Of a stretch of DNA of 64,000 nucleotides, positions 1 through 64,000 are shown piece after piece. The notes beneath the pieces were generated by a model. The model searched no databases, was not told where the DNA came from, and saw nothing but the letters and a program-made list of their open reading frames with translations. The DNA comes from Candidatus Latescibacterota bacterium. Its GTDB lineage: Bacteria > Latescibacterota > UBA2968 > UBA8231. The position numbers and the translations under genes are program-made. Within the stretch, counting starts at the first letter, position 1. The number at the start of each line of letters is the position of its first letter. Location: positions 2,784,001-2,848,000 of the forward strand of contig OZ252098.1 in the NCBI GenBank assembly GCA_965248355.1, written 5' to 3'.

Positions 1-2
1 TC

Positions 3-1388
3 GACAACGAGAGGCTCAGCTACGCCCTGGTGCAGGTGCCGATGGAGATGATCCAGCGGGAGGAGGGCGGCGCCGTGGGCCGCTCGTTCTTCACCAACAA
101 GACGATGTGGCTGGGCTTCGCCATCTCCTTCCTGCTGCTGAGCGTCAACGGCCTGCACTCCTACTTTCCGGAGATTCCCCGCCTCGAGCGCATCGCCGTG
201 CTGCCCGCGTTCGGCAACACGTGGTTCAGCTTCTGGTTCAGCCCGCCGTGGACGGGGTTCTTCTACTTCGTCAGCCTCGACATCTCGGCCTCGATCTGGG
301 TCTTCTACCTTCTCGTCCGGCTGCAGCGGGGCCTCTTGAACGTCCTCGGCGTGCACAGCACGCAGCGGATCGACTTCTACTCCGGGAGGGACCCCATTCT
401 CGCCCACCAGGGCCTCGGGGCGGTGATCGTCTTCGTCCTCGTCGGTCTGTGGGTGGCGCGGCGGCACCTGCGCCAGGTGGTGGCGAAGGCCCTCCGCGGG
501 GCCCGCGAGGTCGATGACAGCGGCGAGATCCTCACCTACCGGCAGGCCTTCTTCGGGCTCCTCGCCGGCCTCCTGATCGTCGCCTTCTGGCTGTCGGCGA
601 TCGGCCTTCCCTTTCCAGTAGCGGTGCTCTTCGTCTTCGGCGCCATGGTCCTGTTCCTGGCGCTGACGCGGGTGGTCGCCGAGGGCGGCATCCCGGCCAT
701 GCGGCCTCCCCTGATGACCTCGACCTTCGTGATCTCCACGGTCGGCACCTCCGCCATCGGCGCCCAGGGCCTGGTGGCGCTCGGCTTCTCCTACGGCTGG
801 CACTCCGAGATCCGCTCCTTCGTCATGTCCTCGGTCGCCAACGGACTCAAGATGAGCGAGCTGATCCGCGGCCCGAAGCGCCGGCTGTTCTGGGCCATTG
901 TCGTCGCCATCCTGGTCAGCCTGGCGGGCTCCTCCTATGTCACCCTGGTCATGGCGTACGGGCACGGCGGCATCAACCTCAACCCCCTGTTCTTCTCCTG
1001 GCAGTCCACCCACTTCGGGCCCATGGACATGTCCCCGCGCATCTCCGCCGCACCCGAAGGCCCGCGGTGGGACGCCGTGCGGTTCATGCTCCTCGGGGGA
1101 GGCGTGATGTCGGCGCTCATGTGGGCGCGCCACCAGTTGGTGTGGTGGCCCCTGAGCCCGCTCGGGTTCACGATCGCCGCCAACTGGAAGACGGGCCACA
1201 TCTTCTGCAGCGCCCTGCTGGCCTGGTGCCTGAAGTATCTGATCCTGCGCTACGGCGGCGTGCGTCTCTACCGCAGCCTGCGGCCCTTCTTCCTGGGCCT
1301 GATCCTGGGGGAGATCGTCGGCGCCGGGGTATTCCTGGTGATCGATTACCTCACCGGCACCACGGGCAGCTTCCTGACCCAGATCTGA
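3..1388 (+). CDS. Polytopic membrane protein, DUF6785/DUF6784-like (putative transporter); 5' end outside the window
   Basis: Open frame from the window edge, many hydrophobic segments, near-identical to the 3' part of 22462..24426. Confidence 0.8.
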   Translation, partial: DNERLSYALVQVPMEMIQREEGGAVGRSFFTNKTMWLGFAISFLLLSVNGLHSYFPEIPRLERIAVLPAFGNTWFSFWFSPPWTGFFYFVSLDISASIWVFYLLVRLQRGLLNVLGVHSTQRIDFYSGRDPILAHQGLGAVIVFVLVGLWVARRHLRQVVAKALRGAREVDDSGEILTYRQAFFGLLAGLLIVAFWLSAIGLPFPVAVLFVFGAMVLFLALTRVVAEGGIPAMRPPLMTSTFVISTVGTSAIGAQGLVALGFSYGWHSEIRSFVMSSVANGLKMSELIRGPKRRLFWAIVVAILVSLAGSSYVTLVMAYGHGGINLNPLFFSWQSTHFGPMDMSPRISAAPEGPRWDAVRFMLLGGGVMSALMWARHQLVWWPLSPLGFTIAANWKTGHIFCSALLAWCLKYLILRYGGVRLYRSLRPFFLGLILGEIVGAGVFLVIDYLTGTTGSFLTQI

Positions 1389-1419
1389 AGGCGGCCGGCG
1401 GTGCCCGGGTCTTCATGTC

Positions 1420-2151
1420 ATGCCGACGAGATCCTCACCCCCTGGCAATCTCAGCGCCCTGCCGGGCCGTGCCCTGGCGGGGGCCGTGGTCGTCCGGGTG
1501 GTGGACGCGGAGGGACGGGCCGTTGCCGGTGTGACCGTGTCCTTCGCCCCCGCCGCCGGCCACGGCGAGGCGGATCCGGCCTCGGCCGCCACCGGTCCGG
1601 ACGGCCGGGCGGCCTCCGTCTGGACTCTCGACGCCGGAGGCCCGTCCCGGCGGCTTCTGCGTCGTCGGCGGCAGCCGGGGGGCCGGCGTGGCGCTGCTGG
1701 CCGGGATCCGCGACCAGCGCGTCGAACGCATCGTCGCCTTCTTCGGGCCCACGGACTTCTTCGACGACTGGGTGCCAGATCGTCCGCGGCGGCCACCGGC
1801 CGGCCCCGCGATCTGACGGCGGTAGCCCACCTCGACTCCACCATCATCGCGCCCTATCTCCGCGGAGACCTCACCCTTCCCGAGGCGCGCCTGGAGATCA
1901 TCCGCCGCTCAGCCGTCCTCTTCGCCGGCGACCTGCCTGCCGTGCAGCTCCATCACGGCACCGAGGACGGGACCGTCTCCGTCAGCCAGGCCGAGTCCCT
2001 GGTGCGAACCATGGAGGCCCTGGGGCGGACGCCTCCCGACTTCGAGGCCTTCATCTACCCCGGGGGCGGACACGACATCCTCTCCCTCGGGGGCGCCATC
2101 CCGCGGGCGGGCGTGTTCCTCGGCGGCTGGCTGAACGAGCTCTTCCCGTGA
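1420..2151 (+). pseudogene. Decayed Ig-like (Big-1 type) + alpha/beta hydrolase gene
   Basis: Ig-like VVVRVVDAEGRAVAGVTVSF...TGPDGRAASVWTL and C-terminal HHGTEDGTV...YPGGGHD lie in one frame; the nucleophile motif VVGGSRGAGVALL...FFGPTDFF (1661-1774) lies in another. Confidence 0.65.
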
Positions 2152-2292
2152 GCCGCCTCCGCGGCGCTCACCCCACGCTCCGTCAGGTCATCCCCGCCGG
2201 TGAGTTAGGCAGAGCCAATTCCTGTGCCTTTCTTTCCCGGGCTCACCACCACGGCGTTGAAGTACTCATCCGAAAAGCGAGGGACATAAGCG

Positions 2293-4914
2293 ATGAAATG
2301 GGCATTGGCATCGATGGCGTTGTCGATGGTGGCACCGGCGCCAGGGTCCTCCGGGGCCGATCCGGCGGACCGTCCGGGCGAGAACATCGCGCTCGGGGCG
2401 AGCTACACCTTGGAGCCGGGGCCGAACTACGGGCTCTGCACGGAACCCGGCGACGCCGAGCAACTGACGGACGGGGTGTACACGGACGGCTACTTCTGGG
2501 CCCAACTGTCGACGGTGGGGTGGCAGGAGAAGACGCCTTCGATCTTTACGTTGGACCTGGGCACGGTGAGGCCGATACGGGGTGTCTCCTTCAGTACGGC
2601 GGCGGGGTTCGCGGACGTGTGGTGGCCGCTGACGATCCGCATCCTCGTGGCGGGTGAAGACAGGACGTTCCATGAAGTCGGGGACCTTGTGGAGTTGAGC
2701 GCCGAACAACACGGCCCGCTGGTACCGAAGAGGGCGAGCGATGCCATGTGGGCGCGGGACGGCATCAGTTTCAATGAGGCGGAGATACATCATCATTACG
2801 ACGCCAACCGGGATCGGTACCCTCAGAAGCTCACCCCCGAATTGCGTCAGCAGATCCTCCGGGATCTCAACGAAGCCCTCGCCAGCCAGTACGGGACGTA
2901 TCGGTACTGGACGGACCGCTTGCGGACCCACGGACGCTATGTCAGCCTGGTGGTGTGGAACGAGCCGTACACGTTCGTGGACGAGATCGAGGTCTACGCG
3001 GGGGAGCCGGAGTGGGTGGACGAGCCGCTGCCGGGTCCCGCCATTGCGGACGTGAAGGCGTACGCGGGCCGGCTCGCCATCCAGAAGGGGATCCGGACGC
3101 GCCTTGTTGGGGACATCGAGGCCCTGAGAGAGGCGGCGGAAGAAGAGGGTGTCCCGGTGCAGACGCGGAATGATGTGCTGGCCGAGCTGGCGGCCGTGGA
3201 AGGGGAGCTGGGGCCGGCCACGGAGTTCGGGGATGACTTCCAGGCCGTCCTGCCTCTGAATCCGTGGCATGAACGGGTGTTGCGCACCCAGGCGTGGCTG
3301 TGGCGCGCCAGGGGCCTGGAGCCGCTCGTGTTCTGGCTCCCGAACCTGTGGGATCCCGTGCCCCTTGTCGGCATGCCGGACACGTCGGCAGAGCTGGCCG
3401 TCGAGGTGCACCTGATGCGCAAGGAGCACCGCGCGGCGGCGTTCAATGTGAGCAACACCAGTGACCAGCCGATGGAGGTGGCCTTCCGCCTGAGCGGGCT
3501 TCCGGGGGCCGGCAATCCGGAGTATGTGACCGTTCACGAGGTGGCCTGGACGGACACCCGCAGGGGGGTGCCGGTGGCGGCGGCCCTGCCCGAGGTTGCC
3601 GCGGATGAGGACGGTCTGTATGCGGTCTCCGTGCCCTCGGGCATGACGCGTCAGGTGTGGCTGACCTTCCATCCGGTGGACGTGGAGCCGGGCACCTATG
3701 AGGGCGAGGTCGTCGTGGAGTCCGTGCCGGGGGGCCAGCGGTTTCCGTTGCGCATGCACCTGTATCCCCTGGACTTCCCGGAGCAGCAGTCGCTTCACTT
3801 CGGCGGATGGGACTACACGGACCGGATCGGTCACTTCCGCTTTCTGACGGAGCAGAACCGGTTGCCCATCATCGAGCACCTGCGCGAGCATCTCGTCGAC
3901 TCCCCGTGGGCCCTCAAGCTGGCGCTGCCGCGGGGCACTCACGATGCCCAGGGGGCGATGACGGCGCCGCCCTCCACCGACTACTTCGATGCCTGGATCG
4001 ACCTGTGGCCCGATGCGGCCCAGTACCTCGTCTTTGCGAAAGTGGGAAGGCACTTCGAGTCGTTGCCCATGGGCACGCCGGAATTCAACACGGCGGTCAA
4101 GGCGTGGGTCACGTTCTGGGCGGAGCATATGGAGGCCAAGGGATTGCAGCCGGAACAGTTCGGGCTGCTCCTGGTGGATGAGCCGGACGAGCCGTGGCAG
4201 GACGAGCGCATCCTGGCGTGGGCGAAGCCGATCCGCGAAGCCGGCACGGGAGTCCGCATCTGGGAGGATACGACCCACCGGGACATGGACCGGGCGGACC
4301 AGGAGATGATCGATGCGTGCCACGTCCTGTGCCCGAACTACGCGGCCTTCCTGAGACAGAACCAGGAGTACCGCGACTACTACCTGAAGAAGCGGGACCA
4401 GGGGATCGGGCTGGAGTTCTACGCGGCGTGGACGAGCCGGGTCTTCGATCCGTACGCCGGCCGGCTCATGGCGTGGACGAGCTGGCGCTTTGGGGCGACG
4501 GCGATCTACATGTGGTCGCTGACCGACACGGGCGGAGCGTCATCGTGGAACGAGTATCTCACCTACAAGGATGCGTACTCGCCAGTCTTCATCGACGAGG
4601 CCTCGGTGACGGCCGGGAAACACCTCGAGGCGGCGCGGGAAGGGGTGCAGGACTACGAGTACTTCGCCATGCTGGACCGGGCGGTCCGGAAGGCGTCGGC
4701 CCAGGGGAGGACGGGTCCCGAGGTGGAGGAGGCGCGCCGGTTGCTGGAAAGTCTGCCGGCCAGTGTCTGTGATGCGGCGGGCCACGGGGGTGGGATCATC
4801 TCCGACGAGCCCCTGGGCGGCTTTCACTGGCTGAACGAGAAGGTGGACCGCACGTTGGCGGACCAGGCGCGGATTCAGGTGTTGGCGGCGTTGACGGAGC
4901 TGGCCGAGAACTGA
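2293..4914 (+). CDS. Secreted glycoside hydrolase-like protein: discoidin-like N-domain + DUF4091-type C-terminus
   Basis: Signal peptide; NIALGASY...QLTDG...FTLDLG...VDEIEVY pattern; C-terminal KHLEAAREGVQDYEYF. Confidence 0.65.
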   Translation: MKWALASMALSMVAPAPGSSGADPADRPGENIALGASYTLEPGPNYGLCTEPGDAEQLTDGVYTDGYFWAQLSTVGWQEKTPSIFTLDLGTVRPIRGVSFSTAAGFADVWWPLTIRILVAGEDRTFHEVGDLVELSAEQHGPLVPKRASDAMWARDGISFNEAEIHHHYDANRDRYPQKLTPELRQQILRDLNEALASQYGTYRYWTDRLRTHGRYVSLVVWNEPYTFVDEIEVYAGEPEWVDEPLPGPAIADVKAYAGRLAIQKGIRTRLVGDIEALREAAEEEGVPVQTRNDVLAELAAVEGELGPATEFGDDFQAVLPLNPWHERVLRTQAWLWRARGLEPLVFWLPNLWDPVPLVGMPDTSAELAVEVHLMRKEHRAAAFNVSNTSDQPMEVAFRLSGLPGAGNPEYVTVHEVAWTDTRRGVPVAAALPEVAADEDGLYAVSVPSGMTRQVWLTFHPVDVEPGTYEGEVVVESVPGGQRFPLRMHLYPLDFPEQQSLHFGGWDYTDRIGHFRFLTEQNRLPIIEHLREHLVDSPWALKLALPRGTHDAQGAMTAPPSTDYFDAWIDLWPDAAQYLVFAKVGRHFESLPMGTPEFNTAVKAWVTFWAEHMEAKGLQPEQFGLLLVDEPDEPWQDERILAWAKPIREAGTGVRIWEDTTHRDMDRADQEMIDACHVLCPNYAAFLRQNQEYRDYYLKKRDQGIGLEFYAAWTSRVFDPYAGRLMAWTSWRFGATAIYMWSLTDTGGASSWNEYLTYKDAYSPVFIDEASVTAGKHLEAAREGVQDYEYFAMLDRAVRKASAQGRTGPEVEEARRLLESLPASVCDAAGHGGGIISDEPLGGFHWLNEKVDRTLADQARIQVLAALTELAEN

Positions 4915-4932
4915 GATAGCGAGGGCCAGGGG

Positions 4933-6921
4933 ATGAGATCGGCATTGGCCGGGGTAGCGTTGTTGATGGGGGGACTGGCGTCTGCGCAGGACACGGGGGC
5001 GGGTCCGGCGGGCCGTCCCGGCGAGAAGGCGTCGGTCGCCATCCAGGAAGGGATTCGGACGCGCCTTGTGCGGGATATCGAGGCCCTGAGAAAGGCAGCG
5101 GAGGAAGAGGGTGTCCCGGCGCCGACGCGGCGCGACGTGCTGGGCGAGCTGGCGGCCGTGGAAGGGGAGCTGGGGCCGGCCTGCAGGGCCTTCGGGGATG
5201 ATTTCCGGGCCGTGCTGCCGCTGAATTCGTGGCATGAACGGGTGTTGCGTACGCAGGCGTGGCTCTGGCGCGCCAGGGGCCTGGAGCCGCTTGAGTTCTG
5301 GCGCTCGGATCTGTGGGATCCGCTTTCCTTCATCGGCATGCCGGACACGGCGGGAGAACCGGCGGTCGAGGTCCACCTGATGCGCAAGGAGTACCGCGCG
5401 GCGGCCTTCAATGTGAGCAACAGCAGTGACGAGCCGATGCAGGTGATGTTCCGCTTGAGCGGGCTTCCCGGGGGCGGCAACCCGGGGTACGTGACCGTTC
5501 ACGAGGTGGCCTGGACCGACACGAGGAGCGGTGTGCCCGTGGCCGCGGCCCTGCCCGAAGTCGCTGCCGAGAACGATCTGTATTCGGTGACCGTGCCCTC
5601 CGGCATGACACGGCAGGTGTGGCTGACCTTCCATCCGGTGGACGTGGAGCCGGGAATCCATGAAGGCGAAGTCGTCGTGGAGTCCGTGCCCGGGGGCCAG
5701 CGGTTCCCGCTGCGCATGCACCTGTATCCCCTGGACTTCCCGGAGAAGCAGTCGCTGCACCTGGGCGGCTGGGACTATACGGACGAGTTCGGCACATACC
5801 ACGCCGTGACGGAGCGGAACCGGCCGCTGATCATTCAGCACCTGCGCGAGCATTTCGTGGACTCGCCGTGGGGCTCGCCCCGGATGGTGAATCCGTTCTA
5901 CCCGGAGGTGCGGGGCACGTATGATGCGCAGGGGGCGATGACGGAGCCGCCCGAGACGGCCAAGTTCGATGCGTGGCTCGAGTTGTGGCCGGGTGCGGCC
6001 CAGTACCTCGTCTTCGCGAAGGTGGGCGATCGGTTCGTCTTTGGGGCCGACAACGAGTACTCATGGGGCCTGTACACGCCGGAATTCGCGACGGCGGTGA
6101 AGGCATGGGCCACGTTCTGGGTGGGCCATGCGGTGGAGAAGGGGTTGAAGCCGGAACAGCTGGTGCTCGTGCTGGTAGATGAGCCTGATGAAGATCCCAA
6201 CCGGGACCACATCATTCTGGCGTGGGCGAAGGCGATCCGGGAAGCGGATACGGGGGTCCGCATCTGGGAGAATGTGAACCACCGGGACATGAGCCAGGTC
6301 ATGGAGGCGATGATCGATGCGTGCCATGTCTTGTGCCCGCACATCAAGATCTTCCTGAACAGCTCGGCACCGATACGGCCACCGGCCGCGGCCCGGGAGT
6401 ATCGGGATTTCTTCCTGAAGAAGCGTGAACAGGGGACCGTCTTGGAGTTCTACAATGCCGATGGCCCGACGCGGCTGCTGGATCCGTACGCCTACTACCG
6501 GCTTGCGGCGTGGTGGTGCTGGCTCCATGGGGCGACGGGGATGCACTTCTGGTCGCTCACCGACACGGGCGGCGGGTCATCGTGGAACGAGTATCTGACC
6601 CCGCGGAATTCGTACGCGCCCATGTTTCTGGACGAGGACTCGGTGACGGCCGGGAAACACCTGGAGGCGCAGCGGGAAGGGGTGGAGGACTATGAGTACT
6701 TCGTGATGTTGGATCGGGCGGTCCGGGAGGCGTCTGCGGAGGGAGTGACGGGTCCGGAAGTGGAGGAGGCGCGTCAGCTGCTGGGGAGCCTGCCGGCGAG
6801 TGTTGGTGAGGCGGCCTTCTCCTACCGCACCAAGTGGCTGGACGAGAAGGTGGACCGCACCTTGGCGGACAAGGCGCGGATCCGGGTGTTGGCGGCGCTG
6901 ACGGCGCTGGCCGGGCCCTGA
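4933..6921 (+). CDS. Tandem paralogue of 2293..4914 lacking the N-terminal discoidin-like domain
   Basis: Signal peptide, long near-identical stretches with the upstream gene, KHLEAQREGVEDYEYF. Confidence 0.7.
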   Translation: MRSALAGVALLMGGLASAQDTGAGPAGRPGEKASVAIQEGIRTRLVRDIEALRKAAEEEGVPAPTRRDVLGELAAVEGELGPACRAFGDDFRAVLPLNSWHERVLRTQAWLWRARGLEPLEFWRSDLWDPLSFIGMPDTAGEPAVEVHLMRKEYRAAAFNVSNSSDEPMQVMFRLSGLPGGGNPGYVTVHEVAWTDTRSGVPVAAALPEVAAENDLYSVTVPSGMTRQVWLTFHPVDVEPGIHEGEVVVESVPGGQRFPLRMHLYPLDFPEKQSLHLGGWDYTDEFGTYHAVTERNRPLIIQHLREHFVDSPWGSPRMVNPFYPEVRGTYDAQGAMTEPPETAKFDAWLELWPGAAQYLVFAKVGDRFVFGADNEYSWGLYTPEFATAVKAWATFWVGHAVEKGLKPEQLVLVLVDEPDEDPNRDHIILAWAKAIREADTGVRIWENVNHRDMSQVMEAMIDACHVLCPHIKIFLNSSAPIRPPAAAREYRDFFLKKREQGTVLEFYNADGPTRLLDPYAYYRLAAWWCWLHGATGMHFWSLTDTGGGSSWNEYLTPRNSYAPMFLDEDSVTAGKHLEAQREGVEDYEYFVMLDRAVREASAEGVTGPEVEEARQLLGSLPASVGEAAFSYRTKWLDEKVDRTLADKARIRVLAALTALAGP

Positions 6922-6934
6922 TTCCGGTGATCTG

Positions 6935-7639
6935 ATGAAGGTCGTGATTCTGGCAGGCGGCATGGGCACCCGGCTCAGAGAGGAAACGGCCGTCAGACCG
7001 AAGCCGATGGTGGAAATCGGCGGCCTGCCGATTCTCTGCCATATCATGAGAGTCTACCATACCCACGGCTTCCGGGAGTTCGTCGTCGCCCTCGGCTACA
7101 AAGGGGAAGTCATCAAGGACTTCTTTCTGGAAGACCGCAATGAGGAGTGGATCGTCCATCTCGTTGACACGGGTCAGGATGTACAGTCAGGGGGGCGGAT
7201 CAGACGCCTCGCTGACTGGATCGGTCGAGAGACATTCATGCTGACCTACGGCGATGGGCTCAGCGATGTCGACATTCCCCAACTCGCCGCCTTTCACGGA
7301 TCCCACTGCAGTCTCGCCACGGTAACAGCGGTCCACCCGCCCGCCCGTTTCGGACGCCTGGAGCTCGACGGCGATCTCGTAAGGGACTTCCGCGAGAAGT
7401 CCCAACTGGATGCCGGGTGGATAAACGGCGGGTTCTTCGTACTCGATCCCGGTGTCCTCGAATACATCTCCGGCGATGAAGTCATCTTCGAGCACGAGCC
7501 CATGACCAGACTCGCGGAGGATGGGCAACTCCGGGCGTACCGGCACGAGGGCTTCTGGCAATGCATGGACACCCTGCGGGACGTGGTGAGTCTGGAGGAG
7601 CAGTGGTGCGCCGGGAACGCGCCCTGGAAGATCTGGTGA
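6935..7639 (+). CDS. rfbF: Glucose-1-phosphate cytidylyltransferase
   Basis: VILAGGMGTRL, PKPMVEIG, LTYGDG, WINGGFF, GFWQCMDTLRD, APWKIW. Confidence 0.9.
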   Translation: MKVVILAGGMGTRLREETAVRPKPMVEIGGLPILCHIMRVYHTHGFREFVVALGYKGEVIKDFFLEDRNEEWIVHLVDTGQDVQSGGRIRRLADWIGRETFMLTYGDGLSDVDIPQLAAFHGSHCSLATVTAVHPPARFGRLELDGDLVRDFREKSQLDAGWINGGFFVLDPGVLEYISGDEVIFEHEPMTRLAEDGQLRAYRHEGFWQCMDTLRDVVSLEEQWCAGNAPWKIW

Positions 7640-8637
7640 CGGTGGGTGACTCGCGCGATGGGTTCTGGCCAGGCCGCCGTGCCCTGGTCACGGGGGCCAC
7701 GGGCTTCATAGGCTACTGGCTTGTGGCACGGCTGCTGAGGCTGGGAGCCGACGTCACGGCGCTGGTCAGAGACGCCGATCCCCGGTCCCAACTGTTCGCC
7801 TCCGGCCTGGTCAATCGAATCAGCGTGGTCAATGGCTCCCTGGAGGATTCCACCGCCCTGGCCAGGGCGGTGACCGAGCCTGGGGCGCAAACTGTCTTTC
7901 ACCTCGCCGCCCAGGCTATCGTCACCACGGCCCGGGCCAACCCGGTGGGGACGTTCGAGTCGAACATACGAGGAACCTGGACTCTGCTCGACGCCTGCCG
8001 TCAGTACAGTGACGTGGTCAGCGAGGTTGTCATCGCCTCGAGCGACAAGGCCTACGGACAGAGCGACAGGCTGCCATACACGGAAGACATGCCGCTCACA
8101 GGGCGTCATCCGTATGAGGTCTCGAAAGCGTGCGCCGACCTGCTGGCGCAGTGCTATCATCATGCCTTTCGACTCCCCGTCGCCGTGGCGCGGTGCGGCA
8201 ACGTGTATGGAGGAGGGGATCTCAACTGGAGCCGCCTGATTCCAGGCACGATCGCGGCTCTCGAAGGCGGTCAGCGCCCGGTCATCCGTAGCGACGGCCG
8301 TCACATTCGGGACTACATCTACGTGGGAGACGTCGTCGGCGCGTACATCAGACTGGCCGAGGTGCTCAATGAGGGTTCAATAGGCGGCCAGGCTTTCAAT
8401 TTCAGTACCGAGTCGCAGTCCACCGTACTTGAAGTCGTTGACAAGCTGCGGTCTCTCATGAGCTGTGAGCACCTGGAGCCGATCATTCGCGGAACCGCCG
8501 AGGGTGAAATCGGCGCCCAGTACCTGTCCGCGGAGAAGGCGCGGTCAGTGCTTGAGTGGAAGCCCCAATACGATCTTGACTCGGGGCTGCCCCATACAAT
8601 CGGATGGTACCGTGCGCACCTCCAACGAAAGTTCTGA
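7636..8637 (+). CDS. rfbG: CDP-glucose 4,6-dehydratase-like NAD-dependent epimerase/dehydratase
   Basis: GTGA overlap with rfbF stop; [26 protein letters not shown]; position between rfbF and rfbH. Confidence 0.75.
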
Positions 8638-8663
8638 ATGGCAAAGCGGCCAGCGAGATCTGT

Positions 8664-9980
8664 ATGAATCGAAGATCCGATGAGCTTCGCCGCCAGATCC
8701 TGAACCTTGTGCGCGAGTATCACGACATCGCGTTTCCCGGGGAATCCTTCGCACCAGACTCGGGCTCGGTCCCGGTCTCCGGGCGCGTTTTTGACGCCGA
8801 GGAGCTCGTCTGCTTGACGGATGCGGCCCTCGACTTCTGGCTCACTTCAGGCCGCTACGCCGATCAGTTCGAGCGGGAGTTCTCCCGTTTCTGGGGTCTT
8901 CGACACGCCAGCCTGTGCAATTCGGGCTCCTCGGCCAACCTGCTGGCTCTGTCATCCCTCACGTCCCCGAAACTCGGCGATAGACGACTGCGGACGGGCG
9001 ACGAGGTGATAACGGTCGCGGCCGGTTTTCCGACGACGGTGAATCCCATTTTTCAGACGGGTCTCGTACCTGTGTTTGTCGACATCGATCTCGGAACATA
9101 CAACGTGTCCCCGGAGCGGCTGGCCGATGCTGTCGGCCCGGAGACGCGAGCGATTTTCCTCGCCCATACCCTCGGCAACCCATTCGATCTCGACACCGTA
9201 GGCGAGCTCGCTGCCAGACACGACCTCCTGCTCATCGAGGACTGCTGCGATGCCGTGGGTTCCCGCTTTGGCGGCCAGCATGTGGGCACCTTCGGGAGCC
9301 TCGCAACCGTGAGCTTTTACCCTGCCCATCACCTGACCATGGGGGAAGGCGGCTGCGTCCTTACCGGGTCCTCCGAGCTGAAGCGGATCGTCGAGTCCTA
9401 CCGCGACTGGGGCCGGGACTGCTGGTGCGACCCTGGCAAGGAGAACACTTGCGGACGGCGATTCGACTGGCAGCTTGGCGAACTGCCGGCAGGCTATGAT
9501 CACAAGTACATCTACTCCCACGTGGGCTACAACCTCAAGCTCACGGATATGCAGGCCGCTGTGGGCGTGGCCCAGCTGCGGAAGCTGCCGGCGTTCGTCG
9601 AGAAACGCAAGCAGACCTTCGACCGGCTCTATCGAGAGCTGCAATCTCTGGAGGAGTTCTTCATCCTGCCGTCCTGGCTGGAGAAGGCGGAGCCGAGCTG
9701 GTTCGGCTTTCCTCTCACCATTCGTGAATCGGCACCCTTTGACCGAAGAGCCATCATCGCCCACTTGACAGGCAGGGGTATCGGCACCAGAGCGCTCTTT
9801 GGTGGAAATCTGACCCGGCAGCCGGCGTACATGGGACTGCCATACCGCGTGGCGGGTCCCCTGGCCAACTCCGATGCAGCCATGGAGAGGTCATTCTGGC
9901 TGGGCGTGTATCCCGGGATCGATCAGGCGATGGCCGCTCATCTGATCGACAGCCTGAAGCACTTCTGCTCGCGTTTTTGA
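8664..9980 (+). CDS. rfbH: CDP-4-keto-6-deoxyglucose 3-dehydrase (E1, DdhC)
   Basis: [28 protein letters not shown] (His in place of the aminotransferase Lys), RDWGRDCWC...[11 protein letters not shown]. Confidence 0.9.
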
Positions 9981-10002
9981 GACTGCTCCGCAGGCCCGCT
10001 TC

Positions 10003-10716
10003 GTGGAGGCACCCTTGGAGCCTCTAAAGCTGTCGGTGATCATGGCGGCCTACAACGAGATGGAGACGATCGAGGCCGCCATCGACGGAGTGCTGGCCCT
10101 TGACATCCCCAAAGAGCTGATCGTGGTGGACAACTGCTCTGACGACGGTACCCGGGAATTCGTTGGAGCGATTGATTCAGACGACGTTCAAGTCGTCATG
10201 CAGAGGGAGAATCTCGGCAAGGGGCACTCCATTCGCACGGCTTTGCCGATTTGCCGTGGAACCTATACGGTCATACAAGACGCGGATCTCGAATACGATC
10301 CGGCCGGCCTGGCGGCCCTGCTGGAGGCGATCGAGTCCAATGGATGGGACGCGGTGTACGGATCCAGAGTTCTCGGTGGGCATCCATCCATATATGAGCA
10401 CTACTACTGGGGTGTTCGCTTGCTCACCTGTCTCACAAACGCCGCTTTCGGCTGTCGCCTGACTGACGTGGCGACGGCCTCCAAGATGGTTCGCACCGAG
10501 GTATTCCAGAGTCTTGATCTGAAGGGGAATGGGTTTGACCTGGATTTCGAACTCACCAACAAACTTGCGAAGTATGGCTATCAAATTGGTGAGATCCCAA
10601 TCGCGTACAGCCCGCGGTCCTTCGAAGAAGGGAAAAAGATCCGGGCACGTGATGGCCTCCGGGCCATGCTCACCATCGTCCGGGACAGGGTATCGGGAGA
10701 TGGCAGAGCAGGTTAG
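10003..10716 (+). CDS. GT2 glycosyltransferase, polyprenol-phosphate glycosyltransferase (DPM-like)
   Basis: SVIMAAYNE, VVDNCSDDGT, NLGKG, QDADLEYDP, EGKKI. Confidence 0.85.
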   Translation: MEAPLEPLKLSVIMAAYNEMETIEAAIDGVLALDIPKELIVVDNCSDDGTREFVGAIDSDDVQVVMQRENLGKGHSIRTALPICRGTYTVIQDADLEYDPAGLAALLEAIESNGWDAVYGSRVLGGHPSIYEHYYWGVRLLTCLTNAAFGCRLTDVATASKMVRTEVFQSLDLKGNGFDLDFELTNKLAKYGYQIGEIPIAYSPRSFEEGKKIRARDGLRAMLTIVRDRVSGDGRAG

Positions 10717-10722
10717 GCTCAC

Positions 10723-12633
10723 GTGACAAGACTCGCGATGGCCGATAACGACAACATGACTCGGTGGGAGATTCGGGGCCTCATCGCCGCCGCCGCGATG
10801 GGTCTCTTCTACTTGTTGCTCACTTGTTTACAGCCAGTCAGGACTGATGACGTTTTCTGGCATCTGAAATTGGGTGAAATACTGTGGCAGGGGAAGGAAT
10901 TCCCGGGAGAAGACCCCTTCTTGTTCACGAGCCCTGAGGATTCATTTCCCTTTTACCATGAATGGCTTTTCCAGGTGGGCATCCACCTGGTGCATTCCCA
11001 ATGGGGCATGGGTGGTGTGAGAGTATTGACCGCCCTTCTGGCTCTTGCAGCCTGTGGGGCGGTCTGGTACTGGGCGCGCGGCATGGATGTGACGGGCCAT
11101 TTTGCCTGGTTGGCTTCGGGCGCCCTGTTGCTCTTTGCATATCAGCGATTGATCCAGTTGCGGCCTCATCTCGTGAGTGTGATTTTCTTCTTTTTCCTGC
11201 TGGGGTACCTGTGGCGGCGGAGAGACCAGCTGAGTTGGGGCGCGCGCCTGGTTTGTGCCGGCACGATGATACTGTGGGCCAATCTCCATTCGGTGGCCTT
11301 GATCATCTTTCCTTTCTGGTTGCTCTTCCTCATCCTCTTGTGGTTTGGCCGTGAGTCGGGCAACGTGGATTTCGCTGGGCATCGGACGGGTTTCGCCCTG
11401 AGCCTTGGGGCTGTCATCGTGAACCCGATGGGATGGAAGCTCTATGTCTTTTACTGGTTGAGCCAGTCCACCGACCCCAGCATCCAGGTCTACGATTATA
11501 CCAAGGTCCTCGATGAGTGGGGCCATTGGAATCCCTTCGGCCTTTCGAACTTTCTGCCCCTGTCTTCGCCGGTCCTTGTGGGTGGGTTCCTCCTGCTGTT
11601 GATCGTCCTTCTCTTGCGCCTGGGACAGGGGACGAGGTTGGCCTGGCGCCAGGGGGCCCATGCCTTGGAGAGGGAACCGCTGATTCTGGCTGGTTGGGGC
11701 CTGGGGGCGGCCGCTTTGATGCTGTTTGCGGTGCGGTTCTTCTGGATGGCGCCTCTCCTTCTGGGGGCCATCGTCTATTTTCCCGGGAAGGGGGAGCGCC
11801 AAGGCGGCCGGTGGCGATATCCATTGGGAGTCGCTCTATGGATCCTGGCGGTTTTCCTCCATTTCCAGCATCCTGGAACCGGGAAGTACCATTATCCCTG
11901 GCACACGGCGAAGCTGCGTTCCCAATACCTGCACCAGGATGTGGACGAGGTGAAGTACCACTGGAAGGCGATTGAATTCCTGAAGGACCTCGGCCTGGAG
12001 GGCCGGGTCTTCAATCCCTACCACTTGGGAGGCGCCTTGAGTTTTGGCCTGCATCCGCAAGTCAGGACCTTCATCGATGGCCGTATGGAACACTACTTGG
12101 ATGAGGTCAATCGCGATCATCACACGATTGAGACGGTAGGTGAGAACTTTGACCAACTCCTGGAAGCGTACGGTGTGGAGCTGTGCTTCGTTCCCATCAG
12201 CCGGTATACCGTGCGCCTTCGCCTGGCTCTTCAGGAGCTCGATTGGGTGCTGGTTTACACGAACTTCCAAACGCAGATCTATTGCCATCCGGACATCTTT
12301 GAGCTTCATCAGGCCAGCATCATGGGACACTACGGCCTGGAGGGCGATGCGGGCCGCCACGAAGCCCGGAAGGATCTGTACGATCGGCTGCTGACTTCTA
12401 CCCTGTCGATTGCCAGCTGGCCCATAGAGGGGGGGAGCACGAGAGACCCGGACTACCTGAAGACGATGGACCTCTTGCTCATGCACTTGTTCATCCCCGA
12501 GGCGCGATACTGGTATCGAGCAGCGTCGCCAAGGCTCAGCGTGTCCGACCCGCGGCTGGAGGATTTCCGGCAGGTATTCGCCCGCCACAACCAGGTTCGC
12601 AAGCAGTTGGGGAAGGAGGAGCCCCGCAGGTAG
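10723..12633 (+). CDS. Polytopic membrane protein, probable GT-C fold glycosyltransferase
   Basis: Acidic DDVFWHLKLG loop after the first TM helix, QLRPH, LWANLHS, many TM helices, C-terminal FIDGR soluble domain. Confidence 0.6.
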   Translation: MTRLAMADNDNMTRWEIRGLIAAAAMGLFYLLLTCLQPVRTDDVFWHLKLGEILWQGKEFPGEDPFLFTSPEDSFPFYHEWLFQVGIHLVHSQWGMGGVRVLTALLALAACGAVWYWARGMDVTGHFAWLASGALLLFAYQRLIQLRPHLVSVIFFFFLLGYLWRRRDQLSWGARLVCAGTMILWANLHSVALIIFPFWLLFLILLWFGRESGNVDFAGHRTGFALSLGAVIVNPMGWKLYVFYWLSQSTDPSIQVYDYTKVLDEWGHWNPFGLSNFLPLSSPVLVGGFLLLLIVLLLRLGQGTRLAWRQGAHALEREPLILAGWGLGAAALMLFAVRFFWMAPLLLGAIVYFPGKGERQGGRWRYPLGVALWILAVFLHFQHPGTGKYHYPWHTAKLRSQYLHQDVDEVKYHWKAIEFLKDLGLEGRVFNPYHLGGALSFGLHPQVRTFIDGRMEHYLDEVNRDHHTIETVGENFDQLLEAYGVELCFVPISRYTVRLRLALQELDWVLVYTNFQTQIYCHPDIFELHQASIMGHYGLEGDAGRHEARKDLYDRLLTSTLSIASWPIEGGSTRDPDYLKTMDLLLMHLFIPEARYWYRAASPRLSVSDPRLEDFRQVFARHNQVRKQLGKEEPRR

Positions 12634-12805
12634 TGGGGATTGCAATGGCATGCTGCTTGAACGACGTCTCGTCTGGGGCGAGCCATCAGCAGATGGCGCC
12701 GCGCATCGGCGGGCGGATTACCTGCGCCCTGGCGAGGGCGCGGTGGGGGTCCGCGGATCGCCGGCTCGACCCCAGCGGGAGCAATTACAAGAGGAGGGGG
12801 CGCAC

Positions 12806-13876
12806 TTGATCAAGAGAGCACTCGGAGTGGCAGCGGCCGTTCTGCTGGGTATCTCACCTGTCCAGGCTCTGGAGCGCAGCGACACGGAGTTCAAGATCTT
12901 CCAGTTCCCCGCCAACATGATTCCCCGCATCGACGGCGAGATCGACGACTGGGCCATGGTGCCCGACAGCTATGCATACGGAATGGACCAGTTGTCGGAT
13001 ACGGTCATGGGGAACTTCACCAACTACGACCGCGAAGACCTGGACGTCACCGTGCGCGTCGGCTGGGTCAAGGGCCTGAACCGACTCTACTTCCTGTACG
13101 AGGCGTACGACGACTACTGGAACATGTACTACAAGTACGGAGACCTGTTCGAGGTCGCCGTCGACGCCGACCGGTCCGGCGGGCCGAACATCGTCAACCC
13201 TCAGATCGACGACCCCTGGGAGAGCCACTTCCTCTTCAAGGGGGTACACGCCCAGAACTACCATATCTTCACACCTGCCGGGGAAGGCCGGGATTGGGTG
13301 TTCGTCTGGGGGTGTCAGCCATGGATCGGCAGGTTGCCGTACGCGAATCACGCCTACTCGTACGATTTCGAGGAAGGGGAGAGCGGCCGCCTGGTGCTGG
13401 AGTTCTGGATCACCCCCTTCGACTATGCTCCATACGACGGCCCGGAGCGGGCGGCCGAGTCGAAGCTGGAGGAGAACGGCCTGATCGCCCTGTCCTGGGC
13501 GATCCTCGATTTCGACGAAGACCACACGAAGTACGAGGGGTTCTGGAACCTGTCGCACGAGACGAGCATGTACAACAACGCCTCGAGCCTGTGCGCATTC
13601 CGGTTGATGCCCCTGGAGCCGAAGTACCTCAAGCCGCTCGAGGCCGAGTACTCCTTTACGGTGGTCGACATGGATCGGCGGATGGTGGCCTTCACGGATC
13701 GATCCCGCGGAGAGATCACATCGTGGTCGTGGGACTTCGGAGATGATACGTCGTCCACCGAGCAGCACCCGATTCACCAGTACGGGGGACCGGGCGAGTT
13801 CGTGGTCATCCTGAACGTCGAGGGGCCGCAGGGAAAGGCCCGGCGCGTCAAAGTGAACCAGGTGATGGTGAAGTGA
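12806..13876 (+). CDS. Secreted CBM9/DOMON-like protein with C-terminal PKD domain
   Basis: GAGGAGG RBS at 12791 then TTG; signal peptide; IDGEIDDW; PKD motif FTDRS...WSWDFGD...HPIHQY. Confidence 0.75.
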   Translation: MIKRALGVAAAVLLGISPVQALERSDTEFKIFQFPANMIPRIDGEIDDWAMVPDSYAYGMDQLSDTVMGNFTNYDREDLDVTVRVGWVKGLNRLYFLYEAYDDYWNMYYKYGDLFEVAVDADRSGGPNIVNPQIDDPWESHFLFKGVHAQNYHIFTPAGEGRDWVFVWGCQPWIGRLPYANHAYSYDFEEGESGRLVLEFWITPFDYAPYDGPERAAESKLEENGLIALSWAILDFDEDHTKYEGFWNLSHETSMYNNASSLCAFRLMPLEPKYLKPLEAEYSFTVVDMDRRMVAFTDRSRGEITSWSWDFGDDTSSTEQHPIHQYGGPGEFVVILNVEGPQGKARRVKVNQVMVK

Positions 13877-13999
13877 GGGGCTCGGCGGAGCGGAACATGG
13901 CCGCAAGACCAGGTCTCGTCCCCGCCAGGGGGCGCGGGCACTGCGCGCAGAGGGGCGGCGCCGCGGGGAGCCGCGAGCGGTTGCGGGCTGCAGAACGTC

Positions 14000-15328
14000 C
14001 TATCCGAGGGTAAAGCTGTACAGGCTGGCGTTGCGGAACAGGAAGCGGATGCGAATCCCTCTGCAGGAGGGCAGCGCGCTGCGCGTTCTCCAACGGACGG
14101 TCTGACGGACACCATCCCCGGTAACCGGGCGGCCATCGGAGAGGTGGTAGCCGGGGACGGGGGCTCCGGACGGGCCGAGGATCTCGGCCCTCAGCTCCCC
14201 CCTGGCGGCATCGGCGTTGACGAACAGGCGCTGACCGTCCGAGGGCATGGGCATGGTCTCCACGATGCCCGGCGTCTCCACGGCATCGAGCGACACCCAG
14301 CCGTCCAGCCGCCAGGCGGCCTGTGCGATGGTGATCTTCTTCAGCGGCAGGCAGCCGCCGTGGGTCGTCGTAATCCCCGTGTAGTAGAGCCGGACTTCGT
14401 CGGCCGATACGATGGGCCCGTTGGCCACTCCGAGGATACAGCCCGCGTCGTAGTCGTGAGGACCGTTGGGTATGACGGGCGCCCGGTCTTCGCACCGGGA
14501 CCACGATCGGCCGTCCCGGCTGTGCACGAGCTGCACGTCGATGGGGCCATCGTCCCGGCTCTGCTCCGGGCCCTTCTCAACAGGTGGGCCGGTGTGCCGG
14601 AAGTGGGTGACGAAGCCCAGCCACACCCCGCGGTACGGGAAAACCGACATGTGGTAGAACTGTGAGAAGCAGCCGCCCTCGGCCTCGGTATGAGCGTCGT
14701 CGGCCTGGTCCGGAGCCATGACGAGGTCGGGCTCGGACCAGCTCTGCATGTCGGGGCTGGACGAGAGATAGACCAGGCGGCGCCTATGGCCTCGGCGGAT
14801 GCCGTACCGCTTGTGGAACGCGAGGTAGTCGCCGGTTGCGGGGTCCCGGGCCAGGCTGCAGGTATCGCCGCCCGCCAGGACCGGGTTCGCGGGGTAGAGC
14901 TGCCAGTTGAAACCGTCAGCGGAATGGGCCGTGCAGTAGCCGCGGCTTTCCGGCGAGCGAGAGACCCCCAGCATCTTGTAGCGGCGTCCGGGATCCGCAT
15001 CCGCCGGATCGTGGATGACGCTGGGGCTGTGGAGGCGGATGGGGAGGGCGTTGTTCCCGCCGAGCTCCGGGCGGCGCCAGGCCACACCGTCCTTCGATTC
15101 GGCGTAGAGGATCCGGTCCGCCCCGCGCATGTACCACATCCGGAGGGTGTCACCCTCTTCGGCGGGCAGGACCGTGCCGTAGATGTAGACGCGCTCGTCG
15201 TCGGACGGGGTCTGCCAGGACTCCAGGCCCGAGATGACGGGCCGAGGCAGCTTGCGGCAAGGATGGGTACGGCGGACGACGCCCTCCTTGCGGGCGATCC
15301 TTTCGTCGTCGACGAAGAGGTGGGTCAC
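14000..15328 (-). CDS. Beta-propeller glycoside hydrolase-like protein (GH32/43/130 clan-like)
   Basis: GTG start overlapping the upstream stop; LFVDD, YAESKDGVAW, RLDGWVSL, LYSF; no signal peptide. Confidence 0.7.
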   Translation of the reverse strand: MTHLFVDDERIARKEGVVRRTHPCRKLPRPVISGLESWQTPSDDERVYIYGTVLPAEEGDTLRMWYMRGADRILYAESKDGVAWRRPELGGNNALPIRLHSPSVIHDPADADPGRRYKMLGVSRSPESRGYCTAHSADGFNWQLYPANPVLAGGDTCSLARDPATGDYLAFHKRYGIRRGHRRRLVYLSSSPDMQSWSEPDLVMAPDQADDAHTEAEGGCFSQFYHMSVFPYRGVWLGFVTHFRHTGPPVEKGPEQSRDDGPIDVQLVHSRDGRSWSRCEDRAPVIPNGPHDYDAGCILGVANGPIVSADEVRLYYTGITTTHGGCLPLKKITIAQAAWRLDGWVSLDAVETPGIVETMPMPSDGQRLFVNADAARGELRAEILGPSGAPVPGYHLSDGRPVTGDGVRQTVRWRTRSALPSCRGIRIRFLFRNASLYSFTLG

Positions 15329-18300
15329 TTCGCCGGCCGAACCACCAGCGCGCTGATCCCCCACTCGTTCTCGCCGCCCGCGCTCTCGAGCTTGAGTTCC
15401 AGGTGACCGTCGGGCTCGATGCGCACGGGCCAGGTCCGCACGACCGGCTTGTCGTACGAGCCGCCGTCGAAGTCGGTGAGGACGCGCCGGCCTTGCAGCG
15501 TCACGCCCATCCTCACCGGGCCCTCGCGAGTGCCGGCGCCGCGGACGGCGAAGGTCAGCTCGGCTTCGTAGTCGCCCACGGGGAGGTCGGCACGGAAGGT
15601 ACCTGCCGGAGACTTGCTGCGGATGCAGGTGTGAAGGCGGGCGTCCCGCAGGCTCCCGATCTCGTCCGGCGGCAGCGGCACGGCGGTCGGGCCCGGCTCG
15701 AGCCAGCCATAGGCGATCTCCGGGCGCGCCTCCGGCGTCCGCTGCTGTGAAGGGAATACGCGCATCTGACTCAGGCGCCAGGCCCTTCCGCTCAGCCGCC
15801 TGGGATGCCACCAGTTGCCGACGGTGCGGTCGGCGGCCAGCGTGAGATCCAGCTTGCCGCCCGTCACGGTCACGGGGAAGCGGATGCGCTCGGGCCGGCT
15901 GGTGACGCCGGGGATCGCGCCGCTGCTGGCGACGTAGCCGCGAGCGACCATGCGTCCGTTGGCCCGGACGTTGGCCGGCCCACTCCAGCCGACGCCGGCC
16001 AGCTCCAGCTCCACCTCGTAGCGGCCATCGTCCAGCGCCGTCCGCAACGTCGCCGCGCCGTCGGAGACGACTCCGCCGCTCTCCGCAAGCTCGCCCGTGA
16101 CGTTCAGCCAGCCGGAAGCCGACCCTTCCCGCCAGGGGTTCTTCGAGGCGCCCGCCCCGGCGAAGGACAGGTCGAGCACCGGCTCTTCGGCAGCCGCGCC
16201 GGCGACCTCGGCCGTGAGCGCCAGGATCATGAAGCCGATGCCCTCCCCGGCGTCCTCGATGACCAACTCCTCGAGCGGCTTCGCCTCGCACTCGATCGGG
16301 TAGTTGTTCAGGATCGGCGCGCCTCCGTCCCAGCTGCCCTGCACCTTCCAGTTGCGGGCGAATAGTGCGCGCCGGGCGAAACCCCACTGGAAGACGTTCT
16401 CGTAGTCCTCCAGGTTGGTCAGGTCGAGGCGCCGGGTCGTACCGTCGGCGTAGTTGAGGTGGTAGCGCGCGCCGGTCTCCTTCCAGCTGGAGAGGGCCCG
16501 GACCACGTGGCCGAGCACATAGAGCTTGCGGACGGTCCTGCCGATGGGAATGGCGACTCCCTCGCCCTTCCCGACGACCAGCATGGTGCGCCCGTCTGGT
16601 ACCGACGCCGGGTCGGGCAAGGTGAAGGGGACGCTGTTGATCCGCCAGGTCGTGCCGAAGGGCAGGCCGATGAGGTTCGTGCCGTCGTGCTCCGCGGCGC
16701 GCGGGATGGGGGCCCGATAGGGGTAGGCGGTGGCCGTGCGTACGGGCAGGTAGCCGGGCTCGCACTCACCCGCGTTGACGCTGACCTGCCTCTCGCCGAA
16801 GTCGAAGCCGATTTCGCCGGGCCGGAGAGGATGCCGGCGCCAGTCGGCGTATTGGCCGAAGGGATCAGCCAGCGGATCGGAGTTGGCCACGGCGGCGAGG
16901 GAGACGGACTCGTAGTGCGCGTCGGCCGGGGCGGGCGCGTCGGGCCCGCGCAGGTGGTACTGCCCCATGCCCCGCCGGTCGAGGGCGAAGTCGACCAGCT
17001 CCATGCGGCGCTCGTCCAGGCCCGCGTCTGCCAGCGCGGCCATCACGTAGGGATAGTACCGGTAGGTGTAGATCAACGCCCGCACGTCATCCATGGGTGA
17101 AGCCTTCATCAGGTCGGAAAGCTCTTCGAAGGAGAGGCGGCTGAGGTCGTTTGGGATCTCGTTCTGCCGGAAGAACGCCGCCTGCCCCGCGCGCCCGTAC
17201 GGGTCGCCGACGACCAGGAGCCGCCGCAGCCAGTCCAGCACCTCCTGGTCGCCGGCAGCCAGGTAGGCCTTCGCCAGGAGCGAGCGGCCGTAGCGATTGC
17301 CCGGGTTGACCTCGATCATCCGTCGCGCCGCCGTGGTGAGATGGTCGAGCCACCGGGAGTCGCCGGTGGCCCGGTACAGGAAGTCCACGCCCACCTCGAC
17401 GCCATTGGTGCGGAAGTGCGGGTCGTCGATGGCGCCGTGCAGACCCATGGCGAGTCCGTAGACGTCGTCCCGCATCTCGGGGCGCTCGATGTAGCGCATG
17501 TACCTGTCGTCGCCGGTAGCCTCCCAGGCCAGGACGAGACAGGGCAGGCGCGTCTCCCACTCGGCGCCGCCGCCCACCATGTACCAGTCGGCGTACTTGA
17601 CCAGCATCTCCTTCGCCCACAGGCTGCCCGTGAGGTAGTACAGCTCACCCGCTTCGACCGCGGCGGTGCCATAGCCCGTGTACGACGAGCCCCAATGCTG
17701 CTGGTCGTGCCGCCGGCCGCCGCCGATGTGGGTCGGGTCCTCGGCGCCGTGAATCGTGTCCACGTCCATGACGTGCTGCACCATCCGCTCCCAGTACTGG
17801 TAGACCCGGTCGTCGGCCGAGCGCAGGAAGAAGAGCATGAAGTCGTGGGCCACGTTACAGTCGTTGTTGAACCAGCCATCGTAACCCCGCGCGACCCAGC
17901 TCGTCCGGGGCACTTCGGCGACCTGGTTGTGGGGGGCCCCCTCGTACGTGTGGAAGAAGGTATCGCCCCAGTCGACGAGGCCGTCCCAGTGGAACGTCCG
18001 CGGCAGGCGGAGGGCCCACTCGATTCCCAGGCGGATCATCGCCTCCGTCTGCGGGAAGCGTTCGGTGTCCACCGGGTGGAAGCGGTTCCAGACATCGCTC
18101 GAGGCGTAGTGCCCGGGGGTGCAGAAAGCACGCAAGGGCTCGTCCGCGCGCCGGGACAATGCAAACGCCGCTGCGTCGGCCGGCCTGGTGGCGCTGAAGT
18201 CGATCAGCAGTTGATGGGTCTTCCCGAAACCGCGGCCGGCGGGCCCGTACTCGCCGGTGTCGTAGTGGTCCTCCACCCGTTGTCCCTGGTAGCGGCGGCG

Positions 18301-19512
18301 CAGGTCCAGGACCTTCCCGCCGCGCTCGGGCCACAGGAAGTACCGCAAGGCGCGTTGGCCCGGCTCGACCCGGATCTCCTTGGGGTGCAGCCGCGGGAAG
18401 TCGCGCAAGGCGATGGTCGTCGTCGCCCCGCCGCCTTCGAGGCGGACCCAGCCGGCGGCCTCCACGCCTTCCTCCAGCACCTGGTCGCCGCCGTCAGCGC
18501 CTTTGCCAACCACCTGGTAGCGCACCCGCCGGTCGACGCTCAGCGGCACCAGGTGGTAGAACCGGTCCGGCATCACCTCGACCAGCGCCGTCTCGGCGAG
18601 GGCCGCGTCCGGCGCCGCGGTCTCGCCTTCCCCGAGTCCGAAGGTCGCCCTCAGCGGCTCGTCGCCGGCGAACCGCAGTCCGAGTGACAGCGATCTGAGA
18701 AACGCCTCTTCCACGTCGGCGTCGAAGGCGAAGAAGTGCTCTATGCCGATGGTCGTGGAGCCCGCCCACGCCGTGTACCGCGTCCAGAACGGACCGAGGC
18801 TCCCGCCCGCGGCGTCGCGGTACTCGCCCCGAACCAGCACCACGGCGCGAAGGGGGTTGGCGAACTCGACCCGCGCCTCGGTGACAACGGCGTCGTACCG
18901 CTGGCGGGGCCCGCCCGCCGCGTCGAGGAGCCAGTTCTCCTCCTGCGGAGGGCCGGGCGCCGTGGTCTCTACCTCGAGACGGCTGTCCCCTTCGCCGGGG
19001 ATCACAACCGCCTCTGCCGGTGAGAACGCGCCGTCACCATTGCCGTCGAGCCACACACCGTCCAGGAAGGTGTAGCGCTGGCGGCTCACCCGGAACCGGA
19101 GCGGCCCGGTGGTGACGTCCATGAACCGCTCGTCCTCGCTGACGGAGACCTGCGGCCCGGTGATCTTCGCCGTCGCCGGTGCCCCACATTCCAGCGTGAA
19201 GCGGGCCGTCTGGCGGGCGGCGACGGCGGCGCGGAAGTCGAGCAACAGCCACTTCACGGACTCGTCCGGCCAGCGCGCCAGGACGGTGCCGGCGAAGGGC
19301 ACTTCATGGCCGTCCGCGTCCAGCAGGCGGCTCTGCGACTCGTCGGTCAGCGTGCCCCTGCCCAAGGGCACGCCCGAGGTGACGACCTCATCGCGGTCGG
19401 CGCCGGCCAGCTCGGGCACGCGAAGCGAAACGGGGGTGTCAGCCGCCGACACGCCGCACAACAGAGACCAGGCGATCAGCGCCAGGAAGACCTGGCATGG
19501 GACATTCGACAT
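15325..19512 (-). CDS. Large secreted protein, PcRGLX/YetA-like (exo-rhamnogalacturonan lyase-like) with C-terminal beta-sandwich modules
   Basis: Signal peptide; VTSGVPLGRG...VLARWPDESVKWLLLDF; HVMDVDTIH...GRRH...HW. Confidence 0.6.
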   Translation of the reverse strand: MSNVPCQVFLALIAWSLLCGVSAADTPVSLRVPELAGADRDEVVTSGVPLGRGTLTDESQSRLLDADGHEVPFAGTVLARWPDESVKWLLLDFRAAVAARQTARFTLECGAPATAKITGPQVSVSEDERFMDVTTGPLRFRVSRQRYTFLDGVWLDGNGDGAFSPAEAVVIPGEGDSRLEVETTAPGPPQEENWLLDAAGGPRQRYDAVVTEARVEFANPLRAVVLVRGEYRDAAGGSLGPFWTRYTAWAGSTTIGIEHFFAFDADVEEAFLRSLSLGLRFAGDEPLRATFGLGEGETAAPDAALAETALVEVMPDRFYHLVPLSVDRRVRYQVVGKGADGGDQVLEEGVEAAGWVRLEGGGATTTIALRDFPRLHPKEIRVEPGQRALRYFLWPERGGKVLDLRRRYQGQRVEDHYDTGEYGPAGRGFGKTHQLLIDFSATRPADAAAFALSRRADEPLRAFCTPGHYASSDVWNRFHPVDTERFPQTEAMIRLGIEWALRLPRTFHWDGLVDWGDTFFHTYEGAPHNQVAEVPRTSWVARGYDGWFNNDCNVAHDFMLFFLRSADDRVYQYWERMVQHVMDVDTIHGAEDPTHIGGGRRHDQQHWGSSYTGYGTAAVEAGELYYLTGSLWAKEMLVKYADWYMVGGGAEWETRLPCLVLAWEATGDDRYMRYIERPEMRDDVYGLAMGLHGAIDDPHFRTNGVEVGVDFLYRATGDSRWLDHLTTAARRMIEVNPGNRYGRSLLAKAYLAAGDQEVLDWLRRLLVVGDPYGRAGQAAFFRQNEIPNDLSRLSFEELSDLMKASPMDDVRALIYTYRYYPYVMAALADAGLDERRMELVDFALDRRGMGQYHLRGPDAPAPADAHYESVSLAAVANSDPLADPFGQYADWRRHPLRPGEIGFDFGERQVSVNAGECEPGYLPVRTATAYPYRAPIPRAAEHDGTNLIGLPFGTTWRINSVPFTLPDPASVPDGRTMLVVGKGEGVAIPIGRTVRKLYVLGHVVRALSSWKETGARYHLNYADGTTRRLDLTNLEDYENVFQWGFARRALFARNWKVQGSWDGGAPILNNYPIECEAKPLEELVIEDAGEGIGFMILALTAEVAGAAAEEPVLDLSFAGAGASKNPWREGSASGWLNVTGELAESGGVVSDGAATLRTALDDGRYEVELELAGVGWSGPANVRANGRMVARGYVASSGAIPGVTSRPERIRFPVTVTGGKLDLTLAADRTVGNWWHPRRLSGRAWRLSQMRVFPSQQRTPEARPEIAYGWLEPGPTAVPLPPDEIGSLRDARLHTCIRSKSPAGTFRADLPVGDYEAELTFAVRGAGTREGPVRMGVTLQGRRVLTDFDGGSYDKPVVRTWPVRIEPDGHLELKLESAGGENEWGISALVVRPAK

Positions 19513-19515
19513 CCG

Positions 19516-20634
19516 TCAGAATGACGCGCCCGCGCTCTCGGCCGACAGGTCGATCTCGGCGACGAAGATGTCGGCAGGCCCGGACTTGAAGTGCGCCAGC
19601 TCGTAGCCGGGCGGGGGCGCTTCCCGCCGGAGAGTGCCCCACCGCTCGATGTGGGGAAGGTGCCTCTTCTCTCCCTCGATGGCGCCGCTCAGATAGGCGT
19701 GCTGCGAGTAGTAGCTGATGATCAGTCGGTCGAGCTCGAGCGAGAGGAGACCCGGATAGGCCGCGTCGCCGTCACTCGGGAGGGCGAAGACCGGGGTCAC
19801 CCCATTTCGATCAAGCAGGAAGATCCCCGTGTTGCCCGGGGGGGAGTGCTGCGGGATCCACGGCGCGGTGGGGTCGCGGCGCCCGGCCACGTACACCTTC
19901 CCCCCGGACTCGCACAGCGCCGGACAGTGGATCAGCGTCTCGAGGTCCAGACAGGACCACTCCTTGTACGGGGGGCTGGAAGTGTAGAGGAGGGAATGCT
20001 GGTGGGGCTCCCGCCTCGTCCGGGAGACGCACCACAGCTCCCCGTCGGGCCGGAAGATGACGTCCGCTTCGTTGAAGCGCGGCGTCGTGCGGTGGTCCAG
20101 CTCGCGGGCTTCCCGCAGTTCCTGGGGGCTTGCACCCTCAGGGTCGAGGGGAATCCTGGAGACGAAGGTCCAGTTGCGGCCGTCCTGGCTGGAGAGGAGC
20201 TCGCCCCCCTTCTCGGCGCAGTAGAAGACCCCTTCGTGCAACCGCACGCGCCACAGCCAGTAGTTCCTGTCGTATGCTCTCGTCGGCGCCGACCACCTGT
20301 AGCCGTCGTCCGAGACGAAGACGTATGGGTCGGCCACCTGCCGCTTTTTTCCGGCGACAGGTTCATACCTGCTGTCGGCGCAGAACACGAAGAGCTCATC
20401 GTCGGTGGCTGCCAGCTTCACGTCCCTGGCGTCGTTCGGTGTCCTCAGAACGGCGACCTCGTCCCAGCGCCGCAGGTCCGCCGATCGCAGCAGGACGATG
20501 ACGCCGTCCGGCGCCACGTGGGCCGAAGTTCGATCGTGGACCAGCCAGAACGTGTCCCTCCAGAAGCAGAGGTCGGAACACATGTTGTGCCAGCCGTCCC
20601 GGACGACGGTGCGGTGAGACAGAACCTGAGCCAT
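19516..20634 (-). CDS. Sialidase-like (Asp-box/BNR) beta-propeller protein
   Basis: Asp-box-like SADLRRW, SDDGYRW, SQDGRNW; GDAAYPG...ISYYS. Confidence 0.65.
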   Translation of the reverse strand: MAQVLSHRTVVRDGWHNMCSDLCFWRDTFWLVHDRTSAHVAPDGVIVLLRSADLRRWDEVAVLRTPNDARDVKLAATDDELFVFCADSRYEPVAGKKRQVADPYVFVSDDGYRWSAPTRAYDRNYWLWRVRLHEGVFYCAEKGGELLSSQDGRNWTFVSRIPLDPEGASPQELREARELDHRTTPRFNEADVIFRPDGELWCVSRTRREPHQHSLLYTSSPPYKEWSCLDLETLIHCPALCESGGKVYVAGRRDPTAPWIPQHSPPGNTGIFLLDRNGVTPVFALPSDGDAAYPGLLSLELDRLIISYYSQHAYLSGAIEGEKRHLPHIERWGTLRREAPPPGYELAHFKSGPADIFVAEIDLSAESAGASF

Positions 20635-20758
20635 GAGATCAAACCCTCTTTCTGCGACAGGTTACGATCATCCTGAGATTGATACTCGAGGCGGCGGCTG
20701 GCGGTCGGCGGCGATGATCCCGGGAGGAGCGCGTGGTCCCGGTGCTCGTGTGAGGACG

Positions 20759-20795
20759 AAAAAAGGGGGGCGAGAATCGGATGATCTCGCCCCCC
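20759..20795 (-). terminator. Rho-independent terminator of 20831..21739
   Basis: GGGGGGCGAGA/TCTCGCCCCCC 11-bp stem followed by a T6 run on the minus strand. Confidence 0.8.
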
Positions 20796-20830
20796 AGGGT
20801 ATCAGCCGTCTCTACGGCAGCGCTGTCACT

Positions 20831-21739
20831 TCAGTTGGTGAAGGTATCCTTGATCCGGCCCCAACTGTCTGCCTCGACGGCCGTTCCGTCAGCCACCCAG
20901 ATGCTCGCGTCGTAGCCGAGCAGGGCGTAGTCGACGAAGGCATTGGCCTTGAAGTAGAGGTTGACGTCGCCACTGTTGATCCAGTAGCCGTTGTAGCCGT
21001 TGTCAGCGGGGACATCGTCGTCTACGCAGGCGAAGCCGACGCCGATGACCTCGCCCTCAGTCAAGTCGTGCACGACCACGTCGGCGTCGTCGATGCCCGA
21101 GGAGTTGGTCGGCAGGTCGTCGAAGGGCGTCACCCACATCTCCAAAAAGAGGTTGACGGCGCCGCCGTCGGAGTCACCCTCGATGTTGTAGCGCACGCCG
21201 GAGTAGGGCTCTTCCCCGGCCCATGGCGCGGCGCCCCACAGAAACAACTCGCCGTCGATGTGCAACTGCCAGCGGTAGTTCTGTGTCAGGGCGCCCTCCC
21301 ATCGCTCCGCATCGAGACCAGCGGACGCAACATCGTTGAAGGTCTCGTCGCCGCTGTGATCGAAGTCGATGGCAATCTCGGTGTTCTCGTAGTTGCCGTC
21401 GGTATAGCCCCAGAACAGGTCGTCGAAGCGCTCTTCCATGAAGTAGAACAGGTTGGTGACCGGGCTCCAACCCAGGATGACGCGCGTGGTGAGGTTGGCG
21501 GGGTCAGGATCACCCAGACCGTGGATCGCCTCGGTCAGGTCGTTGTGCGTCGTCCAGAAGATGGAAGGCACGTTGTCCCACTCCCCCAGGTCGCCGTCCA
21601 TCTCAACGGGACGGACGCCACCGGCGTCGATGGGAACCTGCACGGCGGCGAAGTTGTCGTCCGGCCGTTGGTGGGCGGAAGTGGCGACGGCCGCAGCGAG
21701 GACGAGCGCCAAAGCGGATGCGAAGACTCCCTTCATCAT
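20831..21739 (-). CDS. Secreted acidic CBM9-like protein with C-terminal TAVEADSWGRIK tail
   Basis: Signal peptide; MDGDLGEW; homologous to 12806..13876; own promoter and terminator. Confidence 0.75.
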   Translation of the reverse strand: MMKGVFASALALVLAAAVATSAHQRPDDNFAAVQVPIDAGGVRPVEMDGDLGEWDNVPSIFWTTHNDLTEAIHGLGDPDPANLTTRVILGWSPVTNLFYFMEERFDDLFWGYTDGNYENTEIAIDFDHSGDETFNDVASAGLDAERWEGALTQNYRWQLHIDGELFLWGAAPWAGEEPYSGVRYNIEGDSDGGAVNLFLEMWVTPFDDLPTNSSGIDDADVVVHDLTEGEVIGVGFACVDDDVPADNGYNGYWINSGDVNLYFKANAFVDYALLGYDASIWVADGTAVEADSWGRIKDTFTN

Positions 21740-21844
21740 TCTCTCTCCTAATATGACTTGACCCGGGGTGAGACTCTCCCTCCCCGGGGAGATGAAGGTG
21801 CGAACGCTCGAACGCTCGCGCCAACAAAGCGGAAAATCAGGAGA

Positions 21845-21873
21845 AATCTACTTCAAGGCCGGCCTCAAGGCAA
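21845..21873 (-). promoter_or_regulatory. Putative sigma70 promoter for 20831..21739
   Basis: Minus strand TTGCCT-N17-TAGATT. Confidence 0.5.
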
Positions 21874-22461
21874 GCACAAAAGCGACCACTCCCCAGGTGG
21901 TGGTCTCACCCGGGGCCGGACTCTCGTACGGGGTCACCTCCGGAGGTCGGCTGGGCGGCCCGTCGAGCCTGGAAAAGCCCGTAACTCGTTGAAAGGCCAT
22001 CAGTTGGATGCGCCTTACATAGCCCCCGGAGAGCCGGTTCGACCCTCGCGTTGGTCGACCGGCAGGGTAGCTGTTCTCGTTCAGGTCGACGACCTGGACG
22101 CCGGTGTCCCCAGCCGCCGTCGGCCGCGGACCTCGGCGGCGACAGTCGGTGAGCATTGCCACGGCCTGATCGGTCCTTGTAATTTTCGGCGGTAGAGCGG
22201 ACGAGACGTCACTGCGCGAGTCACGATCAGCAAGGATGGCTTCGATCTCCGGCAGGTACGAGATCAGGCAGGCCCAGTGGGTCGTCGTCGTTGGCACGGC
22301 GTCCTCGAGTCCCCCCGCTTCCTGCATCTCCTGGATCGTCCTGGAGGAGTCCCTCCTGCGCCTGAAGAGCGTCGCCGGCGAAGAGCTCAACCGCCTCCCC
22401 ACCAAGGCCGGGTGGCAGTACGGCCTGCCGGGCGCGTGATGCGCCGCCCGCCAGGCCCCCG

Positions 22462-24426
22462 ATGACGGCACCTCCGCAGGGGGACCGACACTTGGCGCGG
22501 GACCTGCAGGGGATCCCGGTGCGGGGCATCCTGATCGGGGCCGTGCTGGCCCTGGTGCTCAACGTCTGCGATACCTACGCGACGAATTCGATCCAGGGGT
22601 CGTACCTGACCCTCAACTTCAGCACCCCCGCCGCCCTCTTCTTCTTCTTCTTCCTCGTCCTGGCCAGCGGCGCCGTCGGCCTCCTCCACCGGTGGCTGGA
22701 GCTGACCCGGGCCGAGCTGATCACGATCTACGTCATGCTGCTGGTGGCCTGCTGCATCCCCGGCATGGGCTTCACCCAGTTCATCATCCCCTGCCTCCTC
22801 GGGTCGACCTACTACGCCACGCCCGAGAACAACTGGGACGAGCTCTACAACCAGTACATCCCGGAGTGGATGATCCCCCGCGGCGAGAACGTGGCCCGCT
22901 ACTTCTTCGAGGGGATGCCCGAGGGAGCCTCGATCCCATGGGGAGCCTGGGTCGTGCCTCTGGCCCTGTGGTTCGGCTTCTTCCTCGCCCTCGGCTTCGC
23001 CATGATCTGCGCCATGGTCGTCCTGCGCAGGCAGTGGGTCGACAACGAGAGGCTCAGCTACGCCCTGGTGCAGGTGCCGATGGAGATGATCCAGCGGGAG
23101 GAGGGCGGCGCCGTGGGCCGCTCGTTCTTCACCAACAAGGTCATGTGGCTGGGCTTCGCCATCTCCTTCCTGCTGCTGAGCGTCAACGGACTGCACTCGT
23201 ACTTTCCGGAGGTTCCGCGCTTCGAGCGCATCGTGGGCCTGCCCCTGTTCGGCAACACGTGGCTCAGCTTCTGGTTCAGCCCGCCGTGGACGGGGTTCTT
23301 CTACTTCGTCAGCCTCGACATCTCGGCCTCGATCTGGGTCTTCTACCTTCTCGTCAGGCTGCAGCGGGGCGTCTTCAACGTCCTCGGCGTACGCAGCACA
23401 CAGCGGATCGACTTCTACTCAGGAAACGACCCCTTCCTCGCCCACCAGGGTCTCGGGGCGATGATCGTCTTCGTCGTCATCGGTCTGTGGGTGGCGCGGC
23501 GGCACCTGCGCCAGGTGGTGGCGAAGGCCCTCCGCGGGGCCCGCGAGGTCGATGACAGCGGCGAGATCCTCACCTACCGGCAGGCCTTCTTCGGGCTCCT
23601 CGCCGGCCTCCTGATCGTCGCCGTCTGGCTGTCGGCGATCGGCCTTCCCTTCCCGGTGGCGGTGCTCTTCGTCTTCGGCGCCATGGTCCTGTTCCTGGCG
23701 CTGACGCGGGTCGTCGCCGAGGGCGGCATCCCGGCCATGCGGCCTCCCCTGATGACGTCGACCTTCGTGATCTCCACGGTCGGCACCTCCGCCATCGGCG
23801 CCCAGGGCCTGGTGGCGCTCGGCTTCTCCTACGGCTGGCACTCCGAGATCCGCTCCTTCGTCATGTCCTCGGTCGCCAACGGACTCAAGATGAGCGAGCT
23901 GATCCGCGGCCCGAAGCGCCGGCTGTTCTGGGCGATTATCGTCGCCATCCTGGTCAGCCTGGCGGGCTCCTCCTATGTCACCCTGGTCATGGCGTACGGG
24001 CACGGCGGCATCAACCTCAACCCCCTGTTCTTCTCCTGGCAGTCCACCCACTTCGGGCCCATGGACATGTCCCCGCGCATCTCCGCCGCACCCGAAGGCC
24101 CGCGGTGGGACGCCGTGCGGTTCATGCTCCTCGGGGGAGGCGTGATGTCGGCGCTCATGTGGGCGCGCCACCAGTTGGTGTGGTGGCCCCTGAGCCCGCT
24201 CGGGTTCACGATCGCCGCCAACTGGAAGACGGGCCACATCTTCTGCAGCGCCCTGCTGGCCTGGTGCCTGAAGTATCTGATCCTGCGCTACGGCGGCGTG
24301 CGTCTCTACCGCAGCCTGCGGCCCTTCTTCCTGGGCCTGATCCTGGGGGAGATCGTCGGCGCCGGGGTATTCCTGGTGATCGACTACCTCACTGGCACCA
24401 CGGGCAGCTTCCTGACCCAGATCTGA
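22462..24426 (+). CDS. Full-length DUF6785/DUF6784-like polytopic membrane protein (putative transporter)
   Basis: 654 aa, many TM segments; ELITIYVML, RRQWVDNERLSY, WWPLSPLG, PFFLGLILG. Confidence 0.8.
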   Translation: MTAPPQGDRHLARDLQGIPVRGILIGAVLALVLNVCDTYATNSIQGSYLTLNFSTPAALFFFFFLVLASGAVGLLHRWLELTRAELITIYVMLLVACCIPGMGFTQFIIPCLLGSTYYATPENNWDELYNQYIPEWMIPRGENVARYFFEGMPEGASIPWGAWVVPLALWFGFFLALGFAMICAMVVLRRQWVDNERLSYALVQVPMEMIQREEGGAVGRSFFTNKVMWLGFAISFLLLSVNGLHSYFPEVPRFERIVGLPLFGNTWLSFWFSPPWTGFFYFVSLDISASIWVFYLLVRLQRGVFNVLGVRSTQRIDFYSGNDPFLAHQGLGAMIVFVVIGLWVARRHLRQVVAKALRGAREVDDSGEILTYRQAFFGLLAGLLIVAVWLSAIGLPFPVAVLFVFGAMVLFLALTRVVAEGGIPAMRPPLMTSTFVISTVGTSAIGAQGLVALGFSYGWHSEIRSFVMSSVANGLKMSELIRGPKRRLFWAIIVAILVSLAGSSYVTLVMAYGHGGINLNPLFFSWQSTHFGPMDMSPRISAAPEGPRWDAVRFMLLGGGVMSALMWARHQLVWWPLSPLGFTIAANWKTGHIFCSALLAWCLKYLILRYGGVRLYRSLRPFFLGLILGEIVGAGVFLVIDYLTGTTGSFLTQI

Positions 24427-24443
24427 CAGAAAGGGGATTCGAG

Positions 24444-25919
24444 ATGGCCAAGAGGAAGACAGCGAAAGCGAAGGCGGCGACGAAGGAAGGGGCGGCCGGC
24501 AGGGCCCGGGCGGGGGCGGCCCCGGCGGGCGTCGTCGAGCTGGGCGAACGGCGCGAGCTGTTCGTCGACGACTACCTGATCGAGCGGCTGTCGGGCGTCG
24601 AGTTGCGCCTGCAGAAGCCGGTGCCGCGGAACGTGGCGCTCGACCACGACGTGCCGTGGGAGGGCAACACCAGCGCCTACCACACGGTCTTCCAGGACGG
24701 CAAGCTGTTCCGCGCCTACTACCGCGGATCCCATTACAACCCGCCGGGCAAGTACAGGCCGGTCGTGTGCTACGCCGAGAGCCGCGACGGCATCGAGTGG
24801 CACCGGCCGGAGCTGGGCCTGGTCAACTACCAGGGCTCGACGCGCAACAACATCATCTGGGACGGCCCCGGCTCGCTCAACTTCACGCCCTTCCGCGACT
24901 CCAACCCGGACTGCCGGGAGGGCGAGGAGTACAAGGCCCTGGGCAGCCCGAGCTCGCGCACCCATGACGAGCAGGCCCTCTATGCCTTCAAGTCGGCGGA
25001 CGGCGTGCATTGGAGCCTGCTGTCGGAGAAGCCGGTGATGGATCACACCGTGGGCGCCAATCTCTTCGACTCGCAGAACCTGGCATTCTACGACCCGGGG
25101 CGCGGCTGCTACGTCGAATACCACCGCGACTCCATCTACCCCGGCGGCGTGCGTTTCCGCCAGATCATGACCTGCACCTCGAAGGACTTCCGTCGGTGGA
25201 CGAAGCCGCAATTGCTCGACTTCGGCGACGCGCCCCTCGAGCACCTCTACACGAACGCGGTGACGCCCTACCACCGGGCCCCGCACATCTACATGGGCTT
25301 CCCCAAGCGCCTCGTGCCGGACCGCCGGATGCCGGGCAACCTGGCCGGCGGCGTGTCGGACGGCTTGTACATGACCAGCCGCGACGGCCTGCACTTCAAG
25401 CGCTGGGGCGAGGCTTTCGTGCGGCCCGGGCTGCAGCCGGAGCGCTGGGAGAACCGCAACAACATGACCGCCTGGGGCATCCTGGAGACGGCCAACGACC
25501 TGCCCACGGCGCCGAAGGAGCTGTCGATCTTCACCAGCGAGGGATACTACCGCGGCGAGGCCTCCAGGCTGCGGCGCTTCACGCTGCGCCTGGACGGGTT
25601 CGTCTCGGCCAATGCGCCGCTGAAGGGGGGCGAGCTGATCACCCGGCCCGTCACCTTCGCCGGCGGCGCCCTGAGCCTGAACACGAGCACCTCCGCCGCC
25701 GGCTCCGTGCGCGTCGAGATCCAGGACGCCCACGGCAAGGCGCTCAAGGGACACACCCTGCGCGACTGCGACGAGATCTACGGCGACGACCTGGAGCGCA
25801 CCGTCACCTGGAAGGGCGCCGCGGACGTGAGCGGCCTGGCCGGCCAACCGGTGCGCCTGCGTTTCACGCTCAGCGACGCCGACCTGTACAGCCTGCGGTT
25901 CACGGCGCCGCCGGCCTGA
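24444..25919 (+). CDS. Beta-propeller glycoside hydrolase-like protein
   Basis: RBS then ATG 24444; ELFVDD, YAESRDGIEWHRPELG, FDSQN, RLDGFVS, DLYSLRF. Confidence 0.75.
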   Translation: MAKRKTAKAKAATKEGAAGRARAGAAPAGVVELGERRELFVDDYLIERLSGVELRLQKPVPRNVALDHDVPWEGNTSAYHTVFQDGKLFRAYYRGSHYNPPGKYRPVVCYAESRDGIEWHRPELGLVNYQGSTRNNIIWDGPGSLNFTPFRDSNPDCREGEEYKALGSPSSRTHDEQALYAFKSADGVHWSLLSEKPVMDHTVGANLFDSQNLAFYDPGRGCYVEYHRDSIYPGGVRFRQIMTCTSKDFRRWTKPQLLDFGDAPLEHLYTNAVTPYHRAPHIYMGFPKRLVPDRRMPGNLAGGVSDGLYMTSRDGLHFKRWGEAFVRPGLQPERWENRNNMTAWGILETANDLPTAPKELSIFTSEGYYRGEASRLRRFTLRLDGFVSANAPLKGGELITRPVTFAGGALSLNTSTSAAGSVRVEIQDAHGKALKGHTLRDCDEIYGDDLERTVTWKGAADVSGLAGQPVRLRFTLSDADLYSLRFTAPPA

Positions 25920-25933
25920 GAGGGGCCAATCCC

Positions 25934-27355
25934 ATGACCCGACACGATCGCGCCGACCAAGGATCCGATGGAACGCAGGTCTTCTGTGACGATGCCATGT
26001 TGGCGCATACGGAAAACGTCTGGCAGTCCCTCCATCACCCCGCCAAGCACGAAGACAACCCCGTGCTCGTGCCCGACAGGCCCTGGGAGGGATACCTGGT
26101 CTTGCAGCCGGGGACGGTCATCCACGACGAGCAGGATGGGTGCTTCAAGATGTGGTACAACACCCAGCCGAGTCGTGACAAGCCGGAGGCCGGGAAGAAC
26201 CTCTGCTACGCCGTATCGGCCGACGGCGTCCACTGGGAGAAGCCGGAGTTGGGTCTGGTTGAGTTCGGCGGATCGACGGCGAACAACATCCTTTTCCAGG
26301 AGGTGGAGTGGACACATTGCGTCCTGAAGGACGAGGCGGAAACGGATGCGGACAGGCGCTACAAGCTGCTCTACTGGCCGCCGGGCGGTACGGGAATCCA
26401 CGGGGCCTTCTCGGAGGACGGAGTCCACTGGAGACCGTGCGAGGACAACCCGATCGTGCCTCGTCGGGCCACGGGCGATACCTTCAGCGTCATGCGCGAT
26501 CCGGCGTCGGGTTGGTACTGGCTGTATCACAAGACTCGGACCCCGGCCCGGCCGATCCGCATGATCTCCCGCATGGTGAGCGAGGACTTCGTGCGCTGGA
26601 GCCCGACCCGCCGCGTGCTGGCTCCCGATGCCTTCGATCCGCCCGATACTCAGTTCTACGGGCTGTCCGCGTTTCCCCATGCAGGCCAGTACCTGGGAGT
26701 TTTGTGGGTTTACCACACATACCCGCAGACCTTGGACATGCAGCTGGTCTCCAGTCGCGACGGCCTGCGTTGGGACCGCACGGCCGACCGCAAGCTGTTC
26801 ATGCACCTGGTACCGACCAACAGTTACCGGGGCGGGGCGTTCGATTGCACGCAGATTTATCCCGTCTCGGCGCCGGTGGAGAAGGACGGAAGGCTCTGGT
26901 TGTTCTACTCCGGCTTCACCGTGCCCCACAATTCCCTCGCCGAGGACCATGATGGGCGCATCGGCCTGGCCACCTTTCGCCTGGATGGCTTCTGCTCTCT
27001 GGATGCCACGAGTCCGGGATATGCTCTCACCCGCCCCTTCACCTGGAAGGGGAACCGGCTGCGGCTGAACGCGGCCACCAGCGGCCCGGCTCCCGGGGCC
27101 CCTGCAGACGGCGGCGGCGGGATCACGGTGCAGATCGAGGATGAGCAGGGCCAGGTCCTTCCCGGGTTGGGCGCCGGGCCATGCACCCCGTTCCGCGGCG
27201 ACGAGACGGAGGCCCTCATGGAGTGGGGCGGGCGCAGCGACTTGGGCGAGCTCATGGGGCGGACCGTGCAACTGCGCTTCCGGCTCGAGGATGCGAATCT
27301 GTATTCGTTTCGCGTCTGCCACGGGAGCTTGACGACCCCCGATGGGGCTCATTAG
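25934..27355 (+). CDS. Beta-propeller glycoside hydrolase-like protein
   Basis: NPVLVPDRPWEG, YAVSADGVHWEKPELG, SRDGLRW, RLDGFCSL, NLYSF. Confidence 0.75.
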   Translation: MTRHDRADQGSDGTQVFCDDAMLAHTENVWQSLHHPAKHEDNPVLVPDRPWEGYLVLQPGTVIHDEQDGCFKMWYNTQPSRDKPEAGKNLCYAVSADGVHWEKPELGLVEFGGSTANNILFQEVEWTHCVLKDEAETDADRRYKLLYWPPGGTGIHGAFSEDGVHWRPCEDNPIVPRRATGDTFSVMRDPASGWYWLYHKTRTPARPIRMISRMVSEDFVRWSPTRRVLAPDAFDPPDTQFYGLSAFPHAGQYLGVLWVYHTYPQTLDMQLVSSRDGLRWDRTADRKLFMHLVPTNSYRGGAFDCTQIYPVSAPVEKDGRLWLFYSGFTVPHNSLAEDHDGRIGLATFRLDGFCSLDATSPGYALTRPFTWKGNRLRLNAATSGPAPGAPADGGGGITVQIEDEQGQVLPGLGAGPCTPFRGDETEALMEWGGRSDLGELMGRTVQLRFRLEDANLYSFRVCHGSLTTPDGAH

Positions 27356-27399
27356 GATACCGGCACGTACCGGTTTCCGTCTGTAGAGAGGGCGAATCC

Positions 27400-29349
27400 A
27401 TGCGCTCTTGTCTGCTCTTCTGCATCGTCGCTGGTCTGCTCGCAGGCGACGCCTCGGGTCTAACCCTCATCCGGATCGGCCAGCCCCTCACCGCGGCCGA
27501 GCGGGACAGCCTCGACGGTCTGGGCATCGAGGTCCTTCAGATCCCCTGGACGGCCGCACACGTGCAGGACCAGATCGACGCGGACTCCCTGCAGGCCGAT
27601 ATGCTGATGCCGAGGTTCCTCGGCGAGGACGAGGACATCGCGGCCACGCTGCTGGACAGGGGAGGGAGGGTCTGGGTCGACCACAATATCGGGGTGGGCG
27701 GTGAAAACACCATCGTCGGGCAGGTGCTCATCGACCAGGATCCCACCACCGCCTACGTGTGGCCGGCGATCGAGGCGGACCGGTTCGGGACGAGGGGCTG
27801 GTGGGGGAAGATCACCTTCGATCTCGGCGGGCAGTTCCTGATCAAGGAGGTGCGGTTCCGGCCCCTCGCGGACCGGTCCGACCACTACCTGGAGACCTTC
27901 GCCCTGGGCGTCAGCGACTTGGTCTTCGACACCTACCGGGTCCCGTGGTTCTACAGGGAGCGGTGCGGCGTCCCGTGCGGCGAGCGGGAGGTCGCCTTCG
28001 TCAAGGAGAACTCCGACCACGACATGCGCATCGTGCTGGATCCGCCGGTGACGACCGAGGCCATCCAGCTGCTCGTCACACGCACGTCACCGAGGGAGAT
28101 CGGACTGGCCGATTTCGAGGTCTACGGGGGCGGCTACGTGACCCGGGCCGCGTACGAGTCGGAGGTCGTCGAGCTGCCGGACATCGCCAGTTGGGGGGAG
28201 ATTCGCTGGTCGGGCCGGCAGGATCCCCGGGCTCGCGTCCAGATCCGCTCGCGGATGGGCACCGATCAACAGCCGGACATCTACTGGGAGGTCCGTCCCG
28301 ACCTGCTCGACAGGGTCGAGTTCCTCGGCGGCGGCGGCGATCTCAGCGTGACGGAGTACAGGGCCCAGTACGACAATCTCGCGGGACATCTCAAGCCGCA
28401 GGACGTCGAGAGTCAGGTGACCCCCGACATCGAGAACTGGAGCTTCTGGTCCCGCATCTACCCCTTCGATCAGCCCGGGGTCGAGATCGTGTCGCCGGGG
28501 CCGAGGCAGTACTTCCAGATCCGCGTGGACTTCTCGTCGAGCACGGTGGAAGACGGGGGCCGAATCGACTTCATCGAGGCCATGGCCTCGAAACCGATGG
28601 CGCGCGAGCTGGTGGCGGAGATCTTCCCGGTGACGACCCGCGTCGGCGAGGTGACCCGGTTCACGTACTACGTGAACCCCACCATCCGCGCCGGCGACAA
28701 CGGCTTCGACGGGCTGGAGATCTCGACGCCTTTCAGGGTCGTCTCGGTGGACTCGCTGCGCATCGACGCGGTGGATGAGCCCTTCACGTGGACCCGGACC
28801 GGGGACGGCTTCGAGGTCCTGCTGCCGCGGCGGTTGGAGACGACCGACAGCGGGGCTCTGGTCGAGGTGGTCTTCAGGGCCCCCGTGCTGCGCGAGGTGA
28901 GCACCCCCTTCGCCGGTCGGATCTTCGACACCGAAAGGCCGCTGGAGGTACGCCAGCAGGTCAGTCCCGGCGACGCCGTCGCCGAGGTCGACAGCGACCA
29001 GCTCACCGTGCAGGCCCCCCTGAGCGCCTCGTTGCTGTTCTCGCCCCGCTTCGAGCCGAATCCGTTTACACCCAATGGCGACGGGGTCAACGATGTCGTG
29101 CACATCTCCTACAAGCTGCTGCGCCTGACAGCGGCGGCCCCGGTCTCGATCGCCATCCACGATCTCTCGGGCCGCCTCGTGAAACGGATCTACTCGGGGA
29201 ACGATCCGCTGGGAGAGTACGACCGCCCGTGGGATGGACGGGACGAGGCGAACCAGCTCGTCCCCGCCGGGCTGTACCTGTGTCGGATCGAGGCGGACCT
29301 GGAGTCGAATCGGGAGACGGCCGTCGGCGTCCTCTCCGTCGCCTACTGA
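27400..29349 (+). CDS. Secreted protein with discoidin-like domain and C-terminal FlgD-Ig/PNGDGxND domain (paralogue A)
   Basis: Signal peptide; ITFDLGG; WSFWS...SPGPRQYFQ; PNPFTPNGDGVND; IHDLSGRLVK; WDGRD; GLYLCRI. Confidence 0.75.
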   Translation: MRSCLLFCIVAGLLAGDASGLTLIRIGQPLTAAERDSLDGLGIEVLQIPWTAAHVQDQIDADSLQADMLMPRFLGEDEDIAATLLDRGGRVWVDHNIGVGGENTIVGQVLIDQDPTTAYVWPAIEADRFGTRGWWGKITFDLGGQFLIKEVRFRPLADRSDHYLETFALGVSDLVFDTYRVPWFYRERCGVPCGEREVAFVKENSDHDMRIVLDPPVTTEAIQLLVTRTSPREIGLADFEVYGGGYVTRAAYESEVVELPDIASWGEIRWSGRQDPRARVQIRSRMGTDQQPDIYWEVRPDLLDRVEFLGGGGDLSVTEYRAQYDNLAGHLKPQDVESQVTPDIENWSFWSRIYPFDQPGVEIVSPGPRQYFQIRVDFSSSTVEDGGRIDFIEAMASKPMARELVAEIFPVTTRVGEVTRFTYYVNPTIRAGDNGFDGLEISTPFRVVSVDSLRIDAVDEPFTWTRTGDGFEVLLPRRLETTDSGALVEVVFRAPVLREVSTPFAGRIFDTERPLEVRQQVSPGDAVAEVDSDQLTVQAPLSASLLFSPRFEPNPFTPNGDGVNDVVHISYKLLRLTAAAPVSIAIHDLSGRLVKRIYSGNDPLGEYDRPWDGRDEANQLVPAGLYLCRIEADLESNRETAVGVLSVAY

Positions 29350-29350
29350 C

Positions 29351-32032
29351 ATGAGTGTGCACCGGGTGCCAGGGTGGGTCGCGAGTCCGGGGTCGGTCCT
29401 GGTCTGGGTCCTGGTCCTGGCGTGGTCCGCGCCGGGTTGGGGTCAGCAGGGATACAGGAGGGAGGCGAACCGCGTGGTCATCGACGCGCCCACGCAATGG
29501 GAGCAGTGGCAGTCGGCCACGGTCGAGGTCACCGATGCGGGGCTGCGGCCCGGCTTCATCCGAAAGAGCACCAGGCTGGAGGTCGACGGCCAGGAGGTCG
29601 TCGTGCCCGGCGTCAACGCGGCCCTCGACGCGGCCGCCTTCGGCGGGGGTGTGAGAGCCGCCGGCTCCGGTGACGAGAGCGCCGGCGCCCTGATGGACGG
29701 CCGCCTGGACACCTGGTGGGAGCCGGACCCGGGCGACCCCGTGCGCGACTGGTGGGTGCAGCTGGATCTGGGGCGGACGGTCTCGGCCACCCGGATCGTC
29801 CTCAAGTTCGTCGACGCGGAGCTGGGCGACCCCTTCCTCCACTTCAAGGTCACCACCTCACAGGGGGAGCTCAGTCTCGGCCTGCCCATCTTCCGGACCC
29901 GCTACACGACCAACACGCCGGTGAAGGGCCAGCGGGTCTTCGAGATCGACCTGAGGACGCAGTCGCCGACGAAGTGGCCCGTCGTGTACGGCGATTTCAC
30001 GGGCGACGTCATCAATCTCGTCGGCATCCAGGCCACCGGCAGCGACTTCGGCAAGGCCAGGCAGGTCTCCGAGTCCGCGTACGAGGGCCTCCCGCCCGAT
30101 CAACAGGGGGACATCGAGTACTACCGGCTGGACGCCCTGGGCCGGCGGCGGCTCCTGGGCGGCAAGGAGGACTGGGACTCCCTGGCCGGCACCGGCCGGC
30201 AAGGGCCGGTGGTCCACTACCGCCGCGAGCGGCCCCGGCTGGCCGAGGTCGAGGTGTGGACGATCGGCGACAACATCGGCCCGGGCGTGCTGGACCGCGG
30301 GGGCACGCTGACCAGCGTGGACAACACCGGCGCCGAGCCGGCCGTCGTGGACGGCCACTTCTTCGGCGAGCTGGCCCACTGGAGCGCCCTCGGCGGCTTC
30401 AATCCGGACAAGGCCTCGGTATTTCAGTCGCAGGACCTGGAGCGCCAGCTGCTCATCGACCTGGGGGGCGCCTTCTTCCTCGACAACATCCGGGTGCTGC
30501 AGAGAAACCAGGGGTTCGGGCACGTCAAGGCCTTCCCCCAGTACCGCATCCAGCTTTCCGACGGCTCGAGGGTCGCCGGCGGCGGCCTGGCCTGGGAGAC
30601 GGTCGGTGCCGCCGAGAACCTCGACAACAGCCACCAACCGACGAGCCACACGTACAACGACTTCAAGTTCCCCCTCACCAAGGCGAAGTACTTCTCCTTC
30701 AGCTACACCCTGTTCCCCAAGCCGGCGGACTCGGGTACCCTGTCCTTCGGCCTGTCGGAGATCCAGTTCTTCGGGGAGGGCTTCATGCCCGAGGTGGAGA
30801 TCGCCTCCGTCTTCGACGGCGATATCCCCTTCATCGAGCTCGGCAGCGGCGCCCGGAACCTGACCACCATCGACTGGGACGCCGACCTGCCGCCGGGCAC
30901 CGGTCTCGTGCTGCAGACGCGTACCGGCGACACCTTCCTGGAGTTGACCCACTACCTGAAGAAGAACGGGGAGCCGTACCCGGGCACCGACGAAGAGGCG
31001 AAGAAAGCCTGGGGAGAGGACAAGAAGTTCTTCGGCGACAACGCCGTGGGGCCCATCGTCACCGAGAAGCTCCCCGGCAGCGACTGGAGCGGCTGGAGCC
31101 AGCCCTACGAGAGATCCGGCGACCGGATCACCTCGCCCAGCCCGCGGCGCTACGTCGCCATCCGCGCCGTACTCCTCACCGAGGATCCGCTGGCGGCACC
31201 CACCCTGCGCTCGGTGGCGCTGAACTTCGCGCGCCCCGTGGCCAGGAGCCTGATCGCCGAGGTCCTGCCCGCCCGCCTGGAGGAGATCGGCAGCCGGCAG
31301 GCGTTCTCCTACCTCCTCCGCTCGACCTTCGAGGGGGACAGCCGAGGCTTCGACGAGATCCTGCTCGAGGGGCCCGAGGGACTGGAGATGGACCTCGAGC
31401 GGGTCGTCGTCGAGGCCGGCGAGGAGCCCCCGCTCACCTACGAAGCCGGCGACGAGCAGCTCGAGGTGCTGGTGGACGGCTCCGACTCCCTGTGGGTCCG
31501 CCTGCCGGCGCCGGTCGAGGCCGCGGCCGGCGTGGCGCGGGTCGAGCTGCTGTTCGAATGCACTCCCTACACCTACAACAGCTACTTCACCGGCTCCGTC
31601 CGACACTCCGGCTTCCCCGGCTCCTGGCAGGGGGTCGAGGACGGCGACGCCAACGGGATCACGGACAGCGAGACGACGATCGTCCTGGCCTTGCAGCGCG
31701 GCGACGTGCTGGGAGCCGTAGGGCTCTCCAGTGAGGTCGTCACCCCGAACGGCGACGGCGCCAACGACGACCTGGAGGTCCGTTTCTCCCTGATGCGCAT
31801 CAGCGCGCCGGCGCCGGCCACGGTGGCGATCTACGACCTGGGCGGCCGGCTCGTGAAGACCCTCTGGGACGAGCCCCTCCCGGCGGGAGGTCACACCGTC
31901 GCCTGGAAGGGCCTCGACGCCTCGGGTGCCTTCGTGCCACCGGGGATCTACCTGTTGCGGGTCGCCATCGATCTCGACTCCGGGTCCGGCGGCAGCACCC
32001 GGGCCCACCGGCTCGTGCATGTCGCCTACTGA
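29351..32032 (+). CDS. Secreted protein with two discoidin-like domains and C-terminal FlgD-Ig/PNGDGxND domain (paralogue B)
   Basis: Signal peptide; MDGRLDTWW...VQLDLG; LIDLGG; WSGWS...SPSPRRY; TPNGDGAND; IYDLGGRLVK; GIYLLRV. Confidence 0.75.
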   Translation: MSVHRVPGWVASPGSVLVWVLVLAWSAPGWGQQGYRREANRVVIDAPTQWEQWQSATVEVTDAGLRPGFIRKSTRLEVDGQEVVVPGVNAALDAAAFGGGVRAAGSGDESAGALMDGRLDTWWEPDPGDPVRDWWVQLDLGRTVSATRIVLKFVDAELGDPFLHFKVTTSQGELSLGLPIFRTRYTTNTPVKGQRVFEIDLRTQSPTKWPVVYGDFTGDVINLVGIQATGSDFGKARQVSESAYEGLPPDQQGDIEYYRLDALGRRRLLGGKEDWDSLAGTGRQGPVVHYRRERPRLAEVEVWTIGDNIGPGVLDRGGTLTSVDNTGAEPAVVDGHFFGELAHWSALGGFNPDKASVFQSQDLERQLLIDLGGAFFLDNIRVLQRNQGFGHVKAFPQYRIQLSDGSRVAGGGLAWETVGAAENLDNSHQPTSHTYNDFKFPLTKAKYFSFSYTLFPKPADSGTLSFGLSEIQFFGEGFMPEVEIASVFDGDIPFIELGSGARNLTTIDWDADLPPGTGLVLQTRTGDTFLELTHYLKKNGEPYPGTDEEAKKAWGEDKKFFGDNAVGPIVTEKLPGSDWSGWSQPYERSGDRITSPSPRRYVAIRAVLLTEDPLAAPTLRSVALNFARPVARSLIAEVLPARLEEIGSRQAFSYLLRSTFEGDSRGFDEILLEGPEGLEMDLERVVVEAGEEPPLTYEAGDEQLEVLVDGSDSLWVRLPAPVEAAAGVARVELLFECTPYTYNSYFTGSVRHSGFPGSWQGVEDGDANGITDSETTIVLALQRGDVLGAVGLSSEVVTPNGDGANDDLEVRFSLMRISAPAPATVAIYDLGGRLVKTLWDEPLPAGGHTVAWKGLDASGAFVPPGIYLLRVAIDLDSGSGGSTRAHRLVHVAY

Positions 32033-33791
32033 TCGCGCCCGCACGGGCACCGGCAGACGGCCCATCCTGGCGACCCGGGCCGCATCGCGTCGGACAGCCG
32101 TGATCTCCGTCTTCGCCCTCGGACTGGCGGCGGCACCCGCCGCCGCCGAGACGGTCGTCATCGGCGGCCACGGCCCGGGCTCGCGGACCTGGAGCGAGAG
32201 CCGATCGGTGGTCTCGGTCATAGACTTCGACACGAACCCCGGCTTCATACAGCCGTCCCGGCACGGGCCCGAGGACAACATCGCCCTGAACCTGCTGGAG
32301 CGCGGCGGCAGGATCACCTCGCCGAATGCGCGGGTGGTCCTCGAGATCTCCCAGGCCGACCTGGACATTCTGCTGAGCAACATGGTGGACGGCGGCAACG
32401 AGGCCTTCGTGATCCCGGGGGTGGAAACGAGGGGGATCATCTTCCGGGTCGACCTGGGGGAGCGCTTCGGGGTCAACCGGATCCGGTTCTACCCGCGCGA
32501 GGGTTCCGAGGAGGTGTATCTGCGGGGCTACCGGGTTTCGCTGAACGACGGCAGCGAGGAGCAGACGACTCTCGGGGGGCAGCCGAAGATGAGGCTGTTC
32601 ACCGCCGACGACCGCAACTCGGACCCCGTCGTCGACCTCCCCGTCCCGTTGCAGTTCGTGCGTTTCATCGAGGTCCAGCAACTCGTGAGGGGAGCGTGGG
32701 AGATCGACGAGTTCGAGGTCTTCGGCGAAGGCTTCCCCTCGTCGGCGTCGTATCTCTCGGCGGTCTTCGACCAGGGAGAGCCCGCCGTCTTCGGCAGCCT
32801 CTTGTGGGCCGACCAGGTCATCGGTGAGCCGACCAAGGTGAAGGCCACCGTCTCGACGCGCAGCGGCACGACGCCCGATCCCGGCGACACCCTCGCCTGG
32901 AGCGGCTGGTCGCCGCCGTACCCGGCGGGGGTGCCCACGGCCGTCGCCTCACCGGCCCCCCGGCGGTACTGGCAGTTCCACGTCCAACTCCGGAGCACGG
33001 AGATCCTCTCGGCGGCGCTGGTCGACTCCATCGCCGTCGAGGTCTCTCCCGCCCTGGCCGATTCCCTGGTGGCGGAGGTGTGGCCCCAGGAGGCCCTGAT
33101 CGGGCGGACGACCGAGCTGACCTACTGGGTGCGCAGCTACAACAGCCGCGGCTTCGACCAGCTCGACATCGAGACGCAGGCGCCGGTGGAGGTCATCCGA
33201 TCCGTCCAGATCGACGGCAGCGACGTGGCGGCGTGGGACAAGGCGGACATCGACGGCGGCGTCCGGATCAGCTTCCCGAGGATCACCGGCGGCCGGGTGC
33301 TGCGCGTCGTCTTCGAGAGCATCGCCTTGCGATACAATACCGTCTTCACCGGCAGGGTCTCCGACAGCCGGAGACCGCAGGACCTGCCGCAGGCGCTCGT
33401 CCCGGGAGACGTGGCCGCCGACCCCGCCGCCGAGGGCGACGACCTGTCGGTCACCACCCGGTTCGCCGGCCACCCCATCCACGCCGTCGAGGTCGATCCG
33501 GCGCCGTTCTCGCCCAACGGCGACGGTGTCAACGACGAGGCCACGATCACCTACGACATCGTCAACCTGACGACCCGTGTCCCCGTCTCGGCGGTCGTCT
33601 ACGACCTGGCGGGCCGGCGCCGGAAAGTCGTCTACTCCGGCCTCGACGGCAGCGGCCGGTTCGGGAGGCCCTGGGATGGGACCGACGACGCCGGACGGAC
33701 GCTGCCGCCGGGGTTGTACCTGGTGCGCGTGGAGATCGATGCGGACACGGGGACCGAGAGCCGGACGGCGATCGTGCCCGTCGTCTACTGA
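32019..33791 (+). CDS. Secreted protein with discoidin-like domain and C-terminal FlgD-Ig/PNGDGxND domain (paralogue C); start may be GTG 32100
   Basis: Signal peptide ending AAA; RVDLGERF; WSGWS...SPAPRRYWQ; PFSPNGDGVND; WDGTD; GLYLVRV. Confidence 0.75.
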   Translation: MSPTDRARTGTGRRPILATRAASRRTAVISVFALGLAAAPAAAETVVIGGHGPGSRTWSESRSVVSVIDFDTNPGFIQPSRHGPEDNIALNLLERGGRITSPNARVVLEISQADLDILLSNMVDGGNEAFVIPGVETRGIIFRVDLGERFGVNRIRFYPREGSEEVYLRGYRVSLNDGSEEQTTLGGQPKMRLFTADDRNSDPVVDLPVPLQFVRFIEVQQLVRGAWEIDEFEVFGEGFPSSASYLSAVFDQGEPAVFGSLLWADQVIGEPTKVKATVSTRSGTTPDPGDTLAWSGWSPPYPAGVPTAVASPAPRRYWQFHVQLRSTEILSAALVDSIAVEVSPALADSLVAEVWPQEALIGRTTELTYWVRSYNSRGFDQLDIETQAPVEVIRSVQIDGSDVAAWDKADIDGGVRISFPRITGGRVLRVVFESIALRYNTVFTGRVSDSRRPQDLPQALVPGDVAADPAAEGDDLSVTTRFAGHPIHAVEVDPAPFSPNGDGVNDEATITYDIVNLTTRVPVSAVVYDLAGRRRKVVYSGLDGSGRFGRPWDGTDDAGRTLPPGLYLVRVEIDADTGTESRTAIVPVVY

Positions 33792-33824
33792 ACGATCATT
33801 CAAAGGCAGGCAGGGGGGATCGCA

Positions 33825-36533
33825 ATGATGGCCGGTCACGCAGTTCGGGTCATGATGTGTGCGTCACGGTCGCCGGCCATCGGCTGCGCCGTGGTCCTGG
33901 CGCTGGCGCTGGCCTGTACGGAAGCCGATGCGCAGGGGCTCGACCGCCGGCTGACGGGTACCCGCGTAGCCGGCGAGCTCACCTTCCAGCCCACGGGGCC
34001 GGGCGTCCTCTTCGGGGCCCTCGACCCGGCGGTCCGGAAGTGGTACGTGCCGCAGGAGCTGTACCACGATTACCGGTGGAAGTCGTGGGAGTACACCAAC
34101 TACGCCAGGGATCTCTACCAGCGCTACGTGAGCATCAACCGGGAGGGCGACACCTTCTACGACCTCTACGGCAACTACGTCACCCGGGGTTGGCTGATCT
34201 ACGACTGGAGCCAGACGCAGCCGCAGCAGGACGGCAGCAACGTCTGGAAGAGCGCCTATTACGGGAGCTTCTTCAGCAACCTCGTCGTCGCCGCCGACCA
34301 GAAGGGACAGAACCACCTGGCCATCACCATCGGCAACGAAATCCGCTCGACCTTGACGCCCATGACGTTCTCGAAGCCGGCCTTCGACGGCATGCAGATC
34401 GACTACCAGTCCGACAAGTACGAGGTCACGGCGCTGCTGGCGCGCATCAGCTCCCCCGGGGCCGCCGGCCACCGCAACCCGTCGGTGCAGGAGACGACCA
34501 CCTCGACGACGTTGACCGGCGGACGCGCCACGGCCCAGGTGGGCGACTTCGTGAAGCTGGGCGGCACCTACGCGAGCGCCCACAACTCCACCCAGCTCCT
34601 CGACGCCTTCGACGGGAGCCCGCGGAGCGGCTCGATCGTGGGGAGCCAGAACGCCCAGAACATCACCCAGGTCTTCCTGCGGCTCTCGGACGACTCCCCC
34701 GAGGACGACGAAGGCGGTGTGAACCTGTTCGCGTGGGACGTGGTGATCAAGGCCGATGTGGAGCAGGTGGGACCCGATGGAGAGCTGATCGTGGAGAGGG
34801 AGGTCGTGCGCGCGAGCGAGGTGGGCCTGACCGCGACCCCCGAGGGGGGGTTTCAGCGGCTGGGCTACGTGGAGGCGAGCGGCTCCGAGCAGATCGAGCT
34901 GGTCTACGACTTCGCCCTCGCCACCTACCGGGGCCCCGATCCCTCACAGATCAGGGAGCTCACCTTCGAGCTGGCCGTTGCCAACGACTACCGGATCGAG
35001 ATCGCCTCGGACCGGCAGACCGACCGGGCGGGCGACCCCGTCTACCTCCTGGCGGCCCGGGCCGACGGCAACGTCAAGGACGGCTCGAACCTGAGGCTCC
35101 TGCAGGTCCCCTACGGGCTGCCGACGGCGACGGAGATCTTCGGTTTCACCGTGGAGGTGCAGAACCTGAGGGGGTTCAAGCTCTACGGTGAGTGGGACCG
35201 GAGCATAAGTCACCGGAAGTACCCGAACCGGGCCCACACGCGCCACCTGGGGTCCGCCAGCGAAGGCGACGCCTGGATGGTGAACCTGTCGAAGATCGCC
35301 TATCCGTGGTTCGCCTTCGGCGAGGCCTACAGCATGGACCACGACTACAACACCAGCGCCTTCCTGGCCCGCGGCGGGCAGAGCATCGACTACTCCGACA
35401 AGGGCCAGTTCTACTACGAGCTCGTCGATGACAACGACGATCAGGACCGCTACCCGGACTGGCAGCGGATCTACGAGAGCGCCGACTTCGAGATCTTCCC
35501 GGGCTACGACGAGAACGTCGACTTCGTCTCCGACTTCAACCAGAACTCCACCAGGGACCTGCCCAACCTGGTGCCCGACTACGAGGAACCCTTCCTGCGG
35601 TTCACCACCGACCGGCCCGAGTTCCTCTTCGGCGTCGACATGAACAACAACCTCTGGGTCGACCGCTTCGAGAACGACGACGAACCCGACTTCCCCTATG
35701 GCCGGGACCTGCGCGGACACAACGTCTACGCGGGCGCCGACCTGGTCCCGAAGGTCAGGTTCACCCTCGGCCGGACGGCCGAGAGCCTGATCGCCGGCGA
35801 CGGCGACAACAGGACGAACTACGCCTTCTTCACCGTGGAGCAGGACTACGCCGGCCTCGGCAAGCTCCGGTTCTTCGAGAGCTTTCGCCTCGCCCGGGAC
35901 AACATCGCCAACGACCTGCGGCAGTGGTCCGAGGTCGACCGGGGCAACGTGCCGACCATCGATCCCCTGGCGGCCCGGGACACCTGGATCAACTCGACCT
36001 TCTTCAGCTTCGACTACACCCGGATCGATGACCTGACCCTGACCACGAAGGCGAAGTACGACCGCTGGCTCCAGCGGGAGGAGCGGCCGGATCTGCGGGA
36101 CGACTCCTCCTTCTTCGGCTTGATCAACAAGATCGACCACGAGCGCCGCGTCGCCCACGTGATCCTTCAGCCGCGGTTGAAGAACGAGCTGCGCCTGGAG
36201 TCGCCGGCGCTGAAGTCCGACGCCAGGCGCCGCGAGGATACGCTGCTGCTGTCGTTGCTGGCGCGCTGGCCGCTGCTCGACGTGTCGTCCATGCAGGTGG
36301 GCGTGGAGTACACGATCTTCAACCAGTTGCGGGAGTCCGGCACGGCCGTCAGGGAGGGTCTCCTCGACGACTTCACGGAGATCGTCGGCGCGGTGCAGTT
36401 CTCGACCGCCCCCAGCTACCAGGGCTACAGGCTGCACACCAAGATGGGCCTGCGGCTGACGCGGCGAGCGATCGGCGGCGAGACGGAATCCGGCAAGGTG
36501 GCCTTCGCCACCGTCTACGCCGGTCTGCAATAG
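33825..36533 (+). CDS. Large exported protein, putative outer-membrane beta-barrel with acidic Ca-binding-like loops
   Basis: Signal peptide; aromatic-rich alternating strands in the C-terminal third ending ATVYAGLQ; DDNDDQDRYPD, DENVDFVSD, DMNNNLWVD. Confidence 0.55.
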   Translation: MMAGHAVRVMMCASRSPAIGCAVVLALALACTEADAQGLDRRLTGTRVAGELTFQPTGPGVLFGALDPAVRKWYVPQELYHDYRWKSWEYTNYARDLYQRYVSINREGDTFYDLYGNYVTRGWLIYDWSQTQPQQDGSNVWKSAYYGSFFSNLVVAADQKGQNHLAITIGNEIRSTLTPMTFSKPAFDGMQIDYQSDKYEVTALLARISSPGAAGHRNPSVQETTTSTTLTGGRATAQVGDFVKLGGTYASAHNSTQLLDAFDGSPRSGSIVGSQNAQNITQVFLRLSDDSPEDDEGGVNLFAWDVVIKADVEQVGPDGELIVEREVVRASEVGLTATPEGGFQRLGYVEASGSEQIELVYDFALATYRGPDPSQIRELTFELAVANDYRIEIASDRQTDRAGDPVYLLAARADGNVKDGSNLRLLQVPYGLPTATEIFGFTVEVQNLRGFKLYGEWDRSISHRKYPNRAHTRHLGSASEGDAWMVNLSKIAYPWFAFGEAYSMDHDYNTSAFLARGGQSIDYSDKGQFYYELVDDNDDQDRYPDWQRIYESADFEIFPGYDENVDFVSDFNQNSTRDLPNLVPDYEEPFLRFTTDRPEFLFGVDMNNNLWVDRFENDDEPDFPYGRDLRGHNVYAGADLVPKVRFTLGRTAESLIAGDGDNRTNYAFFTVEQDYAGLGKLRFFESFRLARDNIANDLRQWSEVDRGNVPTIDPLAARDTWINSTFFSFDYTRIDDLTLTTKAKYDRWLQREERPDLRDDSSFFGLINKIDHERRVAHVILQPRLKNELRLESPALKSDARRREDTLLLSLLARWPLLDVSSMQVGVEYTIFNQLRESGTAVREGLLDDFTEIVGAVQFSTAPSYQGYRLHTKMGLRLTRRAIGGETESGKVAFATVYAGLQ

Positions 36534-36543
36534 AAAGAGAGAG

Positions 36544-38199
36544 ATGGAGCGTCGAATAGCGAGCGGCCGCGGCCGCTCCCGGGTGGCGGGGCCCCTGTCC
36601 GTCCTGGGGGCCGCTGTCATCCTGTGGAGCGGTTGCGCACGGGAGGAGACCGGGGTGGTGGCCAGGGTCGGGGACAGGGCGATCACCGCCGAGGACGTGC
36701 GGGGTCTCATGGCCAGCCAGCCGGAGAAGGCCCGGGAGGCCGACCCGGTGATGGAGCACCTGCAGACCCTCGTCGACATGGAGCTGCTGCTGCTGGAGGC
36801 GAAGAAGGAGCGCATCGGTGACAGCCCCTTCTTCCTGCGCCGTACCGGCCGCGCCCGGCGGGACAAGCTCGTGGACGCCCTCGAGGCGCGCCGTCTCGAC
36901 GTCACGGTCGCTGACGACGAGGTGGCCCGGTACATCGAAAGGGAGGGCTACAACCGCGCGATGCAGTTGGCGGACATCATGGTCCCGGACCGGGAGACGG
37001 CGGCGCGTGTCCTGCAGCTGATCGAGCAGGGCGCCGACTTCGCCGACGTCGCCCGGAGGTGGTCCGTCAACAAGGAGACGGCCGCCCGGGGCGGCGACAT
37101 GGGCCGGTTCGCGACCCGGCAACAGGTGGTCCCGGTCCTGGCCGGCGAGCTGTTCACCTTGCCCGTGGGCTCGGTGACGAAGCCGATGCGGGTGGGGAAG
37201 GTCTACTCGGTCTTCAAGATCCTCGCCGAGTCCTCCTTCGAGCCGACGCCGCAGCAGCGGCAGTTGGTGGCGCAGGAACTGCAGCGGAGCAAGCTGCAGG
37301 CGGCGAGGGACTCCCTGGTCGCCGCCCTGGGGCAGGAGTACCGCCTGGAGAGGGATGAGGACGGCCTGGCCGGGTTCGTCGAGGCCCTGGGGCGCGGCGC
37401 CGAGGCCGCCGGCGACCGGGTCCTCTACCGCTACGACGGCGGCGAGATCAAGGCGGCCGACGTCGTCGAGGCGGCCAGGAGCATCAGGGGGGACATCCTG
37501 GCCGGCGTCGGTGACGCCGGGGAGTTGGCGGCCCTCGTGGAGCGGTGGGTGGTGCCCGATGTCCTGCTGATGGAGGCCGCTCTCCGCGAGGGGATCGACC
37601 GCGAGGACGAGATCGTCCGGTGGCTCGCAGAGTTGCGGAGGCAGACGCTGATCATGGGACTCCGGGGGCGGGTCCTGCAGCAGAGGGCGAAGGTCACCGA
37701 CACCGAGGTGCGGCAGTACTTCGAGGCCAACCGGGACCGCTTCCTGCACCCGGAGCAGATCGAGGTGGAGGAGATCCTCGTGGAGACCGAGTCCAGTGCG
37801 GCCGACCTGCGGCGCCGGATCGAGGCGGGCGCCGACTTCGGAGCCCTGGCCCGGGAGCACTCGGTGCGGTCGCTGGAGATCCGCGACGAAGAGGGTCGAT
37901 TCCACGTGCACCAGTACGAGGCGCCGCGGTTCGGGGGCTTCGTGGAAGCCGTCGTCGAGGCCGGGACCGGGGACTTGACCGGACCGGTCGAGGTCGAGGA
38001 GGGCTACTCCGTCTTCCGCATCCTGTCGCGGGAGCGGCGGCGCGAGACCTGGGAGGAGGCCAGGGCGCGGGCCACCTCCCAGCTCCGCCGGCGGACCCAG
38101 CGGCAGGCCTTCAACGAGTACCTGGAGGAACTGCGGGAGCGCTACGACTCGCAGGTCGAGATCCGCTCCGACGCCCTCGAGGCCGCCTTCGCGGGCTGA
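36544..38199 (+). CDS. Parvulin-type peptidyl-prolyl isomerase lipoprotein (PrsA/SurA-like, two rotamase domains)
   Basis: Lipobox LWSGC; GADFADVARRWS...GGDMG; GADFGALAREHS...GPVEVEEGYSVF. Confidence 0.8.
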   Translation: MERRIASGRGRSRVAGPLSVLGAAVILWSGCAREETGVVARVGDRAITAEDVRGLMASQPEKAREADPVMEHLQTLVDMELLLLEAKKERIGDSPFFLRRTGRARRDKLVDALEARRLDVTVADDEVARYIEREGYNRAMQLADIMVPDRETAARVLQLIEQGADFADVARRWSVNKETAARGGDMGRFATRQQVVPVLAGELFTLPVGSVTKPMRVGKVYSVFKILAESSFEPTPQQRQLVAQELQRSKLQAARDSLVAALGQEYRLERDEDGLAGFVEALGRGAEAAGDRVLYRYDGGEIKAADVVEAARSIRGDILAGVGDAGELAALVERWVVPDVLLMEAALREGIDREDEIVRWLAELRRQTLIMGLRGRVLQQRAKVTDTEVRQYFEANRDRFLHPEQIEVEEILVETESSAADLRRRIEAGADFGALAREHSVRSLEIRDEEGRFHVHQYEAPRFGGFVEAVVEAGTGDLTGPVEVEEGYSVFRILSRERRRETWEEARARATSQLRRRTQRQAFNEYLEELRERYDSQVEIRSDALEAAFAG

Positions 38200-38202
38200 T
38201 CC

Positions 38203-39918
38203 TCAGTCGACCTGTCCGCCGCTGCCCTCGCGGACGACGAGGACCTGGTTGACCGCCAGGTCCCGCCAGGTCTCGACGAGGCCGCTGGGCCAGGTGATCC
38301 GCAGCTCGTCGACGCGGGCGGCGTCACCGAGGCCGAAGTGGAGGCGCGGGTCGTTGTTCGACAGGTAGCTGGAGCCGCTGCCGACCTCCTCGACCTGCGT
38401 CAGCTCCCCGCAGCGGACGCGGGCCCGCGCGCCGATGCCGTCCCGGTTGCTCGCCGTGCCGATGGTGCGCACCCGCAGCCAGTTCCCCCGGTGGCCGCCG
38501 TCGTTGCGCAGCAGCGAGGGCGCGTCGTTCAGGTTCAGCACGAGGATGTCCAGGTCGCCGTCGTCGTCGTAGTCGCCGAAGGCGGCTCCCCTGCTCACCT
38601 TCTCGATCTGCAGGCCGGGTCCGGCGGCCTGCGACAGCTCGTGGAAGGTGCCGTCGCCCAGGTTCTCGAAGAGCTGGTTCCTTTGGGCGTAACTCACTCC
38701 CAGGTTGGCCCGGTCCACCTGGGGGAAGATGTGGCCGTTGGCGATGAAGAGGTCCTTGTCGCCGTCGTTGTCATAGTCGAAGAACCCGGTCCCCCACGCC
38801 AGGAAGGGGAAGCTCTCGAGGCCGACCCGCGCATGGAAGGTGACGTCCGAGAAGATCTCGCCGCCGCCGTCGTTGCGGTAGAGGGTGTTGGTCTCCTCCC
38901 AGAAGTTGGTCACCAGGAGGTCCTGGTCCTCGTCGTTGTCGTAGTCGCCCAGGGCGATGCCCATCGACCCCTGGGACTCGCCGGACTCGCCGTAGGCGAC
39001 GCCGGCCATCCAGCCCAGCTCCTCGTAGGTGCCGTCGCCCTGGTTCCGGTACAGGTAGTTCGGGCCCGTGTCGTTGGCCACGTAGAAGTCGGCGTCGCCG
39101 TCGTCATCGAGATCGCCGGCGACGACGCCGAGGCCGTAGAGCTGCTCCTCGTCGACCACGTTGGCCGCCTCGGTGGCGTCGGTGAAGACGCCGTCCCCCT
39201 CGTTGCGGTAGAAGACGTCGGCCTCGCCCCGCAGCCCGCGCGGGCCGAAGTGGACGGTCAGGCCGCGCCACTCGTGGCGCCGCTCCGGCGTCGTTGCGAT
39301 GTAATGGCGGAAGTCGACGTAGTTGGCCACGTAGAGGTCGAGGTCGCCGTCGCGGTCGGAGTCGAAGAAGGCGCAGCCGGTGCTGAAGCCCTCGTCGCCG
39401 ACACCGGCGCGGGCCGTCACGTCGGCGAAGGTCTCGCCGCCCCGGTTCTCGTAGAGGACGTTGCGGCCGTAGTTGGTGATGAAGACGTCCGGGTCGCCGT
39501 CGTTGTCGTGGTCGGCCGCGGCGACGCCCATCCCCCATCCCGTATCCCCCAGCCCCGCGGCCTCGGTGGCGTCGGCGAAGATGTCGCCGTCGTTGCGGTA
39601 GAGGGCGTTGCGCGGGTGCCCGCCGTCGGGAAACCCGCCCACCCGGGAGCCGTTGAGGACGTAGAGGTCCAGGTCGCCGTCGACGTCGTGGTCGAGGAAG
39701 GCCACGCCGCCCATCATCGTGTCGACCAGGTACTCCTGCTCTTCCTCGCCGGAGACGTTCGGCAGGGTGACGCCCACGTGGGCGGCCACATCCGTGAACC
39801 GCACGGCGCCGGCCGCCGCGGTCTCGGCGCCGCCGCCCACGGCAGCCAGGAGCTGGACGGCGGCCAGCGGAAAGACGAAGGGCAGGACGGTCCGGCGAGG
39901 TGACCCGCGGTCGATCAC
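38203..39918 (-). CDS. CRTAC1-family protein (FG-GAP repeats + ASPIC/UnbV)
   Basis: Repeated DxDxDGDxDL and LYRN motifs; NRDGIGAR...SYLS...LHFGLG...ITWPSG. Confidence 0.9.
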   Translation of the reverse strand: MIDRGSPRRTVLPFVFPLAAVQLLAAVGGGAETAAAGAVRFTDVAAHVGVTLPNVSGEEEQEYLVDTMMGGVAFLDHDVDGDLDLYVLNGSRVGGFPDGGHPRNALYRNDGDIFADATEAAGLGDTGWGMGVAAADHDNDGDPDVFITNYGRNVLYENRGGETFADVTARAGVGDEGFSTGCAFFDSDRDGDLDLYVANYVDFRHYIATTPERRHEWRGLTVHFGPRGLRGEADVFYRNEGDGVFTDATEAANVVDEEQLYGLGVVAGDLDDDGDADFYVANDTGPNYLYRNQGDGTYEELGWMAGVAYGESGESQGSMGIALGDYDNDEDQDLLVTNFWEETNTLYRNDGGGEIFSDVTFHARVGLESFPFLAWGTGFFDYDNDGDKDLFIANGHIFPQVDRANLGVSYAQRNQLFENLGDGTFHELSQAAGPGLQIEKVSRGAAFGDYDDDGDLDILVLNLNDAPSLLRNDGGHRGNWLRVRTIGTASNRDGIGARARVRCGELTQVEEVGSGSSYLSNNDPRLHFGLGDAARVDELRITWPSGLVETWRDLAVNQVLVVREGSGGQVD

Positions 39919-41414
39919 GGGCTCCGCTCAGCCAGTCTGCCGGCGATGGCGAACTGCTCCCGGGCGTCCTCGTAGCGGCCCACCTTCATGTAGGTATCCC
40001 CCAGGTCGCGGTGGTAGCGGGCGTTCGTGGGGGCCAGGGCGATGGCGAGCTTGTGCTCGTTGATGGCCTGCAGGTGCCGGCCTCGCCGGGAGTACTGCAC
40101 GGCGAGCTCGGCGTGGAACCTCGGGTTGTCCGGCGACATGGCGACGCTGCGCTCGAGATCGTCGAGGCTCTCCCGGCTCTGCTCGCGGAAGACCGCCATC
40201 GCCCGCCGGCCCTGCTCGCGCCGGCCCTGCTGCAGACAGGCCCTGGCGAGGCCGTAGTGGGCCTTCGTGTTGTAGTGGTCGAGGTCGATGGCCTTGCGGA
40301 ACTCCGGGATCGCCGACTCGGTGCTGTCGGCGCGGGCCAGGGCCGCCCCCAGGGCGTAGTGGAAGAGGGTGTTGTCCGGCTCGAGCCGGACGGCCTGCCG
40401 CAGCTGGGCGATCGCCTGCTCGTGCCGCGTCGCGCGGGAGTAGATGCCGCCCAGACGGTAGCGCGTGTAGGCCAGGTCCGGGTCGGCGGCCAGGGCCCGC
40501 TCGTACTGGGCCGCCGCCTGGTCGAACTCCCGCTGCCGCTCGTAGGCCATGCCGAGGCTGTGCTGGAACCGGCCGTCCCCGGGGGCCAGCTCGACGGCCT
40601 TGCGATGGGCCGCCACGGCGGCGGCGAGCATGTCCTGATCGGACATGGCGGTCCCCAGCGGGGCGTGGGCCTGCTCGGCGTAGACGCGGCCCAGCCGGTC
40701 GTGGACCTCGGCTCGCCGCGGGTCGAGGCGCAGGCTCGCCCGGAGGGCCTCGGCCGCCTCCGCCAGCTGGCCGACGGCCATCAGGGCGGTGCCGAGGACG
40801 TAGTGCACGGAGGGCTCGTCCGGGATCAGCTCGGCGGCCTGCCGGAGAGCGGCGATCGCCTTGCCGTACTCCTGCTCCTTCAGGTAGATGCCCCCGAGGC
40901 GGTAGAGGGAGGGGGGGTAGTCGGGCTTGATGCGGTGGGCCGCCTCGAAGTGCCGCGCCGCCGCCGAGGGCTCGCTGGGTGCGTAGATCATGCCGAGGCC
41001 GTGATGGGCCAGGTAGTAGCCCGGATCGGCCGCGATCGCCCGCTGGAAGGCATCCTCGGCCCTGGCCACCTCCCCACCGATGAGGAACACCTTGCCCAGC
41101 TTGTAGAGGGACGGGACGTAGCCGGCGTCGAGCCGCAGGGCCCGCTCGAAGGCCTGCCGGGCCTCGGGGAAGCGGCGCTGCAACGAGTAGACGAAGCCGA
41201 GGCCGTCGCAGGCCCGGACATGGGTGGAGTCCCGCTCGACGGCCTCACGGTAGTTCTCCTCGGCGCATCCGTAGTCGCCGCTTTGGGCGCAGCGCCGTCC
41301 GAGCTGGTAGAAGGCCTCGCTGGTTCCCGGCGTCTCCGCCTCCTGTCCCGCGAGGCGGGGCGCGGGCCCGGCGAGGAGGGCGGCGCAGGCGAGGGCGGCC
41401 GCGGTGGAGTTCAC
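39915..41414 (-). CDS. Secreted tetratricopeptide repeat protein
   Basis: GTG start overlapping the upstream stop; signal peptide; many TPR units (LG...A...F..AL..DP). Confidence 0.85.
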   Translation of the reverse strand: MNSTAAALACAALLAGPAPRLAGQEAETPGTSEAFYQLGRRCAQSGDYGCAEENYREAVERDSTHVRACDGLGFVYSLQRRFPEARQAFERALRLDAGYVPSLYKLGKVFLIGGEVARAEDAFQRAIAADPGYYLAHHGLGMIYAPSEPSAAARHFEAAHRIKPDYPPSLYRLGGIYLKEQEYGKAIAALRQAAELIPDEPSVHYVLGTALMAVGQLAEAAEALRASLRLDPRRAEVHDRLGRVYAEQAHAPLGTAMSDQDMLAAAVAAHRKAVELAPGDGRFQHSLGMAYERQREFDQAAAQYERALAADPDLAYTRYRLGGIYSRATRHEQAIAQLRQAVRLEPDNTLFHYALGAALARADSTESAIPEFRKAIDLDHYNTKAHYGLARACLQQGRREQGRRAMAVFREQSRESLDDLERSVAMSPDNPRFHAELAVQYSRRGRHLQAINEHKLAIALAPTNARYHRDLGDTYMKVGRYEDAREQFAIAGRLAERSP

Positions 41415-42715
41415 GCCACCCGCACCGGCACCCGGTGGATGACGTTGCCGAGGTAGCCCTTGGGGTTCCAGGGCTGGCGGAAGGGCTGGGCGTTGCCGGC
41501 GTCGTCGAAGGCCCGGGCCCAGATCTCGTAGTAGCCCCGGTCGGCGAGGGTCAGCTCGGCGGACCAGCCGTACCAGGCGTAGCGGTTGGCCGGCGGGGTC
41601 AGACGCGCCTCCTGCCAGTGGACGCCGAAGTCGGTGGAGACCAGCACCCTGGCCACCTCGCCCTCCCCGGCCCAGGCGTGTCCCCGGACCTGCAGGGGCG
41701 CGCCGCCCTGGACCTGCGCCTCCGGCGCTGGAGCGGTGATGAGGGACTTCACGAGCCACGAGGTGGCGATGGCCATGTCCGCCTCCGGCGGCTTGTGGCC
41801 GGGGGCGACGGGATAGGCGGGCACCCGGTAGGAGTAGCCGCTCATCTGCCGGGAGTCGTGGACGGTGTCGCGGACCTCGATGCGGTGGAGCCACTTCTGC
41901 ATGGAGCTGCCGATCCAGCCCGGGACCAGCAGGCGCGCCGGGAAGCCGTGGGCCGCCGGCAGCGGCTCACCGTTCATCCTCAGGGCGATCAGGGTGTGCT
42001 CGTCCATGGCCTTGTCCACGGGGATGCCCCGTGAGAAGGGGGGCTCGTCCTCGCCGTGGTTGGCGAGGTACACGGCCCTCTCGGTGACCCCGGCCGTCTG
42101 CAGCACGTCGCGCAGGCGCACGCCCGTCCACTCGCTGCAGGCCACGGCGCCGCGGACCCACTGGGCGCCGCCCACGGCGGGCGCGAACAGGCTGCGGCCG
42201 TTGCCCGCGCATTCGAGCACCATCTTGCGGGTGACCTGCGGCAGGCGCGTCAAGTCGTCGAAGGAGAAGGCGCGCCGGGTGCGGACCTCGCCGTCGATGG
42301 TCAGCCTCCAGTCCTGCAGGTCCCGCCTCCGGGCGCGCCCGGGGATGCCGCCGCTGTTGCGCACGAAGTGGCGGCTCGTGGGCGTCACCGCGTCGTCGAG
42401 CAGATGGGGGGGGAACTCGCCGTTGAAGGGCTCTTCGGAGTGGACGATCATGTCCGGCTTCGGCAGCCCGTCGGCGGCCCCGGCCGCCCAGGCCCCCGGG
42501 ATGAGCCCGCGGCCGAAGAGGCCCCTCACGGCCGCGTCCGGTCCCGCCCCGAGGACGCCCAGGCCGGCCAGCGCCGCCCCGCGGCCCACGGTGGACAGGA
42601 ACCGCCGCCGCGAGGTCATGCGGTCGAACCGGTCCAGCTCCTCCTCGCCGGCCCCGTTGCCGGTCAGCAGGAGGCGGAGCCTCTCCGGCTCCAGTCCGGG
42701 GTTCGATTCAGGCAT
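41411..42715 (-). CDS. Tat-exported sulfite oxidase-family molybdoenzyme (SorT/SoxC-like); alternative start 42619
   Basis: SRRRFL Tat motif; HFVRN; LECAGNGR; WTGVRL; MNGEPLPAAHGFPARL; WNPKGYLGN. Confidence 0.9.
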   Translation of the reverse strand: MPESNPGLEPERLRLLLTGNGAGEEELDRFDRMTSRRRFLSTVGRGAALAGLGVLGAGPDAAVRGLFGRGLIPGAWAAGAADGLPKPDMIVHSEEPFNGEFPPHLLDDAVTPTSRHFVRNSGGIPGRARRRDLQDWRLTIDGEVRTRRAFSFDDLTRLPQVTRKMVLECAGNGRSLFAPAVGGAQWVRGAVACSEWTGVRLRDVLQTAGVTERAVYLANHGEDEPPFSRGIPVDKAMDEHTLIALRMNGEPLPAAHGFPARLLVPGWIGSSMQKWLHRIEVRDTVHDSRQMSGYSYRVPAYPVAPGHKPPEADMAIATSWLVKSLITAPAPEAQVQGGAPLQVRGHAWAGEGEVARVLVSTDFGVHWQEARLTPPANRYAWYGWSAELTLADRGYYEIWARAFDDAGNAQPFRQPWNPKGYLGNVIHRVPVRVA

Positions 42716-42741
42716 GGGGGTCTCCTGCCGGGTTGCGGCCG

Positions 42742-43710
42742 CTACCCGTACACGAACAGCACGCCCAGGGCCGAGCCCAGGTCGTGGGCGAGCAGGTCGA
42801 AGGCCTCCCTGGCCCGCTCCAGGGGGAAGCGGTGGGTGATCATGTCGCCGGTGGCCAGGTGCCCGTCGCGCAGGAAGCGCGCGGCGTCCCGGCTGTACTC
42901 GCTCCGGGGCTTCGGGCTGCGGATGCCGCCGACCACGAGCTTGCCCATGACGCTCCCGGCGTCGAGGGGCAGAGGCTGGCGGTGGTAGAGGCCGACGAGC
43001 TGGATCACGCCGCCGCTGGCGCACATCTGCTGGGCCTGGGCGAAGGACTGCACCCCGGCGGCGCCGCCGACGCAGTCGATGACCACCTTCGCTCCCCCGG
43101 GACAGAGCCGGCGGACGGCGTCCACCGGGTCCTCCCGCGAGCAGTCGACCACGTCGTCGGCGAAGCGCCCGGCCAGCCGGCAGCGGCGCTCCAGCCCGTC
43201 CACGGCCACCAGCCGGCCCGTGTCCCGCCGGCGCACGACCTGCAGCAGGATGCTGCCCACCAACCCCTGGCCGAGGATGACGACGGTGTCCCGCGGCCCG
43301 ATCATGGCGCTGTCGGCCCAGGCCAGGCAGCTGGTGGTCAGGGGCAGGAAGGTGGCGGCCTCGAAGCCGACCTCCCCGGGCAGGGGGATGACCGAGGGCC
43401 TGGAGGCGGGGGCCCCGGCCTGGCCGATGACGTACTCGGCGTGGGGCGCGACCACGACGACCCGGTCTCCGGGGCGGTGATCGGCCCCGGGCCCCGGCTC
43501 GGCGACGACGCCGGCGGCGGAATAGCCCATGCGCGACGGATCGACGGCGGTCTCGCTCAGGTAGCGGCCGCCGATCTCCGAGCCGCGGCTGATCAGGGAG
43601 GCCTCCAGGCGCACGAGGACCTCTCCCTCGCCGGGCCGGGGGACCTCGACGCGCTCGACGACGACGTTGCCGACGCCGTCGTGCTTGGCGGCTCTCAGCA
43701 TGGTGGCCAT
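42742..43710 (-). CDS. Medium-chain (zinc-binding family) dehydrogenase
   Basis: SLISRGSE, GYSAAG, GDRVV, ILGQGLVG, VIDCVG, ITHRFPL. Confidence 0.8.
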   Translation of the reverse strand: MATMLRAAKHDGVGNVVVERVEVPRPGEGEVLVRLEASLISRGSEIGGRYLSETAVDPSRMGYSAAGVVAEPGPGADHRPGDRVVVVAPHAEYVIGQAGAPASRPSVIPLPGEVGFEAATFLPLTTSCLAWADSAMIGPRDTVVILGQGLVGSILLQVVRRRDTGRLVAVDGLERRCRLAGRFADDVVDCSREDPVDAVRRLCPGGAKVVIDCVGGAAGVQSFAQAQQMCASGGVIQLVGLYHRQPLPLDAGSVMGKLVVGGIRSPKPRSEYSRDAARFLRDGHLATGDMITHRFPLERAREAFDLLAHDLGSALGVLFVYG

Positions 43711-43803
43711 GGCGGCCTAAGGTAGGGCGGGGGGAGGCGAGGCGGCCACCGGCGGGGTTGCGGGACTGGCGCCGCCCGGGAGCGTGGCCGAGTCTTTTCC
43801 GCC

Positions 43804-44559
43804 ATGAGGGTTCTGATCACCGGGATGAGCGGTCTCATCGGCGGCGCCGTGCGGCGGCGGCTGGAGGGCCGCTTCGAGCTGTCCGCCCTGAGCCGCCGCC
43901 CCGTGGAGGGCGTGGCCTGCCACCAGGCGGACATCGCCGACCTCGAGGCGATCCGCCCCGCCTTCGAGGGGGTGGACGTGGTCGTCCACCTGGCGGCGGC
44001 GGTCCGGGGCGACTGGGAGACCCTGCTGCGCAACAACGTCGTGGGCACCTACAACGTACTCGAGGCGTCGCACCGGGCCGGCGTGTCCCGCGTGGTCTAC
44101 GCCAGCAGCGGTTCGGTGGTCTCGGGCTGGGAGCGGGAGGAGCCGTACCGGAGCCTGGTCTCCGGCGGCCCCGGGGCCATCCCCGCCTCCTGGGAGATGC
44201 TCACCCACGAGACCCCGCTCCGGCCCGTGGGCCTCTACGGTTGCACCAAGGTCTGGGGGGAGGCCCTGGCCCGCCACTACGCCGACTCCGCCGGGCTGTC
44301 CGTGATCTGCCTGCGCATCGGCGCCGTCCGCCCCGAGGACCGGCCCCTGGAGCGGCGCGACGAGTCCGTGTACTGCAGCCAGGCCAACGTGGCGCGTCTC
44401 GTGGAGCGCTGCGTCACGGCGCCGCCGGAGCTGCGCTTCGACGTGTTCTACGCGGTCTCCGACAACCGGCTCAACTACCGCGACACCGCCCACGCCCGCC
44501 GGGTGCTCGGACACGAGCCCCTGGGGGCGGGCGACAACCAGAGGAGGCAAAGGGAATGA
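43804..44559 (+). CDS. NAD-dependent epimerase/dehydratase family (uronate dehydrogenase-like)
   Basis: ITGMSGLIG, VVHLAA, YASS, YGCTK, CLRIG. Confidence 0.8.
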   Translation: MRVLITGMSGLIGGAVRRRLEGRFELSALSRRPVEGVACHQADIADLEAIRPAFEGVDVVVHLAAAVRGDWETLLRNNVVGTYNVLEASHRAGVSRVVYASSGSVVSGWEREEPYRSLVSGGPGAIPASWEMLTHETPLRPVGLYGCTKVWGEALARHYADSAGLSVICLRIGAVRPEDRPLERRDESVYCSQANVARLVERCVTAPPELRFDVFYAVSDNRLNYRDTAHARRVLGHEPLGAGDNQRRQRE

Positions 44560-44783
44560 TCGACAAGATCGAGATCCAGTACTGCAGCTCCTGAGGCTAT
44601 GAACCCCAGGCCGTCGGTCTGACGGCCGCGATTCTCAAGGAGAAGAAGCTCGACCTCGGACAGCTGGTGCTCGTGCCGTCGCACGGGGGCCGCTTCGAGG
44701 TCACGATGGACGGTGAGCTGGTGTTCTCCAAGCTCGCCGAGGGGCGTTTCCCGGAGGACAGGGAGATCCTCGAGAAGATCTAG
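44556..44783 (+). CDS. Rdx-family (SelW/SelT/SelH) selenoprotein, 75 aa, CxxU motif with in-frame TGA at 44592-44594
   Basis: MIDKIEIQYCSS-U-GYEPQAVGL...GGRFEVTMDGELVFSKLAEGRFP; GAGGAGG RBS; ATGA overlap with the upstream gene; sel genes adjacent. Confidence 0.92.
44609..44627 (+). promoter_or_regulatory. Putative bacterial SECIS element
   Basis: GGCCGTC-GGTCT-GACGGCC hairpin starting 14 nt after the UGA, G in the apical loop. Confidence 0.75.
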
Positions 44784-44806
44784 CTCGAGAGGAATCCGCA
44801 AGGAAG

Positions 44807-44851
44807 CCCGCCCGCGGATCCGGCGTCACCTCGCCGGGGTCCGCGGGCGGG
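44807..44851. terminator. Long GC-rich hairpin between the convergent Rdx gene and tRNA-Sec
   Basis: CCCGCCCGCGGATCCGGCG / CGCCGGGGTCCGCGGGCGGG inverted repeat; no clear U-tract. Confidence 0.5.
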
Positions 44852-44862
44852 TCTGTTCGTAC

Positions 44863-44959
44863 TGGCGGGAATGTGTGGGAATCGAACCCACCCAGCGCGG
44901 AAGGCCGCGCCGCAACGGATTTGAAGTCCGCGAGGGCCACCAGAGCCCCAGCCATTCCC
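44863..44959 (-). tRNA. selC: tRNA-Sec (anticodon UCA)
   Basis: Minus strand GGGAATGG...GCGGAC-TTCAA-ATCCGT, long variable arm, GTGGG-TTCGATT-CCCAC T arm, encoded CCA; 97 nt; 19 nt downstream of selB. Confidence 0.95.
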
Positions 44960-44978
44960 GCGCCGATCTGAGGGCCGG

Positions 44979-46922
44979 TCAATCTCCGGCCGCGTTTCCG
45001 CGGCTGTCAACCGCGCCGGGGACCAGCCGCCGGAGGTCGTCCTCGCGCCGGGTCAGGCCCTGGCCGTCGAAGTAGTTGAGCAGGGGCAGGGCGAACCGGC
45101 GGGTGGTGCCCACCAGCTCCCGGAAGCCGGCGACCTCGATCTGTCCGTGCTCCCGGAGATAGGCCACGAGGTTCGACTCGATCCGCTCCAGCACGGCGGC
45201 GTCGAAGAGGAGGCCGTCCCGCAGCCGCACTAGGTCGCCGCGTTGCTGCATCACGGCGACCACGGCCTCCACCTCCGGCGCCGGCCGGCCCAGGCTCCCG
45301 GGCAGCTCCCCCACGTCCGGCGGCTGGGCGCCGCCGCCGCGCAGGGCCCCGGCGATGGCCCGCCGGAGCGCCTCCTGCTCCGGCGTCAGCTCGACCTGGT
45401 GGCCGGGCAGGGAGAGCCGCCCCGACTCCAGGCGCACCCGGCCGTCCGCGGCCAGCGACTCGGCCGCGGCCTGGAACACCGCCGCCTCGTGATCCGCCCC
45501 GGTCCGCCGGCTCAGCTCCTCCCGCGAGACGGCCGGCTGCAGGGGCTGCTCCTCGTGGAACCGGGCCAGCGCCTCCAGGATCTCCCCGCCCAGCCGCTCC
45601 CAGGCCCCGGCGTGGACGAAGCGCCGCCGGCCCGCCTGCACGAAGTCGACGCAGGAACCCCGATCTCGCAGCTCCCGCAGCCCCGCCTCCACATCGGCGA
45701 CGCGGCGTCCGAGGAGGGGGGCCAGATCGCCGGCGGAGCGGCTGTGGGCGCCGGCGTCGCGCAGCAGGGCGTCGAGCACCTCCCGCGGATCCTCCGTCCC
45801 CAGGCGCCCCAGCCGTTCGAGCACGTCGGGCCGCCGCCGCCGGTGCCGGCGGGCCCGGGGATCGAGGACGACACCCCCGGCCAGGGTCCGCGCCGGCGAG
45901 TAGCGGCGGGCGACGAAGCGGTCCCCGTGGGCGGCCACCCCCGGGCTCTCCAGCCGGAGCTGCACGAAGCCGCTTTCCCCCGGGGCCAGGGCATCGGCGT
46001 CGAGCAGGACCACCCGGGCCAGGACCTCTCCGGGCCCCAGGTGGAGGCGCAGGCGGTCCCGGTGCTTGAGGACCGCCGGCGCGTCCTCGAGCATCCGCAG
46101 GTGGGCGTCGATCAGGCTCGTGGCCTCGAAGAACCCGGGCTCGGCCAGGGTGTCGCCGCGGGCGACGTCGGCCACGTTCACGTCGGACAGGTTCACGGCG
46201 GCGCGGCTCCCCGCCCCCGCCGCGGCCACGTCCCGGCCGTGGACCTGCACCCCGCGCACGCGCACCGGACGGCCCCGGGGCTGCAGGACCAGCTCGTCCC
46301 TGGGCCGCACCGAGCCGGCCAGGACGGTGCCGGTCACCACCGTGCCGAAACCGCTCATGGAGAAGGCGCGGTCCACGGGCAGGCGCAGGACGCCGCGGTC
46401 GGGGCGCGGTCCCACGTCCGCGATGCGCTCCTCGAGCAGGGTCCTCAGGCGGCCGATCCCCTCCCCGGTCACCGAGGAGACGGGGACGATCTCGGCCGCT
46501 TCCAGAAAGGTGCCGGCGAGCAGCTCGCGCAGGTCCTCGACGACCATCTCCACCCACTCGGGCTCGACCAGGTCGGTCTTGGTGAGGGCCACGAGGCCGT
46601 CGCGGACCCCGAGGAGCCGGAGGATGGCCAGGTGCTCGCGGGTCTGGGGCATGACGCCGTCGTCGGCGGCGACCACGAAGAGGGCCAGGTCGACGGAGCT
46701 GACGCCGGCCACCGCGTTCTTGACGAAGCGCTCGTGGCCGGGCACGTCGAGGAGGGTGACATCCTCCTTCCAGTAGGCGAAGCCCACGTCGATGGTCAGG
46801 CCCCGGGCCCGCTCCTGCGGGTGGGTGTCGGTCTCGATGCCGGTCAGGGCCTTCACCAGGGCGGTCTTGCCGTGGTCGATGTGGCCCGCGGTGCCGATGA
46901 TGACGTGGCGGCCCGGGGTCAC
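44979..46922 (-). CDS. selB: Selenocysteine-specific elongation factor
   Basis: IGTAGHIDHGKT, DVPGHERF, RLPVDRAF, C-terminal winged helix TTRRFALPLLNYFD; GTG overlaps the selA stop. Confidence 0.95.
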   Translation of the reverse strand: MTPGRHVIIGTAGHIDHGKTALVKALTGIETDTHPQERARGLTIDVGFAYWKEDVTLLDVPGHERFVKNAVAGVSSVDLALFVVAADDGVMPQTREHLAILRLLGVRDGLVALTKTDLVEPEWVEMVVEDLRELLAGTFLEAAEIVPVSSVTGEGIGRLRTLLEERIADVGPRPDRGVLRLPVDRAFSMSGFGTVVTGTVLAGSVRPRDELVLQPRGRPVRVRGVQVHGRDVAAAGAGSRAAVNLSDVNVADVARGDTLAEPGFFEATSLIDAHLRMLEDAPAVLKHRDRLRLHLGPGEVLARVVLLDADALAPGESGFVQLRLESPGVAAHGDRFVARRYSPARTLAGGVVLDPRARRHRRRRPDVLERLGRLGTEDPREVLDALLRDAGAHSRSAGDLAPLLGRRVADVEAGLRELRDRGSCVDFVQAGRRRFVHAGAWERLGGEILEALARFHEEQPLQPAVSREELSRRTGADHEAAVFQAAAESLAADGRVRLESGRLSLPGHQVELTPEQEALRRAIAGALRGGGAQPPDVGELPGSLGRPAPEVEAVVAVMQQRGDLVRLRDGLLFDAAVLERIESNLVAYLREHGQIEVAGFRELVGTTRRFALPLLNYFDGQGLTRREDDLRRLVPGAVDSRGNAAGD

Positions 46923-48328
46923 GGCGGGACCGAGCCGCGGCGCAGGGCCGACTCGAGTACGGCGATCTCGGCGGCGGCGACGGCCCGCAGGTCGAGGTGC
47001 AGGCGGTCGCCGCGCACGTACCCGAGCACCGGCGGCTCGTGCCGCCGCAGGCGCGCCGCCAGCTCCTCCACCGGGAGGGCGGGGGGCTTCACGGTGAGGG
47101 CGGCGCTCGGGATCTCCTCCAGCGGCAGGGAGCCGCTGCCGGCCTGGGCCCGCGAGTCGATCAGCTCGATCCGCCAGCCCGCTTCCCGCAGATCGGCCAG
47201 CCGGCCCCGGAGGCGGCGGCCCCGCCGCTTGAGGGTGGACACCTTCACGGTGAGCCGGCTGAGCACCGGGTGCTCGGCCAGCAACCGCGAGCGGTCCAGG
47301 TGGAGGCGCAGGGTGGCCTCCAGCGCCGCGTAGGTCAGCTTGCCGCAGCGCAGGGCGCGCATGAGCGGGTTGGAGAGGATGGCCTCGATGCTCTCCCGGC
47401 GGCCGACGATGAGCCCGGCCTGGGGTCCGCCGAGGATCTTGTCGCCGCTGAAGGTGACCACGTCGGCCCCGGCGGCGACGCTGTCGGCCACCAGCGGCTC
47501 GGCGGGCAGTCCGAGTTCCGTCAGGTCGATGAGGGCGCCGCCGCCGAGGTCGCAGGCCACCGGTACGCCGCGCCGGCGGCCGAGGGCGGCCAGCTCCTCC
47601 AGGGGCACGGAGGCGGTGAACCCGAGGACGCGGTAGTTGCTGGTGTGGGCGTCGAGGAGCAGCCCCGTGCGCTCGGAGATCGCCGCCTCGTAGTCGGCCA
47701 GGTGGGTGCGGTTGGTGGTCCCCACTTCGACGGGGACGGCGCCGCTGCGGGCCATGACGTCGGGCAGGCGGAAGGAGCCGCCGATCTCGATGAGCTGGCC
47801 CCGGGAGACCACGGCCTCGCGGCCCAGGGCGAGGCTGTTGAGGGTGGCCAGCACGGCGGCGGCGTTGTTGTTGACCACGGCCGCCGCCTCGGCCCCGGTC
47901 AGCTCGCAGAGCAGCTCCTCGACGATGCGGTGGCGGCTGCCGCGCCCGCCCGTGTCCAGATCGATCTCCAGGTCGCAGTACCCGGAGGCGGTCTCGGCGA
48001 TGCGCCGCAGGGCGGAGGCGGCCAGGGGGGCGCGGCCGAGGTTGGTGTGCAGGACGATGCCGGTGGCGTTGACCACGTGGCCCAGGCGGGGGGCGAGCTT
48101 GCGGTCCAGGCGCTCGCGGACCCCGGCCACGGCTCGCTCGATCAGCTCCTCCCGAGCGCCGGGGGCGCGGCCTTCCAGCAGATCCTCGCGCAGGGCGGCG
48201 AGGGCGTCGCGAACGAGGCCGGCCAGGACGCGGCGGTCGCAGCGGTCCGCCAGCCCGGAGACCCTGGGGTCGTCCAGAACGCGGTCCACCGGCGGCAGGG
48301 CGGACAGGCCTGTCTTGGAGGCGGTCAC
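46919..48328 (-). CDS. selA: L-seryl-tRNA(Sec) selenium transferase
   Basis: VNATGIVLHTNLGRAPL, VNNNAAA, EIGGSFRLPD, EVGTTNRT, FSGDKILGGPQAG. Confidence 0.96.
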   Translation of the reverse strand: MTASKTGLSALPPVDRVLDDPRVSGLADRCDRRVLAGLVRDALAALREDLLEGRAPGAREELIERAVAGVRERLDRKLAPRLGHVVNATGIVLHTNLGRAPLAASALRRIAETASGYCDLEIDLDTGGRGSRHRIVEELLCELTGAEAAAVVNNNAAAVLATLNSLALGREAVVSRGQLIEIGGSFRLPDVMARSGAVPVEVGTTNRTHLADYEAAISERTGLLLDAHTSNYRVLGFTASVPLEELAALGRRRGVPVACDLGGGALIDLTELGLPAEPLVADSVAAGADVVTFSGDKILGGPQAGLIVGRRESIEAILSNPLMRALRCGKLTYAALEATLRLHLDRSRLLAEHPVLSRLTVKVSTLKRRGRRLRGRLADLREAGWRIELIDSRAQAGSGSLPLEEIPSAALTVKPPALPVEELAARLRRHEPPVLGYVRGDRLHLDLRAVAAAEIAVLESALRRGSVPP

Positions 48329-48381
48329 GGGGAGAGTCGGCTGGCAGGTTCGGGGGCCGGAGAGCCCCGGCGCCCGGGGCG

Positions 48382-48422
48382 AGGATACTCGACGCCCCGG
48401 CGGGCGGCAACCCCCGGTTGCC
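48382..48422 (-). promoter_or_regulatory. Putative sigma70 promoter of selA-selB-selC with overlapping inverted repeat
   Basis: Minus strand TTGCCG-N17-TATCCT (48410-48382); GGCAACC-N3-GGTTGCC at 48406-48422. Confidence 0.5.
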
Positions 48423-48596
48423 AGGGGATGGTCAGGCAGCGATCGTCACCCTTCCCTCCCTTGTGCCCGGGCCGCCCGCCAGGGCATGGGGCAAGCAGGG
48501 GACCGTCACGCTTCTCTCCCCTTGTGCGTGCGGTCTCCGGGCCGCTGTCTTTGCGCGGCCCACAGCAAGGGACACCCGACCACGAGGAGAACGGAG

Positions 48597-50072
48597 ATGG
48601 CCGACGCAGGGCGCCCACCGAACGTGCTGCTCATCTGCACCGACCACTGGAGCGGGCTGCTGACGCGTCCGGCGGGCCACCCGGTGGTGATGACGCCCAC
48701 GGTGGAGCAGATGAGCCGCAACGGCGTCACCTTCGAGCAGGCCTACTCGGCCTGCCCCTCGTGCATCCCGGCGCGGCGCACGCTGATGACGGGGATGAAC
48801 GCCCGCTCCCACGGCGACCGGACCTTCCGGGAGCAGAACCCGCTGCCCGAGGTGCCGACCCTGGCCGGCTGCTTCCGCGACGGCGGCTACCAGACCTACT
48901 GCGTGGGCAAGCTCCACCTCTACCCGCAGCGCGACCGCGTCGGCTTCGACGAGGTCATCCTCGAGGAGCAGGGCCGCCACCAGTTCGACGGCCGGGCCGA
49001 CGACTGGGAGATGTTCCTGGCCGAGCGCGGCCACGCCGGGATGGAGTACGCCGGCGGCATGAGCCACAACGACTTCCTGGCCCGGCCCTGGCACCTGCCG
49101 GAGGACTGCCACCCCGTCAACTGGGCGGTGCGCGAGATGTCGAAGGCCATCCACCGGCGGGACCCGCGCAAGCCCGGGTTCTGGTACCTCTCGTTCTCGG
49201 CGCCCCATCCGCCCATGACGCCGCTGCAGGAGTACCTGGACATCTACCGCGACGTCGAGATCGACCGGCCGTCGACGGGGGACTGGTCCGCCGATCCGGC
49301 GGGCCTGCCCTACACCCTGCGCTACCGCAACGAGAACATGAGCGCCATGGTGGGGGCGCCCTGGCACGAGCAGCGCCTGGCGAGGCGCGCGTTCTACGCC
49401 ACCCTCACCCACATCGACAACCAGATGCGGCTGATGATCGGCCTGCTGCGCGAGCAGCAGCTCCTCGACGACACGATCATCGTCTTCACCTCCGACCACG
49501 GCCACATGCTCGGCGAGCACGGGCTGTGGTGCATGACCCCCCTCTACGAGATGTCGGCCAAGATCCCCCTCATCATCGTGCCCCCCCGCGGCGAGGAGCG
49601 GCTGGCGCCGGGCACGCGGGACACGCGGCTGGCCGAGTTCGGCGACCTCATGCCGACCCTGCTGGACCTGTGCGGAGTGCCCGTCCCGCCCACGGCCGAC
49701 GGCCTCTCCCTCGCCGGGGAGACGCGGCGCGAACACCTCTACGGGGAACACTTCGCCGGCGACATGGCGACGCGCATGATCCGCGCCGGCCGCTTCAAGC
49801 TCATCTACTACGCCGCCGGCAACCGCTCGCAGCTCTTCGACCTGGAGGCCGACCCGAGGGAGACGCGGGACCTGGCCGCCGATCCCGCCCATGCCGGGGA
49901 GCTGAAGCGCCTCCAGGGGCTGCTCATGGGCGAGCTCTACGGCGGCGACGAGGACTGGCTGCGGGACGGCGAGCTGGTGGGCGTGCCGGAGCCGGTCTTC
50001 GACGTCACCGCCAAGCGGGACATGGTCACCCCCAAGGGCATGGGGAACCAGCGCGGCCTGCGGTTCGTGTGA
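48597..50072 (+). CDS. Formylglycine-dependent sulfatase (Cys type)
   Basis: PNVLLICTDH, CIPARRTLMTG, GKLH, PHPP, TSDHG. Confidence 0.92.
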   Translation: MADAGRPPNVLLICTDHWSGLLTRPAGHPVVMTPTVEQMSRNGVTFEQAYSACPSCIPARRTLMTGMNARSHGDRTFREQNPLPEVPTLAGCFRDGGYQTYCVGKLHLYPQRDRVGFDEVILEEQGRHQFDGRADDWEMFLAERGHAGMEYAGGMSHNDFLARPWHLPEDCHPVNWAVREMSKAIHRRDPRKPGFWYLSFSAPHPPMTPLQEYLDIYRDVEIDRPSTGDWSADPAGLPYTLRYRNENMSAMVGAPWHEQRLARRAFYATLTHIDNQMRLMIGLLREQQLLDDTIIVFTSDHGHMLGEHGLWCMTPLYEMSAKIPLIIVPPRGEERLAPGTRDTRLAEFGDLMPTLLDLCGVPVPPTADGLSLAGETRREHLYGEHFAGDMATRMIRAGRFKLIYYAAGNRSQLFDLEADPRETRDLAADPAHAGELKRLQGLLMGELYGGDEDWLRDGELVGVPEPVFDVTAKRDMVTPKGMGNQRGLRFV

Positions 50073-50369
50073 GGGGCTGTTCGGATATGACCTCCCTCCT
50101 GGACCTCGGCTCGGGAAAGTAGGTCGCCCAGTCAACCCATCGGCTGGCGGTCCAGCTCGAACGGGTCCGACCGTGCGTGAGGGGTTTCGGCCTCCTTGTG
50201 CACATGTGCGGAGCGCCGCCTCGACGACTTCACCTGGGTGTTGGTATTGAAGGGTGGCCCCTCGCCGCCGAAGGAATGATGGGCAAGGCGGACCCCAGGT
50301 AGGATGGCTTCAGAGTAGGCGCAATTGGCGAGGGCGCAGGTGTCGGAATCCAGGGACTGGAGCAGCGTT

Positions 50370-51140
50370 ATGGACGAAGCAGCGACCTATGTCGCCCCGA
50401 GGACATGTACGGTGGTCGAAGAAGGGACGCCGGACCGGGGCGGGGACAAGTCTTCGAGGCCACTGACCCAGTACGCCAACGCTGCGGCGTACGTGCTGAT
50501 CGCCGAACCGGGCGCCGGCAAGACAACGGCATTCAAGACTGAGGAGGCGAGCCAGGGGGGTAAGTATGTCACAGTCCGGAACTTTCGGACCTTCGAAGAC
50601 AAGCCGGAGTGGCATGATACAACGCTTTTTCTGGATGGGCTCGACGAGTCGCGCGCCGGCACAGAGGATGGCCGGACGCCGCTCGACGACATTCGGAAGA
50701 GGCTGGACCGCTTGGGCCGCCCGCCCTTCCGGCTGTCCTGCCGGTGGGCCGATTGGATGGCGGCCAACGACAAGGAAGCACTGAAGGACGTCTCGCTGGA
50801 CGGCACCGTCACAGTGATCCGACTGGATCCGTTGTCGGAACAGAACATCAAGGCCATACTCGCCAACAACCACGGCGTGGAGGACACCGACGGCTTTATC
50901 AAGGCGGCGCGAAAGCGTGGGGTAGACAGGCTGCTGAGGAATCCGCAGAACCTTGACCTGCTTGCCAAGTCCGTCCTGCAAGGGAAATGGCCGGATTCCT
51001 GCAAGGAGACATTCGACCAAGCCTGCCGGATGCTCGTTCGCGAGCCGAACGGTGAGCATCTGGCGGCGAACCCGTCGAGCACAGATGCGAGCCTGCTGAT
51101 TGAGGCGGCCGGACGGCTGTGTGCCGCGCAGCTCACAGGG
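50370..51140 (+). pseudogene. 3'-truncated NACHT/STAND-like P-loop NTPase
   Basis: Walker A EPGAGKT, Walker B LFLDGLDE, LSCR, RNPQNL; protein-like sequence ends near LCAAQL and the frame continues antisense to vapC. Confidence 0.65.
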
Positions 51141-51162
51141 GCTCTGAGGTCCGTTGTTGGCG

Positions 51163-51585
51163 CTATTCCGGAAGGACGACCTCGACCTCGGGGAACTTCG
51201 CCAGGCCCCGGTCGAAGCTCACCAGCGTCAGACCCGACACAGCGGCGAAGGCCGCCAGGTAGGCGTCGGTCCAGACCCGGTGCGAATAGGGGTAGGGTTC
51301 GGTGTAGCGCCGCCACACCGATTCGAGTCCGGGAGGCTCGGGGGCGTATTGCACCCGCTCATCGGACAGCAGCTGATCGTAGAGCGACCACGCCCGGGGA
51401 AGGGAGATCGTCTCGGAATCGAAGACGGCGGGATTGGTCGCCAGCCTGAGGAACCCGGACTGGGACTGCCGGCAGAAGACGCAGGAGTCGGGCGCCGCCC
51501 GTTCGAACCAGCGCAGGGCGCGGGAGTGGTGGAAATGAGCCTCGAAGGAGAGGGCGAGCCAGAGATTAACGTCCGGCAGGTACAC
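51163..51585 (-). CDS. vapC: PIN-domain toxin
   Basis: YLPDVNLWLAL, FLRLATNP, WTDAYLAAFA, LVSFDRG. Confidence 0.9.
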   Translation of the reverse strand: MYLPDVNLWLALSFEAHFHHSRALRWFERAAPDSCVFCRQSQSGFLRLATNPAVFDSETISLPRAWSLYDQLLSDERVQYAPEPPGLESVWRRYTEPYPYSHRVWTDAYLAAFAAVSGLTLVSFDRGLAKFPEVEVVLPE

Positions 51586-51823
51586 CCGAGTCTTCGGCCT
51601 CCAGGATGCGGCTGATGTCGTCGGAGCTCAGGTCGACCGACCCCGGATGGCGGGAGGGAACCAGGGGGAACCGGAGTCGTCGGCCTGTTCCCATCCCCGG
51701 GGCGCCGGCTACCCTCTCCTCGAGAGCTTCCGTGACGAAAGTCTTGAGGCTCTTGCCCTGAAGAGAGGCCGCGGCCTTGGCCCGTCGCAGGATGTGGTCG
51801 GGAACATCGATCGTGGTTCGCAT
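51566..51823 (-). CDS. vapB: Ribbon-helix-helix antitoxin
   Basis: MRTTIDVPDHILRRAKAAA...SLKTFVTEAL; overlaps the vapC start. Confidence 0.8.
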   Translation of the reverse strand: MRTTIDVPDHILRRAKAAASLQGKSLKTFVTEALEERVAGAPGMGTGRRLRFPLVPSRHPGSVDLSSDDISRILEAEDSGVPAGR

Positions 51824-51847
51824 ATTTGTGTATAATACATCAATATG
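51821..51847. promoter_or_regulatory. vapBC operator palindrome overlapping the -10 box and start codon
   Basis: CATATTtgTGTATaATACAtcAATATG; minus strand TTGCCC-N16-TATTAT, 8 nt before ATG. Confidence 0.65.
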
Positions 51848-51913
51848 CAGAGCGGGCAAGGGGATCGGGGACCGCTCTAATAGAGCCTCTGGCGATCTCT
51901 TCTCGGAGGAGAG

Positions 51914-52471
51914 ATGGTGGAAGCGAAGAGCATCTGCGTGTACTGCGGCTCGAAGGCCGGCCTCGGGGAGACCTACCTCCGCGAAGCCGGAGTGTTTGGG
52001 AGCGCCATCGCCCGGCGCGGGATGGGGCTGGTGTACGGCGGCGGCAACGTGGGCCTCATGGGGGCTGTCGCCCAATCCGCCCTGGCGGCCGGAGGCCGCG
52101 TGGTCGGCGTCATCCCCCGCTCCCTCGAGGAGAAGGAGCTGGCCTGCGGGGGGCTGCACGAGCTGATCGTGACCGATGACATGCACGAGCGCAAGGCGAT
52201 CATGGCGAGCCACGGCGACGCCTTCGTGGCCCTGCCGGGCGGGTACGGCACCCTGGAGGAGTTGTTCGAAGCCCTGGCCTGGTCGCAGCTCGGCTTTCAC
52301 GCCAAGCCGGTGGGGCTGCTCAACACGGCGGGCTACTTCGACCCCCTGATCGCTTTTCTCGACCAGGCGGTGGACCGCCGGTTCCTGCGTCCGCAGGACC
52401 GGTCCCTGCTGCAGGTGGAGACGGAAGCCGAACCCCTCGTGCGGGCCCTGGCCGACCGCATCGGCGCGTGA
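51914..52471 (+). CDS. LOG family nucleotide phosphoribohydrolase (TIGR00730 type)
   Basis: CVYCGS, VYGGGNVGLMG, MHERK, LPGGYGTLEE. Confidence 0.92.
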   Translation: MVEAKSICVYCGSKAGLGETYLREAGVFGSAIARRGMGLVYGGGNVGLMGAVAQSALAAGGRVVGVIPRSLEEKELACGGLHELIVTDDMHERKAIMASHGDAFVALPGGYGTLEELFEALAWSQLGFHAKPVGLLNTAGYFDPLIAFLDQAVDRRFLRPQDRSLLQVETEAEPLVRALADRIGA

Positions 52472-52477
52472 TCGGCT

Positions 52478-53791
52478 TCAGAGATAGCCGTTGATGACGT
52501 TCTCCAGCCACTCCTCCCGGCCGCTGACCCTGGCCGCCTCGCCGCGGTCGTGCACGTAGGCCTCCATGTCGGCCAGGGTCGCCTCCCCCCTCAGGATCCT
52601 GCGCCCGATCCCCCGCCGCCAGCCGGAGTAGCGCCTCTTCACGAAGTCGCCCACCACCCCGTCCTCGAGGATGCGCGAGGCCGTCTTCAGCCCCCGGGCG
52701 AAGGCGTCCATGCCGCCGATGTGGGCGTGGAACAGGTCCTCCTCGTCGAAGGAGCCGCGCCGCACCTTGGCGTCGAAGTTGACGCCCCCCGTCCGCAGCC
52801 CGCCCTGCCGCAGGATGACCATCATCGCGTAGGTCGTGCCGTAGAGATCGGTGGGGAACTGGTCGGTGTCCCAGCCGAGGAGGAGGTCGCCGCGGTTGGC
52901 GTCGATGCTGCCGAGCCGGCCCTCGGCGGCGGCCACGGTCAGGTCGTGCTCGAAGGTGTGGCCCGCCAGGGTGGCGTGGTTGGCCTCGAGGTTGAGCTTG
53001 AACTCGTCGAGCAGGTCGTGAGCGCGGAGGAAGCCGAGCACGGTGGCCGCGTCGTAGTCGTACTGGTGCTTGGTCGGCTCCTTCGGCTTGGGCTCGACGA
53101 GGAGGGTGCCCCGGAAGCCGATCTCCTTCTTGTAGTCGGCGGCCATGCGCAGGAGCCTCGCCATCTGGGCCTGCTCCTGCTTCAGGTCGGTGTTGAGCAG
53201 GCTGGAATAGCCCTCGCGGCCGCCCCAGAAGACGTAGTTGCCGCCCCCCAGGGCCTGGGTGCACTCCATGCACTTCTTGATCTGCGCCCCGGCCCAGGCG
53301 AAGACGTGGGGATCGGGGTTGGTGCCGGCGCCGTGGGTGAAGCGGGCGTTGGAGAAGCAGTTCGATGTCCCCCACAGCAGCTTCACCCCCGTCTCCCGCT
53401 GCAGCGACGCGGCCAGCTTCACCATGCGGTCGAGGCGTTCGTTCGTCTCCTTCAGGCTGGAGCCCTCGGGGGCGATGTCGCGGTCGTGGAAGGCCCAGAA
53501 CGGCACACCCAGCTTGGTGAAGAACTCGAAGGCGGCGCGCATCGTGTCCTCCGCCGCCTCCATGGGGTCGCTGGAGGTCTCCCAGGGACGGTCGTAGACC
53601 GGGGAGGGCCCGAAGGGATCGATGCCGCCGCCTTTCATCGTGTGCCAGTAGACCACGGAGAAGCGCAGGTGCTGCGCCATGGTCCGGCGGCCCACCTTCT
53701 CCCCGGGGTTGTAGTGCCGGAAGGCCAGGGGGTTGTCCGAGTCCGGCCCCTCGTACTCCACCTTTCCGATGCCCTGGAAGTACTCCTTCAT
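52478..53791 (-). CDS. xylA: Xylose isomerase (class II)
   Basis: YWHT, FHDRDIAPEG, VFWGGREGY, EPKPKEPTKHQYD, EANHATLAGH, GWDTDQFP, NFDAK. Confidence 0.96.
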   Translation of the reverse strand: MKEYFQGIGKVEYEGPDSDNPLAFRHYNPGEKVGRRTMAQHLRFSVVYWHTMKGGGIDPFGPSPVYDRPWETSSDPMEAAEDTMRAAFEFFTKLGVPFWAFHDRDIAPEGSSLKETNERLDRMVKLAASLQRETGVKLLWGTSNCFSNARFTHGAGTNPDPHVFAWAGAQIKKCMECTQALGGGNYVFWGGREGYSSLLNTDLKQEQAQMARLLRMAADYKKEIGFRGTLLVEPKPKEPTKHQYDYDAATVLGFLRAHDLLDEFKLNLEANHATLAGHTFEHDLTVAAAEGRLGSIDANRGDLLLGWDTDQFPTDLYGTTYAMMVILRQGGLRTGGVNFDAKVRRGSFDEEDLFHAHIGGMDAFARGLKTASRILEDGVVGDFVKRRYSGWRRGIGRRILRGEATLADMEAYVHDRGEAARVSGREEWLENVINGYL

Positions 53792-54585
53792 GGCCTCGTC
53801 TCCTCCGGTTCGGGCGTCACGTACGCCGCGGTGATGCCGCCGTCCACGGTGAAGGCCGTCCCGGTGACGAAGGACGACTCGTCCGACGCCAGGAACAGGG
53901 CGGCGTCGGCGATCTCCGCGGCCTCCCCGAAGCGGCCCATGGGGATGTGGACCAGCCGCCGCTGCTTCCTGGACTCGGTGTCGAGGTACTTCATCAGCAG
54001 CTCCGTGCGCAGCGGCCCCGGGCACAAGGCGTTGACGCGGATGCCCTCGCGGGCGTGCACCACGGCCAGCTCGCGGGTGAGGGCCAGCACCCCGCCCTTG
54101 CTGGCCGTGTAGGCCAGCTGCGGCACCGCCGCCCCCAGGAGGGCGACGAAGGAAGCGGTGTTGATGATCGAGCCGCCGCCGGCCCGCCGCAGGGCCGGCA
54201 GGCCGTGCTTGCAGCCCAGGAACACCCCCTTCAGGTTCACGGCCATCGTCAGGTCCCAGACCGCCTCTTCCGTGTCCACCGCGCCGGCGTCGTCGGCGTG
54301 GGAGATGCCGGCGTTGTTGAACAGCACGTGGAGAGCGCCGAAGGCCTCCTCCGCCCGGGCGACCATGGCGGCGCAGTCACCGCCCCGCGACACGTCGGCC
54401 CCCACGAACAGGGCCCGGCCTCCGGCGGCGCCGACCTCCTCCGCCACCGCCTCCCCCGCCTCGGCATCCACGTCGACGGCGACGACCCTTGCCCCCTCGG
54501 CGGCGAAGCGCAGGGCCGCCTGCCGTCCGATGCCGCTGCCGGCACCGGTGATCAGCGCCACCTTGTCGCGCAGCCGTCCGGCCAC
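53788..54585 (-). CDS. Short-chain dehydrogenase/reductase
   Basis: TGAGSGIG, NNAG, YTASK, NALCPG; ATGA overlap with xylA. Confidence 0.92.
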   Translation of the reverse strand: MAGRLRDKVALITGAGSGIGRQAALRFAAEGARVVAVDVDAEAGEAVAEEVGAAGGRALFVGADVSRGGDCAAMVARAEEAFGALHVLFNNAGISHADDAGAVDTEEAVWDLTMAVNLKGVFLGCKHGLPALRRAGGGSIINTASFVALLGAAVPQLAYTASKGGVLALTRELAVVHAREGIRVNALCPGPLRTELLMKYLDTESRKQRRLVHIPMGRFGEAAEIADAALFLASDESSFVTGTAFTVDGGITAAYVTPEPEETRP

Positions 54586-54587
54586 GA

Positions 54588-54737
54588 TCAGACTCCCCGG
54601 GGGCCCGAGTTCCGCGGGGACGCCCCGAAGGCGATGTCACGGGCCCCCTCGGCGGTGAAGCGCAGCGCCGCCTGCCGCCCGATGCCGCTCCCTGCGCCCG
54701 TGATCAGGGCCACCTTGCCGCGCAGCCGGCCGGACAC
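54588..54737 (-). pseudogene. Duplicated 5' fragment of the adjacent SDR gene
   Basis: [33 protein letters not shown], then unrelated codons and TGA at 54590-54588. Confidence 0.75.
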
Positions 54738-55093
54738 GGTCAGGCCTCCGCACTGCGCAGGGAAGCCGCGGCAGGCCGGGCGTCCCCCGCGCTCCGTGGG
54801 GGACGCGGGACAGCCGTGGGCCGGGTTCCGCCGCAGGACGGCTTCATCGCCTGCTCCGGAGCTTCGGGGGCGGGGCCGGACACGCCGCAGATCGGCCGGG
54901 AGGCACCGGTCGTCCGAGTTGGTTCAGAGGGGGGATGCCGCGGGAAAGGTGGGCCACGGCGCAGCAGTGTACCGGGGGGCCGGCGGGTGCGCAAGCTGGC
55001 CGCCGCATGGGCCAGGACGTTGATTCAGCACCGCGGGCGCGGGGGGTGCGAAGCTCCGCCGTGGAAGCGCGCCGCCCAAAGGAGAGCACTCTG

Positions 55094-56083
55094 ATGCTGG
55101 GCATGACCCTGACCCGGTTCATCATCGAGCAGCAGCGCCAGTTCCCGGGCGTCTCGGGGCGCTTCACCGCCCTGCTGGAGGGGATCACCACGGCGGCCAA
55201 GATCATCGGCCGCGAGGTGAACAAGGCGGGCCTGGCCGAGACCATGGGCCTCACGGGCCGCACCAACGTCCACGGCGAGCAGGTGCAGAAGCTCGACGAG
55301 TTCGCCAACGTCACCATCATCCAGGCCCTCGACCACACGGGGCTGCTGGCGGCCATGGCCTCGGAGGAGATGGAGGACTTCTACCCGATTCCGGAGCCCC
55401 ACGCCCGCGGCCCCTACATCCTCGTCTTCGACCCGGTGGACGGCTCCTCCAACATCGACGTCAACGTCAGCATCGGCACCATCTTCTCCGTGTACCGCCC
55501 AGGCGGCGGCGCCGCCCCCTCTGCCGAGAGCTTCCTGCGGCCAGGCCGCGAGCAGCTGTGCGCCGGGTACTTCGTCTACGGGTCGAGCACGATGCTGGTC
55601 TACACCACCGGCCGGGACGTCCACGGCTTCACCCTCGACCCGACGATCGGCGAGTTCCTGCTCTCCCACGAGAGCATCCGCATCCCGGAGAGGGGCGCCA
55701 TCTACAGCGTCAACGAGGGCAACGCCGGCGGCTGGAGCGGCGCCGTGCGCGCCTACGTGGACAGCCGCAAGGAGAGGGGCTGCTCGGCGCGCTACATCGG
55801 ATCCCTGGTCTCCGACTTCCACCGCAACCTGCTCAAGGGCGGGGTGTTCCTCTATCCGGGGGACCGCAAGTCGCCCGAGGGCAAGCTGCGCCTGCTCTAC
55901 GAGGCGAACCCGCTGGCCTTCATCGTCGAGCAGGCCGGCGGCGCCGCCTCCAGCGGCCGCGGACCGATCCTGGACCTGGTGCCGCAGGCCCTGCACCAGC
56001 GCGTGCCCCTGGCCATCGGCAGCCGCCTGGACGTGGAGGAGTTCGAGGCGGCCGTTGGCGGCGAAGGCCCGGCCGGCTCCTGA
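55094..56083 (+). CDS. fbp: Class 1 fructose-1,6-bisphosphatase
   Basis: [54 protein letters not shown]. Confidence 0.95.
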
Positions 56084-56093
56084 GGAGGATCCC

Positions 56094-57374
56094 GTGGAAC
56101 GCGATACCGCCTTCGAGATGGCCACCTCCAGCATCCGCTACGGCTCCGGGGTCACGGCGGAGATCGGCATGGACCTGGCCGACATGGGGGCGCGGAGGGC
56201 GCTGCTGGTCACCGACCCGAACCTGTCCCGCCTGGAGCCGGTGGCCGTGGCCCGCCAGTCCCTCGACGCCGCCGGGGTCGAGCACCAGCTCTTCGACGGC
56301 GTCCACGTGGAGCCCACGGACGCCTCTTTCCGCGAGGCCATCGCCGTGGCCGCGGAGGGAGGCTTCGACGCCTACGTCGCCGTGGGCGGCGGCTCCAGCA
56401 TCGACACGGCCAAGGCCGCCAACCTCTACGCCACCCATCCGCCGGAGGACTTCCTCGACTACGTCAACGCCCCCATCGGCAGGGGGCTGCCGGCGCCGGG
56501 ACCGCTGAAGCCGCTGATCGCCGTGCCGACCACCGCCGGGACCGGCTCGGAGACGACGGGGGTGGCCATCTTCGACCTGGTGGAGATGAAGGCCAAGACC
56601 GGCATCGCCCACCGCCGCCTGCGGCCGGTGCTGGGCCTCATCGACCCGGACAACACCCGCAGCCTGCCCCCGGCGGTGGCCGCCTCCACCGGACTGGACG
56701 TGCTCAGCCACGCCCTCGAGTCGTACACGGCCGTCCCCTACGACCGGCGGCCCCGGCCGGAGAGGCCGATCCTGCGTCCGGCCTACCAGGGCGCCAACCC
56801 GATCAGCGACCTGTGGGCCCTGCGGGCCCTGGAGATGATGGCCGCCTTCCTGCCGCGGGCCGTGGCCGACCCGGGCGACGACCAGGCGCGCGGGCAGATG
56901 CTGCTGGCCGCCGCCTTCGCCGGCATCGGCTTCGGCAACGCCGGCGTGCACCTGCCCCACGGCATGTCGTACCCCGTGGCCGGCATGGTCCGCGACTACG
57001 TGCCGGAGGGCTACGGCCTCGACTACCCCGTCGTGCCCCACGGCATCGCCGTGATCGTCAACGCCCCGGCGGTCTTCCGCTTCACGGCCTCGGCCAATCC
57101 CCAACGGCACCTGACCGCCGCCCGCATCCTCGGCGCCGACGTCACCGGGGTGAGCGAGGCCGACGCCGGACGGGTCCTGGCCGACGCCATCATCTCCCTC
57201 ATGCGGCGCCTCGACATCCCCAACGGTCTGTCCGCCCTCGGCTACGGGCGCGAGGACATCCCCTCCCTCGTGGAGGGGACCCTGCCCCAGCACCGCGTCA
57301 CCAAGCTGTCGCCTCGAGAAGCCGGAGCCGAAGAGCTGGCGGCGCTCTTCGAGGAGGCCCTGGCCTGCTGGTAG
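56094..57374 (+). CDS. Hydroxyacid-oxoacid transhydrogenase (iron-containing ADH family)
   Basis: GGGSSIDTAK, DFLDYVNAPIG, PTTAGTGSE, PAYQGANPISD, GNAGVHLPHGMSY. Confidence 0.88.
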   Translation: MERDTAFEMATSSIRYGSGVTAEIGMDLADMGARRALLVTDPNLSRLEPVAVARQSLDAAGVEHQLFDGVHVEPTDASFREAIAVAAEGGFDAYVAVGGGSSIDTAKAANLYATHPPEDFLDYVNAPIGRGLPAPGPLKPLIAVPTTAGTGSETTGVAIFDLVEMKAKTGIAHRRLRPVLGLIDPDNTRSLPPAVAASTGLDVLSHALESYTAVPYDRRPRPERPILRPAYQGANPISDLWALRALEMMAAFLPRAVADPGDDQARGQMLLAAAFAGIGFGNAGVHLPHGMSYPVAGMVRDYVPEGYGLDYPVVPHGIAVIVNAPAVFRFTASANPQRHLTAARILGADVTGVSEADAGRVLADAIISLMRRLDIPNGLSALGYGREDIPSLVEGTLPQHRVTKLSPREAGAEELAALFEEALACW

Positions 57375-57382
57375 GAGGAACC

Positions 57383-58480
57383 ATGCTCCGCATCGCCGAT
57401 CAGGGCACCATCTCCCACGCCGCCGGCCGCGGCGCCTACATGCCGTGGATCACGCCCCTGGCGGACGGCACCTTCGTCGCCAGCCAGCACGTGGGCGCGG
57501 GTCTCGGCTCCCCCGACAACCACGTGGTCGTGCTGCGCTCCGAGGACGGCTGCCGCTTCACCGAGATGGGCGCCGCCAGCCCCGCCGGCGACGGCTACGC
57601 CTACCGGGGACCGCAGATCAGCGTCGCCGGGGAGGGACCCCGGCTGGTGATGACCTGCAGCCGTTTCGAGACCGGGGGCGGCGGACAGCTCTTCGACCCC
57701 GACACCGAGGAGCTGCAGAGGCCCGAGCTCTGCCTGCTGTGGTCGGACGACGGCGGCGCCTCCTGGTCGGAGCCGCAGGTCGTGCCCGTCGATCTGCCGC
57801 CGGAGCGCTACACCTGGAACAGCGCCGGCCAGTTGCTGCAACTGGCGCCGGACCGCTGGATGTGGCCGCTGGAGACCTGGAAGCCCCAGGGTTACGAAGG
57901 CCCGCCGGATCAGCGCGCCTGGGCGATCTTCTCGGCCGACGGCGGCGCCACCTGGGGCGAGCTGACCGAGGTCGCCAACGACCCCGCGGGAGGCATCCTC
58001 TACTGGGACCAGATGAACTGCCGGCTGGCGGACGGCCGCATCTACACCCTGATCTGGACCCACCTATACGGCACGAAGGACGACATCGAGAACCACTGGG
58101 TGATCTCCGAGGACGACGGACGCACCTGGTCCGAGCCGCGGCCCACGAACCTGCGCGGTCAGGTGTGCACCCCCGTCCCCCTGGCCGACGGCCGCGTCGC
58201 CGCCGTCTACAACTACCGCCACGAGCCCCAGGGCGTTCGCGCCGCCCTCACCGAGGATCTCTCCACCTTCGACACCGGCAACGAGGTCGTCCTCTTCGAC
58301 GCCGGCGCCGAGGCCACCCTCGGCACCCCCGACCACGAGAACTTCCTCGCCGAGCACATGCTCATCGCCTTCGGCAAGCCCGGCGGCCGGCGCCTGGACG
58401 ACGGCTCCCTGCTGGCCTGGTTCTGGTGCACCTCGGGCGGCGTCACCCACACGCGCTGGGCGCGTCTCCAGACCGACTGA
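57383..58480 (+). CDS. Sialidase-family (BNR/Asp-box) protein
   Basis: AGGAGG RBS; SEDG, SDDGGASW, SADGGATW, SEDDGRTW. Confidence 0.75.
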   Translation: MLRIADQGTISHAAGRGAYMPWITPLADGTFVASQHVGAGLGSPDNHVVVLRSEDGCRFTEMGAASPAGDGYAYRGPQISVAGEGPRLVMTCSRFETGGGGQLFDPDTEELQRPELCLLWSDDGGASWSEPQVVPVDLPPERYTWNSAGQLLQLAPDRWMWPLETWKPQGYEGPPDQRAWAIFSADGGATWGELTEVANDPAGGILYWDQMNCRLADGRIYTLIWTHLYGTKDDIENHWVISEDDGRTWSEPRPTNLRGQVCTPVPLADGRVAAVYNYRHEPQGVRAALTEDLSTFDTGNEVVLFDAGAEATLGTPDHENFLAEHMLIAFGKPGGRRLDDGSLLAWFWCTSGGVTHTRWARLQTD

Positions 58481-58499
58481 AGGACCCGGGCCCGCGGCC

Positions 58500-59225
58500 T
58501 CAACGGCCGCCGTCGTTCCCGGTGTAGATCCTCTCGCCGCGCACCACCACCGTCTTGCCGTCCGGCGGCCCGGCCAGCTCGTCGGCGCTGCGGTAGCCGA
58601 TGGTCATGCTCGTGCGCGTGCCCGAGGTGCGGTTGGGGCCGATGCGGTGGAAGATCAGGCTGTCGATGGCCAGCAGCCCGCCGGCCGGCATGGGCACCGG
58701 CACCGCCTGCCCCGTGACGCGCGCCTCCGCGATCCAGTCCTCCTCCTCCAGGTGGTGCAGCCGGGGGCCGCCGGGCAGCAGGTGGGTGCCGGGGATGACC
58801 TGGGTGCAGCCGTTGTCGAGGGTGGTCTCCTCGAGATAGTGGATCACCGTGAGCAGGCCCCGGCTCCACTGCAGGATGTCGCGGTGGAAGGAGTCGGACC
58901 GCGTCGAGGCCACGTTGAGGGTGGCGTGGTTGTGGCGGTTGCGCACGACCTCGATGTTGGGGCCGAGGAGCGATTCCAGCGGGTCGAGGACGGCGGGATG
59001 GGTCGCCGCCTCGCGGAACACGGGCGCCCGGTCCCAGACCTGCGACAGCCGCACCACTCGGCCACCGGGGTCGCGCGCCACCGGGGCGGCTTCGGCGCGC
59101 ACGTCGGCGTCGATGGCCTGCCGAAGGCGGCTCACCAGCTCCTCCGGCAGGCGGCCTTCGAGCTGCAGGAACCCGTTGTGCCGGAACAGCCGCACCTGTT
59201 CCGCCGTCAGTGCCGCCTCGCTCAT
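58500..59225 (-). CDS. PhyH-family Fe(II)/2-oxoglutarate dioxygenase
   Basis: FRHNGF, FHRD, DNGCTQVIPGTH, IFHRIGPN...R. Confidence 0.85.
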   Translation of the reverse strand: MSEAALTAEQVRLFRHNGFLQLEGRLPEELVSRLRQAIDADVRAEAAPVARDPGGRVVRLSQVWDRAPVFREAATHPAVLDPLESLLGPNIEVVRNRHNHATLNVASTRSDSFHRDILQWSRGLLTVIHYLEETTLDNGCTQVIPGTHLLPGGPRLHHLEEEDWIAEARVTGQAVPVPMPAGGLLAIDSLIFHRIGPNRTSGTRTSMTIGYRSADELAGPPDGKTVVVRGERIYTGNDGGR

Positions 59226-59316
59226 GTCAGCTCCTCCGATTCCTGAGATATAGCGCCCCGGGCGACCACCGTCGAGCGTTTGCAGTGAGGGTAGCGGCCC
59301 CTCAAGTTCTTCCGTC

Positions 59317-60894
59317 ATGCCCCGCGTGCGCGACGTGAACACCACCGACCTGAAGGCGGCTCTCGAGCTCGGGGGCCGCTGCATGAGCGGGCTCTTCAAC
59401 GCCGACGACCCGAAGGGCGTCGCCTTCTTCAGCTCGCGCCTGCGGCCCGAGGCCCGCCTGGGCTTCAGCGGCGTCCACTCCGAGGCCCACGTGCCCGGCC
59501 GCCATCTGAACGCCCTGCTCGAGGCCGAGGACGCCGCCGGCGTCGAGGTCGAGGGGGAAGTGGTCCGGCGCCACCGGCGCGCGGCCCTGCTCTCCTACTC
59601 CGGGGCCGCTCCGCTTCCCCTCAACCGCAAGGAGATCGGCGGCGCCCCGGTCTCCTTCTGTCCCCACAACCTGCGCGAGGGCTTCCACGCCCTCCACGCC
59701 CTGGCCGCCTTCCGCGGCGATGGCGAGGCGGCGGAGATGGCCGAGCGCAGCGTGGGATGCATCCTCGACCTGTGGTCCCCCTCGCAGGGCTGGAACGAGG
59801 CCCGCCTCGAGTCGCTGGGGCTGGCATACATGGCCTGTCAGGGCTTCGTCCACGGCGAGGCGCGCATGCTCGGCCCTCTGGTAAAGATCCACCGGACCAC
59901 CGGTTCAGCCGCCGCCCTCGAGCTCGCCCTCGTGGTGCGCGACAAGCTCCTGGCGGAGGCCTTTCCCGAGGACGGGTCCTGGGACCCGGTGGGCGTCGGC
60001 ACGACCCACGTGCACTCCATCACCTGCTGCCTCTCCTCCCTGGCGCAGCTGGCCGCCCACCTCGGCGACGCCGTGCTGATGCAGCGGGTGCGGGCGTTCT
60101 ACGACCACGGCCTCTGGTGGCTGCGCGACGAGATCGGCTGGACGCCGGAGTCGACGGCGCAGACCGACTCCGACCACGGCGAGGCCAACAACACGGGCGA
60201 CATCCTCGAGGCCGCCCTGATCCTCGGCCGCCACGGCTGCGCGTCGGCGTACGCCGACGCCGAGCGCATCCTGCGCTGCCACCTGCTGCCGAGCCAGCTC
60301 CGGGACGCCTCCTTCATCGAGGAACCCCCCAACCCTCAGGGCGAGGACGGTCTGCGCGATCTCACCGGCCGCCACCTCGGCGCCTTCGGCTTTCCCGCGC
60401 CCTACGGCCACGAGTCCGCGGGCAAGGGGAGGGCGAACCTGTCCTTCAACATGGATATCGTCGGCGGCGCCTGTGCCTCCATCGCCGCCGCCTGCCGCGA
60501 GGTGGCCCGCGCCGACGGCGCCGGCGTCCACGTCGATCTGTGGTTCGACTGGGAGAACGAGACGGCCTCCGTGACCTCGCCCTACACGCACGACGGCCGG
60601 CTCACCGTGCGGGTCCGGCGGCCGGGACCGCTGTGGCTGCGGCTGCCGCCGTGGCTGGAGGGCGACCTGCCCCTGACCGGCGATTCCCCGGAACCGCGGC
60701 GCGTCGGCGATCACCTGTTCTTCCGCGACCTGCCCGCGGGGACCGGGATCCAGGCGCATGTCGATTTCCCGCACCGGGAGGTCGTGCTCTCCCCCCACCT
60801 GCACCGTCGCCCGATCCGCGCGCGCCTGCGCGGCGACGCCGTGGCTGCCATGGACGGCTTCGACGCCGATCTGACCTGGTTCGATCCCCTTTGA
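59317..60894 (+). CDS. Hypothetical protein, possibly an (alpha/alpha)6-barrel GH127-like glycosidase
   Basis: 525-aa ORF with normal codon bias; helical core, HGEANNT...YADAERILRCHLLPSQL, C-terminal LWLRLPPW. Confidence 0.45.
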   Translation: MPRVRDVNTTDLKAALELGGRCMSGLFNADDPKGVAFFSSRLRPEARLGFSGVHSEAHVPGRHLNALLEAEDAAGVEVEGEVVRRHRRAALLSYSGAAPLPLNRKEIGGAPVSFCPHNLREGFHALHALAAFRGDGEAAEMAERSVGCILDLWSPSQGWNEARLESLGLAYMACQGFVHGEARMLGPLVKIHRTTGSAAALELALVVRDKLLAEAFPEDGSWDPVGVGTTHVHSITCCLSSLAQLAAHLGDAVLMQRVRAFYDHGLWWLRDEIGWTPESTAQTDSDHGEANNTGDILEAALILGRHGCASAYADAERILRCHLLPSQLRDASFIEEPPNPQGEDGLRDLTGRHLGAFGFPAPYGHESAGKGRANLSFNMDIVGGACASIAAACREVARADGAGVHVDLWFDWENETASVTSPYTHDGRLTVRVRRPGPLWLRLPPWLEGDLPLTGDSPEPRRVGDHLFFRDLPAGTGIQAHVDFPHREVVLSPHLHRRPIRARLRGDAVAAMDGFDADLTWFDPL

Positions 60895-60928
60895 GCCGCG
60901 ATCCACCCAGCCGCCAGCGCCAGGACCC

Positions 60929-61575
60929 ATGACCGACATAGAGCAGAACTTCCTCGACTTCGCCCGGTTCCGGGGCGCCGAAGCGTTCTCCTGGTCCCTG
61001 TTCGACGGGTTCGAGAGGATCCATGCCGGCGAGGCGGAGTTCTACGTGGTCAGGGAGAACGTGGCCCATTCCAAGCTGTACCTCCTCGAGGGCGGGGAAC
61101 CGCCGCGACGGCGGGTGATCGCAGGTTCGGCCAACCTCTCCGAGCGGGCCTTCGCCGGCAAGCAACCGGAAACGCTCCTGGTCTTCGACGACGACGACGG
61201 CGCCTGGGACCACTACTCGCGGGAATACGACGCGGTGAAGAGGACCGCCTCCAACCGCATCGACCTGCCGGTCGATCTGAAGGAGGTTCTGACTCCGTCG
61301 GTCAAGGCGGAGCTCAAGAAACTGCGCTGGGTCAAGGGGGGCCAGGAGGAGGAGAATTCCAGACCTGTGCGGCTCAGCATCGACCGCGGTTCTCGCCATA
61401 TCTCCCTGTCGGGCGATACCGTGCCCCTCGAGGTCGACCGTGAGGGGCTGGCGCAGAGCGCCCGCGCGATCGTCGAGTACTTCGACAACTACGAGCGCGG
61501 CTTCATCGGCGACGTGCGCCGTCTGCAGCGGGGCTACTTCACCTTCATGTCCTGGCTCTACGCCTCCCCCTTCGG
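60929..61575 (+). pseudogene. Truncated PLD-family nuclease-domain protein
   Basis: HSKLYLL...IAGSANLS half-site; protein-like sequence ends at WLYASPF. Confidence 0.6.
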
Positions 61576-61962
61576 CCGATCACCTGCGCGGGGCTCCAGG
61601 TGGAGCGGTGCACGACCTCCTGCAGCGGCATCCCCAGGGCCAGCATCTTCGACATGGTCGCGTCCATGGTGGCGTTGGACAGCAGGCGGCTGCGGCGGTG
61701 CAGGTCGGTGCTGATCGTGTCGGGCGGGAAGCCCTGCTCCATGGCCGGCGCGGCCAGGTGCCAGTAGAAGCTCATGTTGCCGTGGCCCAGGTCGAAGACG
61801 CCGCCGCGCTCGCGGGCGGCCCACACGTAGTCGGCGACTCTCCGGGTCTCCCTGTCCACCAGGGGCGTGCGCGTCGAGTAGAGATGGGTGTGGATGTCGC
61901 CGGCGTCGAAGCGCTCGAGAAGCTCCTCGCAGGTGCGGGTGGGCCGCGGCGAGAAGTCGACC
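61572..61962 (-). pseudogene. Internal fragment of an amidohydrolase/deacetylase-family metallohydrolase
   Basis: GDIHTHLY, FDLGHG, PDTISTDLH, MSKMLALGMPL...STWSPA; no N- or C-terminus. Confidence 0.75.
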
Positions 61963-61964
61963 CT

Positions 61965-62112
61965 GGCGCCGTCTCCCGGACGCCGGCGGATCCTCCGGGC
62001 CCCGCTCGCGGCGCCAGATCTGCCGCTGGCGGTCGACGAGGCCCTCGAAGACGCCGCGCAGGCGTTGCAACTCCGGCGGCGGACGGCGTTGCGGATGATG
62101 CAGAAACCGTTT
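61965..62112 (-). pseudogene. Frameshifted N-terminal fragment, probably PhyH-like
   Basis: NGFCIIRNAV, then in another frame PPELQRLRGVFEGLVDRQRQIW. Confidence 0.4.
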
Positions 62113-62129
62113 CCTGCCGTTGCCCTTCG

Positions 62130-62283
62130 TGTCGCAAAATTGAGACAGGTGTCTCATATTGCTACACATGGCCCCTCGCTGCCCTCCCTGGGTTTATAAC
62201 CCGTTTATAAACAGTGGGTTGAACAGTTGACCCCCCTTCAGGCCACCGCGGGGGCAGGCGCAGGAATGTTTCAAAATGCGACA
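62130..62283. promoter_or_regulatory. Three putative enhancer-binding-protein sites (TGT-N11/12-ACA)
   Basis: TGTCGCAAAATTGAGACA 62130-62147, TGTCTCATATTGCTACA 62150-62166, TGTTTCAAAATGCGACA 62267-62283. Confidence 0.6.
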
Positions 62284-62363
62284 CTCGACCCCATTCCCCC
62301 GGGGCTTTCTCCCAATGCTTCAACTCGTTTATCTGCAATCAGTTAGCTCCCTTTCTTCGAAGA

Positions 62364-62378
62364 TGGCACAGTCTTTGC
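62364..62378 (+). promoter_or_regulatory. Sigma54 -24/-12 promoter
   Basis: TGGCAC-AGTCT-TTGC with exact consensus spacing, 43 nt before ATG 62422. Confidence 0.75.
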
Positions 62379-62421
62379 GCAGCCGCTCGAAATGTCCTGC
62401 CTCCGGCTTCCTACACGAGCG

Positions 62422-64000
62422 ATGCGGTTCCCCTCTCGATGCCATCCGGGTGACGGCCGTCCCGCCGCCCTGGGGCCTCTGGTCGTCTCCTTCCTGTGTC
62501 TGTTTCCGGGGGCCCTGTCCGAGTCGCGGGTGGAGGGCCAGGGTGGAGCCGGCGAACAAGAGGCTGCGGAGGCGGGCCCCTCGCGGCTGTACTGGACGGA
62601 CGCCGGCAGCGACAAGATCCAGCGGGCTCTTCTGGACGGCTCCGAGGTGGAAGAGGTGGTCGCCGGCCCCCGCCAACTGCGGGGTCTGGCCGTGGACCTG
62701 GCCGCCGGCCGGCTCTACTGGGCCGACCGCGGCGCCACCCGAATCCAGCGGGCCGACCTCGACGGCGGCGGCGAACAGGACCTGGTCACCCTCCTGAGCC
62801 ATCCCCGCAGCCTGGTGGTGGACGCCGACGCCGGGCGGCTCTACTGGACCGACTCCGGCACCGACAAGATCCAGCGGTCCGACCTCGACGGCTCGGGTGT
62901 GCAGGACCTGGTGGCCGACGGCCTGCAGACCCCCGTGGGCCTGGCCCTGGACGCCGACGCCGGGTGGCTCTACTGGAGCGACCGGGGCACCGGCAAGATC
63001 CAGCGGGCCCGCCTCGACGGCTCCGAGGTGGAGGACCTGGTCACCGGCCTGGACACGCCGCGGGGCCTGGCCCTGGGCGCCGGCAAGATCTACTGGACCG
63101 ACTCCGGCACCGACAAGATCCAGCGCGCCCACCTCGACGGCTCCGATATGGAGGATCTGGTCACCGGCCTGCGCCTGCCCCGGGCCCTGGCCCTGGACGC
63201 GGAGGCCGGCAAGATCTACTGGACCGACGCCGCCACCGGCAAGATCCAGTGCGCCAACCTCGACGGCTCCGATGTGCGCGACCTGGTCACCGGCCTGCGC
63301 GATCCCCGGGGCCTGGCCCTGGCCCTCACGGGGACGCCCAACCGCCCCCCGGTCCCGGCGCCGATGGCGGACCGCACCCTGGCCGCCGGAGACACCCTGA
63401 CGCTGCCGCTGACGGGTCACGACCCGGACGGCGACGACTTGACCTGGCAGGCCCGCTCGGCCGACGAGAAGGTGGCCGCCGCCGCGGTCCGGGCCGACTC
63501 CCTGCGCCTGGTGGCCCGGGCCCCCGGCCGGGCGGCGATCGCGGTCACCGCCCGCGACCCGGGGGGCCGCACCGGCACGGAGCGCTTCACCGTCACCGTA
63601 CCGGCCAACCAGCCGCCTCGGGCCGTGGCCCGGCTCTACTGGACCGAGTCCGGCCGCGGCCGGATCCGTCGCGCCCACCTCGACCGGCTCGGGGGTGGAA
63701 GACCTGGTCACCGGCCTGTCGCAGCCCCGGGGCCTGGCTCTTCACGCGGCCGGCGGCCGGCTCTACTGGACCGACCCCCGCGCCGACAAGATCCAGCGCG
63801 CGGCGCTGGACGGCTCGCTGGTGGAGGACCTGGTCGCCGACGGCCTGGAGGCGCCCTTCGGCGTGGCCCTGGACGCGGCCGCCGGAAAGCTCTACTGGAC
63901 CGACTACGGCACCGACCGGATCCAGCGGGCCGACCTCGACGGCTCGCAGATCCAGGACCTGGTCACCGAGGGCCTGGACCAGCCTTTGGGCGTGGCCGTG
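62422..64000 (+). CDS. Secreted YWTD (LDL-receptor class B) repeat protein with Ig/cadherin-like domain; +1 frameshift near 63685; runs off the window
   Basis: Six LYWTD/IYWTD...KIQRAxLDG repeats, NRPP...DPDGDDLTW...VTARDPGG...FTVTV, then further YWTD repeats continuing in the shifted frame; absent from the ORF track. Confidence 0.85.
   Translation, partial: MRFPSRCHPGDGRPAALGPLVVSFLCLFPGALSESRVEGQGGAGEQEAAEAGPSRLYWTDAGSDKIQRALLDGSEVEEVVAGPRQLRGLAVDLAAGRLYWADRGATRIQRADLDGGGEQDLVTLLSHPRSLVVDADAGRLYWTDSGTDKIQRSDLDGSGVQDLVADGLQTPVGLALDADAGWLYWSDRGTGKIQRARLDGSEVEDLVTGLDTPRGLALGAGKIYWTDSGTDKIQRAHLDGSDMEDLVTGLRLPRALALDAEAGKIYWTDAATGKIQCANLDGSDVRDLVTGLRDPRGLALALTGTPNRPPVPAPMADRTLAAGDTLTLPLTGHDPDGDDLTWQARSADEKVAAAAVRADSLRLVARAPGRAAIAVTARDPGGRTGTERFTVTVPANQPPRAVARLYWTESGRGRIRRAHLDRLGGGRPGHRPVAAPGPGSSRGRRPALLDRPPRRQDPARGAGRLAGGGPGRRRPGGALRRGPGRGRRKALLDRLRHRPDPAGRPRRLADPGPGHRGPGPAFGRGR

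What the first reader, a model, noticed from the sequence alone, without database searches (positions are those of the whole stretch)
22462..38199. Candidate undescribed cell-envelope system: permease + cytoplasmic hydrolases + three PNGDGxND-tailed exported paralogues + putative OM barrel + parvulin chaperone
Seen: eight co-oriented genes over about 15.7 kb, with gaps of 17, 14, 44, 1, overlap (or 67 if paralogue C starts at 32100), 33 and 10 nt. No susC/susD, TonB or ABC genes are present. Established: FTPNGDGxND is the signature of type B C-terminal domains of type IX secretion cargo in Bacteroidota, and such genes usually sit directly upstream of a dedicated PorP/SprF barrel gene. Inference: the three exported proteins are displayed on or assembled with the 902-aa protein, folded by the lipoprotein PPIase, and feed substrate to the DUF6785-like permease and the signal-less hydrolases. 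This would be a SusCD-independent glycan capture/uptake locus or a T9SS-related surface machine.
Basis: partly seen in the sequence, partly recalled or inferred. Interest (0 to 1): 0.85.

Follow-up and report, generated by a model that had tools for sequence, protein, structure and literature searches.

The report
Giant-barrel uptake cassette with OPT permease
This is one of about 13 copies in the genome of an undescribed gene set of uncultured Latescibacterota that puts sugar-binding-type exported proteins, a predicted very large outer-membrane pore of a new family and a permease predicted to fold like plant iron/peptide importers side by side, and it likely imports nutrients by a route other than the known SusC/SusD system.

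Summary
The eight genes and all seven gaps are as described. The 902-aa protein has no Pfam, NCBIfam or PDB sequence match. It folds confidently (pLDDT 88) as an outer-membrane barrel of about 24 strands with no close solved relative, so it is neither PorP/SprF (14 strands) nor a detectable SusC. DUF6785 folds like the OPT/Yellow-Stripe transporter (Z 23). Tails and barrels co-occur across the phylum (106 and 107 of 168 genomes). One permease clade travels with this barrel clade despite rearrangement (30 of 34 loci). The two hydrolases are a lineage-specific add-on (8 of 61 loci). Other barrel loci encode ExbB/ExbD and a PorV-like barrel, and the genome has SprA and PorV. One relative has about 50 barrels but 3 tails, mostly beside catabolic genes. 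Best reading: a SusCD-like uptake system built from different parts; substrate and transport are untested. The scan already reported paralogous copies elsewhere in this genome; the barrel-permease co-inheritance is what this locus adds.

The parts
20831..21739 (-). 302-aa exported CBM9-like protein with a C-terminal SWGRIK motif; conserved core member, here displaced and inverted (usually directly upstream of tail A)
   Evidence: Family in 56 of 61 full-flank barrel loci; 54-64% identical orthologues precede tail A in 4 other X1 loci and follow the barrel in a fifth; profile hit to T. maritima xylanase CBM9 1i82, E 0.005; one paralogue passes the Pfam CBM9_1 cut-off
22462..24426 (+). DUF6785/DUF6784 inner-membrane permease with predicted OPT/Yellow-Stripe fold
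   Evidence: Pfam E 1e-132 and 1e-28; AF2 pLDDT 93.7; Foldseek 7wst/7wsr E 2e-8, TM 0.64-0.71; VIA Z 23.0, rmsd 3.9, 548 aligned, next Z 5.4
24444..25919 (+). Signal-less five-bladed-propeller glycosidase/phosphorylase-like protein (GH130/GH32/GH117-like); accessory
   Evidence: Family profile hits beta-1,2-mannoside phosphorylases E 9e-14 and GH32/GH117 structures; no hydrophobic N-terminus; family in 8 of 61 loci
25934..27355 (+). Second propeller glycosidase-like paralogue (29% identical to the first); accessory
   Evidence: (GH32N E 0.0016, below cut-off)
27400..29349 (+). Exported tail protein A: lectin-like body plus PNGD/FlgD-Ig C-terminal domain
   Evidence: CHU_C 33 bits and FlgD_ig 34 bits, both over cut-off; family profile hits CBM32/F5-8 structures E 7e-15
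29351..32032 (+). Exported tail protein B with F5/8 type C (CBM32-like) domain and PNGD/FlgD-Ig tail
   Evidence: F5_F8 39 bits and FlgD_ig 36 bits over cut-off, CHU_C 22 bits below
32019..33791 (+). Exported tail protein C (start 32019 or 32100)
   Evidence: CHU_C 27.2 bits at cut-off, weak F5/8; start unresolved
33825..36533 (+). 902-aa predicted outer-membrane beta-barrel of about 24 strands, undescribed family
   Evidence: No Pfam or NCBIfam hit, no meaningful PDB sequence hit; AF2 pLDDT 88, pTM 0.86; only generic barrel matches; amphipathic strands
33933..34133 (+). Barrel residues 37-103: conserved in close paralogues but unresolved in the model; candidate plug or partner-binding segment (inferred)
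   Evidence: pLDDT under 50; 63% mean identity in class I rows, present in only 12 of 43 distant rows
34593..35117 (+). Barrel residues 257-431: all-beta domain inserted between strands 7 and 8, predicted extracellular
   Evidence: DSSP pattern of the model; side inferred from short-turn/long-loop alternation
35337..35708 (+). Barrel residues 505-628: acidic loop (26% D+E), the most conserved region, with DxDxN-type motifs; likely calcium-binding
   Evidence: 66% and 40% mean identity in close and distant rows; calcium binding inferred from a recalled motif
36544..38199 (+). Lipoprotein parvulin (SurA/PrsA-like) foldase; conserved core member
   Evidence: Rotamase E 3e-19; lipobox-like motif in 5 of 5 own paralogues; family in 51 of 61 loci
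38203..39918 (-). ASPIC/UnbV FG-GAP protein; frequent convergent neighbour
   Evidence: Pfam; family in 18 of 23 orthologous loci
39915..41414 (-). TPR protein beside the ASPIC gene; frequent neighbour, start uncertain
   Evidence: Pfam TPR; gene call

Best explanation
The locus is a co-inherited cell-envelope cassette that likely imports a specific large or modified solute: exported CBM32-type and CBM9-like proteins would bind it at the surface, the predicted 24-strand barrel would carry it across the outer membrane, and the predicted OPT-fold permease would take it into the cytoplasm. Shown: gene content, conservation, co-inheritance of barrel, tails, CBM9-like gene, parvulin and one permease clade. 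Predicted by modelling: the barrel fold and the OPT fold. Inferred: the tails are exported through the genome's SprA translocon with a PorV-like shuttle encoded elsewhere; the parvulin folds the barrel or the tails; energy for the outer-membrane step comes in trans from the ExbB/ExbD/DUF4159 motors encoded at sister loci; the two propeller enzymes, recruited in this lineage, cleave the imported glycoside. The substrate is most likely an oligosaccharide or glycoconjugate; a peptide or metal chelate, as for characterised OPT proteins, is not excluded.
For: Barrel model and only outer-membrane barrels among the top fold hits. Permease is OPT/YSL-fold, a family of importers (PMC3061005 passages). 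Permease within 10 kb in 19 of 23 loci orthologous to this one and 11 of 11 of the sister group; 29 of these 34 have a permease 63-94% identical to the window's, whether it lies upstream or downstream. Those permeases form one clade (SH-aLRT 100) that excludes 24 of the genome's 26 paralogues, and their barrels form one clade (SH-aLRT 99). Single assemblies hold several such paralogous loci, each with its own permease of that clade (OZ244561.1: L073, L080, L102; OZ220690.1: L072, L082, L085, L103). In the own genome 7 of 13 barrel loci have a permease within 12 kb against 1.65 expected (p 0.0005). Barrels are multiplied like substrate-specific transporters: 28 genes here, 127 profile segments in G099 against 3 tail matches. 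Of 10 G099 barrel clusters examined, 5 have a propeller glycosidase, 4 a permease and 1 a PNGD tail within 6 kb. ExbB/ExbD and DUF4159 lie at sister barrel loci in four families. Tails carry CBM32-like domains. No SusD hit in the genome.
Against: No transport, binding or substrate was measured. The permease link is not universal: 0 of 13 loci of barrel group X2, none within 10 kb in L071, L074 and L075, and the genome-level profiles disagree (family f10 has barrels in 13 of 13 genomes and DUF6785 in 0 of 13; f2-f4 have DUF6785 in 56 of 56 and barrels in 0 of 56). The 34 loci come mostly from one family and are not independent; linkage plus shared descent alone gives tree congruence. The 12-kb threshold was chosen after seeing the data (6 of 13 at 10 kb). 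The model shows no TonB-type plug and its first 67 residues are unresolved, so gating is unexplained. No motor gene lies in this locus, and only 2 of 5 DUF4159 proteins show a TonB-like S-x3-H membrane motif. The hydrolases are not enriched near barrels (3 of 13, p 0.21) or permeases (3 of 26, p 0.08) in this genome. The G099 regions were chosen by me, not at random.
Confidence: 0.57

Rival explanations
1. Surface display platform: the barrel is a large anchor or assembly site for T9SS-exported lectin-like tail proteins, working like PorP/SprF for adhesion or substrate tethering. It transports nothing, and the permease is only a neighbour in the same catabolic island.
For: Tails and barrels co-occur almost perfectly (both in 104 of 168 genomes, barrel only 3, tail only 2, neither 59) and both are missing from f3/f4, which keep SprA (52 of 53). 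80 of 80 loci hold a tail gene. Type B cargo and PorP/SprF genes are typically adjacent and bind each other (PMC12618676, PMC9143113 passages). The barrel has a large predicted extracellular domain and acidic loop suited to docking.
Against: G099 has about 50 barrel places but 3 tails, and 9 of 10 clusters examined have no PNGD tail nearby. Distant families encode a separate PorV-like barrel directly after the tail gene, which fills the shuttle role. A pure anchor would not need about 24 strands, a linked ExbB/ExbD motor, or a dedicated permease clade.
Confidence: 0.23
2. Export or assembly pore: the barrel is an usher-like or accessory translocon that secretes or polymerises the tail proteins, with the parvulin as periplasmic chaperone and ExbB/ExbD standing in for the missing Gld motor.
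For: Strand number is like that of ushers (24, recalled); FimD/PapC, LptD and SprA appear among weak fold hits; a dedicated foldase lies in 51 of 61 loci; no GldM hit in the genome.
Against: Fold hits are generic (TM 0.27 or less; Z 13.8 or less, rmsd 6-13 A). SprA is already present in 160 of 168 genomes. Stand-alone barrels sit beside glycosidases, sulfatases and permeases without cargo genes. The GldM search had no ringing control. This reading leaves the permease link unexplained.
Confidence: 0.12
3. Two unrelated modules: a permease-hydrolase cassette was inserted next to a barrel-tail cassette in this lineage and the eight-gene run has no joint function.
For: The hydrolases are lineage-specific (8 of 61 loci); the CBM9-like gene is displaced as after an insertion; a 96% identical permease copy lies 23 kb upstream with other neighbours; a promoter-like site lies just before tail A (not above chance).
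Against: The orthologous permease stays beside the barrel in other genera in a different position and was co-duplicated with it. This reading fits the hydrolases, not the permease.
Confidence: 0.08

Closest known systems
SusC/SusD polysaccharide utilisation loci and TonB-dependent transporters of Bacteroidota
   Same: Paralogous expansion of an outer-membrane barrel with surface glycan-binding proteins, an inner-membrane permease and glycosidases nearby; ExbB/ExbD at some loci.
   Different: No PF00593 hit on the barrel although the same model finds 22 matches elsewhere in this genome; about 24 strands with an inserted domain and acidic loop, no resolved N-terminal plug; no SusD; surface proteins carry T9SS-like tails instead of lipid anchors; permease is OPT-fold.
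T9SS type B cargo with cognate PorP/SprF shuttle-anchors (SprB-SprF, PG1035-PorP)
   Same: PNGD-type C-terminal domain scoring at or over the CHU_C cut-off in 2 of 3 tails; genes adjacent to a barrel gene; SprA and PorV in the genome.
   Different: The adjacent barrel is 902 aa and about 24 strands, against 14 strands for PorP/SprF (PMC9143113); tails are below the TIGR04131 cut-off, carry a full FlgD-Ig motif and end in V-x-V-x-Y; no PorP/SprF or GldM hit (controls did not ring).
OPT / Yellow-Stripe-like transporters (Pfam PF03169; barley YS1, PDB 7wsr, 7wst)
   Same: Whole-chain fold match: Z 23, 548 residues aligned, rmsd 3.9 A.
   Different: 12-13% identity, no PF03169 or PDB sequence hit; about 26 paralogues per genome, set among glycan-type genes; substrate unknown.
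Large partner-plugged barrels: MtrB, LptD, FimD/PapC ushers, SlpA
   Same: Size class; these give the longest structural alignments.
   Different: TM 0.27 or less and identity 11% or less; none of their partner genes (multiheme cytochrome, LptE, pilus chaperone) is in the loci.

Membership tests
TonB-dependent transporter / SusC | Match to TonB_dep_Rec barrel or plug profiles | tested here: not met
   No Pfam or NCBIfam hit for the window barrel or 8 further family members; PF00593 finds 22 other places in the genome
TonB-dependent transporter / SusC | 22-strand barrel closed by a folded N-terminal plug | tested here: inconclusive
   DSSP gives 23 long strands plus a shorter first one; residues 37-103 unresolved; coordinates not inspected; BtuB aligns at Z 12.4, rmsd 10.5, 340 residues, tied with unrelated barrels
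SusC/SusD locus | Adjacent SusD-family lipoprotein | tested here: not met
   No PF07980 match in the genome (95.7% complete), control B. thetaiotaomicron rang
Ton system | ExbB/ExbD/TonB motor acting on the barrel | tested here: inconclusive
   None in this locus; ExbB, ExbD and DUF4159 at sister loci; single TonB_C gene elsewhere; interaction untested
PorP/SprF shuttle | 14-strand FadL-type barrel of about 300 aa matching PF11751 | tested here: not met
   902 aa, about 24 strands, no PF11751 hit in the Pfam scan; 14 strands per PMC9143113
T9SS type B cargo | C-terminal domain over CHU_C / TIGR04131 cut-offs | tested here: inconclusive
   CHU_C: A 33.3 and C 27.2 over 27, B 21.8 under; TIGR04131 22.3 and 13.8, under 35
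T9SS type B cargo | Signal peptide plus SprA translocon in the genome | tested here: met
   Hydrophobic N-terminal segments; SprA_N E 3e-30 in a 2067-aa frame and PorV matches
T9SS type B cargo | SprA-dependent secretion and binding to a cognate shuttle | not testable with these tools
   Needs genetics or proteomics; the organism is uncultured
OPT/YSL transporter | OPT fold | tested here: met
   Predicted model versus 7wsr: Z 23.0, rmsd 3.9, 548 aligned; Foldseek E 2e-8
OPT/YSL transporter | Sequence match to PF03169 | tested here: not met
   Only DUF6785/6784 in Pfam; no PDB sequence hit with the family profile; Atlas OPT cluster 0.77, a lead only
OPT/YSL transporter | Proton-coupled uptake of peptides or metal chelates | not testable with these tools
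   Needs a transport assay
GH130 / GH32 / GH117 propeller glycosidases | Family cut-off and catalytic residues | tested here: inconclusive
   Profile hits to all three at E 1e-13 to 1e-5, all family models below cut-off; catalytic residues not assigned

The most novel reading that the evidence does not exclude
Latescibacterota use a previously unknown class of energised outer-membrane importer: a roughly 24-strand barrel unrelated in sequence to TonB-dependent transporters, capped by T9SS-exported lectins instead of SusD, driven by an ExbB/ExbD motor with a DUF4159 transducer instead of TonB, and coupled to a dedicated OPT-fold permease. It is an independent counterpart of the Bacteroidota Sus system, multiplied to dozens of copies per genome.
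Probability: 0.35. Interest if true: 0.9.

Novelty: categorically new. Interest (0 to 1): 0.74.

Why it matters
Large outer-membrane importers known so far are nearly all TonB-dependent transporters. A second barrel class with its own lectin caps and permease, found in 107 of 168 Latescibacterota genomes and in up to dozens of copies, would explain how this uncultured, glycan-degrading phylum feeds without SusCD. It gives testable roles to three unassigned families (the barrel, DUF6785, DUF4159) and shows T9SS-like sorting tails at work outside Bacteroidota, in genomes that have SprA and PorV but gave no Gld motor hit. This locus supplies a natural barrel-permease-enzyme trio for finding the substrate.

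Tried and rejected
Complex prediction of barrel (866 aa) with the last 128 residues of tail C gave no answer (score 0.00, controls not run); it is no evidence either way. PDB sequence searches with barrel and permease profiles found nothing meaningful. Fold searches for the barrel gave no match standing above generic barrels; this does not prove a new fold. The Atlas lead DUF6029 (0.88) was not confirmed: the PF19494 matches in the genome lie at another gene and the barrel profile gave no hit to SprA or other barrels at E under 1. Searches for PorP/SprF and GldM found nothing, but their controls did not ring. The promoter scan found 1 site against 0.8 expected and no + strand terminator. RNA data cannot show one transcript: only assembled contigs of one study are held, the runs were picked by holding this locus, and the control stretch was laid at a stricter likeness (95 against 90). 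The Mantel test (rho 0.82 on 21 loci, 0.83 on 9 picked one per subclade) is expected from linkage and descent, so I give it little weight. Cluster look-up of 10 distant barrel representatives gave almost no names, so the range outside Latescibacterota was not tested. Literature searches found no description: 'DUF6785' 0 papers; Latescibacter + type IX secretion 0; DUF4159 1, a Pfam database paper; three further searches listed nothing on this system by title or abstract start. The library lacks most subscription journals, and supplements were not searched.
Full report
Observation. The run ends at 38199, where an ASPIC/UnbV gene and a TPR gene face it from the other strand. The window lies at C1:2784001-2848000 of a single-contig 5.5-Mb, 68.9% G+C genome. 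The closest barrel relatives (87-88% identical) are in records titled Candidatus Latescibacterota.

The locus is one of many. The genome holds 28 barrel-family genes in 13 loci, 29 tail-family genes, 26 DUF6785 permeases, 26 propeller hydrolases and 5 such parvulins (genes called by my own codon-score script). 28 of 29 tail genes lie within 15 kb of a barrel gene; the exception is a 94% copy between transposase-like ORFs. Loci with barrels 35-45% identical to this one carry tails, parvulin and a 300-aa CBM9-like protein ending in SWGxIK. Loci with barrels 23-28% identical carry three barrels, a 1083-aa TPR protein and a DUF4159 membrane protein, three of them also ExbB. One locus of the first kind (C1:216457-240083) also has a PorV-like barrel, TPR, ExbB, an ExbD-like gene and a DUF4159-like gene. 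The window's own CBM9-like gene is at 20831-21739 on the minus strand.

The 902-aa protein. It has no Pfam or NCBIfam hit and no meaningful PDB sequence hit, but 1504 relatives among 8000 scored candidates and 1009 representatives at 50% clustering. AlphaFold2 on a 145-row alignment gives pLDDT 88.1, pTM 0.86. From the secondary structure I read 23 long strands plus a shorter first one, alternating short turns and long loops, so about 24 strands. I could not inspect the coordinates. Most strands alternate hydrophobic and polar faces. An all-beta domain (257-431) is inserted after strand 7 and an acidic loop (505-628), the most conserved part, after strand 11. Residues 37-103 are conserved in close paralogues but unresolved. 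All top fold hits are outer-membrane barrels, none close: Foldseek TM by query length 0.27 at best, VIA Z 13.8 at best with rmsd 6-13 A and no row standing out. It is a barrel by prediction, of a family I could not place.

The other parts. The permease model (pLDDT 93.7) matches barley Yellow Stripe 1 alone: E 2e-8, TM 0.64-0.71; Z 23.0, rmsd 3.9 A over 548 residues, next hit Z 5.4. OPT-family members are peptide and iron-chelate uptake porters; prokaryotic ones were uncharacterised, with one subcluster predicted for oligosaccharides (PMC3061005, passages). The tail family profile hits CBM32/F5-8 domains (E 7e-15) and FlgD Ig domains. The tails score at or over the CHU_C cut-off in two of three cases and under TIGR04131 in all. 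The hydrolase profile hits GH130 mannoside phosphorylases, GH32 and GH117 propellers without reaching any family cut-off. The CBM9 label for the 302-aa protein rests on a weak PDB hit (E 0.005) and one paralogue over the Pfam cut-off.

What is conserved. Of 80 loci returned for the barrel (the best 80 of 613 confirmed), 80 hold a tail gene. Of the 61 with full 10-kb flanks, 56 hold the CBM9-like gene, 51 the parvulin, 39 a permease, 22 ASPIC and 8 a hydrolase. By barrel identity these 61 fall into groups: X1, orthologous to this locus (23 loci: permease 19, hydrolase 8), X2 (13: permease 0), X3 (11: permease 11), X4 (8: permease 8, on the opposite strand), X5 (4: permease 1) and two singletons. 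In 29 of the 34 X1+X3 loci the permease is 63-94% identical to the window's, upstream in some genera and downstream in others; one more is cut by the flank and was not compared. In a tree of 54 permeases (26 own, 28 from 23 loci I picked; quick IQ-TREE, LG+G4, SH-aLRT only) the X1 and X3 permeases, the window's and its 96% copy form one clade at 100, and the X4 permeases fall elsewhere. In a tree of 48 barrels (36 of the 61 loci plus 12 own) X1+X3 form one clade at 99 with matching subgroups. Several assemblies hold three or four paralogous X1/X3 loci, each with its own permease of that clade. These loci are mostly from one family and are not independent. The hydrolases beside close relatives are 84-86% identical to the window's; two more distant ones are 43%. 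They are an accessory.

Across the phylum (168 genomes). Barrel 107, PNGD tail 106 (E up to 1e-15), SprA 160, DUF6785 154. Barrel and tail are both missing from families f3 and f4 (0 of 53), which keep SprA and many DUF6785 copies. Family f10 has barrels (13 of 13) and no DUF6785 (0 of 13). So tail and barrel are tightly coupled, while the permease link is clade-specific. The ratio is not fixed: G099 gives 127 barrel segments, which I count by eye as about 50 places (list cut), against 3 tails. In 10 barrel clusters from regions I chose, 5 have a hydrolase, 4 a permease, 4 a type-A-tailed protein and 1 a PNGD tail within 6 kb, with sulfatase, rhamnosidase and esterase genes around. In f10, f8 and f13 the order is tail, PorV-like barrel of about 310-350 aa, one to three giant barrels, TPR, then (in f10 and f8) ExbB/ExbD; Pfam support for the PorV-like label is weak (FadL E 1e-5, PorV E 5e-4 on one of three scanned).

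T9SS context. The genome has SprA_N in a 2067-aa frame and two PorV matches. PorP/SprF and GldM gave no hit, without a ringing control. SusD gave no hit with a ringing control. TonB-dependent receptors give 22 matches elsewhere. In Flavobacterium, 9 of 12 type B cargo genes lie beside a SprF-like gene and depend on cognate shuttles (PMC12618676, passages and section 10); these shuttles are 14-strand barrels that anchor the cargo (PMC9143113, passages). The giant barrel does not fit that description. An early genome study of the phylum speaks only of non-specific porins and TonB-dependent import of B12 and iron (PMC4454575, passages).

Expression. Four metatranscriptome runs of one study hold the locus. 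Their contigs cover all 30 bins of 20501-40400, with pieces of 400-1750 nt; some bridge hydrolase 2 to tail A, tail A to tail B, and barrel to parvulin. A control stretch gave shorter, patchier pieces and some empty bins (stricter cut-off). This is a weak hint of transcription; it cannot show one transcript, and none of the listed pieces bridges permease to hydrolase.

Mechanism. The simplest reading of a barrel that is multiplied beside catabolic genes, capped by lectin-type proteins, linked at sister loci to a proton-driven motor and co-inherited with an importer-fold permease is substrate uptake (0.57). A display platform without transport (0.23) fits the tail-barrel coupling but not the tail-free barrels, the separate PorV-like gene or the permease clade. 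An export or assembly pore (0.12) and a chance junction (0.08) fit less. No binding, transport or substrate has been shown, and gating of the barrel is unexplained.

Novelty. The system works like a SusC/SusD locus by inference, but fails the tests for SusC, SusD and PorP/SprF membership. Searches of the held library found no description. Earlier notes of this scan describe paralogous loci of this genome and the OPT fold of DUF6785 in other genomes; I had both readings before seeing them and re-tested the folds and synteny here, not their other claims. What this locus adds is the co-inheritance of one permease clade with one barrel clade.

Noticed in passing
window 1-1388 (+), gene starts 576 nt before the window: Second DUF6785 permease, 96% identical to the locus permease, 23 kb upstream, followed by two unassigned exported proteins and sugar-nucleotide genes. 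Close relatives (L053, L054) also carry a second near-identical copy, there downstream of the locus.
   Followed up: partly
genome-wide, 33 called genes, including window 20831-21739: A short C-terminal motif [ST]W[GA]x[IVL]K on exported proteins, many of them CBM9-like: a candidate third sorting signal besides 28 PNGD tails and 48 FlgD-type tails ending in a hydrophobic run plus R/K. No Pfam or NCBIfam model hit the window protein.
   Followed up: no
window 14000-20634 (-): A further propeller glycosidase paralogue, a 1395-aa PcRGLX-like lyase and a propeller protein follow the CBM9-like gene on the same strand; another PcRGLX-like gene lies at C1:4415171 beside a permease and tail gene. Possible hint at rhamnose/uronate glycans.
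   Followed up: partly
window 12743-13876 (+): CBM9-like paralogue ending in a PKD domain instead of the SWGxIK motif; a similar gene lies divergently beside a stand-alone barrel in G011 (L146:8573-9640).
   Followed up: partly
G000:C1:216457-240083: A sister locus with barrels 35% and 45% identical to this one also holds a PorV-like barrel (233211-234200), a 1097-aa TPR protein, ExbB, an ExbD-like gene and a DUF4159-like membrane protein; a second PorV-like copy is at 909307-910242.
   Followed up: partly
G000:C1:359546-363438, 2469301-2473369 and 695098-697017: Two barrel genes are in pieces (the second around an insertion-sequence-like ORF), and one tail gene, 94% identical to C1:357616, stands alone between transposase-like ORFs.
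   Followed up: no
window 20800-21825: RNA-library contigs over the CBM9-like gene have depth 188-320 against about 5-15 for contigs over the eight genes in all four runs; the tool warns that contig depth cannot rank genes, and these contigs are about 96% alike.
   Followed up: no
G000:C1:426938-433123 and 4989383-4994324: SprA and a 1260-aa gene beside PorV are present while GldM and PorP/SprF gave no hit; SprA is in 160 of 168 genomes of the phylum. What energises this T9SS is open.
   Followed up: partly
window 44979-48328 (-): SelB elongation factor (Pfam) and an upstream gene that looks like selA (recalled, not tested).
   Followed up: no
window 63695 onward (+): Start of a 3111-aa repeat-rich protein that runs beyond the window.
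   Followed up: no
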